In this document: piece by piece, positions 1-64,000 of the stretch
Position numbering within the stretch: position 1 is the first letter of the stretch
Layout of the letters: each line of letters begins with the position of its first letter
DNA from: Thalia democratica
Taxonomy: Eukaryota
Length of the DNA stretch: 64,000 bases
Direction of reading: 5' to 3'
Assembly (NCBI GenBank): GCA_965202585.1
Contig: OZ241831.1
Coordinates: 57,164,001 to 57,228,000, forward strand
Notes under the pieces: model-generated
Told to the model about the DNA's origin: nothing
Databases searched by the model: none
Seen by the model: only the letters and a program-made list of their open reading frames with translations
Program-made: the position numbers and the translations under genes

Positions 1-1495
1 GTTAGACTAAATGTTTTCTGTTAAAGGTTCATAATTTTATTCTGTTTAATAACTGATATAGTATTTTTGAGCTAAAAATATATGGCTTAAATTAAAAAAG
101 TATTAAACAATTTTATATATTTCAAATAGTTATTTTCATAACTCAAAACAGCAAAAAGCTCAATAAAAATTCTTTGAAAACAACTTTTGAAATCTATGGA
201 TTTTTATAACTTCAGTATTAGTTAAACAAACACTATTAAATTTGAATTTATTTCTTTCAACGAAAAATAAATCTAAATATTTAGCTAATCTCTAATATTT
301 TATAAAATAAAGTAATTTGTATCAAAAAAATTAAATATTTAATTATAAAATAAAATTAATAGCGATTGCAAATGTATAAATAAAAATAAATAAAATTTAA
401 CTTTTGATTAATAGTTTTTTTATGAAGTTAACTTGATAGTTATGTGAAGTAAGATAAACTTATCAAGATATGTTTAAAATTTAATTGAACTTATTCAAGT
501 TAATTTGTGTTTAAAATATTTATAGGATAACTTTAAAAAAGCAATTATTTTATTCGAATTTTTTTTTAATGTACTTAAATTTTTTTTACAGCAAGAAGTT
601 TAACTTTTAGTCCCTGGTATTTACATAATAGCTTTATGTTAGTTTGAAAGGTGATTATCAAAAAATGTAAATATAAATGTCTTCTGAAGCCAATAAGTGA
701 TTTGTTAAACTAAACAAAATTAAACACACCTACACATTTCAAAGACATTTGTTGTGTAGTAAAATGTAATTTAAAGTTTGTATTTAATTGAGAAATCAGT
801 TTGTTATGTTCAATTTTCGTTGCGAGGTATATAATTTTTTTGCATATTAGTGACACTTAGGTTTTGATCTTGCAGTGTCAACTATATTATTAGGACCCCT
901 TCTCCACCAGGCCACACAAATATTGTTTTGTACATATAAATTGAATATATTTTAAAAATAAAAATCTTTTTATTTTGTTTTTGATAAGTTTGTTTTGGAT
1001 ACTTAAAAAATTATCTATTTTTATTATGTATATGTGTTGACCACTTGTTTGGTTTTCATGTTACAACTCAGAAATTTCTAAATCAAAATAAATTTTAGTT
1101 TCATTATTTTTTTTGTTACTAACAACTTGAAAGTTAAATAAATATTTAAGAATTACCTCATTTTATTGGTTTTCAACAAAGTTAGACAAACAAATATAAA
1201 CTTCAGTTATAAAACAATAGTTGATGACCAAATTCTTTGTTGATTTGTAAACAACAAAATGTTTTTCATAGTAAAGTGATTTTTAATATTGAGTATTCTT
1301 AGTAAAAAAAAAATTGCATTAAAATTTAGATAGTTTACACTATTTAGTTTGTGATAAGGCTACTGAAGACTGGTTTACAGTTTTGTTTAATTGATCTTAA
1401 AAAAGTTTACTTAATAATTCAAGTTTAGATAAATTAAATTCTAATTGTTTTGATTCTTAAAAAAATATTTAGGATACCTTATCTCAAAAAGTGAT

Positions 1496-1926
1496 CAGGG
1501 TTACCAATTTGCCTGGAAACCTGGAAAAACCATGAAAAACCTAAAATTTGACAATTTAGGCAATAATAAACTGGAAAAACCAGAAATTTGAAAATTTTTG
1601 AAAAAAATTTGGAAAACCCCGGAATTTTGATCAAAAACCTGGAATTTTTAATAATTTTAACATTTTCAGTACCAAGATTTCAATTTGACACAAAAAATCT
1701 ATCATTTAAATAAGATTTTTTGTCATCATCAAAAAATTTTTTTTAACAAAAAACACACACAAAGTAACTTTACAGCATCTTTTAAATGTTTTGTACTATT
1801 TAACAAAGTTTCTTTTATAAAAATAAACTTAAAACTAAAAATAGACCCAAAAATGTTTACTTTTAAAAATCTGGAAGAAATTTGGAAAACCTGGAAACAT
1901 TTTGAAAAAAACAAGTGGCAACCCTG
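1496..1926 (+). mobile_element. MITE family A copy 1 (TIR CAGGGTTACCA...TGGCAACCCTG)
   Basis: 11-bp TIR with 1 mismatch; repeated AAACCTGGAA; internal blocks shared with 40593-40955 and 56150-56535; no TSD recognised. Confidence 0.8.
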
Positions 1927-2137
1927 AGTAATGTACTTTTGAAAAAATTCCAAAATACATTGGTAAATGTTTTACTACATATAGAACGTTTTTTTTCATT
2001 ATTAAAATATTTCAAAAGATACCCTAAATTTACTAAAAATATTTTTAAGATTTATATTAGATTTTAAAGTTTATTTTAGCCATACATCAAAAAACTTAAT
2101 CAATTTTTGCAATGATAAAAAAAATCTTTGATATTAA

Positions 2138-2790
2138 AGGCATAGGGGGGAAAATCACTTTTTCACAATTTGATTATTATTTATTTGAGTTTTAACTAAA
2201 CTACAAGTTGTTTTTTATAGATAAAAAAAATCCAATTAATTTTTGAGATAAAGCAGGTCAAAGTTGGAGCCAACAATAGGTTCATTACTGGTGGCTAAAA
2301 CAGCAAAAAAGACTATTTCACTAAAAATTTATCTGCTCCTACGTTTTTTGAGATAAATACCTCAAACTTTCAGAAAATGTTCCTTGGAATATTTAAAAAA
2401 TTCTGTGCAAGGAATTTTAAAGAAAATTAAAAAAAAATTGAAAAAAAAAAGATAAACAAAAAACAGTTTTTTTTTGGTTTTTTCTCATAAAGTTTTGGTT
2501 TTTTGAAATTTTTTAAATTTTGTTCCAACAGAATTTTCTAAATATTGCAAGGAATATTTCCTAAAAGTTCGAGGTACTTATCTCAAAAAATGTAAAAAAA
2601 AAGATAGATTTTTAATAATTTTTAGTTATTTGCTGTTTTAGTTTGTGCCTTTTTAAATGAATCTATTCTAGTCTCCAACTTTGACAGGCAATATATTAAA
2701 AATTATTCTGAGTTTTAAAAATCTGTATAAAACAACTTGTTGCTTAGATAAAACTCAATAAAATAAGACAAAACTGTGAAAAAGTGATTA
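2138..2790. mobile_element. Foldback-like MITE family B copy 1 (long inverted arms, TTAA at left end)
   Basis: About 2155-2290 is the reverse complement of about 2655-2790; inner arms about 2330-2430 vs 2500-2610 also inverted; right terminus degenerate. Confidence 0.7.
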
Positions 2791-3742
2791 CATTACTTTT
2801 TGAGTTAAGGTCCATCATATTTTTTTAAAGAATTTGAAGTGTCAGAATTTGAGTTGTTCTACACTCCTTAAAACACTCTTAGATAAAGAATTAAAATTTT
2901 TGTTTAAAAAATAATTTTTTCAATTACTTTGCAAAAAAATATTAAAGAGAACCATGATGAATCAAGATTGTAAGTTTTAAGGATTTTTTTGTCAAATTCT
3001 GAAATTTACTTTTCCTCTAAGAAACTGAAATCCTCAAGTTTAAGTTCCCAAGAAAGTGTGAAACAAAAATAATCAATTATGTGTCAACTATATGTTGTTG
3101 TAAATAAGTGTTTCTTTAACTATTTTTCTTATAGTCACCTTTGTAGAAATTGAAAAAAAAAACTATGACCCCCTCTAACAAAATTTATCAAAATATGTCA
3201 AGTACGGCACGCAATACCTTTTTTTTTGCCCTTCACAATTTAAAGTTTTTTTTCTATTTGTAAGTACTTTAGAAGCCCTACTAAAAGTTTTTTGATTTTA
3301 GTAAAATAAAACACTTTTTCTTTGAAGTAATTATTTTTTTTTACATATGTAACTTGTTAAATTTTTTACATGTTGATCTTATTTTTAAGATATTTTACTT
3401 AGTCAGTAGTTGCTTTTTATGGTTATGAAAATTCTAATTAGTTTTTGAGGTATGAGGTAACAAAATTGTAGAGCTCCATTGGTTTCTTCTTGGAGAACCA
3501 AAAAAAATTAACAAAAAAAAAGGCTATTTATTTAAATTCTGTCTTCTCCTACTGTTTGAAGCAATAGTTCTGAAGCTTTCTCATTTTAATTTTATCTAAA
3601 TAATGAACATTTTTGTTTAAGGACTTAAAATTTTTAATATAAGTTTTTTTTTTTTTTTAAATTAGAAAGAAAACATTTTTTACTCATAAAGTTCTTAGAT
3701 TTCAATTTTTGTTTAACTATTACAATAGGATTTTTCTATTGA

Positions 3743-4051
3743 GGGCGTAGGGGGTGGGGGTAAATAACTTTTTTCATAATTTGATCTTATTTTTTAGAGT
3801 TTTAACTAAGCTACAAGATACTTTTTACAGATTTCAAAAATTCATAATAAATTTTGAGATATAGCAGGTCAAAGTCGGAGGCAACAATAAGTTCCTTATG
3901 GAAGGCGCAAATAAAAATGGCAACTTTGACCAGCTTTATCTGAAATATTATTTTTAGTTTTAAAGTCTGTAAAAAGCAACTCATAGCTTAGTTAGAGCTC
4001 AATAAAATAAGACTAAACTGTGAAAAAAGTGAATTACTCACATCTATGCCC
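3743..4051. mobile_element. Foldback-like MITE family B copy 2 (GGGCGTAG...CTATGCCC; flanks TTGA/TTAA)
   Basis: Near-complete palindrome; arms share gcaggtcaaagt and aataaaataagac with copy 1. Confidence 0.75.
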
Positions 4052-6429
4052 TTAATGTAATAAACATTTTCTGAAAATTTGAGGTTAATGAAAAATAAAA
4101 ATTAAAGAAAGTATAGATTTTAGTGGAGTTTTCAAAGTTCCAAGGAAAATGGTAATGAAAAAAATTTTTTTATGTTAACTTTTCACATTGACGTTATCTC
4201 AAAAATTAATTCTTTTATTGTGATAAAAGTAACTTATAGTATATAATTATATCTTCATGTAAGGTCTAATGCTAAATTTTGTAAAAAAAAAACTGTTGGA
4301 TCCCCCTTATTATTTGAGAAAAAGTGAGTACTGATGTTTTCCAAAAAGTTTAATCATAGACTAAAACATAGGGGTCATCCTGGTTTTTGATGTTTGATTT
4401 TTGTAAAATCCCACCCATAAAACTAAAAATCTATTTATAAATTTTGTTCAATTATGTAAAAGTTCAAATTAAATGTATTGATTTTTACTTTGATACTCAC
4501 TTTTTCTATATCTTAAAGAAATACATATGTGTAAATATATAATAATATTGTATAATAAACAACATTTTTTTACAGTTTTTTCACATATGAGATATTTCTA
4601 TCTCATATAATCACATGAAAAGCTTGAATTTATTAGACAAGTTTTACATAAATTAAGAATTTAAAAGTATTGTGACTTAGTACAATTTTTTTTATTGCTT
4701 TTCTTATGATTATGTTATCTAAGAATATCTCATATATTTAACAGCTGTATAAAACTGGCATTTATTATGTAATAAAGTATTTGGCTCTTTTTTTATTTGT
4801 AGAGTAGTATTGACCAAAACTGAAAAAAACTATAAATAAACAAATAAATAGATAAATAAATGTATTTATATATAAAAGCTTTTAAATAGAAATGTAGAAC
4901 TTGTTTTTTGTTTATAAAGAATTGCTTCAGTAGAGTTTTTAAAAATTGTTTAAGAAACAATACAATTACTGGAACTATAATTTTTAACAAAAAAGTTTGA
5001 AGGTATATTTATAGTTTTTAAAAAGTTTTGAAGAAAAAAGTTGTCAAAATTTTTATTATCATACACACATATTTAAAATTTTACAAAACATTCTTTATCT
5101 TGTTAAATAATCATGGTTAATCATTAATGAAAAATACTTTTTAGCTTCTACTTACTTTTAAATAAAGACAATCTTAACTATTGTAAGACTCTAATGATTT
5201 TATATGCTTAAAAAAAGTTATTTTTACGAGTTTAGTTATATTATCCCAGTTTTTTAAATAAAATTTTATTTGTAGTACTTTATTTGAAATTTAATAAGCT
5301 AAGATATTTTTGAAAAGTGTATGATTTTTGTATGACATGAAGCTCAAATATTTCAAAATAGTTACTCAATTTACCTTTTAGTTTAAAGAATGATTTAAAC
5401 TACATAGATTTATATTTTCAAAAGTGCAGTTTAAATGAAATATCTAGAAACATTTAATATGAAACATACTACAAATTGTATAGGTGTTATAAATTTATTT
5501 TTAGGTTTGAAAAGAGCTATTTTAGTTTACTAATTAAGTAAGTTTTTTTATTGTAGTGCACAAAAAACATTAGAACCTAAATTCCAAAATAAAAATAGGT
5601 AAGTTAACTAATTGAAAGCTCTATTAGTTTTAAGCTTTTATTTTAGTTAAGCTTTAGTTTCATTTTTTAATAATACTCACTTTATACTTTAATAAGCCAT
5701 TGTGAGCCTATGGATTTAATTGGAATCTAACTTAGCTTAGCACTTCTTAACACATACTTATCAATTACATACTTTAAACCTACTATTTAAACTTACATTA
5801 TTAAAGTATAACAAGTACATGTTAAGTTCATTAAAACTATAAAACTATATATTAACCTATAAATAAATATTTATGATTTATAAGGAATGTATTGTACTAG
5901 TTAAGACTTACTATATTAAAAACAATAAAGATATACTTAAGCAACTTAATTTAAATGTGACAATAAACATGTAAACTTCAAAATACACCTTTAGATAAAG
6001 TTAGGTGATTTTTTATAGACTAAAATGAACTAATTAAATATTTCCATAACTGCAAACTTTTGTCAATTAAATAATAAGCTAATTGTATAGTAAAATTTTG
6101 ATTATAAATTTGTGTATAAAAGTATGAATGTAGTAATAAACTAAAAGTAATGTCTATTAAGAAAAAAAATACTGTTGATTATAAAAGTAATATATTTACA
6201 AGCTGTAAAAGTTGATTGACATTTTAAATAAAAAAAAATACAATGTTTTAGGTACAATTTTGTCATGAGTATTTTCATTTAGAAATAAAAAGAACTAAAT
6301 ATATTTCAAGCCTATTAGTTGTAACTATTAAAAACTCAACAGGATTCTAAATAAAATCAAAATTAGAAGTCATCAAATAGAACCTATCTGACCAATAATA
6401 AAAGTTGTTTGTGCCTTAACGAAAAGCTA

Positions 6430-6625
6430 ATGGCTGCAAATGACAAAGAAACGATTGCGCTCCACCAGCGCAACGGAGTCAACTCCTCAACAGCGTACGA
6501 GGTTCCCTTGCATGACCTGAAGACTTTGATGGAGAACAGGGGCAAAGACACCGTCACTCAGATGCAGCAAAAGTACGGTGATGTTGATGGCCTCTGCAAA
6601 CTTTTGAAAACTTCCCCCACCAGAG
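6430..6625 (+). CDS. ATP2B: PMCA coding exon 1 (MAANDKET...LMENRG...KYGDVDGLCKLLKTSPTR)
   Basis: ATG 6430; PMCA N-terminal similarity; donor AG|gtaagt, phase 1. Start codon inferred, 5' UTR unknown. Confidence 0.85.
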
Positions 6626-7596
6626 GTAAGTGGTGTAACTCAAGTTTAATACATTTATCAAGTTTTCTTTGAAGTTTATGTTTTATTTTTTGTCCCTGGT
6701 TTGGTTTTGAGTAGCCTAGTGTGTTATTTTAACTAAATATATTGTGATGATCAAATCCTGTTTTTTATATATTTAAAGTCCATTTCAGTAAGTTAATAAA
6801 TATTGTACAGCTTAGTTTAATAAAAAAGCATTTAACAATTTTATCTAAATTTTTATATATCTTCTATGTATTGTTGTACATGCTTTTTTATTTAGTTTTG
6901 ACATTTTTTATATGAGTTTTCATATAAGAATATCCTATGATATTTCAAATTAAATTTTGAGTATAATGTAATCAAGTAAAATAATATTTTTTAGTAAGAA
7001 ATTGTTTACAGTTTTTATACATTTTATTTACAGTTAACTTGAAGTTACAATAGTTGTTGAAAAGTATTTAAAAATTAAGTTAGTCAAACTTCAATAGGTT
7101 TTTAAAAGTTTAGAATACTTTTAAAAATATGTTTTAGTAATCTTACATCATGTATTAAAAAATAATCATTTTGATAAGTTAAGAAGGTAAAATAAAAACT
7201 TTGTACTTGTTTTTTGTTTTTGAAAAAACAGAAGCTATTTCGTTTGTACTTGTTGTAAGCACTCTTTTTATTGTATTATTAATAAGTTTTATAAGTAATA
7301 ATAAGGTATTGAAAACATTTTATAAAGTTACTCGCTTTTCAAAGTTTATAACTAATCCTGTTGTACAAATTATAGTTAGTTTATTAACTTTGTTATCAAC
7401 ATCTTTTATTACTTATAATAATTTAGTTTATAATTATGTTATTATTTTTTTTTTAATATTTTAAAATAAATAGATAATTACTCCTGGGTAAAACTTAGTA
7501 GAAAATACAATAATTCTAAACTATGGACACAAAACACAAATTAGATTCTTTTAAACTAAGAAAATTTTAAACAAATGTTACTTAAATACCCCTTAA

Positions 7597-8247
7597 GGGC
7601 ATAGGGAGGTGCAACATTTTTGTTTGCAAAGCTTATATAAAAGCTTTAAGCCAGTTTTTATAGAATTTAACATTGTTATTTAACATTTTAGACTTTTTAA
7701 TTTTTGTAAAAAAATTCTTATTCAAGGTATGGATTTCAATTTTTTTTGTAGTTTTCTTTTAATTTTAAAAAATTACTAAAAATCTATCCTCTCTTTCATT
7801 TTTGAGTTAGAGATCTCAACTTTTCAAGAAACTTTTTTATATAGTTTAATATACTCTGAATGTTGGCATTTTGTAACTTTAGACAAGTAAAAGTTTTAGG
7901 TTAAAAAAGACAAAAAAGAAAAGTTTATTTATTAAAAAATTTTATTCAGAGATAAAAAACGTCATGCATTGAAAACATTATATATTGATGTTAGTACTGG
8001 GCTTGCAGTAGAATATGAAGAAAAATGGTTATTTATGAAAAAAATATACATTTAAACAGAAACACTTTGTTTTGTATTTTTGGTTTGCAACTTCTTTTAA
8101 GAACCTATAAGCTTACTAATTTCAAAAGCTTATATCTCAGAAATTACTTTGAGTTTTATTAAGGGTTAGAAATAACTGATAGCTTGCATAAAACTCCACA
8201 AAATAAGACCAACTTGTAAAAAATTCAAGGTGGACCTCCATATGGCC
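7597..8247. mobile_element. Family B-related MITE in intron 1 (TTAA|GGGCATAG...TATGGCC|TTAG)
   Basis: Termini match family B; right arm has aaataagac...aacttgtaaaaaa; interior diverged. Confidence 0.55.
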
Positions 8248-8619
8248 TTAGGCATTACTTTGTGGGATGAAAAAGTTTTAACAATATTATTTTATTTAAA
8301 ATCAATTTATGATATAAAGTATATTGTCAATATAAAAGTAGTTATAGAAAATTGTTTTATAAATTCTATTAAAACTTGATTTACATCTAGATTAGTACAG
8401 CCTAAATTGCAAAAACTATTTTATATTTTTGTCTTAAAACCTTAGTGTTTTAGTAACTTGACAGTTTCATTAACTAAAATTGAAATAAAATGTTAAATTA
8501 ATTCATTTCTAGTTATTTATTAGTCAGTTTTAGATATTAAATAACAATTAAAGTTTTTTGAACTGTTTAATACTACCACTTTGTACTAGTTTTTAACATT
8601 TTCATTTTCCCACCCACAG

Positions 8620-8817
8620 GTATCTCGGGGCAACCGGGCGAGTTGGAGAAGCGACGTCAGATTTACGGAACGAACGTCATCCCTCCCAAGAAGCCCAAGA
8701 CGTTGCTGCAGCTGATATGGGAGGCGTTGCAGGACGTCACGCTGATCATATTGGAAGTGGCAGCCGTCATATCACTCGCGCTGAGCTTCTACAAGCCCGG
8801 TGATGACAGTGGCTCTG
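8620..8817 (+). CDS. ATP2B: PMCA exon 2 ([17 protein letters not shown]...PPKKPKT...[22 protein letters not shown]; M1)
   Basis: Acceptor cccacag, donor G|gtttgt, 198 nt, phase 1-1. Confidence 0.92.
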
Positions 8818-9125
8818 GTTTGTTGAAGTTTGATTGGTGAAAATATGAACTATTGAGCTTACTAATGTAAATAAGTTATATGGATTGTTGTATAAATGAT
8901 TTGTTTGATTGCTCATAGAGAATTGGGATTCATTTAAAACTTAAGCCTGAGATTGCATTATTTTCTACCTCTAGATATTTTTGTTAGTTTAATGAAGTAG
9001 ATATTTGTGATATCAAAAATTTTTTGCACAACTTTACATTTTCTCTAAGTTTTATTATTTACTGTAACAATATATCCCTGATCATTTCAAAGTAGCTGTA
9101 AAAATTTCCCTTTTCTCCCCAACAG

Positions 9126-9392
9126 CACAGTGTTTTCCCGATGAGTTCGCGGGTGCGGGCGGGGAACTGGAGGAAGGGGACACGGGGTGGATCGAGGGGG
9201 CGGCCATCCTTATATCGGTGGTGGTGGTCGTCCTGGTAACGGCCATCAACGACTTCACCAAGGAGAAGCAGTTCAGGGGGCTGCAGAGCAGGATCGACAA
9301 GGAGCACAAGATCAGCATCATCAGGAACGGCAACACCATAGAGATTGCAGTGGCCGATATCGTGGTCGGTGATGTGCTGCAAGTTAAATACG
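9126..9392 (+). CDS. ATP2B: PMCA exon 3 (AQCF...TGWIEGAAIL...NDFTKEKQFRGLQ...VVGDVLQVKYG; M2)
   Basis: Acceptor ccccaacag (9125) fits phase 1; donor G|gtatgt; 267 nt. Confidence 0.93.
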
Positions 9393-11896
9393 GTATGTTG
9401 AGTTGATACTACTGTTTTGTTAAGTTTAGATAAAGTTTTGCTATTAAATATCATTTATATAAGTGGTAAGCTAAATAATTAAGTATGGTATGTTGAGTTT
9501 ATGTTAATATTTTAGAAGTTTCATGTAAGCTTCTATATTAAATAATTGAGATATAAATTTTCGTCAAAAATTCTGCTTATTGAAGTAAAATATAGACAAT
9601 TGATTTAATTATTTTTGATATAAACTTCTTTATTGCTGTATTAAACTAGATCGTTGTGCTGTTTAAAGTTGTGCCCTATGTAGGTTACAAGCTAGTTTTA
9701 AAGTCCCGGGTAGAACATTACTTTTTGGTTGATGTTGCAAGTCAAACATGGTAAGAAGGAATCAAAAGAAACTTAAGGAAAAAAAAGCAATCATCAGCAT
9801 TCAGTTTTATACTTACACATTTTATTTTTATTTTGGATTGCATATATTTTTAATTTTATTATTCAAATAATTAGTGCATCTTACTTTTTTTAAAAACAAT
9901 CAAAAAATGTAACTTTTAAAATTATCTAATTTCACTTAATTCCCCTAGTATTATTTGTTTATGTAGCAAAACTAATAACTTTAAGCTGTATTTGCAAATA
10001 TTTTGTGAATTTTTATTCTTATATTTGCATTTCGTTTTGTTTTAACGTTACACTGATCAGTGATGGTATTGACGCTGGTATTTATTTGTTTTTGCTTTTC
10101 AAGCATTACTTTTGTTTACACTGATTATCTATGCGCACGTATTGTATACCGACGTTTAATATTTTTGTATAAACATCGAATAAAATTTAAAATGATAAAA
10201 AAAAAAATGTTTTGTATTTATGTGTAATTTACTTTGTTTAATTTTCATCTATTTTAACTTTTGTTATGGTATTGCAGTATAAAAGTTTGCTAAACTTTGT
10301 TTAGATCAAGTCATTATTGTTGTACTGAAAGTTATTTTCAATATAATAACTTTTTAATAAATATGATAACTTTTTCTTGGTGTGTTTAATTTTAGATATA
10401 TGTATTCAATTTAAAATCAGCATCATTTAATTAGTGTTACATTCATTGGTTACACTTTTATTTAAAAAATTTGTCTTTTTCAAATTATATTATCTACTCT
10501 TTACTGTTTTCAGTATTTTAACAATAAAAAAAAAATCACTTAACTTTCGCTAGCTTGGGATAATCATAATTTTATAGATTTATTTTAACGCTCTTTTTTT
10601 TTACAATTAAAATCAAAATATGTGTATGCATTAGATAAAACTGATAACTTTTTGTTTAAAAAAATTGTTATAAGTTTTGAAAATGTGTTTATATTTAACC
10701 AAAGTTCACATTAAACTTATAAATCAACATTTAAATTTTTAATTTTATTATTCCCATAGTAAGTGCCTGTCCATTCTAAGCTTGCTTATATTTTTTTTTA
10801 TATAAAAAAGAAAACACTAAATTTAGTTTCCTTCAGATATACAGTTTTCATTTTTATGAATTAATAATTTTAGTTTTTTATTAATACGATGTTTTAAAAA
10901 ATGTATAACTAATTTTTTTTTTTCTGCTCATAAAAGCTGTTGTTTTATATTTGTTAAAATTAAAAATATACCTAATTGGACCAAAACAATTTTTGATTTC
11001 TTTGATACTTTTTACTGATTTTTTCTGTGTTGATCACTTTCAGTATTCTAAACTAAAAGTCTGTATTAAAGATTAGTAATAAAAAAATACAGGTAAAGTT
11101 TATGATGTAATTTGTGTTACAATCTTTTTGCCAATAGTTATATCATGAGTACATCATTTAGATTAAAAGTGATAAAGCTACTAAATTGTTTACATAAACT
11201 TTTATTCATCTATGTTAAGTATAATCCTTGTATTTTGTATCCTTATTAACCCTTGTATCAATTGTTACGTAAAACTAGTTAATAACATTTTAATTCAATT
11301 AATAAAGAATATATACAACGTAAAAAAATACTTAAAATGCTAAACTTTTTTGCTTTTAAATAATTTAATTATTTTTTTTGCTTATAACTTCCTTAACCCC
11401 TTTTAGATATATTACACTCTGCCAATAGATATACTCATAAGTTTTTTTGAGATAATAAAATTGTCTATTTCCAAAGGATTTTATGATATCATAAAAGTTT
11501 ATTTGTTAAAAGTTATTTTGTTATATCAAACTTTTTTTTTCTTGATATATTATTAATAGTGATTGTACTTGTTTGCACACTTAAATGATAGTTTTCATAT
11601 TTGAATACTATTATTTTACATGTTCACTTTTCTGGTTTACTTGTCACAATGTTTGTAGTACATGTTAGTTATGCTGGGAAGTGAAACAATTGTATATTGT
11701 TATGACGAAACAGACTATTTCATCAGGATGGCGTCGCAAATTATTACCTCAGCGTTTACTTTTTGTTGGACGTATAACTCTGTTTTTGTTCAAGTTTTAT
11801 TACCACATTTGTATTAAGATATTAATACAACTACTACTCAATATTGTTAGTAACAGACTTATATACGAATTTTATACTATTATGACGTAACAACAG

Positions 11897-12022
11897 GTGA
11901 CTTGCTTCCCGCTGACGGAGTTTTGATTCAGAGCAACGATCTTAAAGTGGACGAGTCCTCGCTCACCGGAGAGTCCGATCTCGTCAAGAAGGATCAGGAC
12001 AGAGACGTTTTCCTGCTCTCAG
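11897..12022 (+). CDS. ATP2B: PMCA exon 4 ([28 protein letters not shown]; A domain TGES)
   Basis: caacag / G|gtatgt, 126 nt; missed by the ORF track. Confidence 0.96.
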
Positions 12023-14717
12023 GTATGTATAAGTTTTTAATAAAGTTGAGAATTTTCCATGACAGCACAATGTAATTTGTTACTATGTGTTACATAAACT
12101 AAGGTTTTACAAAGTTATTTAATCTATTTACTATTTTAAGCTTTTAATAGAAGTAAAAAAAAGACGTTATTTTAAAAGTAGAAGTCTAGCATTAGGTTAA
12201 GTTTAATTCTAATAAAAGTGTAAGAGGTTAAGAGGATAAGAATGACAATGGTAGTTATTATTTATTCTTATTGTATAACCAAGCAATGTGTGCGCTATTT
12301 TAGACAGTTATATATATTTCTTTTTTAATGTATACTATAAAGATAAAGTAGTGAAATTATAAATATATCTTTGAAATCAAATTCAAAGTTACGCGAAACA
12401 CTTAATGCCAAGTATTTTTTGTTGGCTAGACTTGCGTAAAAACCCTACCACAAAATATTTCATGCTGAATTTAATTTGAATTCTTTAAATAAATTCTGCA
12501 AATTTACCAAGTTCGCACCAAAAGATAAGTGGAATCAAATTAATTAATATTTAATGAATGAAACCAAAGCAACGAGTTAATCACATTGATTATTTTCTAT
12601 ATAAAGCAACACACTTCCTATCTCTTTCTGTATGAGATTATTATTAACATTTTAGATCTCTTTGTAATGAATCTGCAATTCAATCAGATTTTTATCTTGA
12701 CAAGAAGTGTCATGATATTTTGGTAGCAATCTAAAAATATATTTTAGATGCGATTTTGAATAATATAAAGAAGCATTATATTATGCTTCCTTCTAGTTAT
12801 CTCAGTGCTAATATTTAATTGTATGTGCCAATTGAAATTTAAAGCCTCGTAATAAATGACGATTAAAAAGACAGCACAAATGAATAAAAATTTACAGCAA
12901 CTGATGCAAGACAAATTAGTCAAATTTGAAGTTCATCCTTGTGCCAGCACTTGTAACATACGTGCAATTCTTATTATTTAAATAAAAAAACAAAATGCAA
13001 AAAAGTTGTAATCAAGCGAAAGTGATTGCAGTAATTAACAAACACTCGAATATCAAACACACATATACATGTTGTCTTTTCAGCGTGGCGCTGAGTCGAT
13101 TAATTATTCATAACTTTCGCTCTGCTAGCTCTCTGCACCACACGCTTTCAATACTCGCTCTCTTGCTGCAGTGAGCTTCATTAGCATTTTTATATTGTTT
13201 GTGATTAAGTGCGTTTTCGTGTAAGTTTTCATGGCAACACATTGTCGTATCCAGGTTTGATGGAAAAGTTTGGTTGTAATAACTGCTTGATCCTTACTTT
13301 TTTTTTGCCTGTCAGTATATTGTTCATAGAAAATGTCGATTTTGAGTAAAAAGTTTAAAAGTTTAATAACTTTTTATTTAGCAAGCTTTAAAATAACTAA
13401 AGTAAATAACAAGTTTTAAGTTTTGAAGTTTCTGTGATGATCAACTAAAGTTTTGTTAAACTAAGTAAAACTAGTCACTTTTTATCTGGTTAGTAATGAT
13501 AAAACTGTTACTAATTGTGTTTTTTATTGTTCTGAAGACACAGGGTAATGCACAGAGTGAATTTATTCGTTGTATGTAACACAAGAACCTCGAATTATAG
13601 TTTAATCAAAACGTAATAAGGTTTATTTTATTCTTTTCAATTCAAATTAAGATCTGCTGTTGGAAATAAAATATTCAACCGGTTAAGAAAATACACAGTA
13701 ACTAAACTATAAAATAAATTAGTATTTCAGTTTAATTTTTTAATTTTTATTTTGCACGCATAACGCAACGTTTTATATATATGAGAAAGTAGCAAGTCAT
13801 GTGTGTATTAAGTGCGTAATCACTATTTCAACATGTTTAAAAAAATTATGTTTAGCATGATTCAAGTAACAGAATGCGTATATGATTTTTTTAAACTGCT
13901 CTCCTATAAATAAATCATTTTATGTTTAAGTAATTTGACTTGTTGGCTTAATACAATGTTTCCAAACTCATTTTCATACTTACCCCCTAAACAAAAACAA
14001 AATCCTCCTTAATCAGATACTACCCTTTTTCTAGTTTATTACCTATTTACTTTTTCATCTCTTTATTAACTATCGCCCCAAGGGAAACTCTGGTATAACA
14101 GTATAACAGTTAGTCCACTACAGTACAAATAACTTCTCTGTCTATCACAGTGTTAAATATGTATTTGTTATAGTGATCAATAAAAATTAAATCCTACTTG
14201 TATTACAACTGTAATTTTTCTTAAAAAAGACAGAACCTTTGTAGTGTAGATATGTTGCATATAATATCAAAGAAGAATAAACAAATTGCATTATTGCTCA
14301 TAAATATTTAATATATACGTATTGGTACCCGCTAAATGCAAGGCAGTAAGTGATAAATGTGTAACAACTTTACATTTACATATATATAAACCTTTTTATT
14401 AATAAAGCCCTTAAGGTGGGCTCAGTGTGAAAGATTTGATTTATCAAGTAAAATAACTAAAATTTATATATAATTAGTCCCAAGCAAAAGCTTATTTTGT
14501 GTATTTTAGTTCTATATATAAAATTTTATATGTATGTTTACAAAAGGACTCATGTTGTGGAGGATAAATGTGTATTAACTTAACATTTACATATTTATTA
14601 TATTGACACAGGTACTCATGTTATGGAGGGTAGATTTGTAATAATTTTGTATTTTTTTTGTACTTATTTGTAGATTTGTAGTAACTTTTTACTTATACAT
14701 ATATTATATTGACACAG

Positions 14718-14816
14718 GTACTCATGTTATGGAAGGTAGCGGTAGATGTGTGGTCACTGCTGTTGGTGTCCATTCACAAACTGGTATCATTCTATCACTT
14801 CTCGGTGCTGCTGGAG
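14718..14816 (+). CDS. ATP2B: PMCA exon 5 ([33 protein letters not shown])
   Basis: gacacag / G|gtatgg, 99 nt, phase 1-1. Confidence 0.95.
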
Positions 14817-17067
14817 GTATGGCTTTAATTTCATTGAGAAAACATGTTTTGTGTAACTTGATGTGTTTTGACTTTTTGCAGTGATATTTGCTCAAAAAAA
14901 AAACTTAACTGTATTTGTTGTGTCGGTTAGAATTGTGATAAAAAAACTGTACAAAAAAAACATTTCAATTTTTATTCAGTGTAATATTTTCCTTCTTTTA
15001 TTTCATATTGTATGGTAAATTAATTAGAACTTGCAGTATGCCCTCTTGATTGAAAAGCAATAAAATTTTAACTGTGCACGTAAATTAAAAAGTATAATAA
15101 AACTTTATTAACCAAGCTTATTTGCATATATCTGCATAAAGGCAGATACTAATGTATTCATAAAACATATTTCTGTTTTTGTGTTGTACAAAAAAAAATT
15201 GTGAATACTTTAACTAAGATTTAACCTGCAATGAGAACTTCAATTTCAAATAGAAAGTGTGAGGTAAAGTTTAAAACTAAACGTTTCCAAAAGTCATTTA
15301 AAAATCTTTTAAAGATTTAGTATAAGATGTTTTTTGATAAAACTAAAACAAAAGTGTAAGCTCTTACTCGATCATACAGCTTTACAACAAATCAGTTGAA
15401 AAAGGTTTTAAGTCATGAAACTACATGGATACTATCATGTACCTGGTTAATCCAAACACGAATTTTAACAAGTAACAACAAAGTTCACTGCAAAATACAA
15501 ACGCAGATTTGAAAAATTATAATGAAGGTTGCCTTTTGTAAAAAATGTGGTTGAAACATTCATAGCTTTGCGGTTAAATTTTGTGTGATTTATGAGATAA
15601 AAAACCAAATGAGAATATGAATAAGTCCATTTTTGGCATTTGTAGAAGAATGCTGCAATATTTTGTTAAGCTGCATAAGTTTGTAAAAAAAAAATTATTC
15701 AAGGTAAAAGCCCCAGTAAAATTTTCAGTCCAGAGCTGTCTAAAAAGTGTTGTTGAAATTTTGTTACGTTTATATAAAGTAAAATTTAACATAAAGTATG
15801 AGAATGCTTAAACTTTTTATAAGCTGCTACCTGTTTTTTGTTTTGCTAATTAAAAAATTACTAGTTTAACATAAAGATAAGTGTTTAAAAAAATTTGTGA
15901 AGGTTAAATGAAGCTAAAAAAATAAAGTAGAAATCTTCTTAGAACATGTTACAATAGAAAAATAATTCATACTTTGTATAATGCTACATGAAGTATTAAA
16001 TTCCACAAACCATTAATTATGACGTCACAACACAATGGTTTCTAACATTTGCAATTAAATGCACTAAAACTAGGTGTGTGGAGCAAAGTTCTCCAAAGTA
16101 TAATCTTGAACTTTTCTAAATTGTCATATTCTGATTTTTTACGCGTTTGGTTTTCATACTTAATTTACTTTTCTGATAAAATTTAAACTTCCTGGAAATT
16201 GTCCAAAATTCTAATAAGTTTATAGTGTATAAAGTCAATTGCTAGTGCAATAGTATAAACCAAGTATAAACTTTCTTTAATCGAGGTTAATTGTACTGTT
16301 TAGTCTGCATATGAAAGTTATTAAAGTTGAACTTTTTATTTAAACTATCATAGTGTTGTGATAATTGTTAATCTCAAATAATTAATAGATAATTTTTGAT
16401 AGAAGACAAATTAAAATTTTCTCGTATTTCACACTGTCGAAAAAGTTTCCACATATTTGAATAATGAGATTAGTTTCTGGTGTTGTTATGAATGAGTGTT
16501 TTTCAAGATTATATTTACGTACTCACTTTGGAATTCTCAGTATTTAAACAACACTGCTTTGTTATAATCTAATGTTTAAGACATATAAAACATTGTGTTG
16601 TGTAAAATACTGTTTAAATTGTATGTTTTGTGTCTTATTTATGGAAGTTTTTTATATGTTTTGTATGCTTTAAGGTTTTTATATTACAAAGTTCTATATA
16701 TTTAAAAAAAATTGTTTTAAAAGTATGCCTTCATGTTATCTATATGTAAAAGCTTTTATCTTTTTTATTTATTTTTTTCAGATTTTCTATTTAAAATATA
16801 AAAAAAAACTCTTATTGGTTAATATTTCAGTTTGTCAAAAGTTAATGAATTATTTTTCATATACTTTGTTAAAATTATTTACTTTGTGCACAGTTTTTAC
16901 TTAGCTGCCAAAAATCAATATTGTATTTTTCAATTGACTCTACGTTTAGTTATTAAAAAAATTATTTTAATAAAATAAAGATAACGGTAAGAGCATTCAA
17001 AACACTCTATTTGATTTTGTCAACCTGCGTGTACTTCTAATGTTTAAATATTATTTTTTCTCAACAG

Positions 17068-17241
17068 AGGACGAAACCAACCAAGCGGAACCGAGCGAGA
17101 CGGGCTCGTTGCTAGGTAACGACGAGGAAGCGGGGGGCGAGGGAAACAAGTCCGGTGAAAAGAAGAAGTCGTCCAGCAGGAAGGAGAAATCCGTGTTGCA
17201 GGCCAAATTGTCGAAACTCGCGGTTCAGATCGGTTATTTCG
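17068..17241 (+). CDS. ATP2B: PMCA exon 6 (site A loop: EDETNQAEPSETGSLL...KEKSVLQAKLSKLAVQIGYF)
   Basis: ctcaacag / G|gtcagt, 174 nt; KEKSVLQxKL motif. Confidence 0.94.
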
Positions 17242-17596
17242 GTCAGTTTCACAATTTTCAAGATAAAATATTCATTGATTTTTTTTTGTTTGATGATAAA
17301 AGCTGTTTGAAATTTATTGTATTTATCAGTATGAAACTTGTATTCTCTTAAAGTGATAGTGTTTGAAAAATCTTATCTTGAAAGAAATCCTAAAACCTTA
17401 GTTTGTCTGCTTTTTTTGTATGGTTTTTAATGTAAGCTTAAAATAAATTTTGGATACGGTTTTTTATTGTTATATAAAAGATCCCAATTACAAGAACAAA
17501 AAAACACAGTTTAAAAGATTAGTGGTAAGTTATTATGAACAAAGTTTTTATACTAAAATTTAAAGTTTTTATTACCTGGTTTTATTATCATTTTCC

Positions 17597-18260
17597 ACAG
17601 GATTCGTGTTATAACTAGTAACAGTCCTCACCATTATATTCTTCCATGACTGATAAAATAACGTAATTTCCTGATAAGCTGTAGTTTATCCTAATATTAC
17701 AACAACAACTTCAGGATTCGTGGTACCCCTTGTAACAGTGCTCATCCTTATTACGCTTTTAATAATAACAACAAAATACTAATTTAATATTTTGTTGCTG
17801 ATAACAATAGTAATACCAATAAATAAAAGCACATCATAGATACCAACAGGATGCGTTGTATCATTAGTAACCTAATGAGGTTTCACAATTTTGTTTGAAG
17901 ATAGATAAAAGTTGGTTAAAATTTATTATTTTTATCAGTAATTGATGATTTTATCAGTAAATCATTAGTAACCTAACCAAAAACATAATGAGGTACCCTA
18001 ACTTTATATAACAACAACACTTTCAAACAGGGTTCATGAAAAAAGATAAAAACAATTTTTCAGAAATTACCTTGAATTTCAAGGTTACTTTATTTTTATA
18101 CAACAAAACTTCAGGATTCGTGGTATCACTGGTAACACCGCTCATCCTTTTTTAGTATTAATTAATGACAACGGATTAAATATTTTATATTTTGTTGCTA
18201 ACATAAACAAATTATCAATTTCAAACAGGATTCGTGGTATCACTGGTGACGGTGCTCATT
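17597..18260 (+). repeat. Array of degenerate copies of the exon 7 acceptor and exon start
   Basis: cag|GATTCGTG-like at 17601, 17715, 17850, 18031, 18115 and live 18229. Confidence 0.88.
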
Positions 18261-18443
18261 CTGATCATCATCTTCTGCGTGGAGGTGTTCGGCACTGGGG
18301 GCATGTCGTGGAAGAGCGAGTGCACGTCCGTGTACGTCCAGTACTTCGTCAAGTTCTTCATCATCGGCATCACCGTGCTCGTCGTCGCCGTCCCCGAGGG
18401 GCTTCCCCTCGCCGTCACCATCTCCCTCGCCTTCTCCGTCAAG
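18229..18443 (+). CDS. ATP2B: PMCA exon 7 (M3-M4, [20 protein letters not shown])
   Basis: tcaaacag / AAG|gttcgt, 215 nt, phase 1-0. Confidence 0.96.
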
Positions 18444-21400
18444 GTTCGTTGGTTTTTTATTTCAGGGTTTTTACAACAGTTTGAACTGAAAATAATAAGT
18501 GGTTGAAATAAACTGTTATTCTATGTTTTAACTTGTAATCATCACAAAATTATTTTTCAAAAATGTTGTTTATATTTATTGGGTTGTTATAAAGTTTCTG
18601 TATTGAGTTTCTGTTTATTTGTTCTCACAAAGCTCGCCGTCAAGGTTCGCGTGTTTGTTAATTGTTTCAAGGTTTTCACCACAGTTTTGACTGAAAAGAA
18701 AGTTGTGCACATTTACGAAACTAATTCATATACAGTTAGTAGTATAAACAATCCAATAGTTTGTTTAGTATCTTTGTGAAGGTTAGTGAAATTAAGTCAC
18801 CATTTCGCCCGCCTTCTCCGTCAAGGTCCGTGTGATTGAGTTTGTTTTTTAGAAAATTTATATCATAGTTTTTAAGAGTTGAAAAGTTAAAGATTGCCCA
18901 CTATGGGCTCACTATTTGAAGAGTAATTGTAAACAATAGTATTAGCAGTTTGTCAAGCTTTCTCTGTCGAGATTTGTCGGTTTTTGAAACACTTGTCAAA
19001 TTAGATACAATTTAAAGTGCGCATTTTTGTTTATTATGATCAAAATTAAAAGATTATTTAAAAAACATTCATAGGGATTAAATCTGTTTCAAAAAATATT
19101 TTGCAAAGTATTTTTCATTCTATTTTTTGTTAAGAGCCATGTAATTTATACTCTACTGTGACAACATAATTCTCATACACTCAAACTAGTGTCACTAACG
19201 AAATCGTGTAAGTCTTATTGCATGTCTACATACATATACTCAACTTACTTATTTCTTTTAATAAAACCAATACGCTGGTTTGAAAAGTTATAAAAGTATG
19301 ATATACACGTAAGAACAAAAACCCAGTCAACAGTATTTAACGCTGTAGTTATGTTAAATAGTCGAGTTTAGCAAATCAACAATTATTTACCTGCTCATTG
19401 ATCAAAGCAAAGTGGTGATTTAGAAACCACTGTGACGCAATAAACGCTTATTAATATTTAAACGGAGGTCACCCACTAATTGAGCAGACTGCCGTTTGTT
19501 TCAATTTTTTTCCCATTTTAAGTCGGTATAATGAGCAGTAAAAACTTATATTGCTGTAACTTTTTAGCTTATCCAGTTAAGAGGCTTAGTAGTTTATTGA
19601 TACGATTATGAGAATTATGTACAATTAATAATAATTATGTTTGATTATCAGCTTATAACGTTTCAAAACAAGCTAAACTGTTTAAAGTATATGTATTGTT
19701 TTAATTTAAATTGTTTTCCTATTTTAAGTCGGTACAATAAAACTTTATTTGCTGTGATTTTTTAGTTGGTATGACTAAATGGTGGGTTCAATAGTTTTTT
19801 TTTTCAATATGCCAATGAGACTTATGCACAACTAATATGAAATAATACCTGTGTTTAGAAGAATTAGAAGAATAAGCTTGTTACACATTAAACACAAGTA
19901 AAACTTTTAAAAGTATGTGTGTTTCACCACTAATTTTTGAAATACTGCTTTTATAATGCAATTATTTGAAATTTATAGTATTAACTACAAAAATTTATAA
20001 AACCAGGAATACTTTTCTATTTTAATTCTCTATCCGTAGTACATGAACCACAAAGTTCAAGTTAAGTAACTAATTAGTATCGATTGCGAAAACATATACG
20101 CAGAATGTTAAATAATGTGTATGAATATTATCCGAAAGTTCTTGAAGTTATGTTATTTTTACGACTCAAATGTTAATTGAATGTATGTATTTTAAGTAGG
20201 TAAAAGGGCTTTTGAAAATATTTACTGGTAACCCTGTTTTTAGTTAAGTTTACATGTATTTTCTTCGAATGGTTTGAATAACGGTATACAATTCAATTGA
20301 CTAAAAAGAAACCTAAACAAATTAAAAATTTTAACAATTAAAAGAATTAACTGCTAAAGAAAGTAATTTATAAAAACATTAAACTATAGATATAAAGTTT
20401 TATAAAAAAGTCCTAGTGGTTGCAGGTAGAGTTTAGTTTAAAAATAAAAAGTGAAATATAATTCAAAAAAATGATAGTTCACAAAAGCAAACTAATTCCT
20501 TAACAAAGTGTTTAAATAAAGTAATTTTATAAATAAAGCATTCACATGTAAGACACAAAGCTTTCAACTATTAGCATAAAGTAAATATTTACACAGTTAC
20601 TACACCCTTGAAACTTTTATACCTGTTTGTTTTCTAATTAGTCTTTTGTAATCATTTTTCAGTATTTTAAGTTTTTATGTTTGAAGAAATACAGCTAAAC
20701 TTGAATTGGAATAATGACGTTATTTTTAGGTGACATTTTTCTTTGAATAATGATTTTGTATCTTTGAATTAAGTTATCAACAGCAATACAGCTTAAGTTC
20801 ACCTTATCAGTATTACACATCATATAATACTTAGTAATTTGTTAAGGGTAATATTATTTAATGTAAAAATAAATTTAACGGTTTTAGCTTTGTATCAATT
20901 TGTTTTAAGTTATAGTGAAATATAACAGTTTATTATTTAAGAAACACAATTACACTGTTTCACCGCAAAGCGGATTTTCAAATTGTTAATCTTATTCAAA
21001 TAGAACTCAATAGTTAAATAATGAAATATCTACAACGTTTGGGTTAATGTCTTTGTTATAAGTTTATTAAAGTATGCATAAAACATCACAAGATATTGAA
21101 GCAAAACCAAAAAAAAAACGTTGTATAAGGTCTGCTCAAAATAAAGATTCCAAGAAGTTGATACTCAATAAAACTGTTTTAACAAATTTCTCAATAAAAT
21201 CCTTTTATATTGCGTACAATTATTTTCATACTGTTTAAATTTAACTCGGCGCTTTGAGAAAATAAACACAAAACACGCATTTGCAGTTAGATTCTCAAAT
21301 AAACAAATTATATGTTGCAACATTCACCATGTAAATGTATCAAAACTACGTTGATATCTAAATTCAAATGTTGTTATTCATTGCGTCATACCATTTACGT

Positions 21401-22446
21401 TATTCATTATATCGCGTGATTCTCATTTTGTTATTTTTTTTTTCGTGTTTAATGTTGACACATATACGACTTGGTCTTTAGAATTTTCGTAATTCTGCTA
21501 TTCGTGTCCCAGTTTTCACAGCTTGGTCGTTTCTTCCAAGCCTGATCTGCGTGTATCAAAAGTGGTTTAAGTTTATAACAATTGAATTTTGTGACGTAAT
21601 AGGATGTGCGTTGTTACAGGATGTAATGCCTGGTAGTTCCCATATCTGATAATTCCGATAACTGTTTCTAATAAAACTGCATCTATTAGTTTTATTCGTT
21701 GTAATAACCATTGTTTTTAACATGTTTTCCTTCAGAACTGTCTCATTTTGTTTTGTTTTTCTTTTACTGTTAATTTTTAACCTGTACAAATTAAAAGCTT
21801 GAATCTTGTGATAACACATTTTATTTTATATTTGTTGAATATTTATGATTCTAAAGTGTTGACGTCATTAGCTATCATGAGTAGTTTTTATTTTAGTGCA
21901 AAGTCACAATGTCCTGAGAAACGTATGGTTTTTGAAAAAATTTCTAATTATTTTAGCGAAAATATTTAACTTGCTTAGTTTTCGTTTTTCAACATCACAA
22001 CAGTCTAACGTCACCAATTTAAACCTTGTGATTTTTTGAATAAATTAACATACAAGCTTCAGTAAAACCAAAAATGATAGATACTTTATTGGACACTTTT
22101 ATTTCTTTGTCTTCAAATATGTTATTTGATCATGAGATCCTTTGATGTAGATGGTTATTGACAATATAATTTAAATACAACGCGTATCTTAGTAAGTGTA
22201 ATTGAGTTCATTAGAGAACAGTAAAAATCCGAGCTTTTTGCGTTTGAAACTTTTATTTTGAAAATACATATTAGCAGTTGTATCACCAACAGCGTTTTCA
22301 AAATCCAGTGTGCAACCTTCTGTTTACAGATTCAAGTAAAAAAACACTGTCTTTTATTATTTATGGTTGTGCTACTGTTTTGTATGTCATAATTATTTTT
22401 TAATGCTACTAACTTGTAATTATATACATGTATAATTAATACATGA

Positions 22447-22593
<147 letters not shown>

Positions 22594-22632
22594 TAAAATA
22601 ATCTATTACCTAAGTGTTGAAAAAATTGATTT

Positions 22633-22690
22633 AAATGGAGCTTAAATGAGACCGGTTCAAATGGAGCTTAAATGAGACCGGTTCAAATGG
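22633..22690. repeat. Perfect 26-bp tandem repeat AAATGGAGCTTAAATGAGACCGGTTC x2.2
   Basis: Exact duplication read directly. Confidence 0.9.
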
Positions 22691-23039
22691 TTAAGTATTC
22701 ATCAGCCTTAGGATATCCATAAATATCTTTAAGGTGTAAGGCTTTAGCTACGTCTATCTTTTCCAATAAAACCGGTCAGTTCGTTAAACTAAACTTATCA
22801 ATCATAATAGAAGTTGGTTTTAAGTTGTGTTTAGAAATAGTACGCTGAATCGGTTTTTTATGGATCAGTATTAGCTAAAATCATTGATAATATTATGTTA
22901 GTGTTGTAACGACGAGGACTAATAAACATAATTTTTAATAAATTCACTAAGTATTAAGGTTGTTCTTTAGCTTAAGTTTGTGTTAAAAACTTAATTCTGA
23001 AATAAAGTAAGTTTATAACTTTTTATTAAATGTACTTAC

Positions 23040-23042
<3 letters not shown>

Positions 23043-23074
<32 letters not shown>
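23043..23074. repeat. (AT)16 microsatellite
   Basis: Read directly. Confidence 0.95.
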
Positions 23075-23077
<3 letters not shown>

Positions 23078-24000
23078 AAGTTTTACATACAATGCAAATA
23101 CAAACTAATCTTTATTGTAATTTCTAGTAATTAACTTAAAAATTAAATACCTTGAGATAATGCTTATAAAACATGTTTGACCATTTTAAGAATGAAAAGT
23201 TTTCTGTAGTGACCACTCATGCAAAGATATAACCGCAAAATATTTACGTTCCTATTTATATGCAAATAAGTTGCTTCATGTATAAATTTTAATACTGGAA
23301 GACAACCGTGATGAAATAAAACAAGTAAAAACTATCGTAATAGCTAATGCGTCATTTTAAAAACTAGGTATAAAGTTTACAAAATAAGTTGTATACCTGT
23401 TATTAAAATATAAAAATAAAACAGCTGAATACTTGGAAAATTAACAGCACTTAATTATTTACTCTAAAAACAAAATAAAAAAAAAAGTTAAGAAGCATGC
23501 TATATAGTTTTAAATAATAAATAATTTGATCAGAATTAAATAAAAAGTGATGAAAAAAAATTAAAAAATAAGTTGTTTGTTAGAAACATCTAAAAAATAA
23601 CTTTTAAAGTTTGAAAAGTTTACAAAAAAGTGCTTTGAAATATAAATACATAATAGCTAAACTGTGAAAGTTACACAAACTTCCCTTACAAACGCAAGTT
23701 TCATCAATGAAAAGTTTCTATTTTGTTGAGAAATTCGTGCAAAGCAAACAAAAATATCACCCAAGCAGTTTTGTTGGGTTATTACAACAAATTCGCCCGG
23801 TGTCAATCACGCGAAGTGTTGAAATGCGGGTGAAATCCGTTTAATATTTATTTTATCATACAGGACTATTTGTTTGTATTTTTTTTACTATGGTATTTTT
23901 AGATTTTAATTTTCATTGAATGTAATTTGTTTGTTTTTTTTTCGTGTGTTTAAGCGGCTCAGGTTTTAAAGCCCGAGTCCATCTTTTCACAATAAACTCC

Positions 24001-24032
<32 letters not shown>
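24001..24032. repeat. (AAT)10 microsatellite
   Basis: Read directly. Confidence 0.95.
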
Positions 24033-24033
<1 letters not shown>

Positions 24034-25500
24034 CGAACAAAGATACATTTGTTCAGCCAAGTGTTTGGATGTAATGTAATCAATCACTTTATGACAATTT
24101 TTTTTTAAGTTGACAAAAAACGATTTTCAGTGCTTTTTGAATGTTTGAATATAATGCTGTTAGTTTTTAGCCAATGATTTTAAAATACTACAGATTTAGT
24201 AAGTATTAAACCATAAGTTATTACACTAAAATAAATTACCAAGTATAACTTGTTATTTTATATAGTCTAGGCTTTTTATTAATTAAAATTTGATTTTAAT
24301 TGCCTTGACTAACTTCCTGTATGAACTAATTGCTTATTAGTCTAAAATTATGCATTCCAAAAATAAACTTAAAACGCAGTGTTTAAGGAAATGCAGCTAT
24401 AAATATAATAGTTTGCAATGTTGATCGTTTTGTTTTGATGCTTTATAAAAGTTGGTAGTTCTTATCAAAACTTACTTTTAAAGGAAAATAAACAAGTAAG
24501 TTTAAAGTAAGAAATAAAACACTAATGAATAGTAATGAAAGTTTAATCGAGTTAGTAAAAATAAAACAAGTATTATGTATATTTTTCAGTTTTCTACTAA
24601 AAATTGTACCTTAGTAGCAATTTTCTACTTACTGCATAAGTACATCATTATTTGTATGTTTGAGATCTTTATCATAGATCACCACATACAGATTACTTTA
24701 TTCTCTGCATCTTTTGATATTTAAATGCATTAAGTTGGTCTTTTATAATGTCGTTTAATATGAAAATTATCACTGTAATTTTACAAAATACGTTTTTATA
24801 TTTCCATTTAACAATTTTTTTTCTTGTAATTTCTATTTAATCTTATAAATGTCTATTATATGATACTTTAATAAAACGATTGGTTATATAACTTTTTCAT
24901 AAAATTTTTAACCACTTACTTTTAACAAGTAATTTTTCAATTTTTAAAAACTTTAGCAGTTGAATTGGAAACTCTGTTACAAAAGTTCAAAAAAAGTTCT
25001 TAGTTTTTTAATATTTAATTTTACTTATATATCATGAATGCCCAGATTTGAAACAAGTTTAATAAAAGTTATACATATAAAATAAGTTTAATGTTATTTT
25101 CATGCTAATTAAATCAAAATTGTTTTCATAATTGTTTGAAATATATACTTTAATAACAAATTATTTTCATCAAATAAAAAACACCAATTTCAGGCACACT
25201 AACAACGAATACCTTTATTAAACTATAGTTTTTTTGATGCTTGTATCTTACCATTTTATGTACAAACATCATGCAGTTTGTTTTAGTTGTTTATTTGTGT
25301 TATAATCTTTTATTACATTTATTAGACATTAAATTTATACAATCCACTAACTTCAGGTACCCTATCAACGAATAGGATGAATCTCCAGATTTGAAACGAG
25401 TAAAATAAATAAATCTAAATTAAATTTAATGTCATTTCCAAGCCAATTGGTGTGATTGTTTGAAATTTATTTAAAAATAATCAAATTGAAAAAAATCCAG

Positions 25501-25658
25501 GTACACTAACAACGAATAGGATGACGGTGGTCCAGTGCTTTTTGGCGGGAAAGTACTTCAACGCGAAACTCCCAAAAGCCGAACAACTTCCCGCCAACTT
25601 GGTGCAGAAGCTCGTCACCGGTATTTCCGTCAACAGCGCTTACACCTCCAAAGTTATG
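25501..25658 (+). CDS. ATP2B: PMCA exon 9 (GTLTTNRMTVVQ...GISVNSAYTSKVM)
   Basis: aatccag / ATG|gttggt, 158 nt; completes DKTGTLT. Confidence 0.95.
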
Positions 25659-28600
25659 GTTGGTTGTTAAAATTTGAAATTAATTTGTACTCCACAAAGA
25701 ATCTAGTAGTTATAAATATTACTTTTAACATATATCCATAAATATTTTACTTGTTTTCTCATTACAGTTTGTGTATAATTATAAACTGTTGTAATAATGC
25801 TGTCTGGTCTAAAAGTTCATTCGAAGTTTTTTGTGCTTCCATGAAAAATAACGTTTTTGATCTTCATCGAAAATCCACAAAATATTCTCACGAAAATCGA
25901 ATTGCGGCAATGAAATGTTCAGAGAAAATAAAACTAAAATATTGTAAATAAATTGAAAAATAACATTATCATCACGCTTATGTAACCAAATAAACTATTG
26001 CGTTTGCAATCATCACACCTATGAAATATTTACTTTGTAACGTTGATCGAGTTTCGTGCATTAATTTTCAATACTTTGCGTTTTTTACATTATGAATATT
26101 TTAAAAAATGTTAATTACATATATTAACAGTTTTAACAGTTTGACTCTTTCACTAAGTTTAAATGTTTGATCTAGTAATATTTGAAATACCAGCGTAGCC
26201 GGTGTAAGCTATTAATAAATATGACTGCATATTGCCACAAACGTCACCTTTGCCGTTCAAATATTGTTTATTGTCTGGCTTACTATGCTTTAACTTGCTT
26301 AAGCTTTGTTGATGTAAAACAAACACAAATGTTCAAATTACTTTACCTGAAAAAATATAAAGAATTGATATAGCTCATGTATTAAAAGCCAAAGTTTTGG
26401 TACAAACGCCTATAAGTAGAAATAGTGTAAATTTACTAACATTTAATTAAGTAAAAACTTGTAAAAGTTTTCTAAAAATTAAATTAACTTACTTTGTATA
26501 AATAACTTAACTTCTAAACTATTCTAACTCTATAAATTTCCTAAGTGTAAAGAAGAATATGTAGTTAGGGTTTTTTTAATACTTAAAAATAAAAAGTTTC
26601 TTGTTCTTGCTATAAAAATAAGATGTCTATTTTGTATAACTAAATACATAACTTTTTAATAGATTTCTAGGTAAAAAAAGGCAGAAGTATTAGCTATAGC
26701 TTTAAATTTGTGGCCTCTACAATGTTTTTAATTAAAAGACAAAATATAGTACCTAATCAAAATGAATAGAAAGTCAACACACATTTAAACACGAGCACAA
26801 TTGTGGTAATGTTGTAACATGATAAATAATTACTACTTGACGTTGACCTTGTCCATTGATAGATTTGAAATATCTGTTTAACATCAGTAATAATTGTCAC
26901 AGCACTCACATGCGTACCTAAAAATAAATTAAAGTATTCTGTAGTACTTGTTTATAAATACAAATTAAAATTAGCTGTTTTTTAATCGGTACAATCATAA
27001 GGAACATCATAAACTTCAATTTGTAGAATGTATCAACAACTTGAGCAAAAAATTACTAAAGTGCTTCTTTAACAAAAAAATTATTAAAATTTTATAAATA
27101 ATCTAAAAAAAAAATTTGTATTTAGTATTGTGAATACTATAATTTATAATAAAAACGCACGAGTATACACGTTAATCAATTGTTTATATTTATACAATTT
27201 TCACACTTACCGAGTATTTATGAAACACAAATTCCTGTAATATGCTGCTGATTTCGATAAAAAAACGTCTTTTATAGCGTTGGCGTTGAAGTTATTTTAA
27301 ATAAAATTTTGTATAAAATTTGCACTTTTATTTAGTCACGTTCAACATTACAAAAGGTCAAGAAAAATTTTATTAAAAAAATAATTTTTAAACAGTAAAT
27401 CTTTCAACTTTTTAAAGTTCACTGTTTTTACTCGGTTTTATAATCTGCCAGCTCTGCGGTTTATTTGCGATATTAAAAAAGTCCACTTTTAATAAAATTT
27501 GAAATGTTAAATTTTTAATACAAGTTTTTCAGCGTTAAGTTTTTATAATAGCAAAGTGTACATGTTGAAACTCGTAATTAATCTTTCGAACAAGTTTCAA
27601 CTTCTAATTAGTCTACTGTGTATTCTGTCTGCACTCTAATACCTACTTGGATCAGCTTCTTATGATTAGATGGTTGAAATATTTAAATATTAGCTGATTA
27701 GTTTAGTCCTCTTCCATTTGTTTTAGCTTTTAGAGCTACTGTTTTAATATTCAAGACAACTATTGTCCTTTAAATGCTTTAGTTTTTAAAGTCATGCAAA
27801 TTTAAATTAATTAGTTATCACAAATACTAAATACAAATCACACAAATAAATTTAAATGGTAGAATTTTGTGTTAACATTAAAGTGTCAGTTTCTAAGAAA
27901 GTAACATTGTTTCAAGTTGAAAATATGTAAAAAAAAGTTCAAAAGTTCTCTACATTATTTAGTAGTTAGAACTTAAAGTGATTAATTTGATTCCATATTT
28001 TTATTTTCTTTTAGTTGTGAAATTATTTAGCTTTTCAAAAAACACGATTATTTAGCTTTTCAGTATACAGTGTAACATATATTTTTATAGAAATTTGTGA
28101 TGTTTTGTACATCTTATGTACACCTTATGTACAACAGAAGTTTGCTGAAAATTAAGCATGTTTCTATGTTGTTTCTCATAAAATTACTCATGTAAGATTC
28201 TAGCAACTATAGATTATAATTTTTAAAAGGAGTAATTAATTTCCACTTTTTAGATGACATTTTTTCTATTAGTGCATATCGACTAAATCAAGTTGAATTT
28301 AATTTATAAGCTCATTAAAAGCAATTCAACACAAGACAATTAAAAAAAATATTCAGAGAGACAACTTTTTGTTTTAAATTAAATTTATTAAGTATATATT
28401 GACGCACCAAAAATTTATTGTTATAAATTTAAACTAATTTGAAGGATTTAAGTATGAATTAATTCTGAACAATCAAAATACTTATTCTTCGGCTGTTATA
28501 TTACACAACTATTCAAAATTAATAGAGATTTTAACAACTTATGCTTTTCCAATTTTAATAACAATACCACAAAACATATTTTTTGAGTATGAAAACAGTT

Positions 28601-30224
28601 ACATAATATATACTTAGTTTTAAAACAAAAAAAAAAGTAGTTTAAGTTCTCAACGAACAATTTCAATGTTTTTGTGTTTGTTTTGAAAATAATCGAATGG
28701 AAAACCACGTTATTTCGGAAAATCCAAAATTAAAAAAGTTTAAATATAGACGCGCAAAAACAACTGCTAATAGGTGATTTTGACCTAGTTTTTCTCTATA
28801 CGCTGTATTTAAAAAGTGAAAATTTTGTCTAAATTTTTTATTAAGTTCTATTCACAACGTAAGGCGACCATATAGAGAAAGTTGTGCAATTATATAAAAA
28901 CATGTTTCTAATAAAAGTATTTGACTTGGACAATTTAAGTTTAAAATTTAGTTTATTGTCTTATTAAATGAAGTTTTAACTTTAAAATTGGGAATAACTC
29001 GGTTGTGTAGCTAAACTCCTGGAATTTTTTTATGCAACAGTTGTTTTTTTAAATCAAAGAAAATTTACGGTTTTTTTGTTTAATGTGCTAAATTACATAT
29101 TGTAAAAAAAATGTTACAGGAAACATTTCAAAAATACCAAGTTGCGTAGTGTTATCTTATTATATAAAATTTTACAACTTTTGTATTTTTGTAGTATTAG
29201 TTTTAAGATAATTCGGAATTTTTAAAGTAAATTGAAACGTAAAAACACCGATATCAAGTTACTTTTTGATTAAACTATTTTTGTTAGTATTCTTGTTTTT
29301 TTATTAATAAATAAAAGTAGCATTTACTTGATATTTAAAATACTTTATAGTTATATAATATTAATTTATTTAGTTAATTTTTATTATCTTGTCAACTTTA
29401 TGCAGTTGTTACAAAACGTGTTTTAACAGTTTTTCATGCAATAGTTTAATAAAGGTTGTTGCATAATGACACATATGATAAAATAAAATGATAAATTATC
29501 GGTTAATTTAATTTATTAAAATAAAAATCGATTTTTACAACACAACCCTATTGAGAAGCAGTCAATCTTATTAACATCTAAATATTTTGTTTGAAGTAAT
29601 CTAAAGTATTATAACGTAAGATGACTATAAACTGACGTAATTACGTATGACGTAATTACTAACATCATTGTTGGCAGATCATCCTAATTTATTAAATTAA
29701 AATAAATATAAACTGAAAATAACTGAATAATAAAACATTTTGATTAATAATTAAAATAATAAATAAAAATTATGACGTCACAGCCATCAGAATAAGACGG
29801 TGGGGTCTTATATAATGATAAACAATTAAACTAAAATTAAAAAACAACTAATTAATACAGTAGCTAGAAAAATTAAAAATAACTTAAAACAAATTGTAAT
29901 AAACAATTCAAATAAACATAGCGTTTCATACATTATGACATCACAGTCAATATTTTACGTCATACAGCTGACGCAATTCATAGTAACAGTTGAACCAATT
30001 AGATATAAAAATAAATAATTATTAATACATAACAACAGCCATCAGAGAGTGAGCATTGGATAAACATTTAAATAATTATGTTATAACAAATAACATAACT
30101 AACATATAACGACATTTGTCAGAGATTGAGCATTGGATAAATAGTTATGTGATAACAAATAACATAATAATAATATAACAACATAATAATATATATCTTA
30201 AAAACAACAATAATATAACAACAG

Positions 30225-30359
30225 CCGTCGGAGATGGAGGGCGGCCAACCGACGCAGGTGGGCAACAAGACGGAGTGCGCGTTGCTGGGTTTCGTGCACA
30301 CCATTGGTCGAGATTACGATGACGTCAGGCGGGAAATAAGCGAGGAGAGCTTGTACAAG
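30225..30359 (+). CDS. ATP2B: PMCA exon 10 ([24 protein letters not shown]...EESLYK; N domain)
   Basis: caacag / AAG|gtttga, 135 nt. Confidence 0.94.
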
Positions 30360-32697
30360 GTTTGATTGGTTGATGAGTGTTTTAGCGTAAAATTTGTTTA
30401 TTTATATAAGATAATTGTTTGTTTTGAGTTCTTAAGCTTATTAGTGTTTTTTTGAATTTTAAACAATCTTTAAAAATAAGTTTTATGAATTCAAAATTTT
30501 TAAGTTTTGTGTTGTGGTAGACACATTTTTCTTATTTAATATTGTCTTAAAATTCAACCGCACGAATTTAGAATGTACGTTTAGGTCTGTATGTAATATT
30601 AGCATGTAATTAAAATTAATTGATAACTTACAAATAGTATTGTGTTTAATCTACCCATTACTGGTTAAAATTTTGCCCATATAGATCACATTGAGTTAAA
30701 AGCACAATGCTGTGTTGGTTAATGAAAACTCGCGAGAGTTCCACCCTGCTTTGACATTGGCAAGGAGTTAATTGAAAGTATGACGAATAGCCTTGTATTT
30801 TTCGCATACGAGTTCATTAAGCTCATTGTAATTCTCCAAGAAAAACTCTTGTTTTTAAGCAAAAACTGCCACACGAAATTATTTAAAAATTTCCATAATA
30901 TGCATACACATTAACTACTGCATACGAAAAGAACTGAAAAGTGACTTTTGTGTTTCAAGTAAAACTCCTTGTGTTTGCAGCCTAAAAATAACACCAATGC
31001 TTTTGTTGATCTTTCAAGTTTAAATTGAGTTTACCAGCAATTGGTCAAGTTGATTTACTTGCTTTTAACCAGGTTTGTTTGGTTAAGCTGGTAGTCGTGA
31101 AATTGCAAATAGAGTCATTTTGATATAAACTACTAATGAATTTGTTAATATTTTAATGATACTTAAAGTTGCAAGACAGATTGATGTGGTTATCAAACAA
31201 AATACATAATAGTTATAGTAATAAACTACACAAAAATCAGTAAAATTTTCTGTTTTCATCACATAGAAGTTCCGATAAGAACAGCTTTAAAACTATTCTA
31301 AGAAAAACTTTTAAAGTCAATCTAACACCAAAAGTCTGCGAATTCACCAAACTTCACTGGTTGACACTAATTACCATTTAACTAATGTGTTTGAGTAACT
31401 CGAGTACATGTAAATGAATAAAAAGAAAATTTCTTACAACATTCCTTGCAACACATTGAAGTTAATTAACTTGCACTGAGTGACACCTGAACACAGAGTG
31501 CGTGTCTTGTAATATCGATCCATGCCTTTCAGGGGAATTGTACTTGACCACCCCTAGATGATGTTGCAGTGTCACAACGCCAACATGTGTGACGTCATAA
31601 TAAGTTGTCACGTTGCCAACTTTCTTGCGCATCAAACTTTTCATTAAATTTGTTTTTTAACTTTGCTTAAAAGTAAATTAAAAGGTTTTTGAGGTCTTTG
31701 TAAAATGCAGTTTTAATTTTTCAAAAAAAAAACTATTATATAACAGAAATAACTTGAGATATATTAAAATTTATTACGTTCATCTTACTTCTGGTAGCTC
31801 AGAAGTTTAGTTTTTCCAAGTTTATTAATTTCACCGTAACAAGTTAACATCACAAAAATCAAGTTTATTTAAGGTCATAAAAGTTGTAAACAGTTGTTAA
31901 AAATTCTTAAATTAATTTGTGCAATATTAAAATAACAAACCAAGTTAAATTCTAATTCCTAAAGGAATAATAAAAAACAGTCAAATTAATTAAACTTCCT
32001 TTTTAATTTTTCGATTTTGTATGTACTTGTTTTTTTTGTTAAAATGATTTTAAAAAACAACTTTTAAAGTTGATTAAAGATGAATATAGGTAATAGAAAT
32101 GTTTATCGTTTTGTTTTTTGTTTCCTCTAAAAAACCTCTAAACTTTCAAATCTGCAACTTCTACACATCAAATGAACTTATTTAACATTAAAATTTAACA
32201 ACATCTGTTGAAAGAGTTCATTGATAGCTTAACAATAAATTTAATAATAAATATACGTTTTGTTTTTATCCCTTCAGATTATACAGAAATTTTTATGATG
32301 ATTATTTCGGATGTGTATTAAATGTATTTTAATGTCATTAGTACAGTTGTCTTCTAATATCTTTTAGATTAAAAAAAAGTATAAGCAATAAACATTGTGC
32401 TTATATTGTTCAGGTTTTTAATGTATAGTTATATAACCTTTTTTTTGCGTCTTAAGTTTATTTATTAATTTATAATTAAAGTTATTTTTTTTAAAGTTTA
32501 TTTTTTAATCTAAAAACATAAGTTTAATAAAACATTTCAGGTATACGTATTTATTTATACATATGTTTGATTATTTTTGTTTAAACTAGATTCTTCAATA
32601 TTTTTTTTTACTAGTTTGTACCATAACGTATTTTTTTTTATCTTTTAAGAAACTGTTTTAAATAATGTTTTCAATAATGTGTTTATACATGTTTCAG

Positions 32698-32804
32698 GTG
32701 TACACGTTCAATTCAGTTCGCAAGTCAATGAGCACAGTACTGGAAAATCCCGACGGTAGTTTCAGGTTGTACACTAAAGGAGCCTCGGAAATCGTACTCA
32801 AAAA
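32698..32804 (+). CDS. ATP2B: PMCA exon 11 ([14 protein letters not shown]...[12 protein letters not shown]; KGASE)
   Basis: tttcag / AA|gttcgt, 107 nt, phase 0-2. Confidence 0.95.
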
Positions 32805-35800
32805 GTTCGTTCGTTGATGTAATCTTCTACTTACTAATATGTTATATGTTGTTTTATAACTGTCTGAAACGTATAGTTTAATATTTAAATCACTAAAATG
32901 TAAATTACCATCACATTCAAGGTGCCATTTGAAAAATATTATAAAACAATGACAAAAATAATGCAACAAAATCTACTTATTTGCATATAGAAAAAAACAC
33001 CGTTTAAAAATAATGAGATTCAAAGGTTATGTGCATCTAATCTCAAATAAAAAAAAACAATACACAAAATAAAACAAAATTTGCACAAATTTGTCTGCTA
33101 ATACTTGTAGTAAATAAATTTGTGCCACTAATTGTATGAGCTTAAACTTTCGTCAACAATTGCGATTTGTTATTTGATTTCTCTGCGGTCTGATAACATA
33201 TGTTGCACGTTCCGATGCAAATCTGGTTTATTCGCTTTACATTGATTCGGTTTGAATCGGTATTTTTTGTTTCAGTGCTTTATTTAGAGCTGGATTCGGA
33301 TTTTTTTACACCAAAATTTTTGATTCTGGTTTGGAAAAACATTGTTTGCCAAAAAATTTCTATTGAGTTTTTTTATGAGTCATTATGTTTTTTATTTTGA
33401 ATAAATAAAAACATATTTAGTGTTATGTTTAAAGTTTACATTGTAATTGTACTTAAAATTATAACTTTAATTATTAGATATAAATTAGATATTATGATAC
33501 TTCATTAAACATATAGTACCTAAAAAATACAAGCGTTTTGTACAAATAATTTAGAAAACTTGTTTTAGTAAGCTTAATAAAGAAAATACTAAGAAGTTTC
33601 CAACTCAATTACTTACATAAAGCAGACTAACTCCAACCCAATAAGTGCATAAAAGCTTTTTATTCAGAGACTACGCGTGTAAAACCTTGAAAAACTTTTA
33701 AACTTAACTTAATCTCAAGGGAGCCTGAATGATTCGATTTACAAATTTGAACTCTGAGACGTCGCTCAAATCAAATAACTTTCACACATGGGACTTGACC
33801 ACATCATAAAATGCAGTATAATTTCATTGTACCTTGTTGAAAGGTGCCTCTTTTGTTGGCACTTATCAACATTTTTGTTGTTGAAACATGCGCTTGTTGT
33901 CACGATGGACATTTGAACTCGTGTTAAGGTCGTTTGAACTGACAATTTTTTTATTGATTTTTGAATTGCAGCTATGTACTTTGATTAACTTAAGCATACG
34001 TGGCGTGGATGTTACACTTATACAAGGTGTTTTTACGTGTGTCAATAGAGTATAAACTGACAACGTATTATTTGACATATTAATATTTATCACCAAAATG
34101 TTAGGTGCTAGAGTTAAGATCGTCATGTTAACTCCTAAAGTTTTCACCCGAAATCTACGAAGTATTTAAATTTTTTTCTTTGAAAGATGCTCAAATAAGT
34201 AAATGATAAAATTTAGTTCATTCTGATCCCAATACATTTGATTTGATTTTTTAATAAAAGACTCATGGGTTCATTTTGTAAAATTTATAAAGTGTGCCAT
34301 TCTACAATTAGTTTTAGGGTAGAAACAAAACTTTATAAAAATATAAAAAGTATAAAAAAATAGCTAAAATATGTATACTATTTCAAAGGTTACCAAAAAA
34401 AAAGTAGACATATTTGTTCAGTTTATTGCTATTTGAAATTAAATTGAGATTAACCTTTCACGTAATATAAGTTTCTGCTTTGAAGTTATCAATAGCTTTT
34501 ATTAATAATCTTCAGCATATCAAGCTCTAATAAGCATGAATGTTATAAAGTATTTTAAACAGTGTATATTATTAAACGTATTAAGTTCAAATAATTAATG
34601 TGTGTCCAACTGTTATTACTTATTTATGATTTAAAGTAGTTATGAAGTAAATTAAAAAAGAAAAAAACTTATTATTGCAGTTATTTCAAAAACTTTAGAT
34701 TAAACGTCTGGTTTTTATTTAAAACATAAAAGTCAAGCTTTTGAGCTAACCCTCATGAAATTAACAAGACACTTCATTATAAACAAATAAAAAACTTTTT
34801 GTAATTAATCAATTTTATTGCCTACTTGCCTAGCAAACACTGAAAACTTTTTGACCTCTTTTTTCCCAATTCTCTTATCAGCAGTGCTGAAAATCAATAT
34901 ATGAAAATTGTGCAAAAAAGTTGGAACATTTTTAGAAAATTTCACACAACTCTGAACGCATTGTTTGACTTTTCTTTTGTTTATAAAATAATGCGTTTTA
35001 ATATTCGATAAAAAAAAATGGATGTTTTATAATTTATTTTGTAACTTTACCTTTGTGAAACGGTGAACTTTTGTGAGTTTATTGGATTTTTATTTTCTTA
35101 TCAATATTATTTTTCCTGTAAATTCATTTTGCAAGAGTCTTTTGTTCATCTGCGGTTTATAATTATTTTCTTCAGTCTAACTTGAAAGTCTTCCAAAATT
35201 TAGGAAAGGTAAATGCATTTCAATGATAAAAAGAATAACTTTTAATAAAGTGACATTTTTTAGATATTTTCCATTTTAAACAAGTTAGAAGTCGTGAAAT
35301 AAGATGCCAATTTTTCTTCTGCTTTTTATGGATTGATCAAAATCTCATAATAAAACAATAAATAGTTTAAAAATCTGTAACTATATTAATAAACAATAAA
35401 TCAATGGCTTTATTTTTCAAATAAAGACACTAATTTGCCGTATATGTATGGTAAAATTGAGTTATAGTTTTGTAGTTTTTGTGTATGTAGGTACACTTGG
35501 TTTACGTTAATAGTTTACTACAAAAATTAAAAAAAGTCTTAATTTAATAGAATTTTGATTAAAAACCTTTTAATCTTACTTTTAGGTATTACAAATCTAA
35601 CAGTTTTTAGTTTATTATAAATTTATAATTTTTATTAACTTTGTAACAAGATCTAGCTATGAAATATTAATTACATTTAAAAGCTTGGTAAAATCTATAA
35701 TTGTTTAATTTTCTACTTTGGAGCTTAAACTTTTTTAATTGCTTAATTTAGTTGTCAAAACCACTCATCCACAAACTTTACAATATTTAATTACTAAAAC

Positions 35801-36541
35801 TTTACACGTAATTACAGAAATTAAACTCTTGAAATTGTTATGCCAAAAATACTTTCATAAATTTTCTGTGTATTCAGTCTAATTTTTTCCTAATTTTTTT
35901 TTTAATGTTCAACCTGATTGTTAACATTATGTTTATAAACTCAAATATGCTTTTTTTTTATTATTTTACCTTTTATACAATAAACTGAATTATAGTTGTT
36001 GCAAAGTTATGCCAAAAATTATATAAAACAAAATTGCGGTTTATTCAGCTTTTTTTTCTTTAAACCTTTTTTATGTTATATTATAAAGAACCTACTTATC
36101 AACATTATTTATACCTATACTATTGACAACTATTTTTAATAAAATAAGATGTCTCCACTATTATTTTACGTTTATTTTTAAACTGATTTACAGCAAACAT
36201 TTGTTGCATACACCTAACGGGTGTGGTGTTGAAAATGTTTAAAAAATTTTTGTTATCACTTTTGTTACAACTTCCATTGTTGGAATTATATGCATTTGAA
36301 TGGTTTTACGAGTTTGTTTGATCATCTTGTTTGAATGTTAAATATGTTTTGCAACATAAACTTTGAACATAATTTTATTCTAAAAAAAAATAAATGTGTT
36401 TTTCTTGATTTAAATGTTAGTTTAAAACGATTTCTGGATTAAAACGTTTTAAAGTTTAAATACTGTTTAATTTTATACTTTAATAATAAAATGTAAACTT
36501 TTTATTTTGTTATGATGTGCATTTATATATTGAAACTATGT

Positions 36542-36922
36542 TAAATTTAAGTCAAACTTTAGTGTAAAGTAACATGTGTAATTATTACTACAAGCATGAT
36601 TCATAACTGAACATAATTTTGTTAAATTTTTTAAAGTATGTTTAAGTGTGTTTCATAATTTAAATGTTAGTAGGTTTCAAAAATGTTATAAGTTTTAAAA
36701 ACGTTTCAATTTTAATTATTTTTTTATTTTCAAAAAAAAAAACCTAAATTTTGAATAATTTTTTTAAAATTTAAAATATTTTCAAAGCTTTTCAATCAAA
36801 AAATCACCAGCATTTGTTGTTAATTTAGATATGAATCTAAATATTAGAACAATATTAAATTTAAATCAAACTTTAGTGTGGAGTAGTATGTGTAATTAAT
36901 ACTACAAGTGTAATTCATAACT
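36542..36922 (+). repeat. Dispersed direct repeat, about 67 bp (36542-36609 and 36856-36922)
   Basis: taaatttaa.tcaaactttagtgt...tgtgtaatta.tactacaag...attcataactg in both copies. Confidence 0.8.
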
Positions 36923-36973
36923 GCTTGTATATATGCTTGATTTCAGTTTTTTGTACAGTATATTTATTTAAAC

Positions 36974-37236
36974 CAGGTTTCCCCAAACTTTTTTTCAAAT
37001 GGCCCCCTTTAAAAAAATTAGAAAAGCTTTGACCCCCTCCAACATAAGTATTTAATAAACTACCTTTAAAAACACCTAAGACCTTTTTTGCTCTTTATCA
37101 TTAACTCTAGAATATCTAGTGTTTGTTTCAAATTATGACCTCATGCCCCCCCCCTTTAGCCCCTTGGCGGCTCATGACCTTTTGAATATCTGTTATGGTC
37201 CCAAGGGGGCCGCTTGACCAACTTTGTGAAACCCTG
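36974..37236. mobile_element. hAT-like MITE (CAGGTTTCCCCAAACT...AACTTTGTGAAACCCTG) with 8-bp TSD
   Basis: Imperfect TIR; flanks ATTTAAAC (36966-36973) and TTTTAAAC (37237-37244), 7/8 identical; GC-rich interior. Confidence 0.7.
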
Positions 37237-37979
37237 TTTTAAACCATATTTACTTGCTAATTTAAGATGCAACATTTTTTAAAATAAAATGTTGATATCA
37301 TACAAATGTTTTAAAAACTTTTTTTTATCATATTAAAAATACCGAAATAGTTCAGAACTATGTTAACTTCTACTTCTCTGAGTTAAAAAACCTCTTACTG
37401 CCATAACAAATTGAATTAAAAAAAAAAACTAAATATTTTAGTGAATTTAAATTGATAGTATTGTAAAAAATAACAAAATTATTTTTTTGTAATTCATAAA
37501 CATATTAATACTACATATTAATAATAAACTTATATCTCACTCTCAATTTTTCATTTTACACATTTAATTGTTACAGCTTTGTGAGTACTATCAACAAACT
37601 GAATGCTAATTAAAATAATGTTCTACTCATTTTTTTCACTTCTATTAAACAATATAGTTTTAAATTGTTATATTTACTTTTTATGTTTTTGCTAATAAAT
37701 GTGTTTAACTGAATTCAGTTCGTTTCTTATTTCATTTCAAACAAGGGAAACTTGTTATGATTAGAATGAAACTTGATTCCTCCACTAATTTATTTTTTAT
37801 CCAAACTTAACTTTTTAATTTTTTTCAAATAACTTATCATAATATTTTACACTTCTCAAATCAAACCGGTGCAAAAGCGCCCTAAATAACATTATCTAAA
37901 CCAGTTATTCTTAACTTTTTTTTTCATATTTTACCTTTTTTTAAAGGGTTATTACCAAATTTACCCACTACTTACTCAA

Positions 37980-38830
37980 ACCCTGTCTGAGAAATCTTTA
38001 TCCATTCTAACCTTTTGAAACTGAAAACTCATATAACTAACTATCATCTAAACATTACGTTGTTAATATCAATAACACAAGTCAAATCAAACAGGTGCAC
38101 GTCTATCGTAGACGAGGAATTTAATATTTTTCATTTTTTTCTACCAAATTAAAAACTCAGTAACGCCCAAAAAATTATTTTTCAACAGCATGCTAGTCCA
38201 AAAAAGTTTTAAATAATATGTACAATTTATTTTAGTTTTTTTTATTCTAAACAACTTTCAAACAGGTGCACGTCAATCGTGGGAAGTAGTATTATGATTT
38301 TAAAAGAAATTTTTACAGATGCATATAAGTTTTTTATGCATCATCATCTCCACAACACTACTTATTAAAACCCTGTTTGAGAAGACTTTATGTGCTCTGA
38401 CTTTTTGAAACCATAAACTCACATAAAAACCACTCAAACTCAAACAGGTGCACGTCTATCATTGGAGAGGACGGTTTATTTAAATGCATTTGAACAATAG
38501 TTTGATTCAAATAGAGGTCAAAATCTAAAGTGAAATAGTATTACTGTATACCTTCACCAGTGCTTATAGATTAAGTTATTATAGATGAAACTGAAAACTC
38601 ATATAAAAAGAATATAAATATCTTATGAAATAATAATTTTTCTGTTTGAGTATATCATTCAAAACAGGTGCACGTCGATCATAGAATCAAACAGATACTA
38701 CTGATATGAACACTACTGATTGAGACTACTCAATCAAACAGATGCACAGCACATCTATAAATATCTTGTGAAATAAAAATAATTTAATGTGAAATATCAA
38801 AACAGATGCACGTCCATCATAGGCGAGGAC
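37980..38830 (+). repeat. Array of degenerate tandem units, each carrying a copy of the exon 12 acceptor and exon start
   Basis: aacag|(G/A)TGCAC at 38095, 38266, 38448, 38668, 38742 and live 38806; shared intronic ttttgaaac...aaactca.ata. Confidence 0.88.
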
Positions 38831-39040
38831 GGGGAGCCGAAGCAGTTCACGGCGTACGACCGGCAGGACGTGGTCAACTCGGTCATCCAGCCGATGGCGG
38901 GAAACGGGTTGAGAACGATCGCGCTGGCGTACAAGGACATCGGGAAGGACGAGGTAAGTGACTGGGACGCGGAGAACGAGATCATCAGGGACCTGACGTG
39001 CATCGGCATCACGGGCATCGAGGATCCCGTCAGGGATGAG
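38806..39040 (+). CDS. ATP2B: PMCA exon 12 (KCTSIIGEDG...GLRTIALAY...GIEDPVRDE)
   Basis: caaaacag / GAG|gtgagg, 235 nt, phase 2-0. Confidence 0.94.
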
Positions 39041-40592
39041 GTGAGGATTGTTTTGTGTAGTGAGAAATGAAAAATGTAGTGAGAAATGAAATAATATATA
39101 TATTAAAATATTTTTAGATAATATTTGAAAACTTATAGAGTATTCTTCACGTATTTTTAAAAGTTATTGGGTTGGAATAGTTTTTAGATTTGTCTTTATG
39201 TATTTAAAGTTTGAATAATTTTTCACTCATATCGAGGATCCCGTCAGAGATGCGGTATATTTTGTAATTTATAATTTGAATATAAGTTTTTATATGAATG
39301 TAAGTTGTTTATATGTAAGCGTAAGTCTGTTTTTCGTTTTAAATTTTATCATATATTTTATAAGCTTTTTAATGGTTTGTGTAGGTTGTTGAAAATTAAT
39401 TATTCTTTACTTGGTGTCGAGGATCCCAAAAGATTAGGTTAGATTTTTTTTGTGCAAATTAATATGATTAACTGAGCAAACTTGTGTTTAAAACTAATAA
39501 ATTGTGGATATATTTCTTTTAAATGTGTTTTAAAAAATGAGTAGTTTTAACTTTTTAAGTTTTTGTCAACTGTTCGATTTTGTGAATTATTTGTAATTGT
39601 TAAATATCAGTATCTAATAATAAATAGATTGTGCGTCTATTTATTTTCATAGTTGTTTAAAAAATGAATGGTTTAAAATTTTTAAGTTTTTGTCATGTGT
39701 AGCAGTAATTTTCTGTTAATAGAATTTTTAAACAAAATATTTAACTAAAATGCAACTTTTATTAAATTTCGTATTATATGATTTCAACTGCTGTCTATAA
39801 GCACTTGTAGAATTGTTTTGCAAATAGTATTAATTGCCATAAACCACAAGTTATAGCTGTGAAGTTTTACCTTTGCCAAAGTTTTTAATTTGTGCTTGAG
39901 CTTGAGTTAATTGTTTGTTAAATAACATGAAAAATGTTGTAATGTTTGACTTTAATTCTTATTTTACAATCTGTACACTTCTTAAAAATATTATTAGAAA
40001 CAAAAATAAAGTTTAGAAAGTTTTTCAAAATGTTAAATTTATGTGAGCACCAAAATTAAAACATCGGCAGTTTTAAGCAAAAAAAAAAAAGAGTTGTTTC
40101 TCAGTTTAAATCAATAGTTTGCTTGAAACTGTAGTTTTGTTCATTCAAAGTGTCGACACATCTAAAAATAAGATTAATCACTCGTAATATTTTGTTTTGT
40201 ACGTTTTAATGTTCCATTTCCGTTGACGTTCGACCAACATCAAATACGTATTATATCTATATATATATATATGCATATTATTACATTAAGTTTTGTTTTG
40301 CTTTGTATTTTCAATCTAAACGGTTCTATAAAGGCTTAAATATAACGCTTTTGAGGTGAATTGTGTAAAAACCAAGTGTTCTTAAATACCTAGTCTATAA
40401 TTCAGCTTCTAATTTTCTTTGAATTCCAGATGTCTGAAACTATATTACTGCATAAAATATTACCCTTAACATCATCTTTAAGTTAATGGTTTAGCATATT
40501 GAAACTTAAATCTGCTAGTCCTTAAATTACAGTTTACAATACATACCAATTGTTAACATTTTGTCATCTATTATTTAGCATTTAAATACAAT

Positions 40593-40955
40593 CAGGGTGC
40601 CCACTAAACCTGGAATTCTAGAAAAAAAAGGAATTTGAAAATTTAAGCTAAAATTTCATAAAATTTTGGACAAAAATCACTAAAAAACCTGAAATTAAAA
40701 CAATTTTTACATTTTAAGTATTAAAGTTTTTATTTGGCACAAAAGTTTTTTTAAAAAATGGAAATTTTTTGTCATCATCAAAAATTTTTTCAATTTAAAA
40801 ACACAATTAAAGTAGCTTTACAGTATCTAAACAATGTATTTAACCACTCAAATCAGTTTTTTTCCCTTAAACTTACCTTTTAACTAAAAATAAACTCAAA
40901 AACGTGTACTTTCAAAAACCTGGAAGAGACTTCTAAATAAACAGTGGCCACCCTG
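40593..40955 (+). mobile_element. MITE family A copy 2 (CAGGGTGCCCAC...GTGGCCACCCTG), intron 12
   Basis: 12-bp TIR with 1 mismatch; shared internal ttttttgtcatcatcaaaaattttt and tactttcaaaaacctggaagag. Confidence 0.8.
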
Positions 40956-41176
40956 TACAGCTCACTTTGAGACACAATAAACAAGTTTGTGACGTTCTAA
41001 TCACAACCCCTCCAATTATACAGGTACCGGGAGCAATCAAGATTAATAATTTCCTTAACATTATCTTTAAATTACTGGTTCAGCCTAATTCTGTTATCAC
41101 AACCTAATAGCAATTTGTAATCATATTTATATAAGTATATATGTAATACAATACAGTATGTTTCAACCCCACACAG

Positions 41177-41356
41177 GTGCCGGGAGCGATCAAGAAGTGC
41201 CAGCGGGCGGGGATCACGGTGCGGATGGTGACGGGGGACAACGTGAACACGGCGCGGAGCATCGCGGCAAAGTGCGGGATCATTGAGCCACACAAGGACA
41301 TGCTCGTGCTCGACGGCAAGGAGTTCAACAGGAGGATCAGAAACAGCAAGGGGGAG
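41177..41356 (+). CDS. ATP2B: PMCA exon 13 ([30 protein letters not shown]...RIRNSKGE)
   Basis: cacacag / GAG|gtaaaa, 180 nt; TGDN motif. Confidence 0.96.
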
Positions 41357-43615
41357 GTAAAACTTGGTTGTTTTGTTAGTATATTGAGGTTTATAAGGTT
41401 TACATTTAAGTTAGTCTATATCTGGAGGGTCAGGAATAGTAAGGGGGATGTAGGTGGTTTATATAGTAGTTTATGGAGATAGAATTTTGTAGTTAAATTA
41501 GTCTATTTTAAGTAAAAAGAAGTAATAGTCAATAGGGGAGGTAAAACTTGGTTGCTTTGTAGTTTTGTTAGTATATGGTAGTTTACATAGTTTATAGTTA
41601 AGTTGGTCTATACCTAGAGGGTCAGGAATAGTAATGGATGTCGGTAGTTGTTGGATTGATTTAGTTTAGTTTATAAGCAATGACATTTTCAATTAATGTT
41701 AATATATGATCAGGAGGTTGGCGGTTGTTGGATGTTTTTATTTATTTATGTAGTATGTTTAAATTTGAAAGTGTTCAAAAAATTCAATTCTAAGTAAGCT
41801 GAGTTACGCTATGTATATCTAACATTTTTGTTTCATTCTTAAAAAAATTTACTCCTACGTTTATTAAAAGTCGAAGTGATGACTCTTCAACAAAGTCTGC
41901 CGACAATATACACGTTGAGAGTTACCAGGTAAAAGTAGTTCACAAGTATTTGATTTTTTTTGCAAAAAAGACTTAATGTCAGTTATTAATTTGAAATACT
42001 TTCAAGTTCTTAAGCCATAACGTCATGTATAGTTCAACAGATAGCAAAAATTAATTGCAACACGATTTCAAAACACGTTTGCAAAGTTTAATTCTAAAAC
42101 ACATTTAAAAAGTTTCGTGTTTATTAGGTAAAAAAATCTAAAACTAAGTTAGATCAAACGAAATGTAAGTTTAACTGCATCTTAAAGCAGTTGTTAAAAA
42201 CAACGGCAAATTATTAGTGAGAATTTTATTTACAGTCGTTTTAAAATGTGTACTCTTGCAGAAAAACTAAACATCATCATGAATAGTTGCAGCATGTAAG
42301 TTTAAAACTAAGTGTGTCATGCAGCAGCTACATACACACATGTATAAATATATATATAAATTATATAAATATATATAAACATATATATATGTTTATTTAT
42401 TCATGGTTTTTTAAAAAGTGCTCGACAAGTAAAATTCGAGCTAAATATTTGATTACACAGTAAAAAAATGTTTAGTAAACTAAAGCTTTACTGAGAATTA
42501 TATGAGAAGTACCTCATATATGAAACAGCTGTATGAAACTGCAGTCTATTATTTAGTTTAATATATATGTACATGAAATTATATTTTAATGTATTATATA
42601 AATTGTGTTCAACAGTTTATCATACTAAATTTAATACAAACTTGTAATTCAAAACAACTTACATGTATTGTACACTCCAGAATAGATGTGTGAACAATTG
42701 CGCAAGAACAGTATGTTTAAAAACACTTGTAGAATAAACAAACAACATATACTATATACAGCGCACAGCAGCAGAATGTATCGATTTGCGTCAGTTGCGT
42801 TCTTACAACGTCTGTTACGTCATAATTGATAAAGTGGCTGAACTTCTTTGTAGCCACTATATTCTTCCTTTTATGTTGATGTTTTGCTGTGTTTTGTGTC
42901 AGCGCGCCTGTTATTATTTGTTAAAAAAGTTTGTTTATAAAAATGTGCGTTTGTTTTTTTTTTTGTTCTTTTTAATCTCAATACACCTTTTTTAATTTTA
43001 AACAAACCAAACTATTTTAAGTCGCTGAAATAGGAAATGGCATGCTAAAACTAGGTTAAAAAATATTATTTAATCTTTTATTCTACTCATCTGTGGTAAA
43101 AAATTTTAGCATGGGTGTTTTATTAGGGCGCACATGTTTAATCTTTTCATTCACCACTTTTGTATTGCCGAATTATTTTTAATGTGGTGAATTATGTGAA
43201 AATCTTTTGTAATCCGCGCACAATTGCATTGTTGAGTTGTGGCAATAGCTGAATGGTTTACTTAGCACCGGATTATGACAACTTTTTCAATAAATAAAAG
43301 GCCTAACTTGACATTGCTAAGGCATTGTACAGTATAATGAAAATACGGTTTTAGTAAAGTTTTTTTCTCATCTCAAATTCGTTAAAAATACTTAAAACTT
43401 TAGTAGAGAAATTTGTACTTTTATTAAACTTTCACCAGTCAGTAATACTTTATACATTGAAATGACACAACATTACCATGTTAAAAAAATGTGTATCACA
43501 GAAAGAACAAGGTTAGTATAATAAAACTAAATTAAAACTAACTTAATATATACAACTTTGTATTGATGTGATATGATAATAAAAAATACATCGAATAAAA
43601 CAAATTGCTCAACAG

Positions 43616-43810
43616 ATCGAGCAACGTCGCATCGACGAGATATGGCCGAGGTTGCGGGTGCTGGCGCGCAGTTCGCCCACCGACAAGCACACTTTAGTGA
43701 AAGGTATTATTGACAGCGAGATCAACACCAAGAGAGAAGTGGTGGCAGTGACGGGCGACGGTACCAACGACGGGCCCGCGCTGAAGAAGGCAGATATCGG
43801 CTTTGCTATG
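43616..43810 (+). CDS. ATP2B: PMCA exon 14 ([24 protein letters not shown]...[23 protein letters not shown])
   Basis: ctcaacag / ATG|gtgagt, 195 nt; GDGTND motif. Confidence 0.96.
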
Positions 43811-46025
43811 GTGAGTGCTTTAAATAATGTAAAAGACGAAGACGGTTGTTTAGTTGTGGTGGATTTGTTTAATATTGAGTTGGTTTCTTTCTTAGTGATA
43901 AAGTTTGTAAGAGTGGTGTAAGTAAAAAAAAATTAAGTAAGGTATATATGAAAAAATATTTAGTTTTTATTGTTTTACAAAACTACATGTTATTCGGTAG
44001 TTTTGAAATAAGCCGTTACAAAAACTTTCAAAGGTATCTGTGTACAGTATAAATATGGCTCATACCACTAAAAGTATAATACTGTTACTTTCCAAAGCCA
44101 ACTGTTTACTAAACGTCAAAGTAAATTTAATAAAAAAATGCATTAGTTTAGGTAAAAGTATATGTAATTTAGCTATAAATAAGTTAAAAATATTTTTAAC
44201 TTATTTATAGCTAGTTTACATTTACTTGAATTAATGCATTTTTCTGAAAAAAATTATGGATGTTTTGTAAATAGCAGACTTTGAAAAGTTTTTTTAAGTA
44301 GATGTTATGTTTAAGTTGTTGTAGAATAAATGTTTGTTTAAAAAAACAACTGTTTAAAAAACATGTTTAGAATTATGGGTATTTTTAGGTGTTAGATAAA
44401 AGCATTTTTGGAACGAATTTGAAAAAGGGTGTTTGATTGACAAACTTAAAACGAAAAACGGGAGATTTTGAAATATTTGCATATCATGGTGTAATTTTTT
44501 ATATTTTTTTCTGGAAATTTGTTGTTGAAATAAATTTCAAATTCAATTAAAGGGTTTTTCGTACAACAACTAGAAATTTAATATATGCAATAAAAAAACT
44601 TAATCTAATATTAACAACCGTATAAAGTTAAATGACAAGTGAAAGGAAATTTTGAAACTTATTAGCATATAAAATGACGTGTTTAGAACTTGAATATTTT
44701 GTTATATTACCTAAAAAGTTTATAATAGAAATGTATATTTTTAAAAAATGACAAAAAAAAACTAAAATGATAGTTGGTACTTTGTGTAAGGATGTTTGTA
44801 ATGTAAGTAAGTTTTCATTTGGTTGTATTTTATTCAAATGCAGCTGAAAATTTTATGTCTCCTCAAAATTGAACTGGTTTAAAAAAGAGCTTGGTTAAAA
44901 ATCACAGTAAAAATATTTTTTAAACATCGCAATAATTTAGAATATTGCAATTTTTATCCATTTTAGCAGCTAATTTCGAAATAATATAATAGTAATAAAC
45001 TCTCAATTTGGAAATGTCAGAATCACAAATCCATGCTCCATTGTCAAACGAACACGGAATTTCGCGACAAAGTACACAAAAGTTTTCCACACACAGTGAG
45101 TGAGGTGTTACATGTAACTACGCTGCAGTGTTTCACCAGTGAATTATTCATAATGCTGTGTTGAAACGTTGCGAAAAGTTTTGAGAGTTTTTGTACTTCA
45201 GCGGGCCTCATTACTTCTAATCACTGCTAATAAGGCTTTTCCTGTTTTGTGAAAAGTTTTAAAATGTTAAGTAATGATCAGAAAATATTAGCGAGTTAGA
45301 TACTTTTATGATGTTTATATATTTTTATTTTTCAATTAAGCACGTAGGTATTAATTATATTTGTTAATTTTAAGTTTATGCAAAAATTAATCTCAATAGT
45401 TGGTTGTGTATATTTTATTTCATGCATTAAATTATAATAATCAGCAAAAACAAACATATGTTAATGAACTCAATATTTATCATAATAATTTACGTCATTA
45501 AGTAAACCGTGCAACTAATTGATAAATTTGTTTGTTCTTTTATTTGCTTTTTGATAAGTTGTTTACACACCTAATTTATTTTATTTATAATACAAAGTCT
45601 AGTCTGGTATAAACGGGTGCATTTCAAAAAAATTTAGATATTTGCAAAAATTATATTTTTGTATAAAATATAAAATCAGGAAGAGCAAAAATAAATGTAT
45701 AATAACCATGTGATCAATAAGAAAATAATTGAAAACAAAAATTTTCTAACGGAATATTTTTTTATTAAATTCAACTAAGAAATACATTTTAAAATATCAT
45801 TTTAAGTTTCAAATTTATTAAAAAAAAAAAAACAATTAAGAGTATATAGAACTAGTAACTCTGCCTACTTAACTTATTAAAAAGTATAAATAAACTTTAT
45901 CCGCTAATAATAACTCTCAACAGGGAACAGCGGGAACGGATGTTGGTGATAAATTTTAAAGCTAGTTACTTTTATTTTACACTTTTTAAGTAGCTGGGCG
46001 AATTCTATAAAAGCTACCTACATAA

Positions 46026-46259
<234 letters not shown>

Positions 46260-47820
46260 TGATCGGAAAAATTTTGGTTTAAAAATAATTTTGTTAAATG
46301 TAAATTAAGTATATAAAAATCTATTAAAAATAGTTTTTAAATTATCAAAAAATAGCAAAAAACAACAAAATTACCTTCATAAATTGTCGGTTCGTCAGGG
46401 TCGGTTGATCGGAAAAAAATAATTTTTTGATTTGATTTTAATTGAAAGAAATTTTAAAAAGTATAAGTTTATTTTGTAGCATTGTTTTTTACTAAACTAA
46501 CCAAACTAAAGAACATCAAAAATAGCAAAAAACAATAAAATAAGTTTCATATATTATATAGCAGTTTTAAAATAATTTTTAGACTGAATTAAAGTAATGA
46601 CCTGGTAAATATCAAATGTTTCAAAGTAAAAAGATTGCAAATTGATAATAGAAAATTTATTTTTTTGTGAAAAAAACATTACTTGATCTAAAGTTCAGCT
46701 GATTTTTAGATAAAGTAAACTAAAAAATTTTCCCATTTCCTTGTTTGTTTTTCCACCAAATAACTCAACAAAAACATCAAAAAAAAGTCGTAAATATTAA
46801 ATTGTTGCAGCAATAGCCGGTTTCTATAAATAGAATTTGTATTTACACAATAATAAAGCACCTACGTCAATTGAAAGCAAATAAACATGAATTCACAATC
46901 AATAAGTGATTTCAGCATTTAGGGATTTTTCTAAATACGTTGCACTTTTGTACACTGCGGTATCATTTGAAAAATAAAATTTTAAAAGTTTTGTGCATTG
47001 TTTTGTTTAGCATGAGTTATAAAGTAAAATCGATCTATTCACTTTAAATCGACCGTTTATTTGTAGGAGTTTGCTGAAGTTCACATGTTTTATACACTTA
47101 TACACAGCAAAAATAAAACTTAAATGAGTTTATGTAATAAATTTATTCTTTCAAAAATTTATTTTACAAACTAAGTTTCGGTCAAAGACCTCGTCAGTGC
47201 TTAAATAAATCTAAAAAAAGATATGTGACAGTCATGGAAAATAGCATTTAAACAATTAAATTAATGAGTTTATGTAAATGAACTTTAAACTACACGGTAC
47301 TAAAAAATAGAAATCAAAAATTTTTTTTAACATTAAGGACAATTTTTCTATTTATCTCATCAGATTTTCAGGGCATCTTATCGAATTTTATCTGTTATTT
47401 TTGTACAACTTTTCACTGTTTATTTTTATCTATTAAACTTATCAAATTCGGTTCGTTGCGGTCCAAAACTTGTTTGATAAAAGTTTGTTTTTATTAGGTG
47501 TAAAGGTTGGAACTTTTATAATTTGTTGATTGGAAAGTTTAAAACTAGCTCAAAATTTAACTTGAACTGTTGTTGTATGACTTAGTTTACAAATGCTACA
47601 AATACTATTTATATACTAAATTAAAACATAGATTTATAAAGTCCAAGCCTTCAATTTTACCTTTAAAACATTAGTTTATCTATTTTTTTGTTAATATTAT
47701 AGTATTAGTAGATTTAAAATGAAAAATTTTATGTCGAACACGTATTTACATACATTTAATTACATAATACAATTTTTTAAATAAGTTTTATTTATTTAGT
47801 TTATTCCGCAAAATCCAAAT

Positions 47821-47935
47821 ATATTTCACACTATTTTCATTAGTAGATACATAGCAAAAATCTATGTCACTATATAAGTTAAATTTAACATTTGCTTATT
47901 GCTATGTATCCACTGATGAAAATAGCTTGAAATAT
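47821..47935. repeat. Inverted repeat, about 37-bp arms with 41-nt loop; a third arm copy near 48180-48210
   Basis: tattttcattagtagatacatagcaa vs reverse complement of ttgctatgtatccactgatgaaaata, 24/26 identical. Confidence 0.75.
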
Positions 47936-48399
47936 ACCTGTATTTTTTCAAAAAAAGTATAACTTATTTATAAAAATTGTACTGTGTAACTAAATGTATG
48001 TAAATATATAAGTAAAAAAGTATTTTATTTCTGCAAAACATCTTATACTTTAAATCTATTTTCAATTGAATAATATAAAAAAAATATAACTAAAGTTTTA
48101 AAACGAAATTTGATGACCTAGACTTAATAAGTTTATGTTATAAATTATATTGTGTATAATCTATCTATTATATTTATGTTTGATGAAAACAGTGTGAAAT
48201 ATACCTGAATTTTAACTAAATAATAAAAATGATGATCAAAAAATAAATTTATGCGGTTTTTAACACAACTTCAAAAGCCACCAAACCAAACAAAATGACC
48301 TAACTAAAGTTAACTGTCAATAAAAGAGTGTCATTAATAAATTATTGACGGTCATTATAAATGCAAGGGGTTCAAAGGATTAAGTGCTTTTTAATGGGA

Positions 48400-48501
48400 A
48401 AGTCTTTATTGTTTTAAATAAATTCAAATGAGCAAATCTTTATTGTTTAAATGAATTCAAATGAACAAGTCTTTGTTGTTTTTAATAAATTTTCAAAGAA
48501 C
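48400..48501. repeat. Tandem repeat, about 34-bp unit x3 (aagtctttattgttttaaataaattcaaatgagc)
   Basis: Three diverged adjacent units. Confidence 0.8.
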
Positions 48502-49326
48502 ACAATGAAAATATTATATTGGAATTAATTTGATTCTGCAGTTAAAAAAGCTTTTTTTATTTTAAATTGATTTAATTGTTTTTTTAAATAGTGCAGAGGT
48601 TATTCTTATTTTAGTTTATTTCGAAGTAAACATTTTAAAACTTATTTATTTATATTAAAAACAAAAACAAATAAATCAATCTAACTTTCACCTACATCAG
48701 CAAATGTGTCGAAAGCATTAGAAGTTGTTTATATCCTTTAAAAACAAAAAAGACTATATATAAGTGAATATTTTTCTTCAATCTTGATGTGTTTTATAAT
48801 ATATAATATCTTATAACTAAATATTAATTAAGCATCAAAAAAACTTTTTAAACTTTCAAACAAAACCGTGAAAAATCGAAATGAATTACAAAAATAAATA
48901 AACAGTTTACAAAGAAAGCAAAACGACAAACACAATTAAAAAAGCAATTTGTTTGTTTATTTTAAGTTATGAGTTTTTAGAATGTATACAAGTAAATTTA
49001 AACTTAAATAGTTAAAATTATTAAATAAATTCACCGCTTTTGTCCACTAAAAGTAAATTAGTTATGGTAGTGTAGAATTTTTTACAAATTCTGTCAAAAT
49101 AAACAAACCACCACTCTTAAGGACAGTCCACTGTAATTAGTTATAATTTAAAAACATATAAGTATAAATTATTTGATATTTTAACATTTCAGGAGTTTTT
49201 ATCATAAAGGTATGTAAAGATATTAAATCTACAACAAGTTCATCCAAATTGCCCAACCAATCTCTGACAGGACAGATTGCTTATGATAAGTTCAAAAATG
49301 ATATTTTATACATGTTGGCTCAACAG

Positions 49327-49540
49327 GACAGTCCACTGAAAGCGGTCCAGATGTTGTGGGTGAACCTGATCATGGACACCTTCGCCTCCCTCGCCCTGGC
49401 AACCGAGCAGCCCACCGAGGAGCTGTTGCTAAGGAAACCGTACGGGAGGAACAAGGCGTTGATAAGCAGGACCATGGCCAAGAACATACTGGGTCACGCT
49501 GTGTACCAACTGATTGTCATATTCGTCCTTCTGTTTGCTG
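49327..49540 (+). CDS. ATP2B: PMCA exon 16 ([27 protein letters not shown]; M6-M7)
   Basis: ctcaacag / G|gtttgt, 214 nt. Confidence 0.96.
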
Positions 49541-52500
49541 GTTTGTTTTTTATTTTGATTGTTATTTAAATAACTCTTTTGATTTAACATTCTACTTTAA
49601 TATTCTTTTAATTAAGATAGTTACAATTTGTAAAAAGTATCATCAAAAACGATTTTTTAATAGTTACTATTTATTTAGTTAATTAATTACAGTGCATAAA
49701 AATATCATGGGAAATAATATAGTAGTTTATGTTGTGTTTCTGCAAGTATTGAATTAATTAAAACAGTAAACAATGTTGTTTTGAAGATTTTTATTTGTTT
49801 GTTTTCAAAACAGGAAACAAAAACTTAATCAGATCAACTTTGATAATAGTGTTATGTTAGAGCACAAAAAAAAAGTTTTTCAGTTGAATCCAACGTAGAA
49901 TTTTACGTTTTACTTGTATTTTTAATAAAACTGAAGTTTGATAGATTGGAAAATACACATGCATTGTATAACAATTGCACATCCAACAATTTTTTTTTAA
50001 TTGACAACTTTATTTAGCTGATAGTTTTATTAAAACAAGCAATTATAAGCACGGCTTTTACTTAGCATCGATTTTATTTTTACCTTAAGTGAATTTACTG
50101 AAAATCCTTTCAAAGAAAAATATTTCGAATGTTAACCAAGTTTCATGCAAGTAAAAAAAATGAAGATAAAAAAAACTGCGGCTGCAGTCATAATAAGAAG
50201 AAAAATAAAAAGTTTCCAATCTCGGGCATGCGAAAACTTTGAAACTTTTATTTTAATTAGCGTGTTTCAGAGGAAAACGCGAAAAGGGGAAAAATTACAG
50301 CGCGGCTCTGAGAGGGTGGTCGATAAAAACAAAATGCAAAAGTTCAATTCCATTTACCTGTGTGCGCGCACAAAGTTTTTATCGAAAAGTCGGAAGGTTT
50401 ATGGAAAAAGTTATGAAAGCTTTTTTCGCTCTAATGTGTGGAAAACAACGCAGTGAGATTCGAGTTTTGCGAAGTTTTGAAACTGAAAGGTTGTACGGAT
50501 CAACTGCTATCTGAGGTCGCTTTTGTTCTTTTCATTTTTCACAGTCGGCATTTACTTTTTGAATTGTTGTGAATTTTTTAGTGTTGTAAGAAATTTAAGT
50601 GTTTTATAACCGAAACGGTTTGTTGCTTTTTTTTTTGAAAATCATTGGAGTAAATTTACTAAAAGGAAATTTAGCATCAATTAAAGCCACGACTTGCTTA
50701 ATTTATTTTGTACAAAGTCATAAAAGTAGGTACTGCTTTAAACTAAGATTTAAAAACAAGTTTTGTTTGTTTCTTGGTCATATATCTGATCAAAAGTTGT
50801 TTATATGCCCCGTATAACTTAATAATTCAAACTATTAAGTTTTTTCTTTTAATATCAATACAAGTATATATATATATATACCTTTTCTACTTTCAGTGTT
50901 TCCAGTTATACACAGTAACACTGTAATTACATTTGAGTCGCTTTTAAAAGCCCGAAAGTTGATTTGTAAGCAAACAGACACGTACCCGCCCCATATGGCT
51001 TTATATTTAATATAAATCAATATTGCCTGAAACAAAAAGCGCTAAAATAGGAAAAAGTTTTCACAGTTGCAGTTTATAAGTAAAGTTTACGGCGAAACTG
51101 GTTTTTGGCCATTTAACCGTGTTTAATGTAGCTTTTCATTCTCCGTTTAGTGGCAAAACTTTAAATGTAACTCTGATCGCAGGTTGAATAATTTGTTGCT
51201 TTGTTGTAAATAAATAATTAAATAAAACAAACTTGTGATTACATTTAGCACCGAGATGATTTTTTTTCTTTTGAAAATACTTATTTATTGACTAAAGTGT
51301 TTTGATGTGAATTTATCAAATGTATTTTGTTTGTTTCCGCATAGTTTAAAAGTTTGTTATTTGAATGTAAACTCAAGTTACACCTTTTTGTTTTATATAA
51401 ATTGTTTCAAAACTTTCATATTCGTGGTGCAATATCTAATGTTTGGTGTGACATTAAATGCGACATTTCAACTGTAAACAAAAGTTCTTTGACAGTTTTC
51501 CAAGTTATTTTATCTTGTTCGTACTAGAAACTGCAGTTTTTTGTTAAATGCAAAATATAACCAAGCAGTTTAATGACTATTTTATGAAGCTGTTGTTTTT
51601 TTTAATGTCTGATAAGTTATATTTTTTCTAAGTTTAGCAAAGTGTATCTTTTATCTATGTTAAAAACAATTGTTAAGTTTGTTTGTATCTGTTTTGAGAC
51701 ACTAACAGCAATTTCACAATGAAAAAAAAATCAAACAAAACTGTTTCCAACGTTTTTAAATTTAAAAGTTGAAACTTCAAGCGGTATTACCGAGTTTAGC
51801 TGGGATTTCACCACGCTTACCATGAAATATTAATTAGTTGTCAAAAAACTTTTTAAGAACTTTACAAAAACCCGCAGCTTTCTCATGCCGATTTGCAAAA
51901 TTTAAACTCTGCTCATATTTGTTTTAAATCATCGTTTTTCCAAACAAGTTTCTTGCTTATCTTTCAAACTGACTTTTCCGAAAACTTTCAGTTGATAATT
52001 TTTATTGATTTGCCGCTAAAGCATTGTGACGCGACAGATAATCCGCGATGGCCACTTAAACTCGTCGTCCGAAAACACCAAGTTTTCATTTTCGCTTTGA
52101 ACGTCAGCTAACTTTGAATTGGTTGTCAAAAGTGACAAATTTGTAGTTGTTAAAACAAAATTTTAGTTTGTGTTGATTTTTTCTTTCTATATTTGTTTGA
52201 AGTCTCAAGTTTGTTGATTATTAACGTTATTTATGGGATGCAAAAATTTTCCTCCAAAAGCTAGTATATATCTCTAATAATAAGTTGCTATAACTCACCA
52301 AATTGTATTTAAAAACCAGAGGTTTTTGGTTGCTGTAAAAAGCTGAAATCGAAAATTCGACAGAGAAATAAAAAATATTCCATAAATTCACGTATTCGAG
52401 CAAAAATTTAATTTGAAGAAAATCATGAAAACTCAACTTTTACAGCCACCGCAAAGTGGTGAAACAAAAAGTTTCCAAATATTTTCAACATATGCTGCGA

Positions 52501-54205
52501 GTTTATTGATTTTACCGTGGCATTTGCGTCGCTACGGTTTCATATGAAGTTTTATGAATACTGGAGAAAACGTGAAACAACGTTACTTTGTGTTAGAAGG
52601 TACGTTGCAACGCTGTAAACATCTGGGAATTTGCAAGAATCTAATCTTCCGAATCATCAGAAAAAGCTAATATCAAAGAATATAAAAAAGTACTTTTGGA
52701 TGTGTAATTGAAGCAGAAATGTAAAAACTGTTTTAATTACGAATGTAGTTTTACTGAAGTGAGGAAAAATCTTACAAATTAAAGTTAAAGAAGTCAATCT
52801 TTTTCAACATAAATTTTTCTTGTTCAAAAAAATTTGACCAGGCTACGTTTTTGTGCGTCGTACCGAATTGTCCTGCATAAAAGAAAGAAAAGCCCAAATT
52901 TGTTTGTTTCGTCATTTCAATTTATGACGTCACAGCAGCGTACGCAAAAGCTGGTGCTTTGTGACGTCATAATTCGACGCATCCTTGGGATCGGCTTTTT
53001 TCAAAGTTCAAACGGAAATTTTCTGTATCGTAAACAAGCACACAAATGTTAAGTCTCACTGTGAATGCCACTTTTTGTTTTCTTATTTACTAAAAAATTA
53101 GCGCGTGAAAGTTCAATGTTAAAAGCTTAAATAGCTGTGAATCGGCTGTTTGGTGGCCAGACACCTGATTACAAATATAAACGTCATTCAAGATGTAACC
53201 TACAAAAACGATTGATGATGATCAAAATTTGAATGCAGAAAACCACTTGATATTTTTTATTTGCAGCCCTTTCTATGATTTTTTTGCAGGAAAGATAAGT
53301 ATTTGATGCTTTCAACATTTTGTAGTGATTCAGGACGCATGGTTATAACCGAATTTTCAATTGAAACAATAAAACTGAGATAAATATATTTTTTACATAA
53401 AACAACAGGAAAATGTGTTCGAGAATTTTTATGCGTTGCGCCATGCAATAATCTCATCAATGTTTTTACGTTGCATTGATTTTCCGACTACACTGCGTAT
53501 GAAGCAAAACACAAAAAGTTACTTTATTCAGCCTTTTTTGAAATAAAAAACGAATTTCTTTTGATGTTTTTACTGAGGCCAGTAATGTTTTTAAAAGTAA
53601 GTGAAATTGTTATGTAAGTTTCGTTTAAATATACTCTCAACTCATTCGCTTGTGTTGGTTTGTAGTTGATCGTTGAACAGAATTAAACTACGAATTTTAT
53701 TCGAATTTTGATAAAAACAAATAAAAACCAATTTTGCCGTCAGTAACTTTTCAGCTATTTTTGTTTTTGAGGTTATTTTTAATGCGAACCTGCGCAGCAC
53801 AGTAGGATGTTGTTCATTTTTAGTAACATTTCTTCTAAAAATACTTTTAATGCCATTAAAAATCGAATTAACGACGGTGAATGCGCATGTTCAGAATAAA
53901 ACAGTTCCATTCTAAATGCCAATCGTTGAATCGCCTAATTTTATTTAAATAACAAAAATAATTTTTTGGCAGCTTTTTTTTAAGTTGCAATTAAAGTTAA
54001 ACAATTTATTTTTTTTGTACTGTTTATAGTCATTAACTTGTACTCGGTTTTTAACTTTGGGCTTCTGTTAAAAAAGTAACAAAAAACCTGCTGCTTATAT
54101 TTTTAGCCATGTAAATATTTTAAACCAAACAAATGAATTTTTTCTTATTTTTTATCATTTATTTAACCTAACATCTGCACTTAATTACTGAGTGTCAGTG
54201 CGTAT

Positions 54206-54450
54206 ATTCTTGAATGATTGTTAAATATATTCTTGAATAATTATAAAATTTATTCTTTTATAATTATAAAATGTATTTTTGAATATTTATAAAATAAATT
54301 CTTGAATAATTATGAAATATATTTTTGAATAATTATAAAATGTATTCTTGAATAATTATAAGATGTATTCTTAGATAATTATAAAATGTATTCTTGAATA
54401 ACTATAAAATGTATTCTTGGGTAATTGTAAAATGTATTCTTGGATAATTA
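54206..54450. repeat. Minisatellite, 23-bp unit TATTCTTGAATAATTATAAAATG, about 10-11 copies
   Basis: Periodicity read directly. Confidence 0.9.
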
Positions 54451-55860
54451 TCTCCTCTCAAAGCGCGTCATCAAGCCGCAGTTGATCAAATTCTGCCCGC
54501 GAATAATTGCACAAGTATCGATCCATTTTTATTGCCCTCTCTGTGTTTCAGCGTTCCAATTTTTCTCGAACACGCAAATTAATTTTTAATTGGATTCTGT
54601 GCTGCAATTTTTTTTCATGTCCAAGAAAATTTGCATGGACTTGATTAACTGGAAGTCTTGCAAAATTTGATGTAATACTTCTAGTTGAAATTAATTTGCT
54701 AAGAAGTTGTCTTTGCATTTTGTTGAATTAAACAATTGTTTTATGAACTCATTCGAGATAATTTCGTTCGAGCTATTTTTCCATTTGTTTGTAAAAAAGA
54801 TAAAAGTTATAATAAAATTGTATAAATAAAATTTAAATCACTGACTGAAACCCTTTAATTTTAGTTTAGGAAACATTTTTTGACCAAGACAAAATTTAAT
54901 CTGTTACACACTATTTAGTCTTTCTAGCTTATATTTTCTTGGAAATTTTTCTTTAAAGTGAGAAAGTTTTTCATACATTAGAAACTTTTATGAGCTTTAA
55001 CAAAAGTATTAAGTAGCTTTGAATAAAAAATAATTCCAAGACACATGCGCATAATTTACGTCATCATATTTGTTATAAACATAACAGAATATTGAGCCTA
55101 GTTTAAAAAATACTTACCTTTCAACAATATAGATGGATATAGATGTTAAGTTGAGCGATTATAGTTTAGCAAATTATTTTAAAAAGTTAGAAGTAATTTT
55201 TGATAACTAATATATTGAGAAATTGTTTGATATAGACAACGTTAAAACTCTAAATTTGTAAATTTGGTTTAAATCATCAATTGGTGAAAAGTTAACTGAT
55301 ATAGTTTTAGCTTATAACACGATTTTACTTTAGGACATATTTTATGTGTTGTATACAGGCTTGCCTTTCTAACTCATAGTAATTTAAGTTCTGAGCAATT
55401 TTATAATTGATTGAATTTCAAAACATTTTTACAATTGTGAACAATTTGTATATACATATATATATATGATATTAAAGCTATGAAGCAAAACATAATTTAC
55501 CAACACTTAAGGTTTTACCGGTTCTAATTATGTTATAAAACAAAATATGTTTGATCAAGTAAATTATGTTTAAACAACTATACATATTTATATACAAGAT
55601 TAATTATTCAAGATTTTTATTTGCAAAACTAAGTTTCACCCTTTAAGGGATATTCAGTTACAATTTAAATCTTATTCAAATAGGCCAAATTGTAACTGAT
55701 CATTCTTTAAAAGGTCAAACTCAGTTTTGCAAGTAAAAATCTTGAATAACTTATCTTGTATATTTGTCCTCTTATTTTTAAATAGTTAGAGAACTGTTTT
55801 TGTTAAATTTAGAACCTCAAATATAAGTCTACACATATTTATATCTTCAACAAAATACAG

Positions 55861-56072
55861 GTGAGAAGCTGTTCGATATAGACAACGGCAGGGGGCTTAC
55901 CCTTCACGCCGCCCCCACCCAGCACTTCACCATCATCTTCAACACGTTCGTCATGATGCAGATATTCAACGAGATCAACGCCAGGAAGATACACGGCGAG
56001 AGGGACGTTTTCGGCGGCATCTGGACCAACCCCGTCTTCTGCTCCATACTGGTCGGAACTTTCGTTGCTCAG
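55861..56072 (+). CDS. ATP2B: PMCA exon 17 ([10 protein letters not shown]...[25 protein letters not shown]; M8-M9)
   Basis: aatacag / CAG|gtataa, 212 nt. Confidence 0.96.
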
Positions 56073-56149
56073 GTATAACATATATATATTAGTATATATT
56101 TTTCTTTTAAATTATTAGTTTGTAAACTTTTTTTTTTCATAACTATATT

Positions 56150-56535
56150 CAGGGTTTCCACTTTACCTGGAAACTTGGAATTTGAAAGTTTAGGCAAAAA
56201 AAAAACCTGGAAAGATGAGAAATTTTGAAATAAAAACTGGAATTTTGAACAAAATTTGCTAAAAAACCTGGAGAAACCTGGAATTAGAAACAGTTTTTAC
56301 ATGTAAAGTAGAAAAATTTTGATTTGACACAAAAAAATCTATCATATAGATTAAAAAATTTTGTTATCATCAAATTTTATTCTATTAAAAAACACATATA
56401 AAGTATCTTTTAAATGTTTTTATACTATTTAACACAGTCTTTTACCTTAAAATTAACTTTAAACTAAAAATAGACCCAAAAACATGTACTTTCAAAAACC
56501 TGGAAGAGAATTATCAAAAAAGATTGGCAACCCTG
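56150..56535 (+). mobile_element. MITE family A copy 3 (CAGGGTTTCCA...TGGCAACCCTG), intron 17
   Basis: TIRs; shared internal gacacaaaaaa(a)tctatcat and aaactaaaaatagacccaaaaa; fills about 60% of a 640-nt intron. Confidence 0.8.
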
Positions 56536-56712
56536 GTGAGTTTCACCGGATTTCAAAAAGTTGGGTTTCTTCTTAGGTCATTAAAAGTTGTTGGAAGTTT
56601 TAAAATAAAACTTTCATTTTTGAAAATCTTAGTACAACTCTATATTTGTTCTCCACACAGGATAAAACCTGAATGTTTTAAAGTCTTAACTCTATATTTG
56701 TTCTCCACACAG

Positions 56713-56862
56713 GTGCTGATAGTGCAGTTCGGAGGAGTTGCTTTCACCACAACCCCGTTGACTTTATCGCAGTGGCTGTGGTGCATTTTCCTCGGCATGA
56801 TGGAATTGCTGTGGGGTCAGCTCGTTTCATCCATCCCCAACTCTGTCGTTCCCAAGAACCTT
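56713..56862 (+). CDS. ATP2B: PMCA exon 18 (VLIVQFGG...QWLWCIFLGMMELLWGQLVSSIPNSVVPKNL; M10)
   Basis: cacacag acceptor; donor CTT|gttagt chosen for phase 0 compatibility; 3' end slightly less certain. Confidence 0.88.
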
Positions 56863-57398
56863 GTTAGTGGCAATTTTATTAAACTTAAATTGGTTTCGAC
56901 ATTTAAAAAGTTAAACAAAATAATTTTTATTATAAAAACAATTCAACTGTGTCTTGGACCGATTTCGGAAATATTTTTTTTTACGTTTACCTGCATCAAC
57001 TTATTAAGTTTTGTTAACTAAGGTATTTGTAAAAGTGTCATACAAATTTAAACTTAGTAGCCGAATTCATTGTTCCAAAAACCTTCCACCGATTAAGTTT
57101 ATTTTTAGTCGTTTTAAGTGTTTTTATATTTTTTAGTAAGTTTTAAACTATTGAGTGCAGTACACTAAGATTAAAATAATAAATTTGTACAAGTGTCGAA
57201 CAAGGTTGAGCGTAATTCCCAAACAAGATTCCACCACGTCCGTTGTAAGTTACCGAAAGTTGTTTTTACTTCATTGCTAATGTCAAACGGAGGCTTCAAA
57301 ATTTACCCTGCGTATTAGATAGCTTTTTCTGTTTTTTGTTTTGATAGTTTTATTGAGTATTGCAAATTTTTTTTTTATAAACTCAATTGTATCAATAC

Positions 57399-57665
57399 AT
57401 CTTGTATTCTGTCAACAAAGCAAAAAGTAAAATTTTTTACCTAAAAAAAGTTTTCATTGTAATGCAAACAAATAAACTTAAGACTTACTTATAATAGGGA
57501 TGTAATTTAAAAGTAAAATAATCAACAGTTTATATCTTGTATTCTGTCAACAAAGCAAAAAGTAAAATTTTTAATCTAAATGAAGATTTTATTGATGCAA
57601 AAAACGAACTTAAGACTTACTCATGATGGGAATGTAAAAAATATTTAAAATTTCGTCAACAGTTC
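57399..57665 (+). repeat. Tandem duplication, about 135-bp unit x2, second unit ending at the exon 19 acceptor
   Basis: atcttgtattctgtcaacaaagcaaaaagtaaaatttt begins both units; both end in tcaacagtt. Confidence 0.88.
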
Positions 57666-57794
57666 AAGAAGAAGAAAGACGACTCGTCATCGTCGGACGA
57701 CGGCCTCAACGAGCCGGCTCACGACTTCACGGAGGACTCCATCAGGAGGGGACAGATTCTGTGGTTCCGCGGCCTCAACAGGATACAGCAGCAG
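57663..57794 (+). CDS. ATP2B: PMCA exon 19 (FKKKKDDS...IRRGQILWFRGLNRIQQQ; first half of CaM-binding domain)
   Basis: gtcaacag / CAG|gtatgg, 132 nt. Confidence 0.94.
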
Positions 57795-59694
57795 GTATGG
57801 CGTCATAATTGTCGTGTTGTTGTGGAAGTTTTGCGTCAACTGGTGTGAGGCTACCATGTTACAAGAAATCTTATTTTCAACTCTATGCTATCTATGAAAA
57901 TTCAAAAAAAAAATTTTTTTTTTGTTTTTTAAGTTTAGGTAGTGTAACTAAATAACTTCTTTTTATTTTATTTAGCTTCTTTTATTTAGCCTTCCACCAG
58001 TTGATGCGTTGTTTTAAAATAAAATATAAATTTTAAACAAAGTCGCTTCTAGTTACGTCATAGTTTCGTGACGTCATCAAAAAATTGAATTTTGATGACA
58101 AGTCTGTGAGAAAATCAGCCTTTGTAGATTCTCCTATCTTTTGTAAAACTTCTTATAGTCTGTCCTCTTCGAACGTTTTGTCCTTAGATCATGTGTACAG
58201 CTTAGCTTTACTTTGTTAAATTTATTTGTTAAGAGTATTTCTTTTTAATTTTTTATATAAATGTTTTATATATAAAGAAAAACTTTAAAAAAATGAACAT
58301 AAAAAATAGTTTAAATAAATATTCTCTTTTATTTTAATTACAAACTAAAATTGAATATATTTCTAGTTTAGTTTTAGTGTGTAAGTCTTTATAAAATTTA
58401 AGCAAAAATAAATGATAGCTGGTTTTAATACTATTTTCGTTTGAAAATTTGTAAAAACTAGCTAGTTTCAACTAAAACATTTTTATATAAACGCGCTAAC
58501 TCTAAACAAAAAAATGATAATTCTAAACATCTAAGTAAAATTTTGTATACATTCATTAAAACAAACGTCATTTAGTTTATTTTATTTTTTTTTTGTGTCA
58601 ATAATAATTTTTCTGTAAAACATTTTTTTTGACAAAAAGTTTACAAATCTAATTACAAACAGTAGCATTTCCGACAGGGCCGTCTAAAATTAAGATAAAA
58701 TTACAAGATTAAAAGAATAGAGATTTGCCCGTCATATATCAAATTGCGTCATTCACCCACTAATCAGACAGGATTAGACACTCACGAAATTCTATATTTG
58801 CAAGTTTTTCAACATTGATATCAAAATACCTCAGTATTAGAATAACTTCTCAGTTGACTAGTCTAATTTTAGTATTGTTTTAAAACTTTTCAAACTGTTA
58901 AAAAAGTTTAAGATTAAAATTTAAAAGTTGTAATCTTATTTAAAGTGCGCACATTTGTTTTATTCAACTCTGTTTGTTCAAAAAAATTGAGTTTTACTTA
59001 AACTGTCCTACAGTTTGTTTAGTTAATTTTTTTTTTCATAATCAATCAACTATGTGTTTGACAAAAGCTTTTCAGATTTACTTTAAATATGATCAATTTT
59101 GAAAAGTTTTTAAATATTTATAAAGGTGAACTTTACTAAGGTTGCAATTGCATATAGCCGAAATACAGTTTATTTGAATAACTTGTGTAAGACAACCAAG
59201 GAAGATTTTGTTGTTATATTAATTATTCCTCTACTAAAAAAGCTTTATAATTGCAATTTCGCGGAAATTGTTTGTTTTAGTTTAAACTTCTTTGTTCTCA
59301 GAGTTCAATGAACTTTTTAATGTTTGACAAGATGTTGAGAATAAGTTTATAATTTTAATATGTAGTAATTAACATATTTATAGTTTTTAAAGTTTTTAAA
59401 ATTTTATTTTCTTTTATAAACAGTTTACCAACCAGACAAGTGTTAGAGTGCTTTATACAGTTGAGCAATGATGTAATAATATTCAGTCAGTATATATCTT
59501 AATGATTAATATTTTGTCTTTAAAAACATTTTATACTTTATTGAAAAGTATTGGCTAAATATTGCTATTGTGATGGAATTTCTTTTCAATTTTACATATC
59601 TGATTTTTTTCGCATTACTTTATCTATCACTCTTTTACACTTACATTCATCTTTTCTGTTCTCCTACTTCTTATTATTTTCTTACTTGCAACAG

Positions 59695-59766
59695 ATAAAT
59701 GTAGTGGAAGCTTTCAAGCACACGTCTGAAATCAGATCCGGAACTTTGAAGAAGAACACCTCAGAT
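59695..59766 (+). CDS. ATP2B: Candidate alternative splice-site-C exon (INVVEAFKHTSEIRSGTLKKNTSD)
   Basis: Long pyrimidine tract then caacag; phase 0; resembles the second half of the CaM domain (IRVVNAF) and vertebrate site-C exons; donor GAT|gtaata. Confidence 0.72.
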
Positions 59767-61511
59767 GTAATATATTTCTATCTGTTTGTTGTTTTGCCTG
59801 GGTGTCTCTATGTGTCTCATGTGTGTGTCATTTTTATTGTCATTTCGGAATCTGATTAGAAACAAATTTTTTTGGTTCTAGTTTTGTCAATTGACACTTT
59901 TTCTTAGGGTTGTAAACTTTTTTTCCATTGCTGAAAATTTGGGGTGGTCACAGGCTTAAATGTATGTTGCAAAGGGAACTTTTTAGACCATGTAACTAAA
60001 TAAATACTTGAAGCAATTTGCTTTATAAAAATAATCAACAAAAGTAAAGTCAGTTTTGACTACGTTGCTTAGATATAAAAGATTAAAGACAAAAATGATT
60101 ACAATAAATAAACTGAAAGTATGTTAGTGTTTATTTATAAAAAATAAATACTATGTTAAAGAGTCAATTCCACAATACTCAAAAATTTGAAAACTGGTTT
60201 TTGTTCAGATTCCTCCTTTCATGTTATCTTTCTTGTAGCTCGTTTGTTCAAAGTACTAACCGCATCTTTGTGTTTGATTTATCAACAAACTAACAAATTG
60301 TGTGTTTCATATTAATAACTTCCTTCTAAATTTAATGCTAACATGTAGTTTAGGCTATGAATTATAAATAAAATGGTAGGTTTATTTTAATCAATTTAAT
60401 TTTCTTTTTTATTACGTGTTTTTATATGACTTGTTGTTGTTTTTTAAAGCAAGCTAAGTTTGCTTATACTCAAACTTGATGTATAAAATTTCTTTATTGT
60501 AAGATGGTATTAAAAGTGCATAACAGTGTATTAGTATTTAAAATATTACACTGTGAATATTTTAACTTTTTCTTCGAAGCTTGAGGAATTTTTCACTTAG
60601 GGTTTCAAAGAGAAGTTAGAAAATAGTAAGAAGTTTATACATAGATTTCATACCATAATAGTCAAATAAGTTAAGTTTTATTAATAACAATTTGTTCTAT
60701 TTTACTATGTGTGTTCTTTACAAAATTTTTTTTTTTTACTCTTAAAATTCTGTTATGAGTTTTTATCATTTCTTGTTCTTTATAGTTTACTTTATAATGG
60801 GTTAAAAAAATTCTAATTAACAGTTTTTAAATGAAATAAAAATAATATATTTTTAAAGTCTATTTGTTGTGTGTTTTGATTTTACTCTGATGGCTTTTTA
60901 GTTCTCTTATAAATTTCCTAGCTTTATATTTCAGCAAGTGGTGCTTAGAGTTCAACTGTTGATGTTTTATATTTTTAATAAAAAATTGTTGTGATGCTTT
61001 TCGAGTCTACTTTCTCTCCTACTTTCAATAAGAGTTTCTTTCAATACACTTTTAAATTTTGTGTTACTGCTTTTTAGATAGAATTTTTCACAACCTGAAA
61101 TGTTACACTGTTTCTTTGTACTTTTAGCACTTTTTAAGTTTTAAAACTTTTCTTCAACTGTTTTCATGTGAGGATTGTTCGTTTTTCTTGTGACTTGACT
61201 TTTCGAATTGTCATGATTCTAAATAATTCACTTTGAGTTTGCTTTTTCATACCTTTTAACACTCTCTGTGCTTGAAACTTGAGTTTTACAACTATCAATT
61301 ACTTTTTAGTGAAACTTCAAAGGTATCACACTACAATTGGTTGCAAACTCATTATTTTTTTTAACTTTCTTTATATTATATTTATTTTTCCTCTGAAGAC
61401 TTTACTGCCAGAGATTTTTACAACTTGTTCAATATTTTCGCCAAGCTTGTTTTCATTCACACAGCTTTCTATTCATCCTTATAATTTCTTCTCTTAGTTG
61501 TCTCCCCGTAG

Positions 61512-61634
61512 GTTTCGCACCACAACTGGTTGCAACTCCAGCAATTAATAACACCAGACGTAACACCGCAGCCATCTCCACAAGGAAGTCCTCAACACGT
61601 CAGAAAATTCAAAAACCTCCGACAGCAATCTTGA
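61512..61634 (+). CDS. ATP2B: Candidate alternative terminal exon (VSHHNWLQLQQLITPDVTPQPSPQGSPQHVRKFKNLRQQS*)
   Basis: Acceptor tctccccgtag; locally C-rich island; open in phase 0 to TGA 61632-61634; has its own upstream echo at 61321-61345. Confidence 0.62.
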   Translation, partial: VSHHNWLQLQQLITPDVTPQPSPQGSPQHVRKFKNLRQQS

Positions 61635-62421
61635 AGTTTCTTTACTTTTTAATCTTGAACTATTTTATATCTTTTCCTGCTTTCTTTTTATTTTTTATTA
61701 TGAAGTGAAAAAAAATTCTGGTTTTAACTTTTTTATGCTACACTTTTTTTAAATATTAATTTAAAACTATCTCTTAATTTTTTCTTCTTATGTTTTTTTT
61801 TAACTGACTATAATATATTATGTAATATTAAGTGAAAATTACTCAGGGGAGTTACATAATTAAATTTGATAACTAATATTTATAAATTGCAGCTGTTATT
61901 AAGTTATTGTTTTTACTAAAAATGTTGTTTAAGTCATTAAACTTGTTACATAAGGTCACAGTCTTATAAAAATAGTTAGACATTTATAAAAGGTAAAAAG
62001 AAACTAAAAATTTAATAATTTGTGTACAGCTTTTTATTTTTTACTGTAAAACTTACAGTAACACCAAAGTTAACTAATGTAAAGTTCTAACACTTATTGT
62101 TGTAATAATTGTATAAGTTTGTTGTTGTAAGTAGTTTACAAAATAAAATAATTTGGGCAAATCTAAGCTTTAAAAAGCAGCTTAGCGAATTAGAGAAAAA
62201 AAAATCTAAAAAATCTTAACCTAACAACAGTTTTTCTTTTGATTTCAAAGTTTACAGCCGCCCATATAAATGTGTATATAAGTTAAAGTATTTAGACTTG
62301 AAAAAATAAAAAAACTCTAATGTGCACAAAACTGTAATAAAATTAATTACATTTAGATATAAAAACTTTGCAATTATAATTTCTCTAATAATCAAATTAA
62401 TTAAAATATTAATTCCAACAG

Positions 62422-62571
62422 ATCCGAGTGGTCAACGCGTTCAGATCGTCGCTGTACGAGATGTCTTCGAACCGCAACAAGTCCACCGTCAACAACATCC
62501 ACCGCTTCCAACCCCAAAAGTCCGGCCCCCTCGACGACGACGACGAAATCGTCACGAACAACAAGCAGTGA
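62422..62571 (+). CDS. ATP2B: PMCA terminal b-type exon (IRVVNAFRSSLYEMSS...PLDDDDEIVTNNKQ*)
   Basis: ttccaacag acceptor; completes the CaM-binding domain; TGA 62569-62571. Confidence 0.92.
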   Translation: MRVVNAFRSSLYEMSSNRNKSTVNNIHRFQPQKSGPLDDDDEIVTNNKQ

Positions 62572-64000
62572 CGTCACAATTAACACAACTTGGGAGGACT
62601 TTGAAGTTTTTTGAAGATTTTTCGAAGAATTTTGGCGTTTCAAATGTGTTGGCGGGCGTTTTGTGTTTCCGGCGCGAAAAAATATAAATTCAAAGTATTG
62701 GGATGGTAAATTGTTTTAAAAAAGTGAAATTTCTTATATTTGTTTAGTTAAATTACAAAGTCACCCCTTCTTATGAAACTATAGAATCATCAATTTTTAG
62801 TCCCATTTTAAGTAAAAGAAATATTGTGCCATTTTATTAGGTTACACAATTTTATACATAGTTTAAAAATAGATTTACTCTCAATGTTACCACTTATACA
62901 GCTTTTTTGACTCAAGTTTTATTTTATTGATGCGCAGTTTTTTATTTTTGTCTACAAAGATGCTTTTCGGAAAAACAGCTTGAATTTTGTCCAAAACCTC
63001 AAAAATTTTCGTTGTTTTTTCGACAGAGTGTTTTATTTAACTTTTTATTGTTGAGATTTTTTAAGTGTGCTATTTCATTTTCGAGTGTTTAATTTTTTCT
63101 TCTAATTCACCAGCTTTAACGACTTTCAAGCTCACAAAAACAAAATACACTTTCTTGACGCACAATCTTTTCAATGTTACACTTTCATTCTATTTCAGCT
63201 ACAAATATATTAAAACTTCAGTACATTAGATAAAAACCTTTGTAATTAAAAATTTAGTCTTAAATTGACCCCAAAATAACTCCAACTTTTCGCTTATTTT
63301 CGTCGCTACAGAAAAATTGAATGAAAAAAAACACCGTCAATTCATAATGCAGTTTTTGTGAAGCACTATTAATTTTTCATGTCACTTCTTATATATTTAT
63401 GTTCACCATTTACTGAGCTGTGTTACGTCACAATTTAACTTCCACAAAGCACGAATAACAATGAACTCCAAAATTCGAAATACTATAGGGGGCTATACGA
63501 ACCATTATGCATATTTTTCTAACTTCTTTTCTCTTCTGCATACATAACTAAGGTATATCTAACTCTACTACTATATATATATATTATAAGTTATTTTTTG
63601 TATTTGTTCTATTTTGTTTTAAATTGTTCAAAGTTTATTTTTAAGAGTTCTTTTTGCCTACCACTAAAAGCGTTTTTTTTTACAATTTTTTGATTTAATT
63701 GACCTCTGCATAAAGCATGTAAGGAACTTTAGAAGATTTATTTAGTTTAGTTCATAAATAAAATAAAAAAAGCATGTTGTTTTTGTTTTTATTCATTTTA
63801 ACTTTGACCTTTTTAAATTTTTAATTCGTAAGAATAAATTTTTGACCCGTTTGGTAAAAAAGTGTGTATCTTATTTTAACTGTAAGTTTACAAAGTTATT
63901 TTTATCATTAAAGTACTTATGTGTATTCAAGTTAAACTGACTAACTTGAATATTATATAAGTAAATTATTTATTAACTTGTGCAATTTATGTATCTTTTA

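Follow-up and report, generated by a model that had tools for sequence, protein, structure and literature searches.

Partial copies of splice junctions beside the exons of a plasma-membrane Ca2+-ATPase gene in Thalia democratica

The window analysed here is a 64,000-nt stretch of the Thalia democratica genome (assembly GCA_965202585.1, contig OZ241831.1, nt 57,164,001 – 57,228,000) and carries a gene for a plasma-membrane Ca2+-ATPase (PMCA). The gene was modelled by tblastn with the full-length PMCA P0144 in combination with GT/AG frame rules, giving 20 exons (E1 – E20) and an intact frame of 1140 codons (CDS of 3423 nt), in which the single stop is terminal. The exons are GC-rich while the introns have ~23% G+C (~77% A+T). 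Two joints of the model, E12|E13 and E13|E14, are borne out by RNA contigs, as a metatranscriptome contig joins 39040 to 41177 at GT..AG and runs on from 41356 into the start of E14.

6430..62571, + strand, PMCA coding region (tblastn with P0144, GT/AG frame rules)
6430-6625, 8620-8817, 9126-9392, 11897-12022, 14718-14816, + strand, exons E1-E5
17068-17241, 18229-18443, 22474-22561, 25501-25658, 30225-30359, + strand, exons E6-E10
32698-32804, 38806-39040, 41177-41356, 43616-43810, 46062-46253, + strand, exons E11-E15
49327-49540, 55861-56072, 56713-56862, 57663-57794, 62422-62571, + strand, exons E16-E20

A sequence-only reading of this region had claimed that most exons are flanked by degenerate partial copies of their own splice junctions (here called echoes), with a strict polarity. 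In the current study, which covers this one gene, a probe of 40 nt of intron and 60 nt of exon was taken from each junction and compared with ±1500 nt on both strands by composition-weighted local alignment. In a related test with 50-nt probes, the 99.95th percentile of matches at distances above 4 kb was 30.6 bits, close to the threshold of 30 bits used here. Thirty same-strand echoes of the claimed polarity were recovered, at 16 of the 38 junctions and 12 of the 20 exons, which is what the claimed 'most exons' amounts to. Each echo-bearing junction has from one to five copies, all decaying and all on the same strand of the adjacent intron. Acceptor copies lie without exception upstream (two each at E5, E9 and E10, five at E7, four at E12, and one each at E13, E15, E16, E17 and E18), and donor copies downstream (one each at E3, E8 and E15, two each at E12 and E13, three at E7). 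The strict polarity is upheld, since no intronic copy of wrong polarity or on the reverse strand was found by these probes; the four matches of those kinds are all weak, GC-rich alignments of exon against exon (63-68% identity). The same test gave no echo at 22 junctions, including all those of E1, E2, E4, E6, E14, E19 and E20, and the candidate at E11 fell below threshold. None of 17 exon-interior probes had a nearby copy. The echoes are listed below with their distance from the real junction, their span about it and their identity; the positions given in the sequence-only reading agree with the probe matches to within a few nt.

9463..9521, + strand, E3 donor echo, 95 nt downstream, -24..+35, 72%, GT kept
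14527..14566, + strand, E5 acceptor echo, 172 nt upstream, -18..+21, 78%, AG lost (now AA)
14572..14633, + strand, E5 acceptor echo, 106 nt upstream, -40..+22, 85%
17584..17630, + strand, E7 acceptor echo, 628 nt upstream, -18..+30, 81%
17712..17751, + strand, E7 acceptor echo, 514 nt upstream, -3..+37, 82%
17843..17871, + strand, E7 acceptor echo, 379 nt upstream, -7..+22, 79%
18018..18038, + strand, short E7 acceptor echo, 198 nt upstream, -13..+8, 18/21 identical
18112..18148, + strand, E7 acceptor echo, 114 nt upstream, -3..+34, 86%
18634..18687, + strand, E7 donor echo, 201 nt downstream, -11..+39 (homology to ~+52), 78%, GT kept
18796..18831, + strand, E7 donor echo, 382 nt downstream, -30..+6, 89%
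18957..18985, + strand, E7 donor echo, 528 nt downstream, -15..+14, 79%, GT lost
22747..22786, + strand, E8 donor echo, 213 nt downstream, -28..+12, 85%
25169..25211, + strand, E9 acceptor echo, 307 nt upstream, -21..+18, 79%
25349..25380, + strand, near E9 acceptor echo, 144 nt upstream, -8..+24, 88%, island
30029..30053, + strand, E10 acceptor echo, 186 nt upstream, -10..+15, 84%
30092..30130, + strand, E10 acceptor echo, 109 nt upstream, 72%, AG lost
38089..38118, + strand, E12 acceptor echo, 711 nt upstream, -6..+24, 87%
38260..38283, + strand, E12 acceptor echo, 540 nt upstream, -6..+18, 83%
38442..38474, + strand, E12 acceptor echo, 358 nt upstream, -6..+27, 88%, in an independent metagenome contig (X4 record 17)
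38659..38684, + strand, E12 acceptor echo, 138 nt upstream, -9..+17, 92%
38736..38755, + strand, weak fifth E12 acceptor echo, 26 bits, below threshold
39223..39256, + strand, E12 donor echo, 214 nt downstream, -32..+2, 82%, GT kept
39413..39454, + strand, E12 donor echo, 397 nt downstream, -27..+17, 73%
41020..41042, + strand, E13 acceptor echo, 153 nt upstream, -4..+19, 91%
41422..41478, + strand, E13 donor echo, 93 nt downstream, -28..+32, 70%, in an independent metagenome contig (X4 record 24)
41535..41585, + strand, E13 donor echo, 184 nt downstream, -6..+37, 78%
41596..41638, + strand, third E13 donor echo, copy of the first echo's region (41404-41446), offset 192 nt
45904..45949, + strand, E15 acceptor echo, 138 nt upstream, -20..+25, 87%, island
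46392..46417, + strand, E15 donor echo, 146 nt downstream, -8..+18, 25/26 identical
49120..49136, + strand, short E16 acceptor echo, 205 nt upstream, -2..+15, 16/17 identical
55216..55241, + strand, copy of the E17 start, 645 nt upstream, +2..+27, 23/26, no recognisable AG
56636..56661, + strand, E18 acceptor echo, 52 nt upstream, -25..+1, 26/26 identical
61321..61350, + strand, echo of a putative alternative exon start (~61510), 40.6 bits

Several of the individual copies claimed earlier fared differently. Those at 32541 (E11, 20 bits), 29784 (E10, 24 bits) and ~57528 (E19, 20 bits) are not distinguishable from chance, the strong repeat near E19 being an intron-only tandem duplication of 135 nt (57396-57637), and the one at 49271 (E16) shares ~9 nt with the junction by eye. 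Four of five claimed E12 acceptor copies and two of three E13 donor copies exceed the threshold; the fifth and third, respectively, are plausible in context, the latter scoring 28 bits with the exon but 43 bits with the echo next to it. For the putative alternative exon, the claimed echo was recovered (partner at 61510-61538).

Scans made without reference to the annotation give the same picture. With composition-weighted scoring there were 39 local direct-repeat pairs versus none in two block-shuffles, and by our own count ~28 of them touch a junction. Uniform scoring (at least 31 matches in 40, copies 30-600 nt apart) returned 23 direct pairs versus none in three shuffles; 16 of these involve a junction or a junction echo, while junctions ±40 nt make up ~5% of the gene. 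Local inverted pairs at this threshold numbered only two, both intronic. Of the controls proposed in the sequence-only reading, the shuffles were empty of pairs and the reverse-strand comparison of the junction probes was empty of intronic copies, and the exon-edge echoes are confirmed as real and far above chance. Copies are at least ten times denser at junctions than in intron interiors, and, as had been proposed, they add sequence to introns beside exon edges. No published description of such echoes at comparable density was found. All echoes reach 37 nt or less into the exon, though the exons are 88-267 nt long (chance under uniform breakpoints ~2.5e-11, a rough figure). In 200 kb of repeat-rich flanking DNA, ~150 islands of high GC content had only 0-2 edge echoes among them (Fisher P = 6e-9), so a GC/AT boundary is insufficient by itself to generate them, although these islands may simply be younger.

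The sequence-only reading explained the echoes as tandem duplications, arising for example through imprecise recombination of divergent haplotypes whose homology is confined to the exon. Taken as a full model, this gives contiguous ladders of serial units, made by unequal or imprecise exchange, with older units pushed outward. Some true tandem or block units, with flank homology of 68-81%, are indeed present. The two E5 echoes abut (unit ~62-67 nt); at E7 the block 17707-17799, containing the echo at 17712..17751, is homologous to 18107-18199 (78%); at E13 the block 41535-41649, begun by the echo at 41535..41585, re-duplicates 41351-41459 (79%); and 25042-25110, before the outer E9 echo, duplicates genuine intron sequence upstream of E9 at 25385-25448. 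The re-duplicated blocks seen in some arrays are ~110-230 nt long with offsets of 184-400 nt. The E10 echo at 30092..30130 is a copy of that at 30029 plus its tail (offset 77 nt), and smaller recurrences accompany the E7 echo 17843..17871 (tail at 17961-17976, 16/16), the E12 echo 38659..38684 (upstream flank 38613-38637 at 38756-38780) and the E15 donor echo (spacer part 46348-46385 at 46518-46555).

Many echoes, however, are short islands of 23-62 nt set off by unrelated single-copy spacers, which one contiguous ladder does not explain. For about half of the echoes closest to their exons, the sequence that tandem duplication predicts to match the spacer is unrelated to it, beside cores 82-100% identical, and Tandem Repeats Finder reported none of the echo arrays. 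At the E15 acceptor, E8 donor, E12 donor and near E9 echoes (cores 82-92%) the spacers match nothing predicted, that of the E15 acceptor being 92 nt of single-copy sequence without flank homology and that of E8 unrelated to its flanks, and 26 unrelated nt lie between the E18 echo and the real site. For the E13 acceptor echo, a flank homologue (40456-40498) is displaced by a repeat insertion (40592-40955). Tandem steps alone could not have yielded the order of elements at E9 (copied intron, echo 2, a unique and unrelated 137 nt, echo 1, intron, exon), and identity is not graded with distance (78, 89 and 79% at the E7 donors; 92, 88, 83 and 87% at the E12 acceptors). Copies of one and the same junction extend to different depths into the exon. 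At the E7 donor, exon bases -30..-12 are present in the echo at 18796 but missing from the nearer one, so the former cannot stem from the latter and records an independent event; repeated events at one junction, as claimed, are thereby supported. The intron alleles are very divergent (~7-13% including gaps), but they are still alignable, and exchange between them predicts alignable spacers, which are not seen. Tandem duplication thus accounts for some units but not for the arrays, and the ladder explanation as a whole appears unlikely. Instead of an insertional origin, conservation of the cores or gene conversion acting on them might also account for their high identity (85-100%) next to flanks that do not align.

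The differences between echoes and exons fit neutral decay, with mismatch rates of 16.5% where the copied sequence is exonic and 14.7% where it is intronic. The three codon positions have mismatch rates of 12%, 7.7% and 29.8%, respectively. There are 53 synonymous and 43 non-synonymous differences, which fits the synonymous fraction of 0.49-0.51 predicted for free drift of the echo and purely silent change in the real exon (P = 0.14-0.24). Of 29 echoes, 26 still have their AG or GT, versus ~21 expected from mean divergence (P = 0.016), which hints at some constraint, or at ascertainment. This retention, the preserved cores next to unalignable flanks, a junction excess that does not obviously follow from mutation alone and the AT-richness of the introns would suit a second explanation, in which selection in a species of very large population size maintains the echoes as decoy or helper splice sites. 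They might, for instance, attract U2AF, SR proteins or U1 to the vicinity of exons that are weakly marked, or serve as U1 sites acting against premature polyadenylation. Such a function is also doubtful, as exon-derived mismatch is no lower than that of the intron-derived core, the excess of silent change is fully accounted for without selection on the echo, AG or GT has been lost in several copies, and length, position and number vary freely among junctions, most of which have none. Evidence of use was not found in metatranscriptome contigs.

The echoes are probably best explained as germline relics of recurrent, independent, short-range same-strand duplications that end just inside exons and have been filtered by selection. 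The copied segment, usually ~25-70 nt and sometimes up to ~170 nt, ends 1-37 nt inside the exon in every case and crosses the splice site into the intron, and its copy would be placed within the intron, at 50-700 nt from the real junction. The copy might abut its template (a true tandem duplication) or have pre-existing intron between (an insertional or templated duplication), and blocks already containing echoes are later re-duplicated to give arrays of two to five copies. The exon and the real splice site are left intact, as the sequence-only reading had also held, so the products are tolerated; the copies would stay out of the mRNA and decay neutrally. The polarity had been taken as the mark of a special process, but geometry suffices: any junction-spanning duplication leaves its partial copy intron-side, and any other product is either lethal or not an echo. 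Geometry and selection likewise explain the lack of exon-interior copies, and the shallow reach follows because deeper, whole-exon or in-exon duplications would damage the message. They do not explain the at least tenfold junction excess, which we tentatively ascribe to mutation being biased towards exon edges, as might happen if repair synthesis or resection halted at a GC-rich, probably nucleosome-bound exon; preferential retention is an alternative. No echo was seen to be present in some alleles and missing from others, so none of the events could be viewed with its breakpoints fresh. The molecular mechanism, like the cause of the junction bias, is inferred.

Long target-site duplications, in which the spacers would be mobile elements or filler DNA inserted at exon edges in the manner of introner elements, are much less likely. 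The layout of matched cores around an unrelated spacer, as at E18, resembles such duplications, and the genome is rich in high-copy repeats, one of which adjoins the E13 echo. Against this, a search of the 802-Mb genome with three spacers (E15 acceptor, E8 donor, E13 acceptor) and with the 137 nt preceding the near E9 echo showed each to be single-copy, no significant foldback structure was seen in ten spacers or segments of spacers, and no array or spacer overlaps dispersed-repeat matches, either within the window or to fetched loci. The exon-adjacent spacer at E9 is old intron with its own upstream copy, and so not a new insert. Tandem exon duplication is common in animal genes, and echoes might be worn remnants of whole duplicated exons (formerly mutually exclusive); this is highly improbable, as the exon-interior probes found nothing nearby, no echo has more than 37 exon nt or both splice sites, and random decay would have left pieces of wrong polarity.

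Artefacts of assembly or polishing, or chance similarity in low-complexity DNA, might be suspected in introns so AT-rich and repetitive, and X1 may be the sample behind the assembly, but this explanation is already contradicted, since shuffles yield no pairs, the echoes are diverged copies and not exact collapses, and those at 38440-38576 and 41425-41500 are covered by DNA contigs from X1, from another sample (X3) and from an independent marine metagenome of 2016 (X4). The relics of duplication are absent from the mRNA contigs of the metatranscriptome, and RNA depth was zero over all echo bins. Frequent local duplication at exon edges would lengthen introns and plant silent decoy splice sites. 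A precedent for the silence of the PMCA echoes is known from intron 7 of human F7, where identical 5' pseudo-sites downstream of the authentic site are silent via 5'-to-3' scanning (PMC1557585).

The window (27% G+C) carries one large gene on the + strand, coding for a plasma-membrane Ca2+-ATPase (PMCA). Its 20 coding exons (E1–E20) were mapped by tblastn with P0144, a full-length PMCA protein, the splice sites being picked by GT/AG and reading frame. Residues 11–1150 of P0144 are matched in order across the gene, and this collinearity includes two sequence motifs of 16 and 15 residues. The spliced product is 3423 nt in length (1140 aa), with an intact frame and a single terminal stop. Its G+C content at the three codon positions is 0.52, 0.38 and 0.76, and that of the introns is about 22–25%. 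In place of a pyrimidine tract, the acceptors have in common an extended motif rich in A, its usual form being AACAG/G (the slash marking the splice position), and 14 of the 19 donors read GTnnGT. The sequence of the window is also present in public runs assigned to three organism codes, in a marine metagenome of 2016 and in the metatranscriptome of the latter, from which it follows that the animal is marine and abundant.

Decayed partial copies of exon edges, each with its splice site, lie in the adjoining introns and are here called echoes. When all 38 junctions were used as probes, with a threshold taken from matches more than 4 kb away, 30 echoes, or about 0.8 per junction, exceeded it, all on the same strand, with every acceptor echo upstream and every donor echo downstream of its junction. 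Just four matches had another polarity or strand, and these were weak, GC-rich and exon-to-exon. Exon-interior probes had a nearby copy in 0 of 17 cases. Composition-weighted scanning of diagonals, for which no annotation was used, detected 39 pairs of local direct repeats, the majority located at junctions, and uniform scoring gave 23, of which 16 involve a junction or its echo (junction neighbourhoods occupy about 5% of the gene); neither scan returned a pair from shuffled sequence. Only two local inverted repeats were found at the threshold of the uniform scan. At E7, inspection by eye and a repeat search show five upstream copies of CAG plus the first 8–37 nt of the exon, and three downstream copies of its last 11–30 nt plus GT.

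The existence of exon-edge echoes in this gene, first proposed in a sequence-only reading, is thereby confirmed; none of the wrong polarity or strand is intronic. The accompanying statement that most exons are flanked by such copies amounts to 12 of 20 exons and 16 of 38 junctions. Some individual copies could not be upheld: those assigned to E11 at 32541, E10 at 29784 and E19 at about 57528 are not above chance, and the E16 copy at 49271 has only about 9 nt in common by eye. The strong repeat near 57528 is purely intronic: about 135 nt are duplicated in tandem there (57396–57505 and 57531–57637, 85% identity). It ends 26 nt before the E19 acceptor, and the junction is not part of it.

That the echoes are an artefact of assembly is ruled out by contigs carrying them in two public DNA runs (X1, X3) and in the independent 2016 metagenome (X4). 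Contigs of X1 match the E12 array with 0–3 differences, and contigs of X3 (another sample) and X4 (records 17 and 24) span the echoes at 38440–38576 and 41425–41500. No alternate haplotype or paralog of the arrays was found in the 802-Mb assembly with 37900–39500 as query; only the first 67 nt of that query (37900–37966) are a dispersed repeat, and the genome has no second copy of the arrays. Across 37800–41800 the assembly and the contigs from other haplotypes or individuals diverge by approximately 7–13% in introns (substitutions and gaps) and 3–6% in exons; the species is highly polymorphic.

In the E12–E14 region one metatranscriptome contig joins 39040 to 41177 across GT..AG, and a second RNA contig runs from 41356 into the first bases of E14 (43616). 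RNA depth is zero in every echo-holding bin of this region, where the authentic sites are used and the echo sites are not detectably used. A strong donor-like motif, GAG/GTAAGT, lies inside E12 at 38944–38962; RNA contigs read through it, and run contigs differ from the assembly at places within it.

Echo cores are 17–62 nt long, 70–100% identical to the real junction and located 52–711 nt from it. They extend 1–37 nt into the exon (median 22) and 0–40 or more nt into the intron; as the exons measure 88–267 nt, the chance of a 37-nt maximum under uniform breakpoints is roughly 2.5e-11. The junction position is spanned by 28 of the 30 above-threshold echoes (the E17 copy does not span it). The splice dinucleotide, AG or GT, survives in 26 of 29 echoes; counted by type, 17 of 20 acceptor echoes have kept AG and 9 of 10 donor echoes GT. 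Mismatch in the two parts of the cores is similar, at 16.5% where they derive from exon and 14.7% where they derive from intron. Within the exon-derived parts it reaches 29.8% at third codon positions, against 12% and 7.7% at the other two, and the differences comprise 53 silent and 43 replacing changes. Given free drift of the echo, a real exon restricted to silent changes, and AT-biased mutation, a decay model expects a silent fraction of 0.49–0.51; the observed value, 0.55, agrees with it (P = 0.14–0.24), so selection on echo peptides need not be invoked.

The duplications seen in the sequence-only reading do occur at exon edges, but its simple contiguous tandem model is not borne out. Tandem Repeats Finder, applied to the whole window, reported none of the echo arrays, which are therefore not ordinary tandem repeats, and when each spacer was aligned with the partner that the model predicts, the model failed for about half of the echoes. 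Homology extends over 9–65% of the distance from one copy to the next, and many of the spacers have no relation to it, leaving the echo as an island. Core identity is 82–100% for the E15 acceptor, the E8 and E12 donors, the near E9 echo, E18 and the 114-nt step at E7, yet in each of these the spacer matches neither tandem-predicted flank; at E18 a perfect 26-nt repeat surrounds 26 unrelated nt. Intron-only duplications in the same gene retain 68–85% identity over 40–80% of the unit, so that any flank homology once present at the echoes should have shown. The arrays are thus not one contiguous ladder.

True tandem or block duplication is nevertheless present in some of them. The two E5 echoes abut, 17707–17799 matches 18107–18199 at E7, and 41351–41459 matches 41535–41649 at E13. 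The spacer of the E13 acceptor echo has its partner at 40456–40498, displaced by a repeat insertion. Elsewhere, at E9, a copied piece of intron is followed by echo 2, by 137 unique nt, by echo 1 and then by the original intron and the exon, an order that cannot be had without one or more insertional copies placed away from their template. Exon bases that are absent from the first donor echo of E7 are present in the second, and exon reach varies among copies at one junction, from which it follows that the events were independent and recurrent. Recombination between divergent haplotypes, suggested earlier as an example of a cause, finds no support. Small-scale duplication is active in the PMCA introns, as seen in young tandem arrays at 54205–54451 (23-nt unit, 10.7 copies), 48403–48491 (33-nt unit, 2.6 copies) and 22633–22690 (perfect 26-nt unit, 2.2 copies), the last lying within the spacer of the E8 donor echo.

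Strict polarity is seen at all 30 echoes. Geometry and purifying selection explain it, as they explain why viable products lie on the same strand, why exon interiors are not copied and why the copies reach so little way into exons; polarity is a consequence of these rather than a clue. The island structure and the 37-nt maximum of exon reach are new constraints on any mechanism. Geometry and selection do not explain why local copies are at least ten times as frequent at junctions as in intron interiors, and detection bias can contribute at most about twofold, constraint acting on one member of every junction pair. A scan that yields 10 edge echoes in the gene yields 0–2 at about 150 GC-rich islands in 200 kb of repeat DNA next to the window; the boundary between GC-rich and AT-rich sequence is therefore insufficient by itself, although these islands may be young. 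The flanks are gene-poor in the ten 10-kb pieces sampled over about 200 kb on each side. Arrays of ~3.1-kb units that include tRNA-like SINE sequences occur in these pieces, as do further GC-rich repeat islands, but a search for GC3-rich exons found none.

The excess leads us to infer that mutation is anchored at exon edges or else that the copies are preferentially retained. A coherent candidate for the first is repair synthesis primed in the intron and heading toward the exon, which would halt just inside the exon, its product being re-joined at the break; such repair is predicted to give direct copies of correct polarity, with short exon reach and spacers of original intron. It is conceivable, though on balance doubtful, that exon-edge-anchored duplication (a candidate being repair synthesis or resection halted just inside the GC-rich exon) seeds junction copies genome-wide, a main route for the growth of these AT-rich introns that would also keep supplying decoy or new splice sites, or alternatively that the copies are kept as an aid to exon recognition.

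Polymerase-theta end joining and the 'patch-mediated' tandem duplications of plants produce short same-strand copies from within a few hundred nt. The copies are tens of nt in length, and original sequence sometimes separates them from the template; error-prone break repair of this kind is expected to yield inverted copies as well. The PMCA echoes differ in being direct only and in ending within 37 nt of the splice junction, and no anchoring of these processes at exon edges is known. In layout the island echoes (near E9, E15, E18, E8) fit templated insertion, a candidate mechanism; only direct copies are seen.

Recursive splice sites (ratchet points) of long introns are conserved and have AG directly followed by a 5' splice consensus. 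Echoes resemble them in being intronic and in having a 3' splice site motif, but they carry exon sequence, and GT follows AG only where the exon itself begins with GT or a near variant (E5, E9, E12, E13). The echoes do not belong to this class: those of E7 (CAG/GATTCG), E15 (CAG/GGAA) and E10 have no GT, and those of E12 (CAG/GTGCAC) are without the +5 G usual at donors of the gene. An introner-like mobile element with target-site duplication could place a spacer between two copies. However, a whole-genome search showed that three spacers are ordinary single-copy sequence, as are the 137 nt preceding the near echo of E9, ten spacers or spacer segments folded as DNA gave no significant hairpins, and no dispersed-repeat match overlaps any echo array. 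Tandemly duplicated or mutually exclusive exons are dismissed, as the copies have an exon part of at most 37 nt and one splice site only, with no copies of exon interiors; an mRNA or cDNA origin is dismissed because, at E6/E7, the sequence before the acceptor echoes has by eye no match to the end of the preceding exon. A dispersed repeat family with CCTGGAAA-type motifs occurs at 1494–1926, 40592–40955 and 56146–56535 and is extremely abundant, its contig word depth reaching about 1e5–3e5 in three DNA runs; the copy at 40592–40955 separates the E13 acceptor echo from the displaced partner of the spacer of that echo.

In the literature no account was found of exon-edge echoes at many junctions of a gene or genome, and only a single-locus case was met with. 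This nearest described case is the minisatellite of human F7 intron 7, a 37-bp VNTR whose first unit spans the exon 7/intron 7 boundary and whose identical downstream 5' pseudo-sites remain silent (PMC1557585). In both genes a junction-spanning repeat puts copies of the exon end and 5' splice site downstream, where they are silent; in the PMCA gene the copied units likewise contain exon edge plus splice site, and silence of the pseudo-sites was seen at E12 and E13. F7 is one locus with perfect head-to-tail units, whereas the PMCA gene has echoes at 16 junctions, of acceptors as well as donors, which are diverged, often have unrelated spacers and stem from independent events. Contiguous head-to-tail units homologous over their whole length are not what is seen here, although a few sub-blocks do act as tandem units.

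Intron gain by tandem duplication is related in logic to the echoes. In intron gain or sliding of this type (Rogers' AGGT model; for example PMC3265369, PMC4974935, PMC2891723), local duplication likewise provides an additional splice site, and coding capacity is kept because splicing discards the redundant copy with the intron. Such cases make a new intron in a former exon, whereas here existing introns are extended and no new exon-intron structure shows in the mRNA.

Intron growth and the origin of new splice sites and exons are usually inferred from rare single cases. This one gene offers about thirty separate junction copies at varied stages of decay, and the pattern would be of real interest for intron evolution if it holds genome-wide. 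It would then be a natural experiment for the rate, size and breakpoints of junction-spanning duplications, and would reveal whether exon edges are singled out by some feature of repair or chromatin and how the splicing machinery ignores dozens of intact-looking decoys. For annotation there is a practical risk, as echoes with intact AG or GT can lead gene predictors to false alternative exons.

A metagenome scan with the E12 peptide returned only distant PMCAs, none of which exceeds 55% identity when the exon peptide is compared in full. The metagenome PMCA loci of other organisms, a rough negative control, are mostly without such repeat pairs. One of them (L049, contig Ga0209367_1005797, G+C 0.40, from a different organism) does bear, 206 nt downstream of one exon, a clear donor echo:

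9166–9203 and 9372–9409: donor echo of L049, in which the exon that encodes ...ADVGFAM has its final ~27 nt and its GT repeated

Exon-edge echoes are thus not confined to the genome of Thalia democratica.

Follow-up and report, generated by a model that had tools for sequence, protein, structure and literature searches.

In the introns of a predicted plasma-membrane Ca2+-ATPase (PMCA) gene of Thalia democratica lie short copies of the gene's own splice junctions, here termed echoes, and the question raised by this locus is why these copies differ from the live exons mainly at third codon positions. For the gene model, the window (the whole 64,000-nt stretch of DNA that was analysed) was searched by tblastn with a 1216-aa PMCA homologue (P0143) and splice junctions were scored, which gave 19 exons and further C-terminal ones (Table 1), with a CDS open over 1090 codons and AG/GT at each junction of the model. 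The gene is of the PMCA type and lies on the + strand. A Tara Oceans metatranscriptome protein (P0001) was 95% identical to the PMCA across E2-E3, and no alternative haplotig of the PMCA locus was present in the assembly.

Echoes are direct copies, 20-50 nt long, of a splice junction, located in the intron that borders the copied edge and each made up of about 5-15 nt of intron and 6-40 nt of exon. When the exons with 30 nt on either side were compared with the window by blastn (E <= 0.01), 15 exon matches were found on the + strand and none on the - strand. In an ungapped scan with edge probes (within 1.5 kb, score of at least 12), for which the expected side is upstream of an acceptor and downstream of a donor, 36 matches in the PMCA gene fell on the expected side against a single wrong-side match, whereas 30 mostly intronless kinase loci, taken as a control from a Pfam kinase search of the same genome, gave 4 and 7 matches, respectively, which is chance level on both sides. 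Acceptor and donor edges were both echoed (15 of 36 PMCA edges), the offsets were irregular (93 to 711 nt), and Tandem Repeats Finder reported no array at the echo sites. Each echo carries a single splice site and an incomplete piece of exon, with no consistent donor behind the exon-like part, and all acceptor echoes reach an in-frame stop, 3-40 codons in, before the live exon. The AG or GT was retained in 25 of the 29 echoes with a score of at least 14, about 24 being expected at the decay rate of positions 1 and 2. Homology of the flanking intron was clear for 8-9 echoes (77-92% identity, z > 5, indels allowed), and a local gapped test gave no significant flank similarity for the remaining ones. 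The inner breakpoint differed in each of the five E12 acceptor echoes, the E7 acceptor array (17590 to 18148) included a duplicated unit of roughly 400 nt, and one of the two E10 echoes was copied from the other, because breakpoint and downstream flank are common to both. By their anatomy, the echoes look like dead partial duplicates of splice junctions and are apparently non-functional.

Table 1. Exons of the PMCA-type gene and echoes of their edges (positions in the window).
Feature	Position	Strand	Basis
PMCA-type Ca2+-ATPase gene	6430-62571	+	tblastn with homologue P0143, junction scoring, open CDS
E1	6433-6625	+	gene model
E2	8620-8817	+	gene model
E3	9126-9392	+	gene model
E4	11897-12022	+	gene model
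E5	14718-14816	+	gene model
E6	17068-17241	+	gene model
E7	18229-18443	+	gene model
E8	22474-22561	+	gene model
E9	25501-25658	+	gene model
E10	30225-30359	+	gene model
E11	32698-32804	+	gene model
E12	38806-39040	+	gene model
E13	41177-41356	+	gene model
E14	43616-43810	+	gene model
E15	46062-46253	+	gene model
E16	49327-49540	+	gene model
E17	55861-56072	+	gene model
E18	56713-56862	+	gene model
E19	57663-57794	+	gene model
C-terminal exon	near 59695-59766	+	
C-terminal exon	near 61512-61634	+	
C-terminal exon	near 62422-62571	+	
Echo, E3 donor edge	9479-9499	+	
Echo, E3 donor edge	9733-9753	+	
Echo, E5 acceptor edge	14534-14566	+	
Echo, E5 acceptor edge	14600-14633	+	
Echo, E7 acceptor edge	17590-17630	+	
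Echo, E7 acceptor edge	17712-17751	+	
Echo, E7 acceptor edge	17845-17871	+	
Echo, E7 acceptor edge	18021-18038	+	
Echo, E7 acceptor edge	18112-18148	+	
Echo, E7 donor edge	18634-18656	+	
Echo, E7 donor edge	18796-18831	+	
Echo, E7 donor edge	18957-18983	+	
Echo, E8 donor edge	22747-22786	+	blastn and edge tally
Echo, E9 acceptor edge	25186-25211	+	
Echo, E9 acceptor edge	25349-25380	+	
Echo, E10 acceptor edge	30029-30053	+	
Echo, E10 acceptor edge	30104-30130	+	
Echo, E12 acceptor edge	38089-38118	+	
Echo, E12 acceptor edge	38260-38283	+	
Echo, E12 acceptor edge	38442-38474	+	
Echo, E12 acceptor edge	38659-38684	+	
Echo, E12 acceptor edge	38736-38747	+	
Echo, E12 donor edge	39231-39256	+	
Echo, E13 acceptor edge	41020-41042	+	
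Echo, E13 donor edge	41424-41452	+	
Echo, E13 donor edge	41535-41552	+	
Echo, E15 acceptor edge	45912-45943	+	
Echo, E15 donor edge	46392-46411	+	
Echo, E16 acceptor edge	49120-49136	+	
Echo, E17 5' part	55216-55241	+	
Echo, acceptor edge of putative alternative terminal exon starting at 61512	61321-61346	+	

The earlier note had placed about 48 of 64 mismatches (75%) at codon position 3 in a tally made by eye, and the four examples quoted there were all present: AAA TAC in the exon versus AAG TAT in the echo of the E3 donor (9479-9499), GTG..GCG versus GTA..GCA in the echo of the E13 acceptor (41020-41042), AGA AAC AGC versus AGG AAT AGT in that of the E13 donor (41424-41452), and CCG TCG versus CCA TCA in that of E10 (30029-30053). 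The bias itself is real, but smaller than claimed: an automated tally gave 23, 15 and 63 mismatches at positions 1, 2 and 3 over 219, 223 and 221 sites, a third-position share of 62% (cluster bootstrap over exon edges, 0.53-0.69; P(share <= 0.5) = 0.007). This share rose to 67% when only echoes with a score of at least 14 were used, and the count became 66 of 105 when the echo at 61321-61346 (3 of 4 mismatches at position 3) was added. The mismatch rate was 0.285 at position 3 compared with 0.086 at positions 1 and 2, and 57 of the 63 position-3 mismatches were synonymous. Over the 8-12 nt of intron closest to the junction, divergence was 0.29-0.32; position 3 therefore acts as neutral, and positions 1 and 2 are those shielded in the live exon. 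Chance matching of AT-rich intron to the AT-richer positions 1 and 2, an artefact of composition, was rejected, given that A/T and G/C third positions mismatched equally and that the wrong-side and minus-strand controls were nearly empty.

The arrays of several echoes per edge made it possible to separate changes of the exon from changes of the echoes. States common to several echoes and absent from the live exon numbered 1, 1 and 10 at positions 1, 2 and 3; with 10 of 12 at position 3, they are therefore attributed to change on the live-exon lineage, in support of the earlier suggestion that echoes are snapshots of older or allelic versions of the exon. States private to one echo were found 12, 7 and 21 times over 144, 148 and 148 echo-sites (Fisher p = 0.013), so that position 3 was in excess by about 0.077 per site, and in two pairs in which one echo was copied from another the differences were spread 4, 3 and 3 by position. 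The private surplus equals the synonymous diversity (pi_S) measured in the live exons and fits allelic differences already present at the birth of the echo. The allelic reading was further supported at one live site, 9388, where X3 carries the G of the echo and X4 has it as a minor allele.

Of 26 variants listed in other runs for the live exons E2, E3 and E12, 22 were synonymous and 20 lay at position 3. Per codon, about 0.07-0.13 differences separated the reference from X3 and X4; this estimate of pi_S covers three exons and the variants listed for them, in runs labelled organisms A, B and metagenome, which may be sibling species. X1 contained two haplotypes that were 8-11% apart in introns. 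Together, these values suggest that the species is extremely polymorphic, with a diversity of about 7-13% at synonymous sites compared with about 7% for introns; synonymous diversity was thus similar to intron diversity, with no sign of a faster turnover of the exons.

Simulations that applied the same detection rule as the echo scan showed how strongly such diversity bears on the expected share. With a neutral echo, a synonymously evolving exon and no offset, the share was 48% (P(>= observed) <= 0.003), and the offset-free model is rejected because of this P value; an offset of 0.07-0.10 at synonymous sites gave a share of 57-63% (P = 0.09-0.5). The expectation of about one half assumed in the earlier note therefore holds only in the absence of polymorphism, but at the diversity of this species it moves to about 57-63%. 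In a likelihood fit with a slope of 1.75-2, an offset of 0 lay 7-9 log units below the maximum and an offset of 0.10 lay 1.7-1.9 log units below it. With the slope left free, the maximum was reached at an offset of 0.28 and a slope of 0, an offset that exceeds the measured pi_S; this fit was not taken at face value and may reflect the score threshold, under which the two mismatch classes become negatively correlated. The ten echoes free of position-1/2 mismatches (0/92) were mismatched at 12 of 45 third positions, which sits a little uneasily with an offset of 0.07-0.10 (p = 0.02-0.06 in a post hoc test).

Taken together, the third-position excess in the PMCA gene of the window is probably explained by a dead echo next to a selected exon in a species with very high silent polymorphism. 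The counts show that purifying selection on the live exon leaves its lineage with changes that are almost only synonymous, and the echo, for its part, apparently decays like any non-coding sequence, at each of the codon-equivalent positions. A third element, with quantitative support from the diversity estimates, is that the lineages of echo and exon may coalesce before the duplication, either back in the ancestral population or because the assembly switches between haplotypes; this deeper coalescence would add a divergence of about pi_S, limited to synonymous sites, and the uncoupling of an echo from a parent only 0.1-0.7 kb away would need recombination or such haplotype switches. Sampling would accentuate the effect, in that only young, similar echoes would be detectable and the offset would dominate in those, which can account for the tally by eye (75%) being higher than the automated one (62%). 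Neither a drive of the exons to GC3, nor CpG decay, nor coding constraint on the echoes is needed, and the finding is best seen as a case of ordinary population genetics, although the genome itself is unusual.

Among the alternatives, it is unlikely that the exon-like part of the echo is itself constrained, as a translated isoform or by selection against a gene-conversion hazard, so that third positions are spared from constraint. The ten echoes unchanged at positions 1 and 2 yet mismatched at position 3 would be expected under such constraint, as would the slope-free likelihood maximum and the observation that in many echoes the core is well preserved, while the flank past about 12 nt has no detectable similarity. 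However, the in-frame stops and the lack of a consistent donor described above speak against constraint, AG and GT decay at the rate of positions 1 and 2, the echo-from-echo pairs differ uniformly over the three positions, and some flanks can be aligned (78-92% identity with indels). Gene conversion between echo and exon was rejected as a cause in its own right, since conversion in either direction would erase differences at position 3 no more slowly than those elsewhere and so cannot create the pattern.

A related reading, which we consider distinctly unlikely, is that the true offset may be 0.2-0.3, far more than present diversity, with echoes repeatedly regenerated from very deep allelic classes or selected at positions 1 and 2. 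Given a huge effective population size, mutated echoes might then be a hazard to the live exon via gene conversion. If this were true, ladders of echoes across the genome would record exon alleles in order of their age and would reveal a new kind of second-order constraint on intronic DNA.

That there is no excess over the textbook value of about 50%, the surplus being a product of selection by eye and of live substitutions counted once per echo, is likewise distinctly unlikely. The drop from 75% to 62% on automation points in this direction, as does the share of 57% (22, 14 and 48 mismatches) obtained when each distinct site and state was counted once, an excess over 50% that lacks significance (p = 0.11). 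Collapsing, however, merges the changes on the backbone but leaves those due to echo decay separate, so the proper null for such counts is about 42%, and against 42% the collapsed share is significant (p = 0.004). The cluster bootstrap and the simulation without an offset also argue against this reading, and the private states are in excess on their own.

A drive of the live exons to G/C at position 3, proposed in the earlier note and conceivable through biased gene conversion or codon selection, with echoes holding the older A/T, is very unlikely. It would be in line with an exon GC3 of 0.75 against an intron GC of 25%, with raw position-3 counts of 38 for exon G/C over echo A/T versus 20 for the reverse, and with polarised shared events (7 W>S versus 3 S>W). 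The preponderance of A/T in echoes where the exon has G/C thus exists, but it is an effect of composition only: per site, position-3 rates were alike (G/C sites 0.27, A/T sites 0.25-0.27; G/C 0.29 versus A/T 0.27, p = 0.76). Moreover, a ratio of 7:3 lacks significance (p = 0.34) and CpG sites, where parallel echo decay is possible, account for three of the W>S events, private states with echo G/C over exon A/T (11) outnumbered the opposite (7), and the similarity of synonymous and intron diversity does not indicate an accelerated turnover of exons.

CpG deamination in methylated gene bodies, said to strike third positions preferentially, can be dismissed as extremely improbable, since the higher position-3 mismatch rate at CpG (0.36) than at non-CpG G/C sites (0.27) is not significant (p = 0.31) and A/T sites also mismatch at 0.27, position-1/2 CpG sites mismatch at only 0.05, CpG is undepleted (observed/expected 1.03 in exons and 0.82 in introns), and the normalised third-position share, rather than falling to about 50%, was 64% once CpG sites were dropped from both copies (rates 0.089, 0.060 and 0.267 at positions 1, 2 and 3).

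The preferred account, a dead echo beside a selected exon in a highly polymorphic species, has counterparts in known systems. A pseudogene changes everywhere while its parent changes almost only silently, so that differences between the two pile up at third positions; echoes resemble pseudogenes in the position-3 bias of their shared states, in the uniformity of the echo-from-echo pairs, and in that an exon part of 6-40 nt with stops cannot encode the parent product. Unlike pseudogenes, they are 20-50 nt long, span a junction and lie in an intron of the same gene, and a large polymorphism offset lifts their share from about 48% to about 60%. In coalescent theory, ancestral polymorphism inflates divergence, as the divergence of genes predates the split. 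Similarly, neutral echo-exon divergence would be approximately pi plus the time since duplication, and the estimated offset of 0.077-0.14 compares with a measured synonymous diversity of 0.07-0.13; the difference is that the two sequences in question here are a duplicate and the parent to which it is linked at a distance of 0.1-0.7 kb. Mutually exclusive tandem exons share with echoes the local direct copying of exon sequence, the kept splice signal and the mainly synonymous differences, but an echo lacks a second splice site, holds only part of an exon and runs into stop codons, and echoes are restricted to the side on which the copied edge lies (36 versus 1). Genome-wide junction echoes were not found described in the literature, where only a single human case was met, a 37-bp minisatellite in intron 7 of F7 whose first unit spans the exon 7/intron 7 boundary and whose units place pseudo donor sites in a row downstream of the authentic donor (PMC1557585). 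In both systems, an exon-intron boundary has been copied into the intron as direct repeats; the F7 units, however, are regular, head-to-tail and near-identical in one human intron, whereas the echoes are irregularly spaced and diverged, and affect acceptor as well as donor edges.

Silent-only differences between echo and exon thus require no exotic mechanism, and an echo is remarkable only if its silent divergence exceeds about pi_S + 1.8 times its position-1/2 divergence. Echoes provide an internal neutral reference beside each exon, with similar synonymous and intronic rates, and confirm the hyperdiversity of this planktonic animal. A metagenome scan with an 18-nt degenerate pattern of the E12 junction gave 120 chance matches, none of them homologous to the window by blastn. 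X1 contigs span the E12 acceptor echoes with zero differences, and an X4 contig spans 38440-38576; a Ser codon reads TCT, TCA, TCT and TCG in the E12 echoes and TCC in the live exon. In addition, the E13 acceptor echo and E13 were found together on one marine-metagenome contig from 2016 (X4 record 22).

The window (GC 27%; at 57.16 Mb of contig 7 of the 802-Mb assembly) carries a plasma-membrane Ca2+-ATPase (PMCA) gene whose modelled coding sequence of 1090 codons is open throughout, with AG and GT at all exon junctions and a marked ACAG acceptor consensus. Exon GC at codon positions 1, 2 and 3 was 0.52, 0.38 and 0.75, against 0.255 in introns. A marine metagenome was among the runs matching the window, and the closest protein came from a Tara Oceans metatranscriptome. 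When each exon with 30 nt on either side was compared with the window by blastn, 15 non-self matches at E ≤ 0.01 were found on the + strand and none on the − strand. In an ungapped scan with exon-edge probes within 1.5 kb, 36 matches scoring at least 12 lay on the expected side (upstream for acceptor edges, downstream for donor edges) and one on the wrong side, whereas edge matches in a control set of mostly intronless kinase loci of the same genome were at chance level on both sides. At a score of at least 14, 15 of the 36 PMCA exon edges had such copies (echoes), at offsets of 93–711 nt. The copied intron portion of an echo is between a few and about 15 nt long and the exon portion 6–40 nt; the splice dinucleotide is retained in 25 of 29, and the copies end abruptly. 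Some arrays contain larger duplicated units (about 400 nt at exon E7), and the two E10 echoes have a common breakpoint, indicating that one is a copy of the other. An assembly artefact was ruled out, as the E12 echo array recurs unchanged in Logan contigs from run X1 and a single 2016 marine-metagenome contig holds both E13 and its acceptor echo. The echoes look non-functional: reading on in frame from any acceptor echo leads to a stop codon upstream of the live exon, and the loss of splice dinucleotides from the echoes keeps pace with change at codon positions 1 and 2.

Features of the PMCA gene, its echoes and nearby repeats
Feature	Position	Strand	Description
PMCA gene	6433–57794	+	19 modelled exons; tblastn with 1216-aa homologue and junction scoring
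PMCA C-terminal exons	near 59700, 61512, 62422	+	
E5 acceptor echo, nearer copy	14600–14660		
E12 acceptor echoes, four older	38095, 38266, 38448, 38668		first exon base G
E12 acceptor echo, youngest	38736–38747		first exon base A
E12, live	38806		first exon base A
Donor-like motif in E12	38950–38962		GAG/GTAAGT, perfect
Additional echo	61321–61346		
Interspersed repeat, three copies	40500–41100; 1633–1883; 56274–56512		~250 nt; 64–80% identity
Minisatellite, intron 16	54205–54451		23-nt unit, 10.7 copies, 84% match

Mismatches in the exon parts of the echoes numbered 23, 15 and 63 at codon positions 1, 2 and 3 (219, 223 and 221 sites), so that 62% fell at position 3, where the mismatch rate was 0.285 compared to 0.086 at positions 1 and 2 (Fisher p = 8 × 10−11). 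Bootstrapping over exon edges gave a position-3 share of 0.53–0.69, a rate ratio of 2.3–4.35 and P(share ≤ 0.5) = 0.007. The additional echo contributes a further 1, 0 and 3 mismatches, and tallying each distinct site and state once gave 22, 14 and 48 (57%). The third-position bias described in the earlier note is therefore real, although weaker than the 75% (about 48 of 64) claimed there; the four echo examples quoted were all correct.

Shared and private states were separated at about 55 sites per codon position, each covered by at least two echoes. States common to echoes and absent from the live exon (1, 1 and 10 at positions 1, 2 and 3) mark changes in the live lineage, nearly all of them silent. 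States found in a single echo, where another echo supported the live state, numbered 12, 7 and 21 over 144, 148 and 148 echo-sites (p = 0.013), a surplus of 0.077 per site at position 3. Among these private position-3 states, the echo had G/C and the exon A/T in 11 cases and the reverse held in 7, which is the opposite of AT-ward decay and is consistent with echoes having captured alternative alleles of an exon with high GC3. Junction-adjoining intron divergence (first 8–12 nt) was 0.29–0.32, equal to that at position 3, and two clear echo-from-echo pairs differed at 4, 3 and 3 sites.

Diversity was extreme across window 37900–43880 and 8600–9520: about 5–7% of all positions varied in runs X1, X3 and X4 (a marine metagenome), and X1 contained two haplotype contigs 8–11% apart with many indels in introns. 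The reference differed from X3 and X4 by at least about 0.07–0.13 per codon and at least about 0.07 in intron 2. In live E2, E3 and E12, 22 of the 26 variants listed for these runs were synonymous and 20 lay at position 3, the same three-quarters that had been reported for echoes. At site 9388 the live exon has A and the E3 donor echo G, which is the X3 allele and a minor allele in X4. This and the live-lineage changes support the proposal that echoes are snapshots of allelic or earlier exon versions. The nearest analogues are pseudogene–parent differences, divergence inflated by ancestral polymorphism and the human F7 intron-7 minisatellite, which spans an exon-intron boundary.

In our model, a neutral echo diverges by τ at all sites and the exon adds fτ at silent sites only (f ~0.8); an offset a at silent sites would arise if the lineages leading to echo and exon meet in an ancestral population that was polymorphic. 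Simulations passed through the same detection rule as the real echoes gave a position-3 share of 48% at a = 0 (P(≥observed) ≤ 0.003), 57–59% at a = 0.07 (P = 0.09–0.24) and 60–63% at a = 0.10 (P = 0.25–0.5). In a random-effects likelihood with slopes of 1.75–2, a = 0 fell 7–9 and a = 0.10 fell 1.7–1.9 log units under the maximum, which lay at a = 0.28 with slope 0 and is attributed to the score threshold, which would make the two mismatch classes trade off against each other. In echoes without position-1/2 mismatches, 12 of 45 position-3 sites were mismatched, in mild tension with a = 0.07–0.10 (p = 0.02–0.06); coalescence times varying exponentially among echoes would lessen it.

The two other causes suggested earlier fared worse. 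The prevalence of A/T in echoes where the exon has G/C reflects a GC3 of 0.63–0.75 and repeated counting of shared sites, and with symmetric per-site rates at position 3 (0.27 at both non-CpG G/C and A/T sites) a drive of the live exon towards GC3 is unsupported. CpG deamination finds no support either: the position-3 rate was not significantly higher at CpG sites (0.36), the position-1/2 rate was 0.05–0.10 across all site classes, the bias persisted when CpG sites were dropped from both copies (0.089, 0.060 and 0.267 at positions 1, 2 and 3), and CpG depletion was not found in exons (observed/expected 1.03; introns 0.82).

Several variants were common to runs labelled as different organisms, suggesting that one hyperdiverse species, or else a species complex, may lie behind them. 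In E2 and E3, X1 and X3 showed silent differences only, whereas the X4 haplotype alone had four conservative amino-acid differences (Q/E, L/V, I/V or I/M; at 9212–9214, 9167 and 8709), and X4 may thus sample a more distant lineage. P0001, a 238-aa protein from the Tara Oceans metatranscriptome, is 95% identical to E2–E3 and unrelated past the end of E3, which would reflect a chimeric transcript, an unspliced one, or another downstream exon in a close relative.

All 18 PMCA acceptors have an A-rich consensus (caACAG, acACAG, aaACAG) without a polypyrimidine tract, and 10 of the 18 exons begin with GT, giving AG/GT junctions. The four older E12 echoes read CAG/GT, resembling a recursive splice site; the G/A change is silent (Lys AAG or AAA across the junction). 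The donor-like motif in E12 could represent a 5' splice site of cryptic or alternative type. In the nearer E5 acceptor echo, the match extends past its ungapped part once an in-frame deletion of 6 nt is introduced (echo peptide THVMEGRFVVTF; live counterpart, 14 residues). The ~250-nt repeat in PMCA introns, at which many contigs break or join and whose summed Logan word depth reaches ~190,000–300,000 in X1 and X3, probably represents a short mobile element of very high abundance, similar to a SINE or MITE. Apparently intronless protein-kinase genes form large tandem families on contigs C8 (12.3–17.8 Mb, 53.5–53.8 Mb), C6 and C1 of the same genome, and many do not share the preference for GC3-rich codons seen in the PMCA gene, indicating two very different codon-usage classes in the genome.
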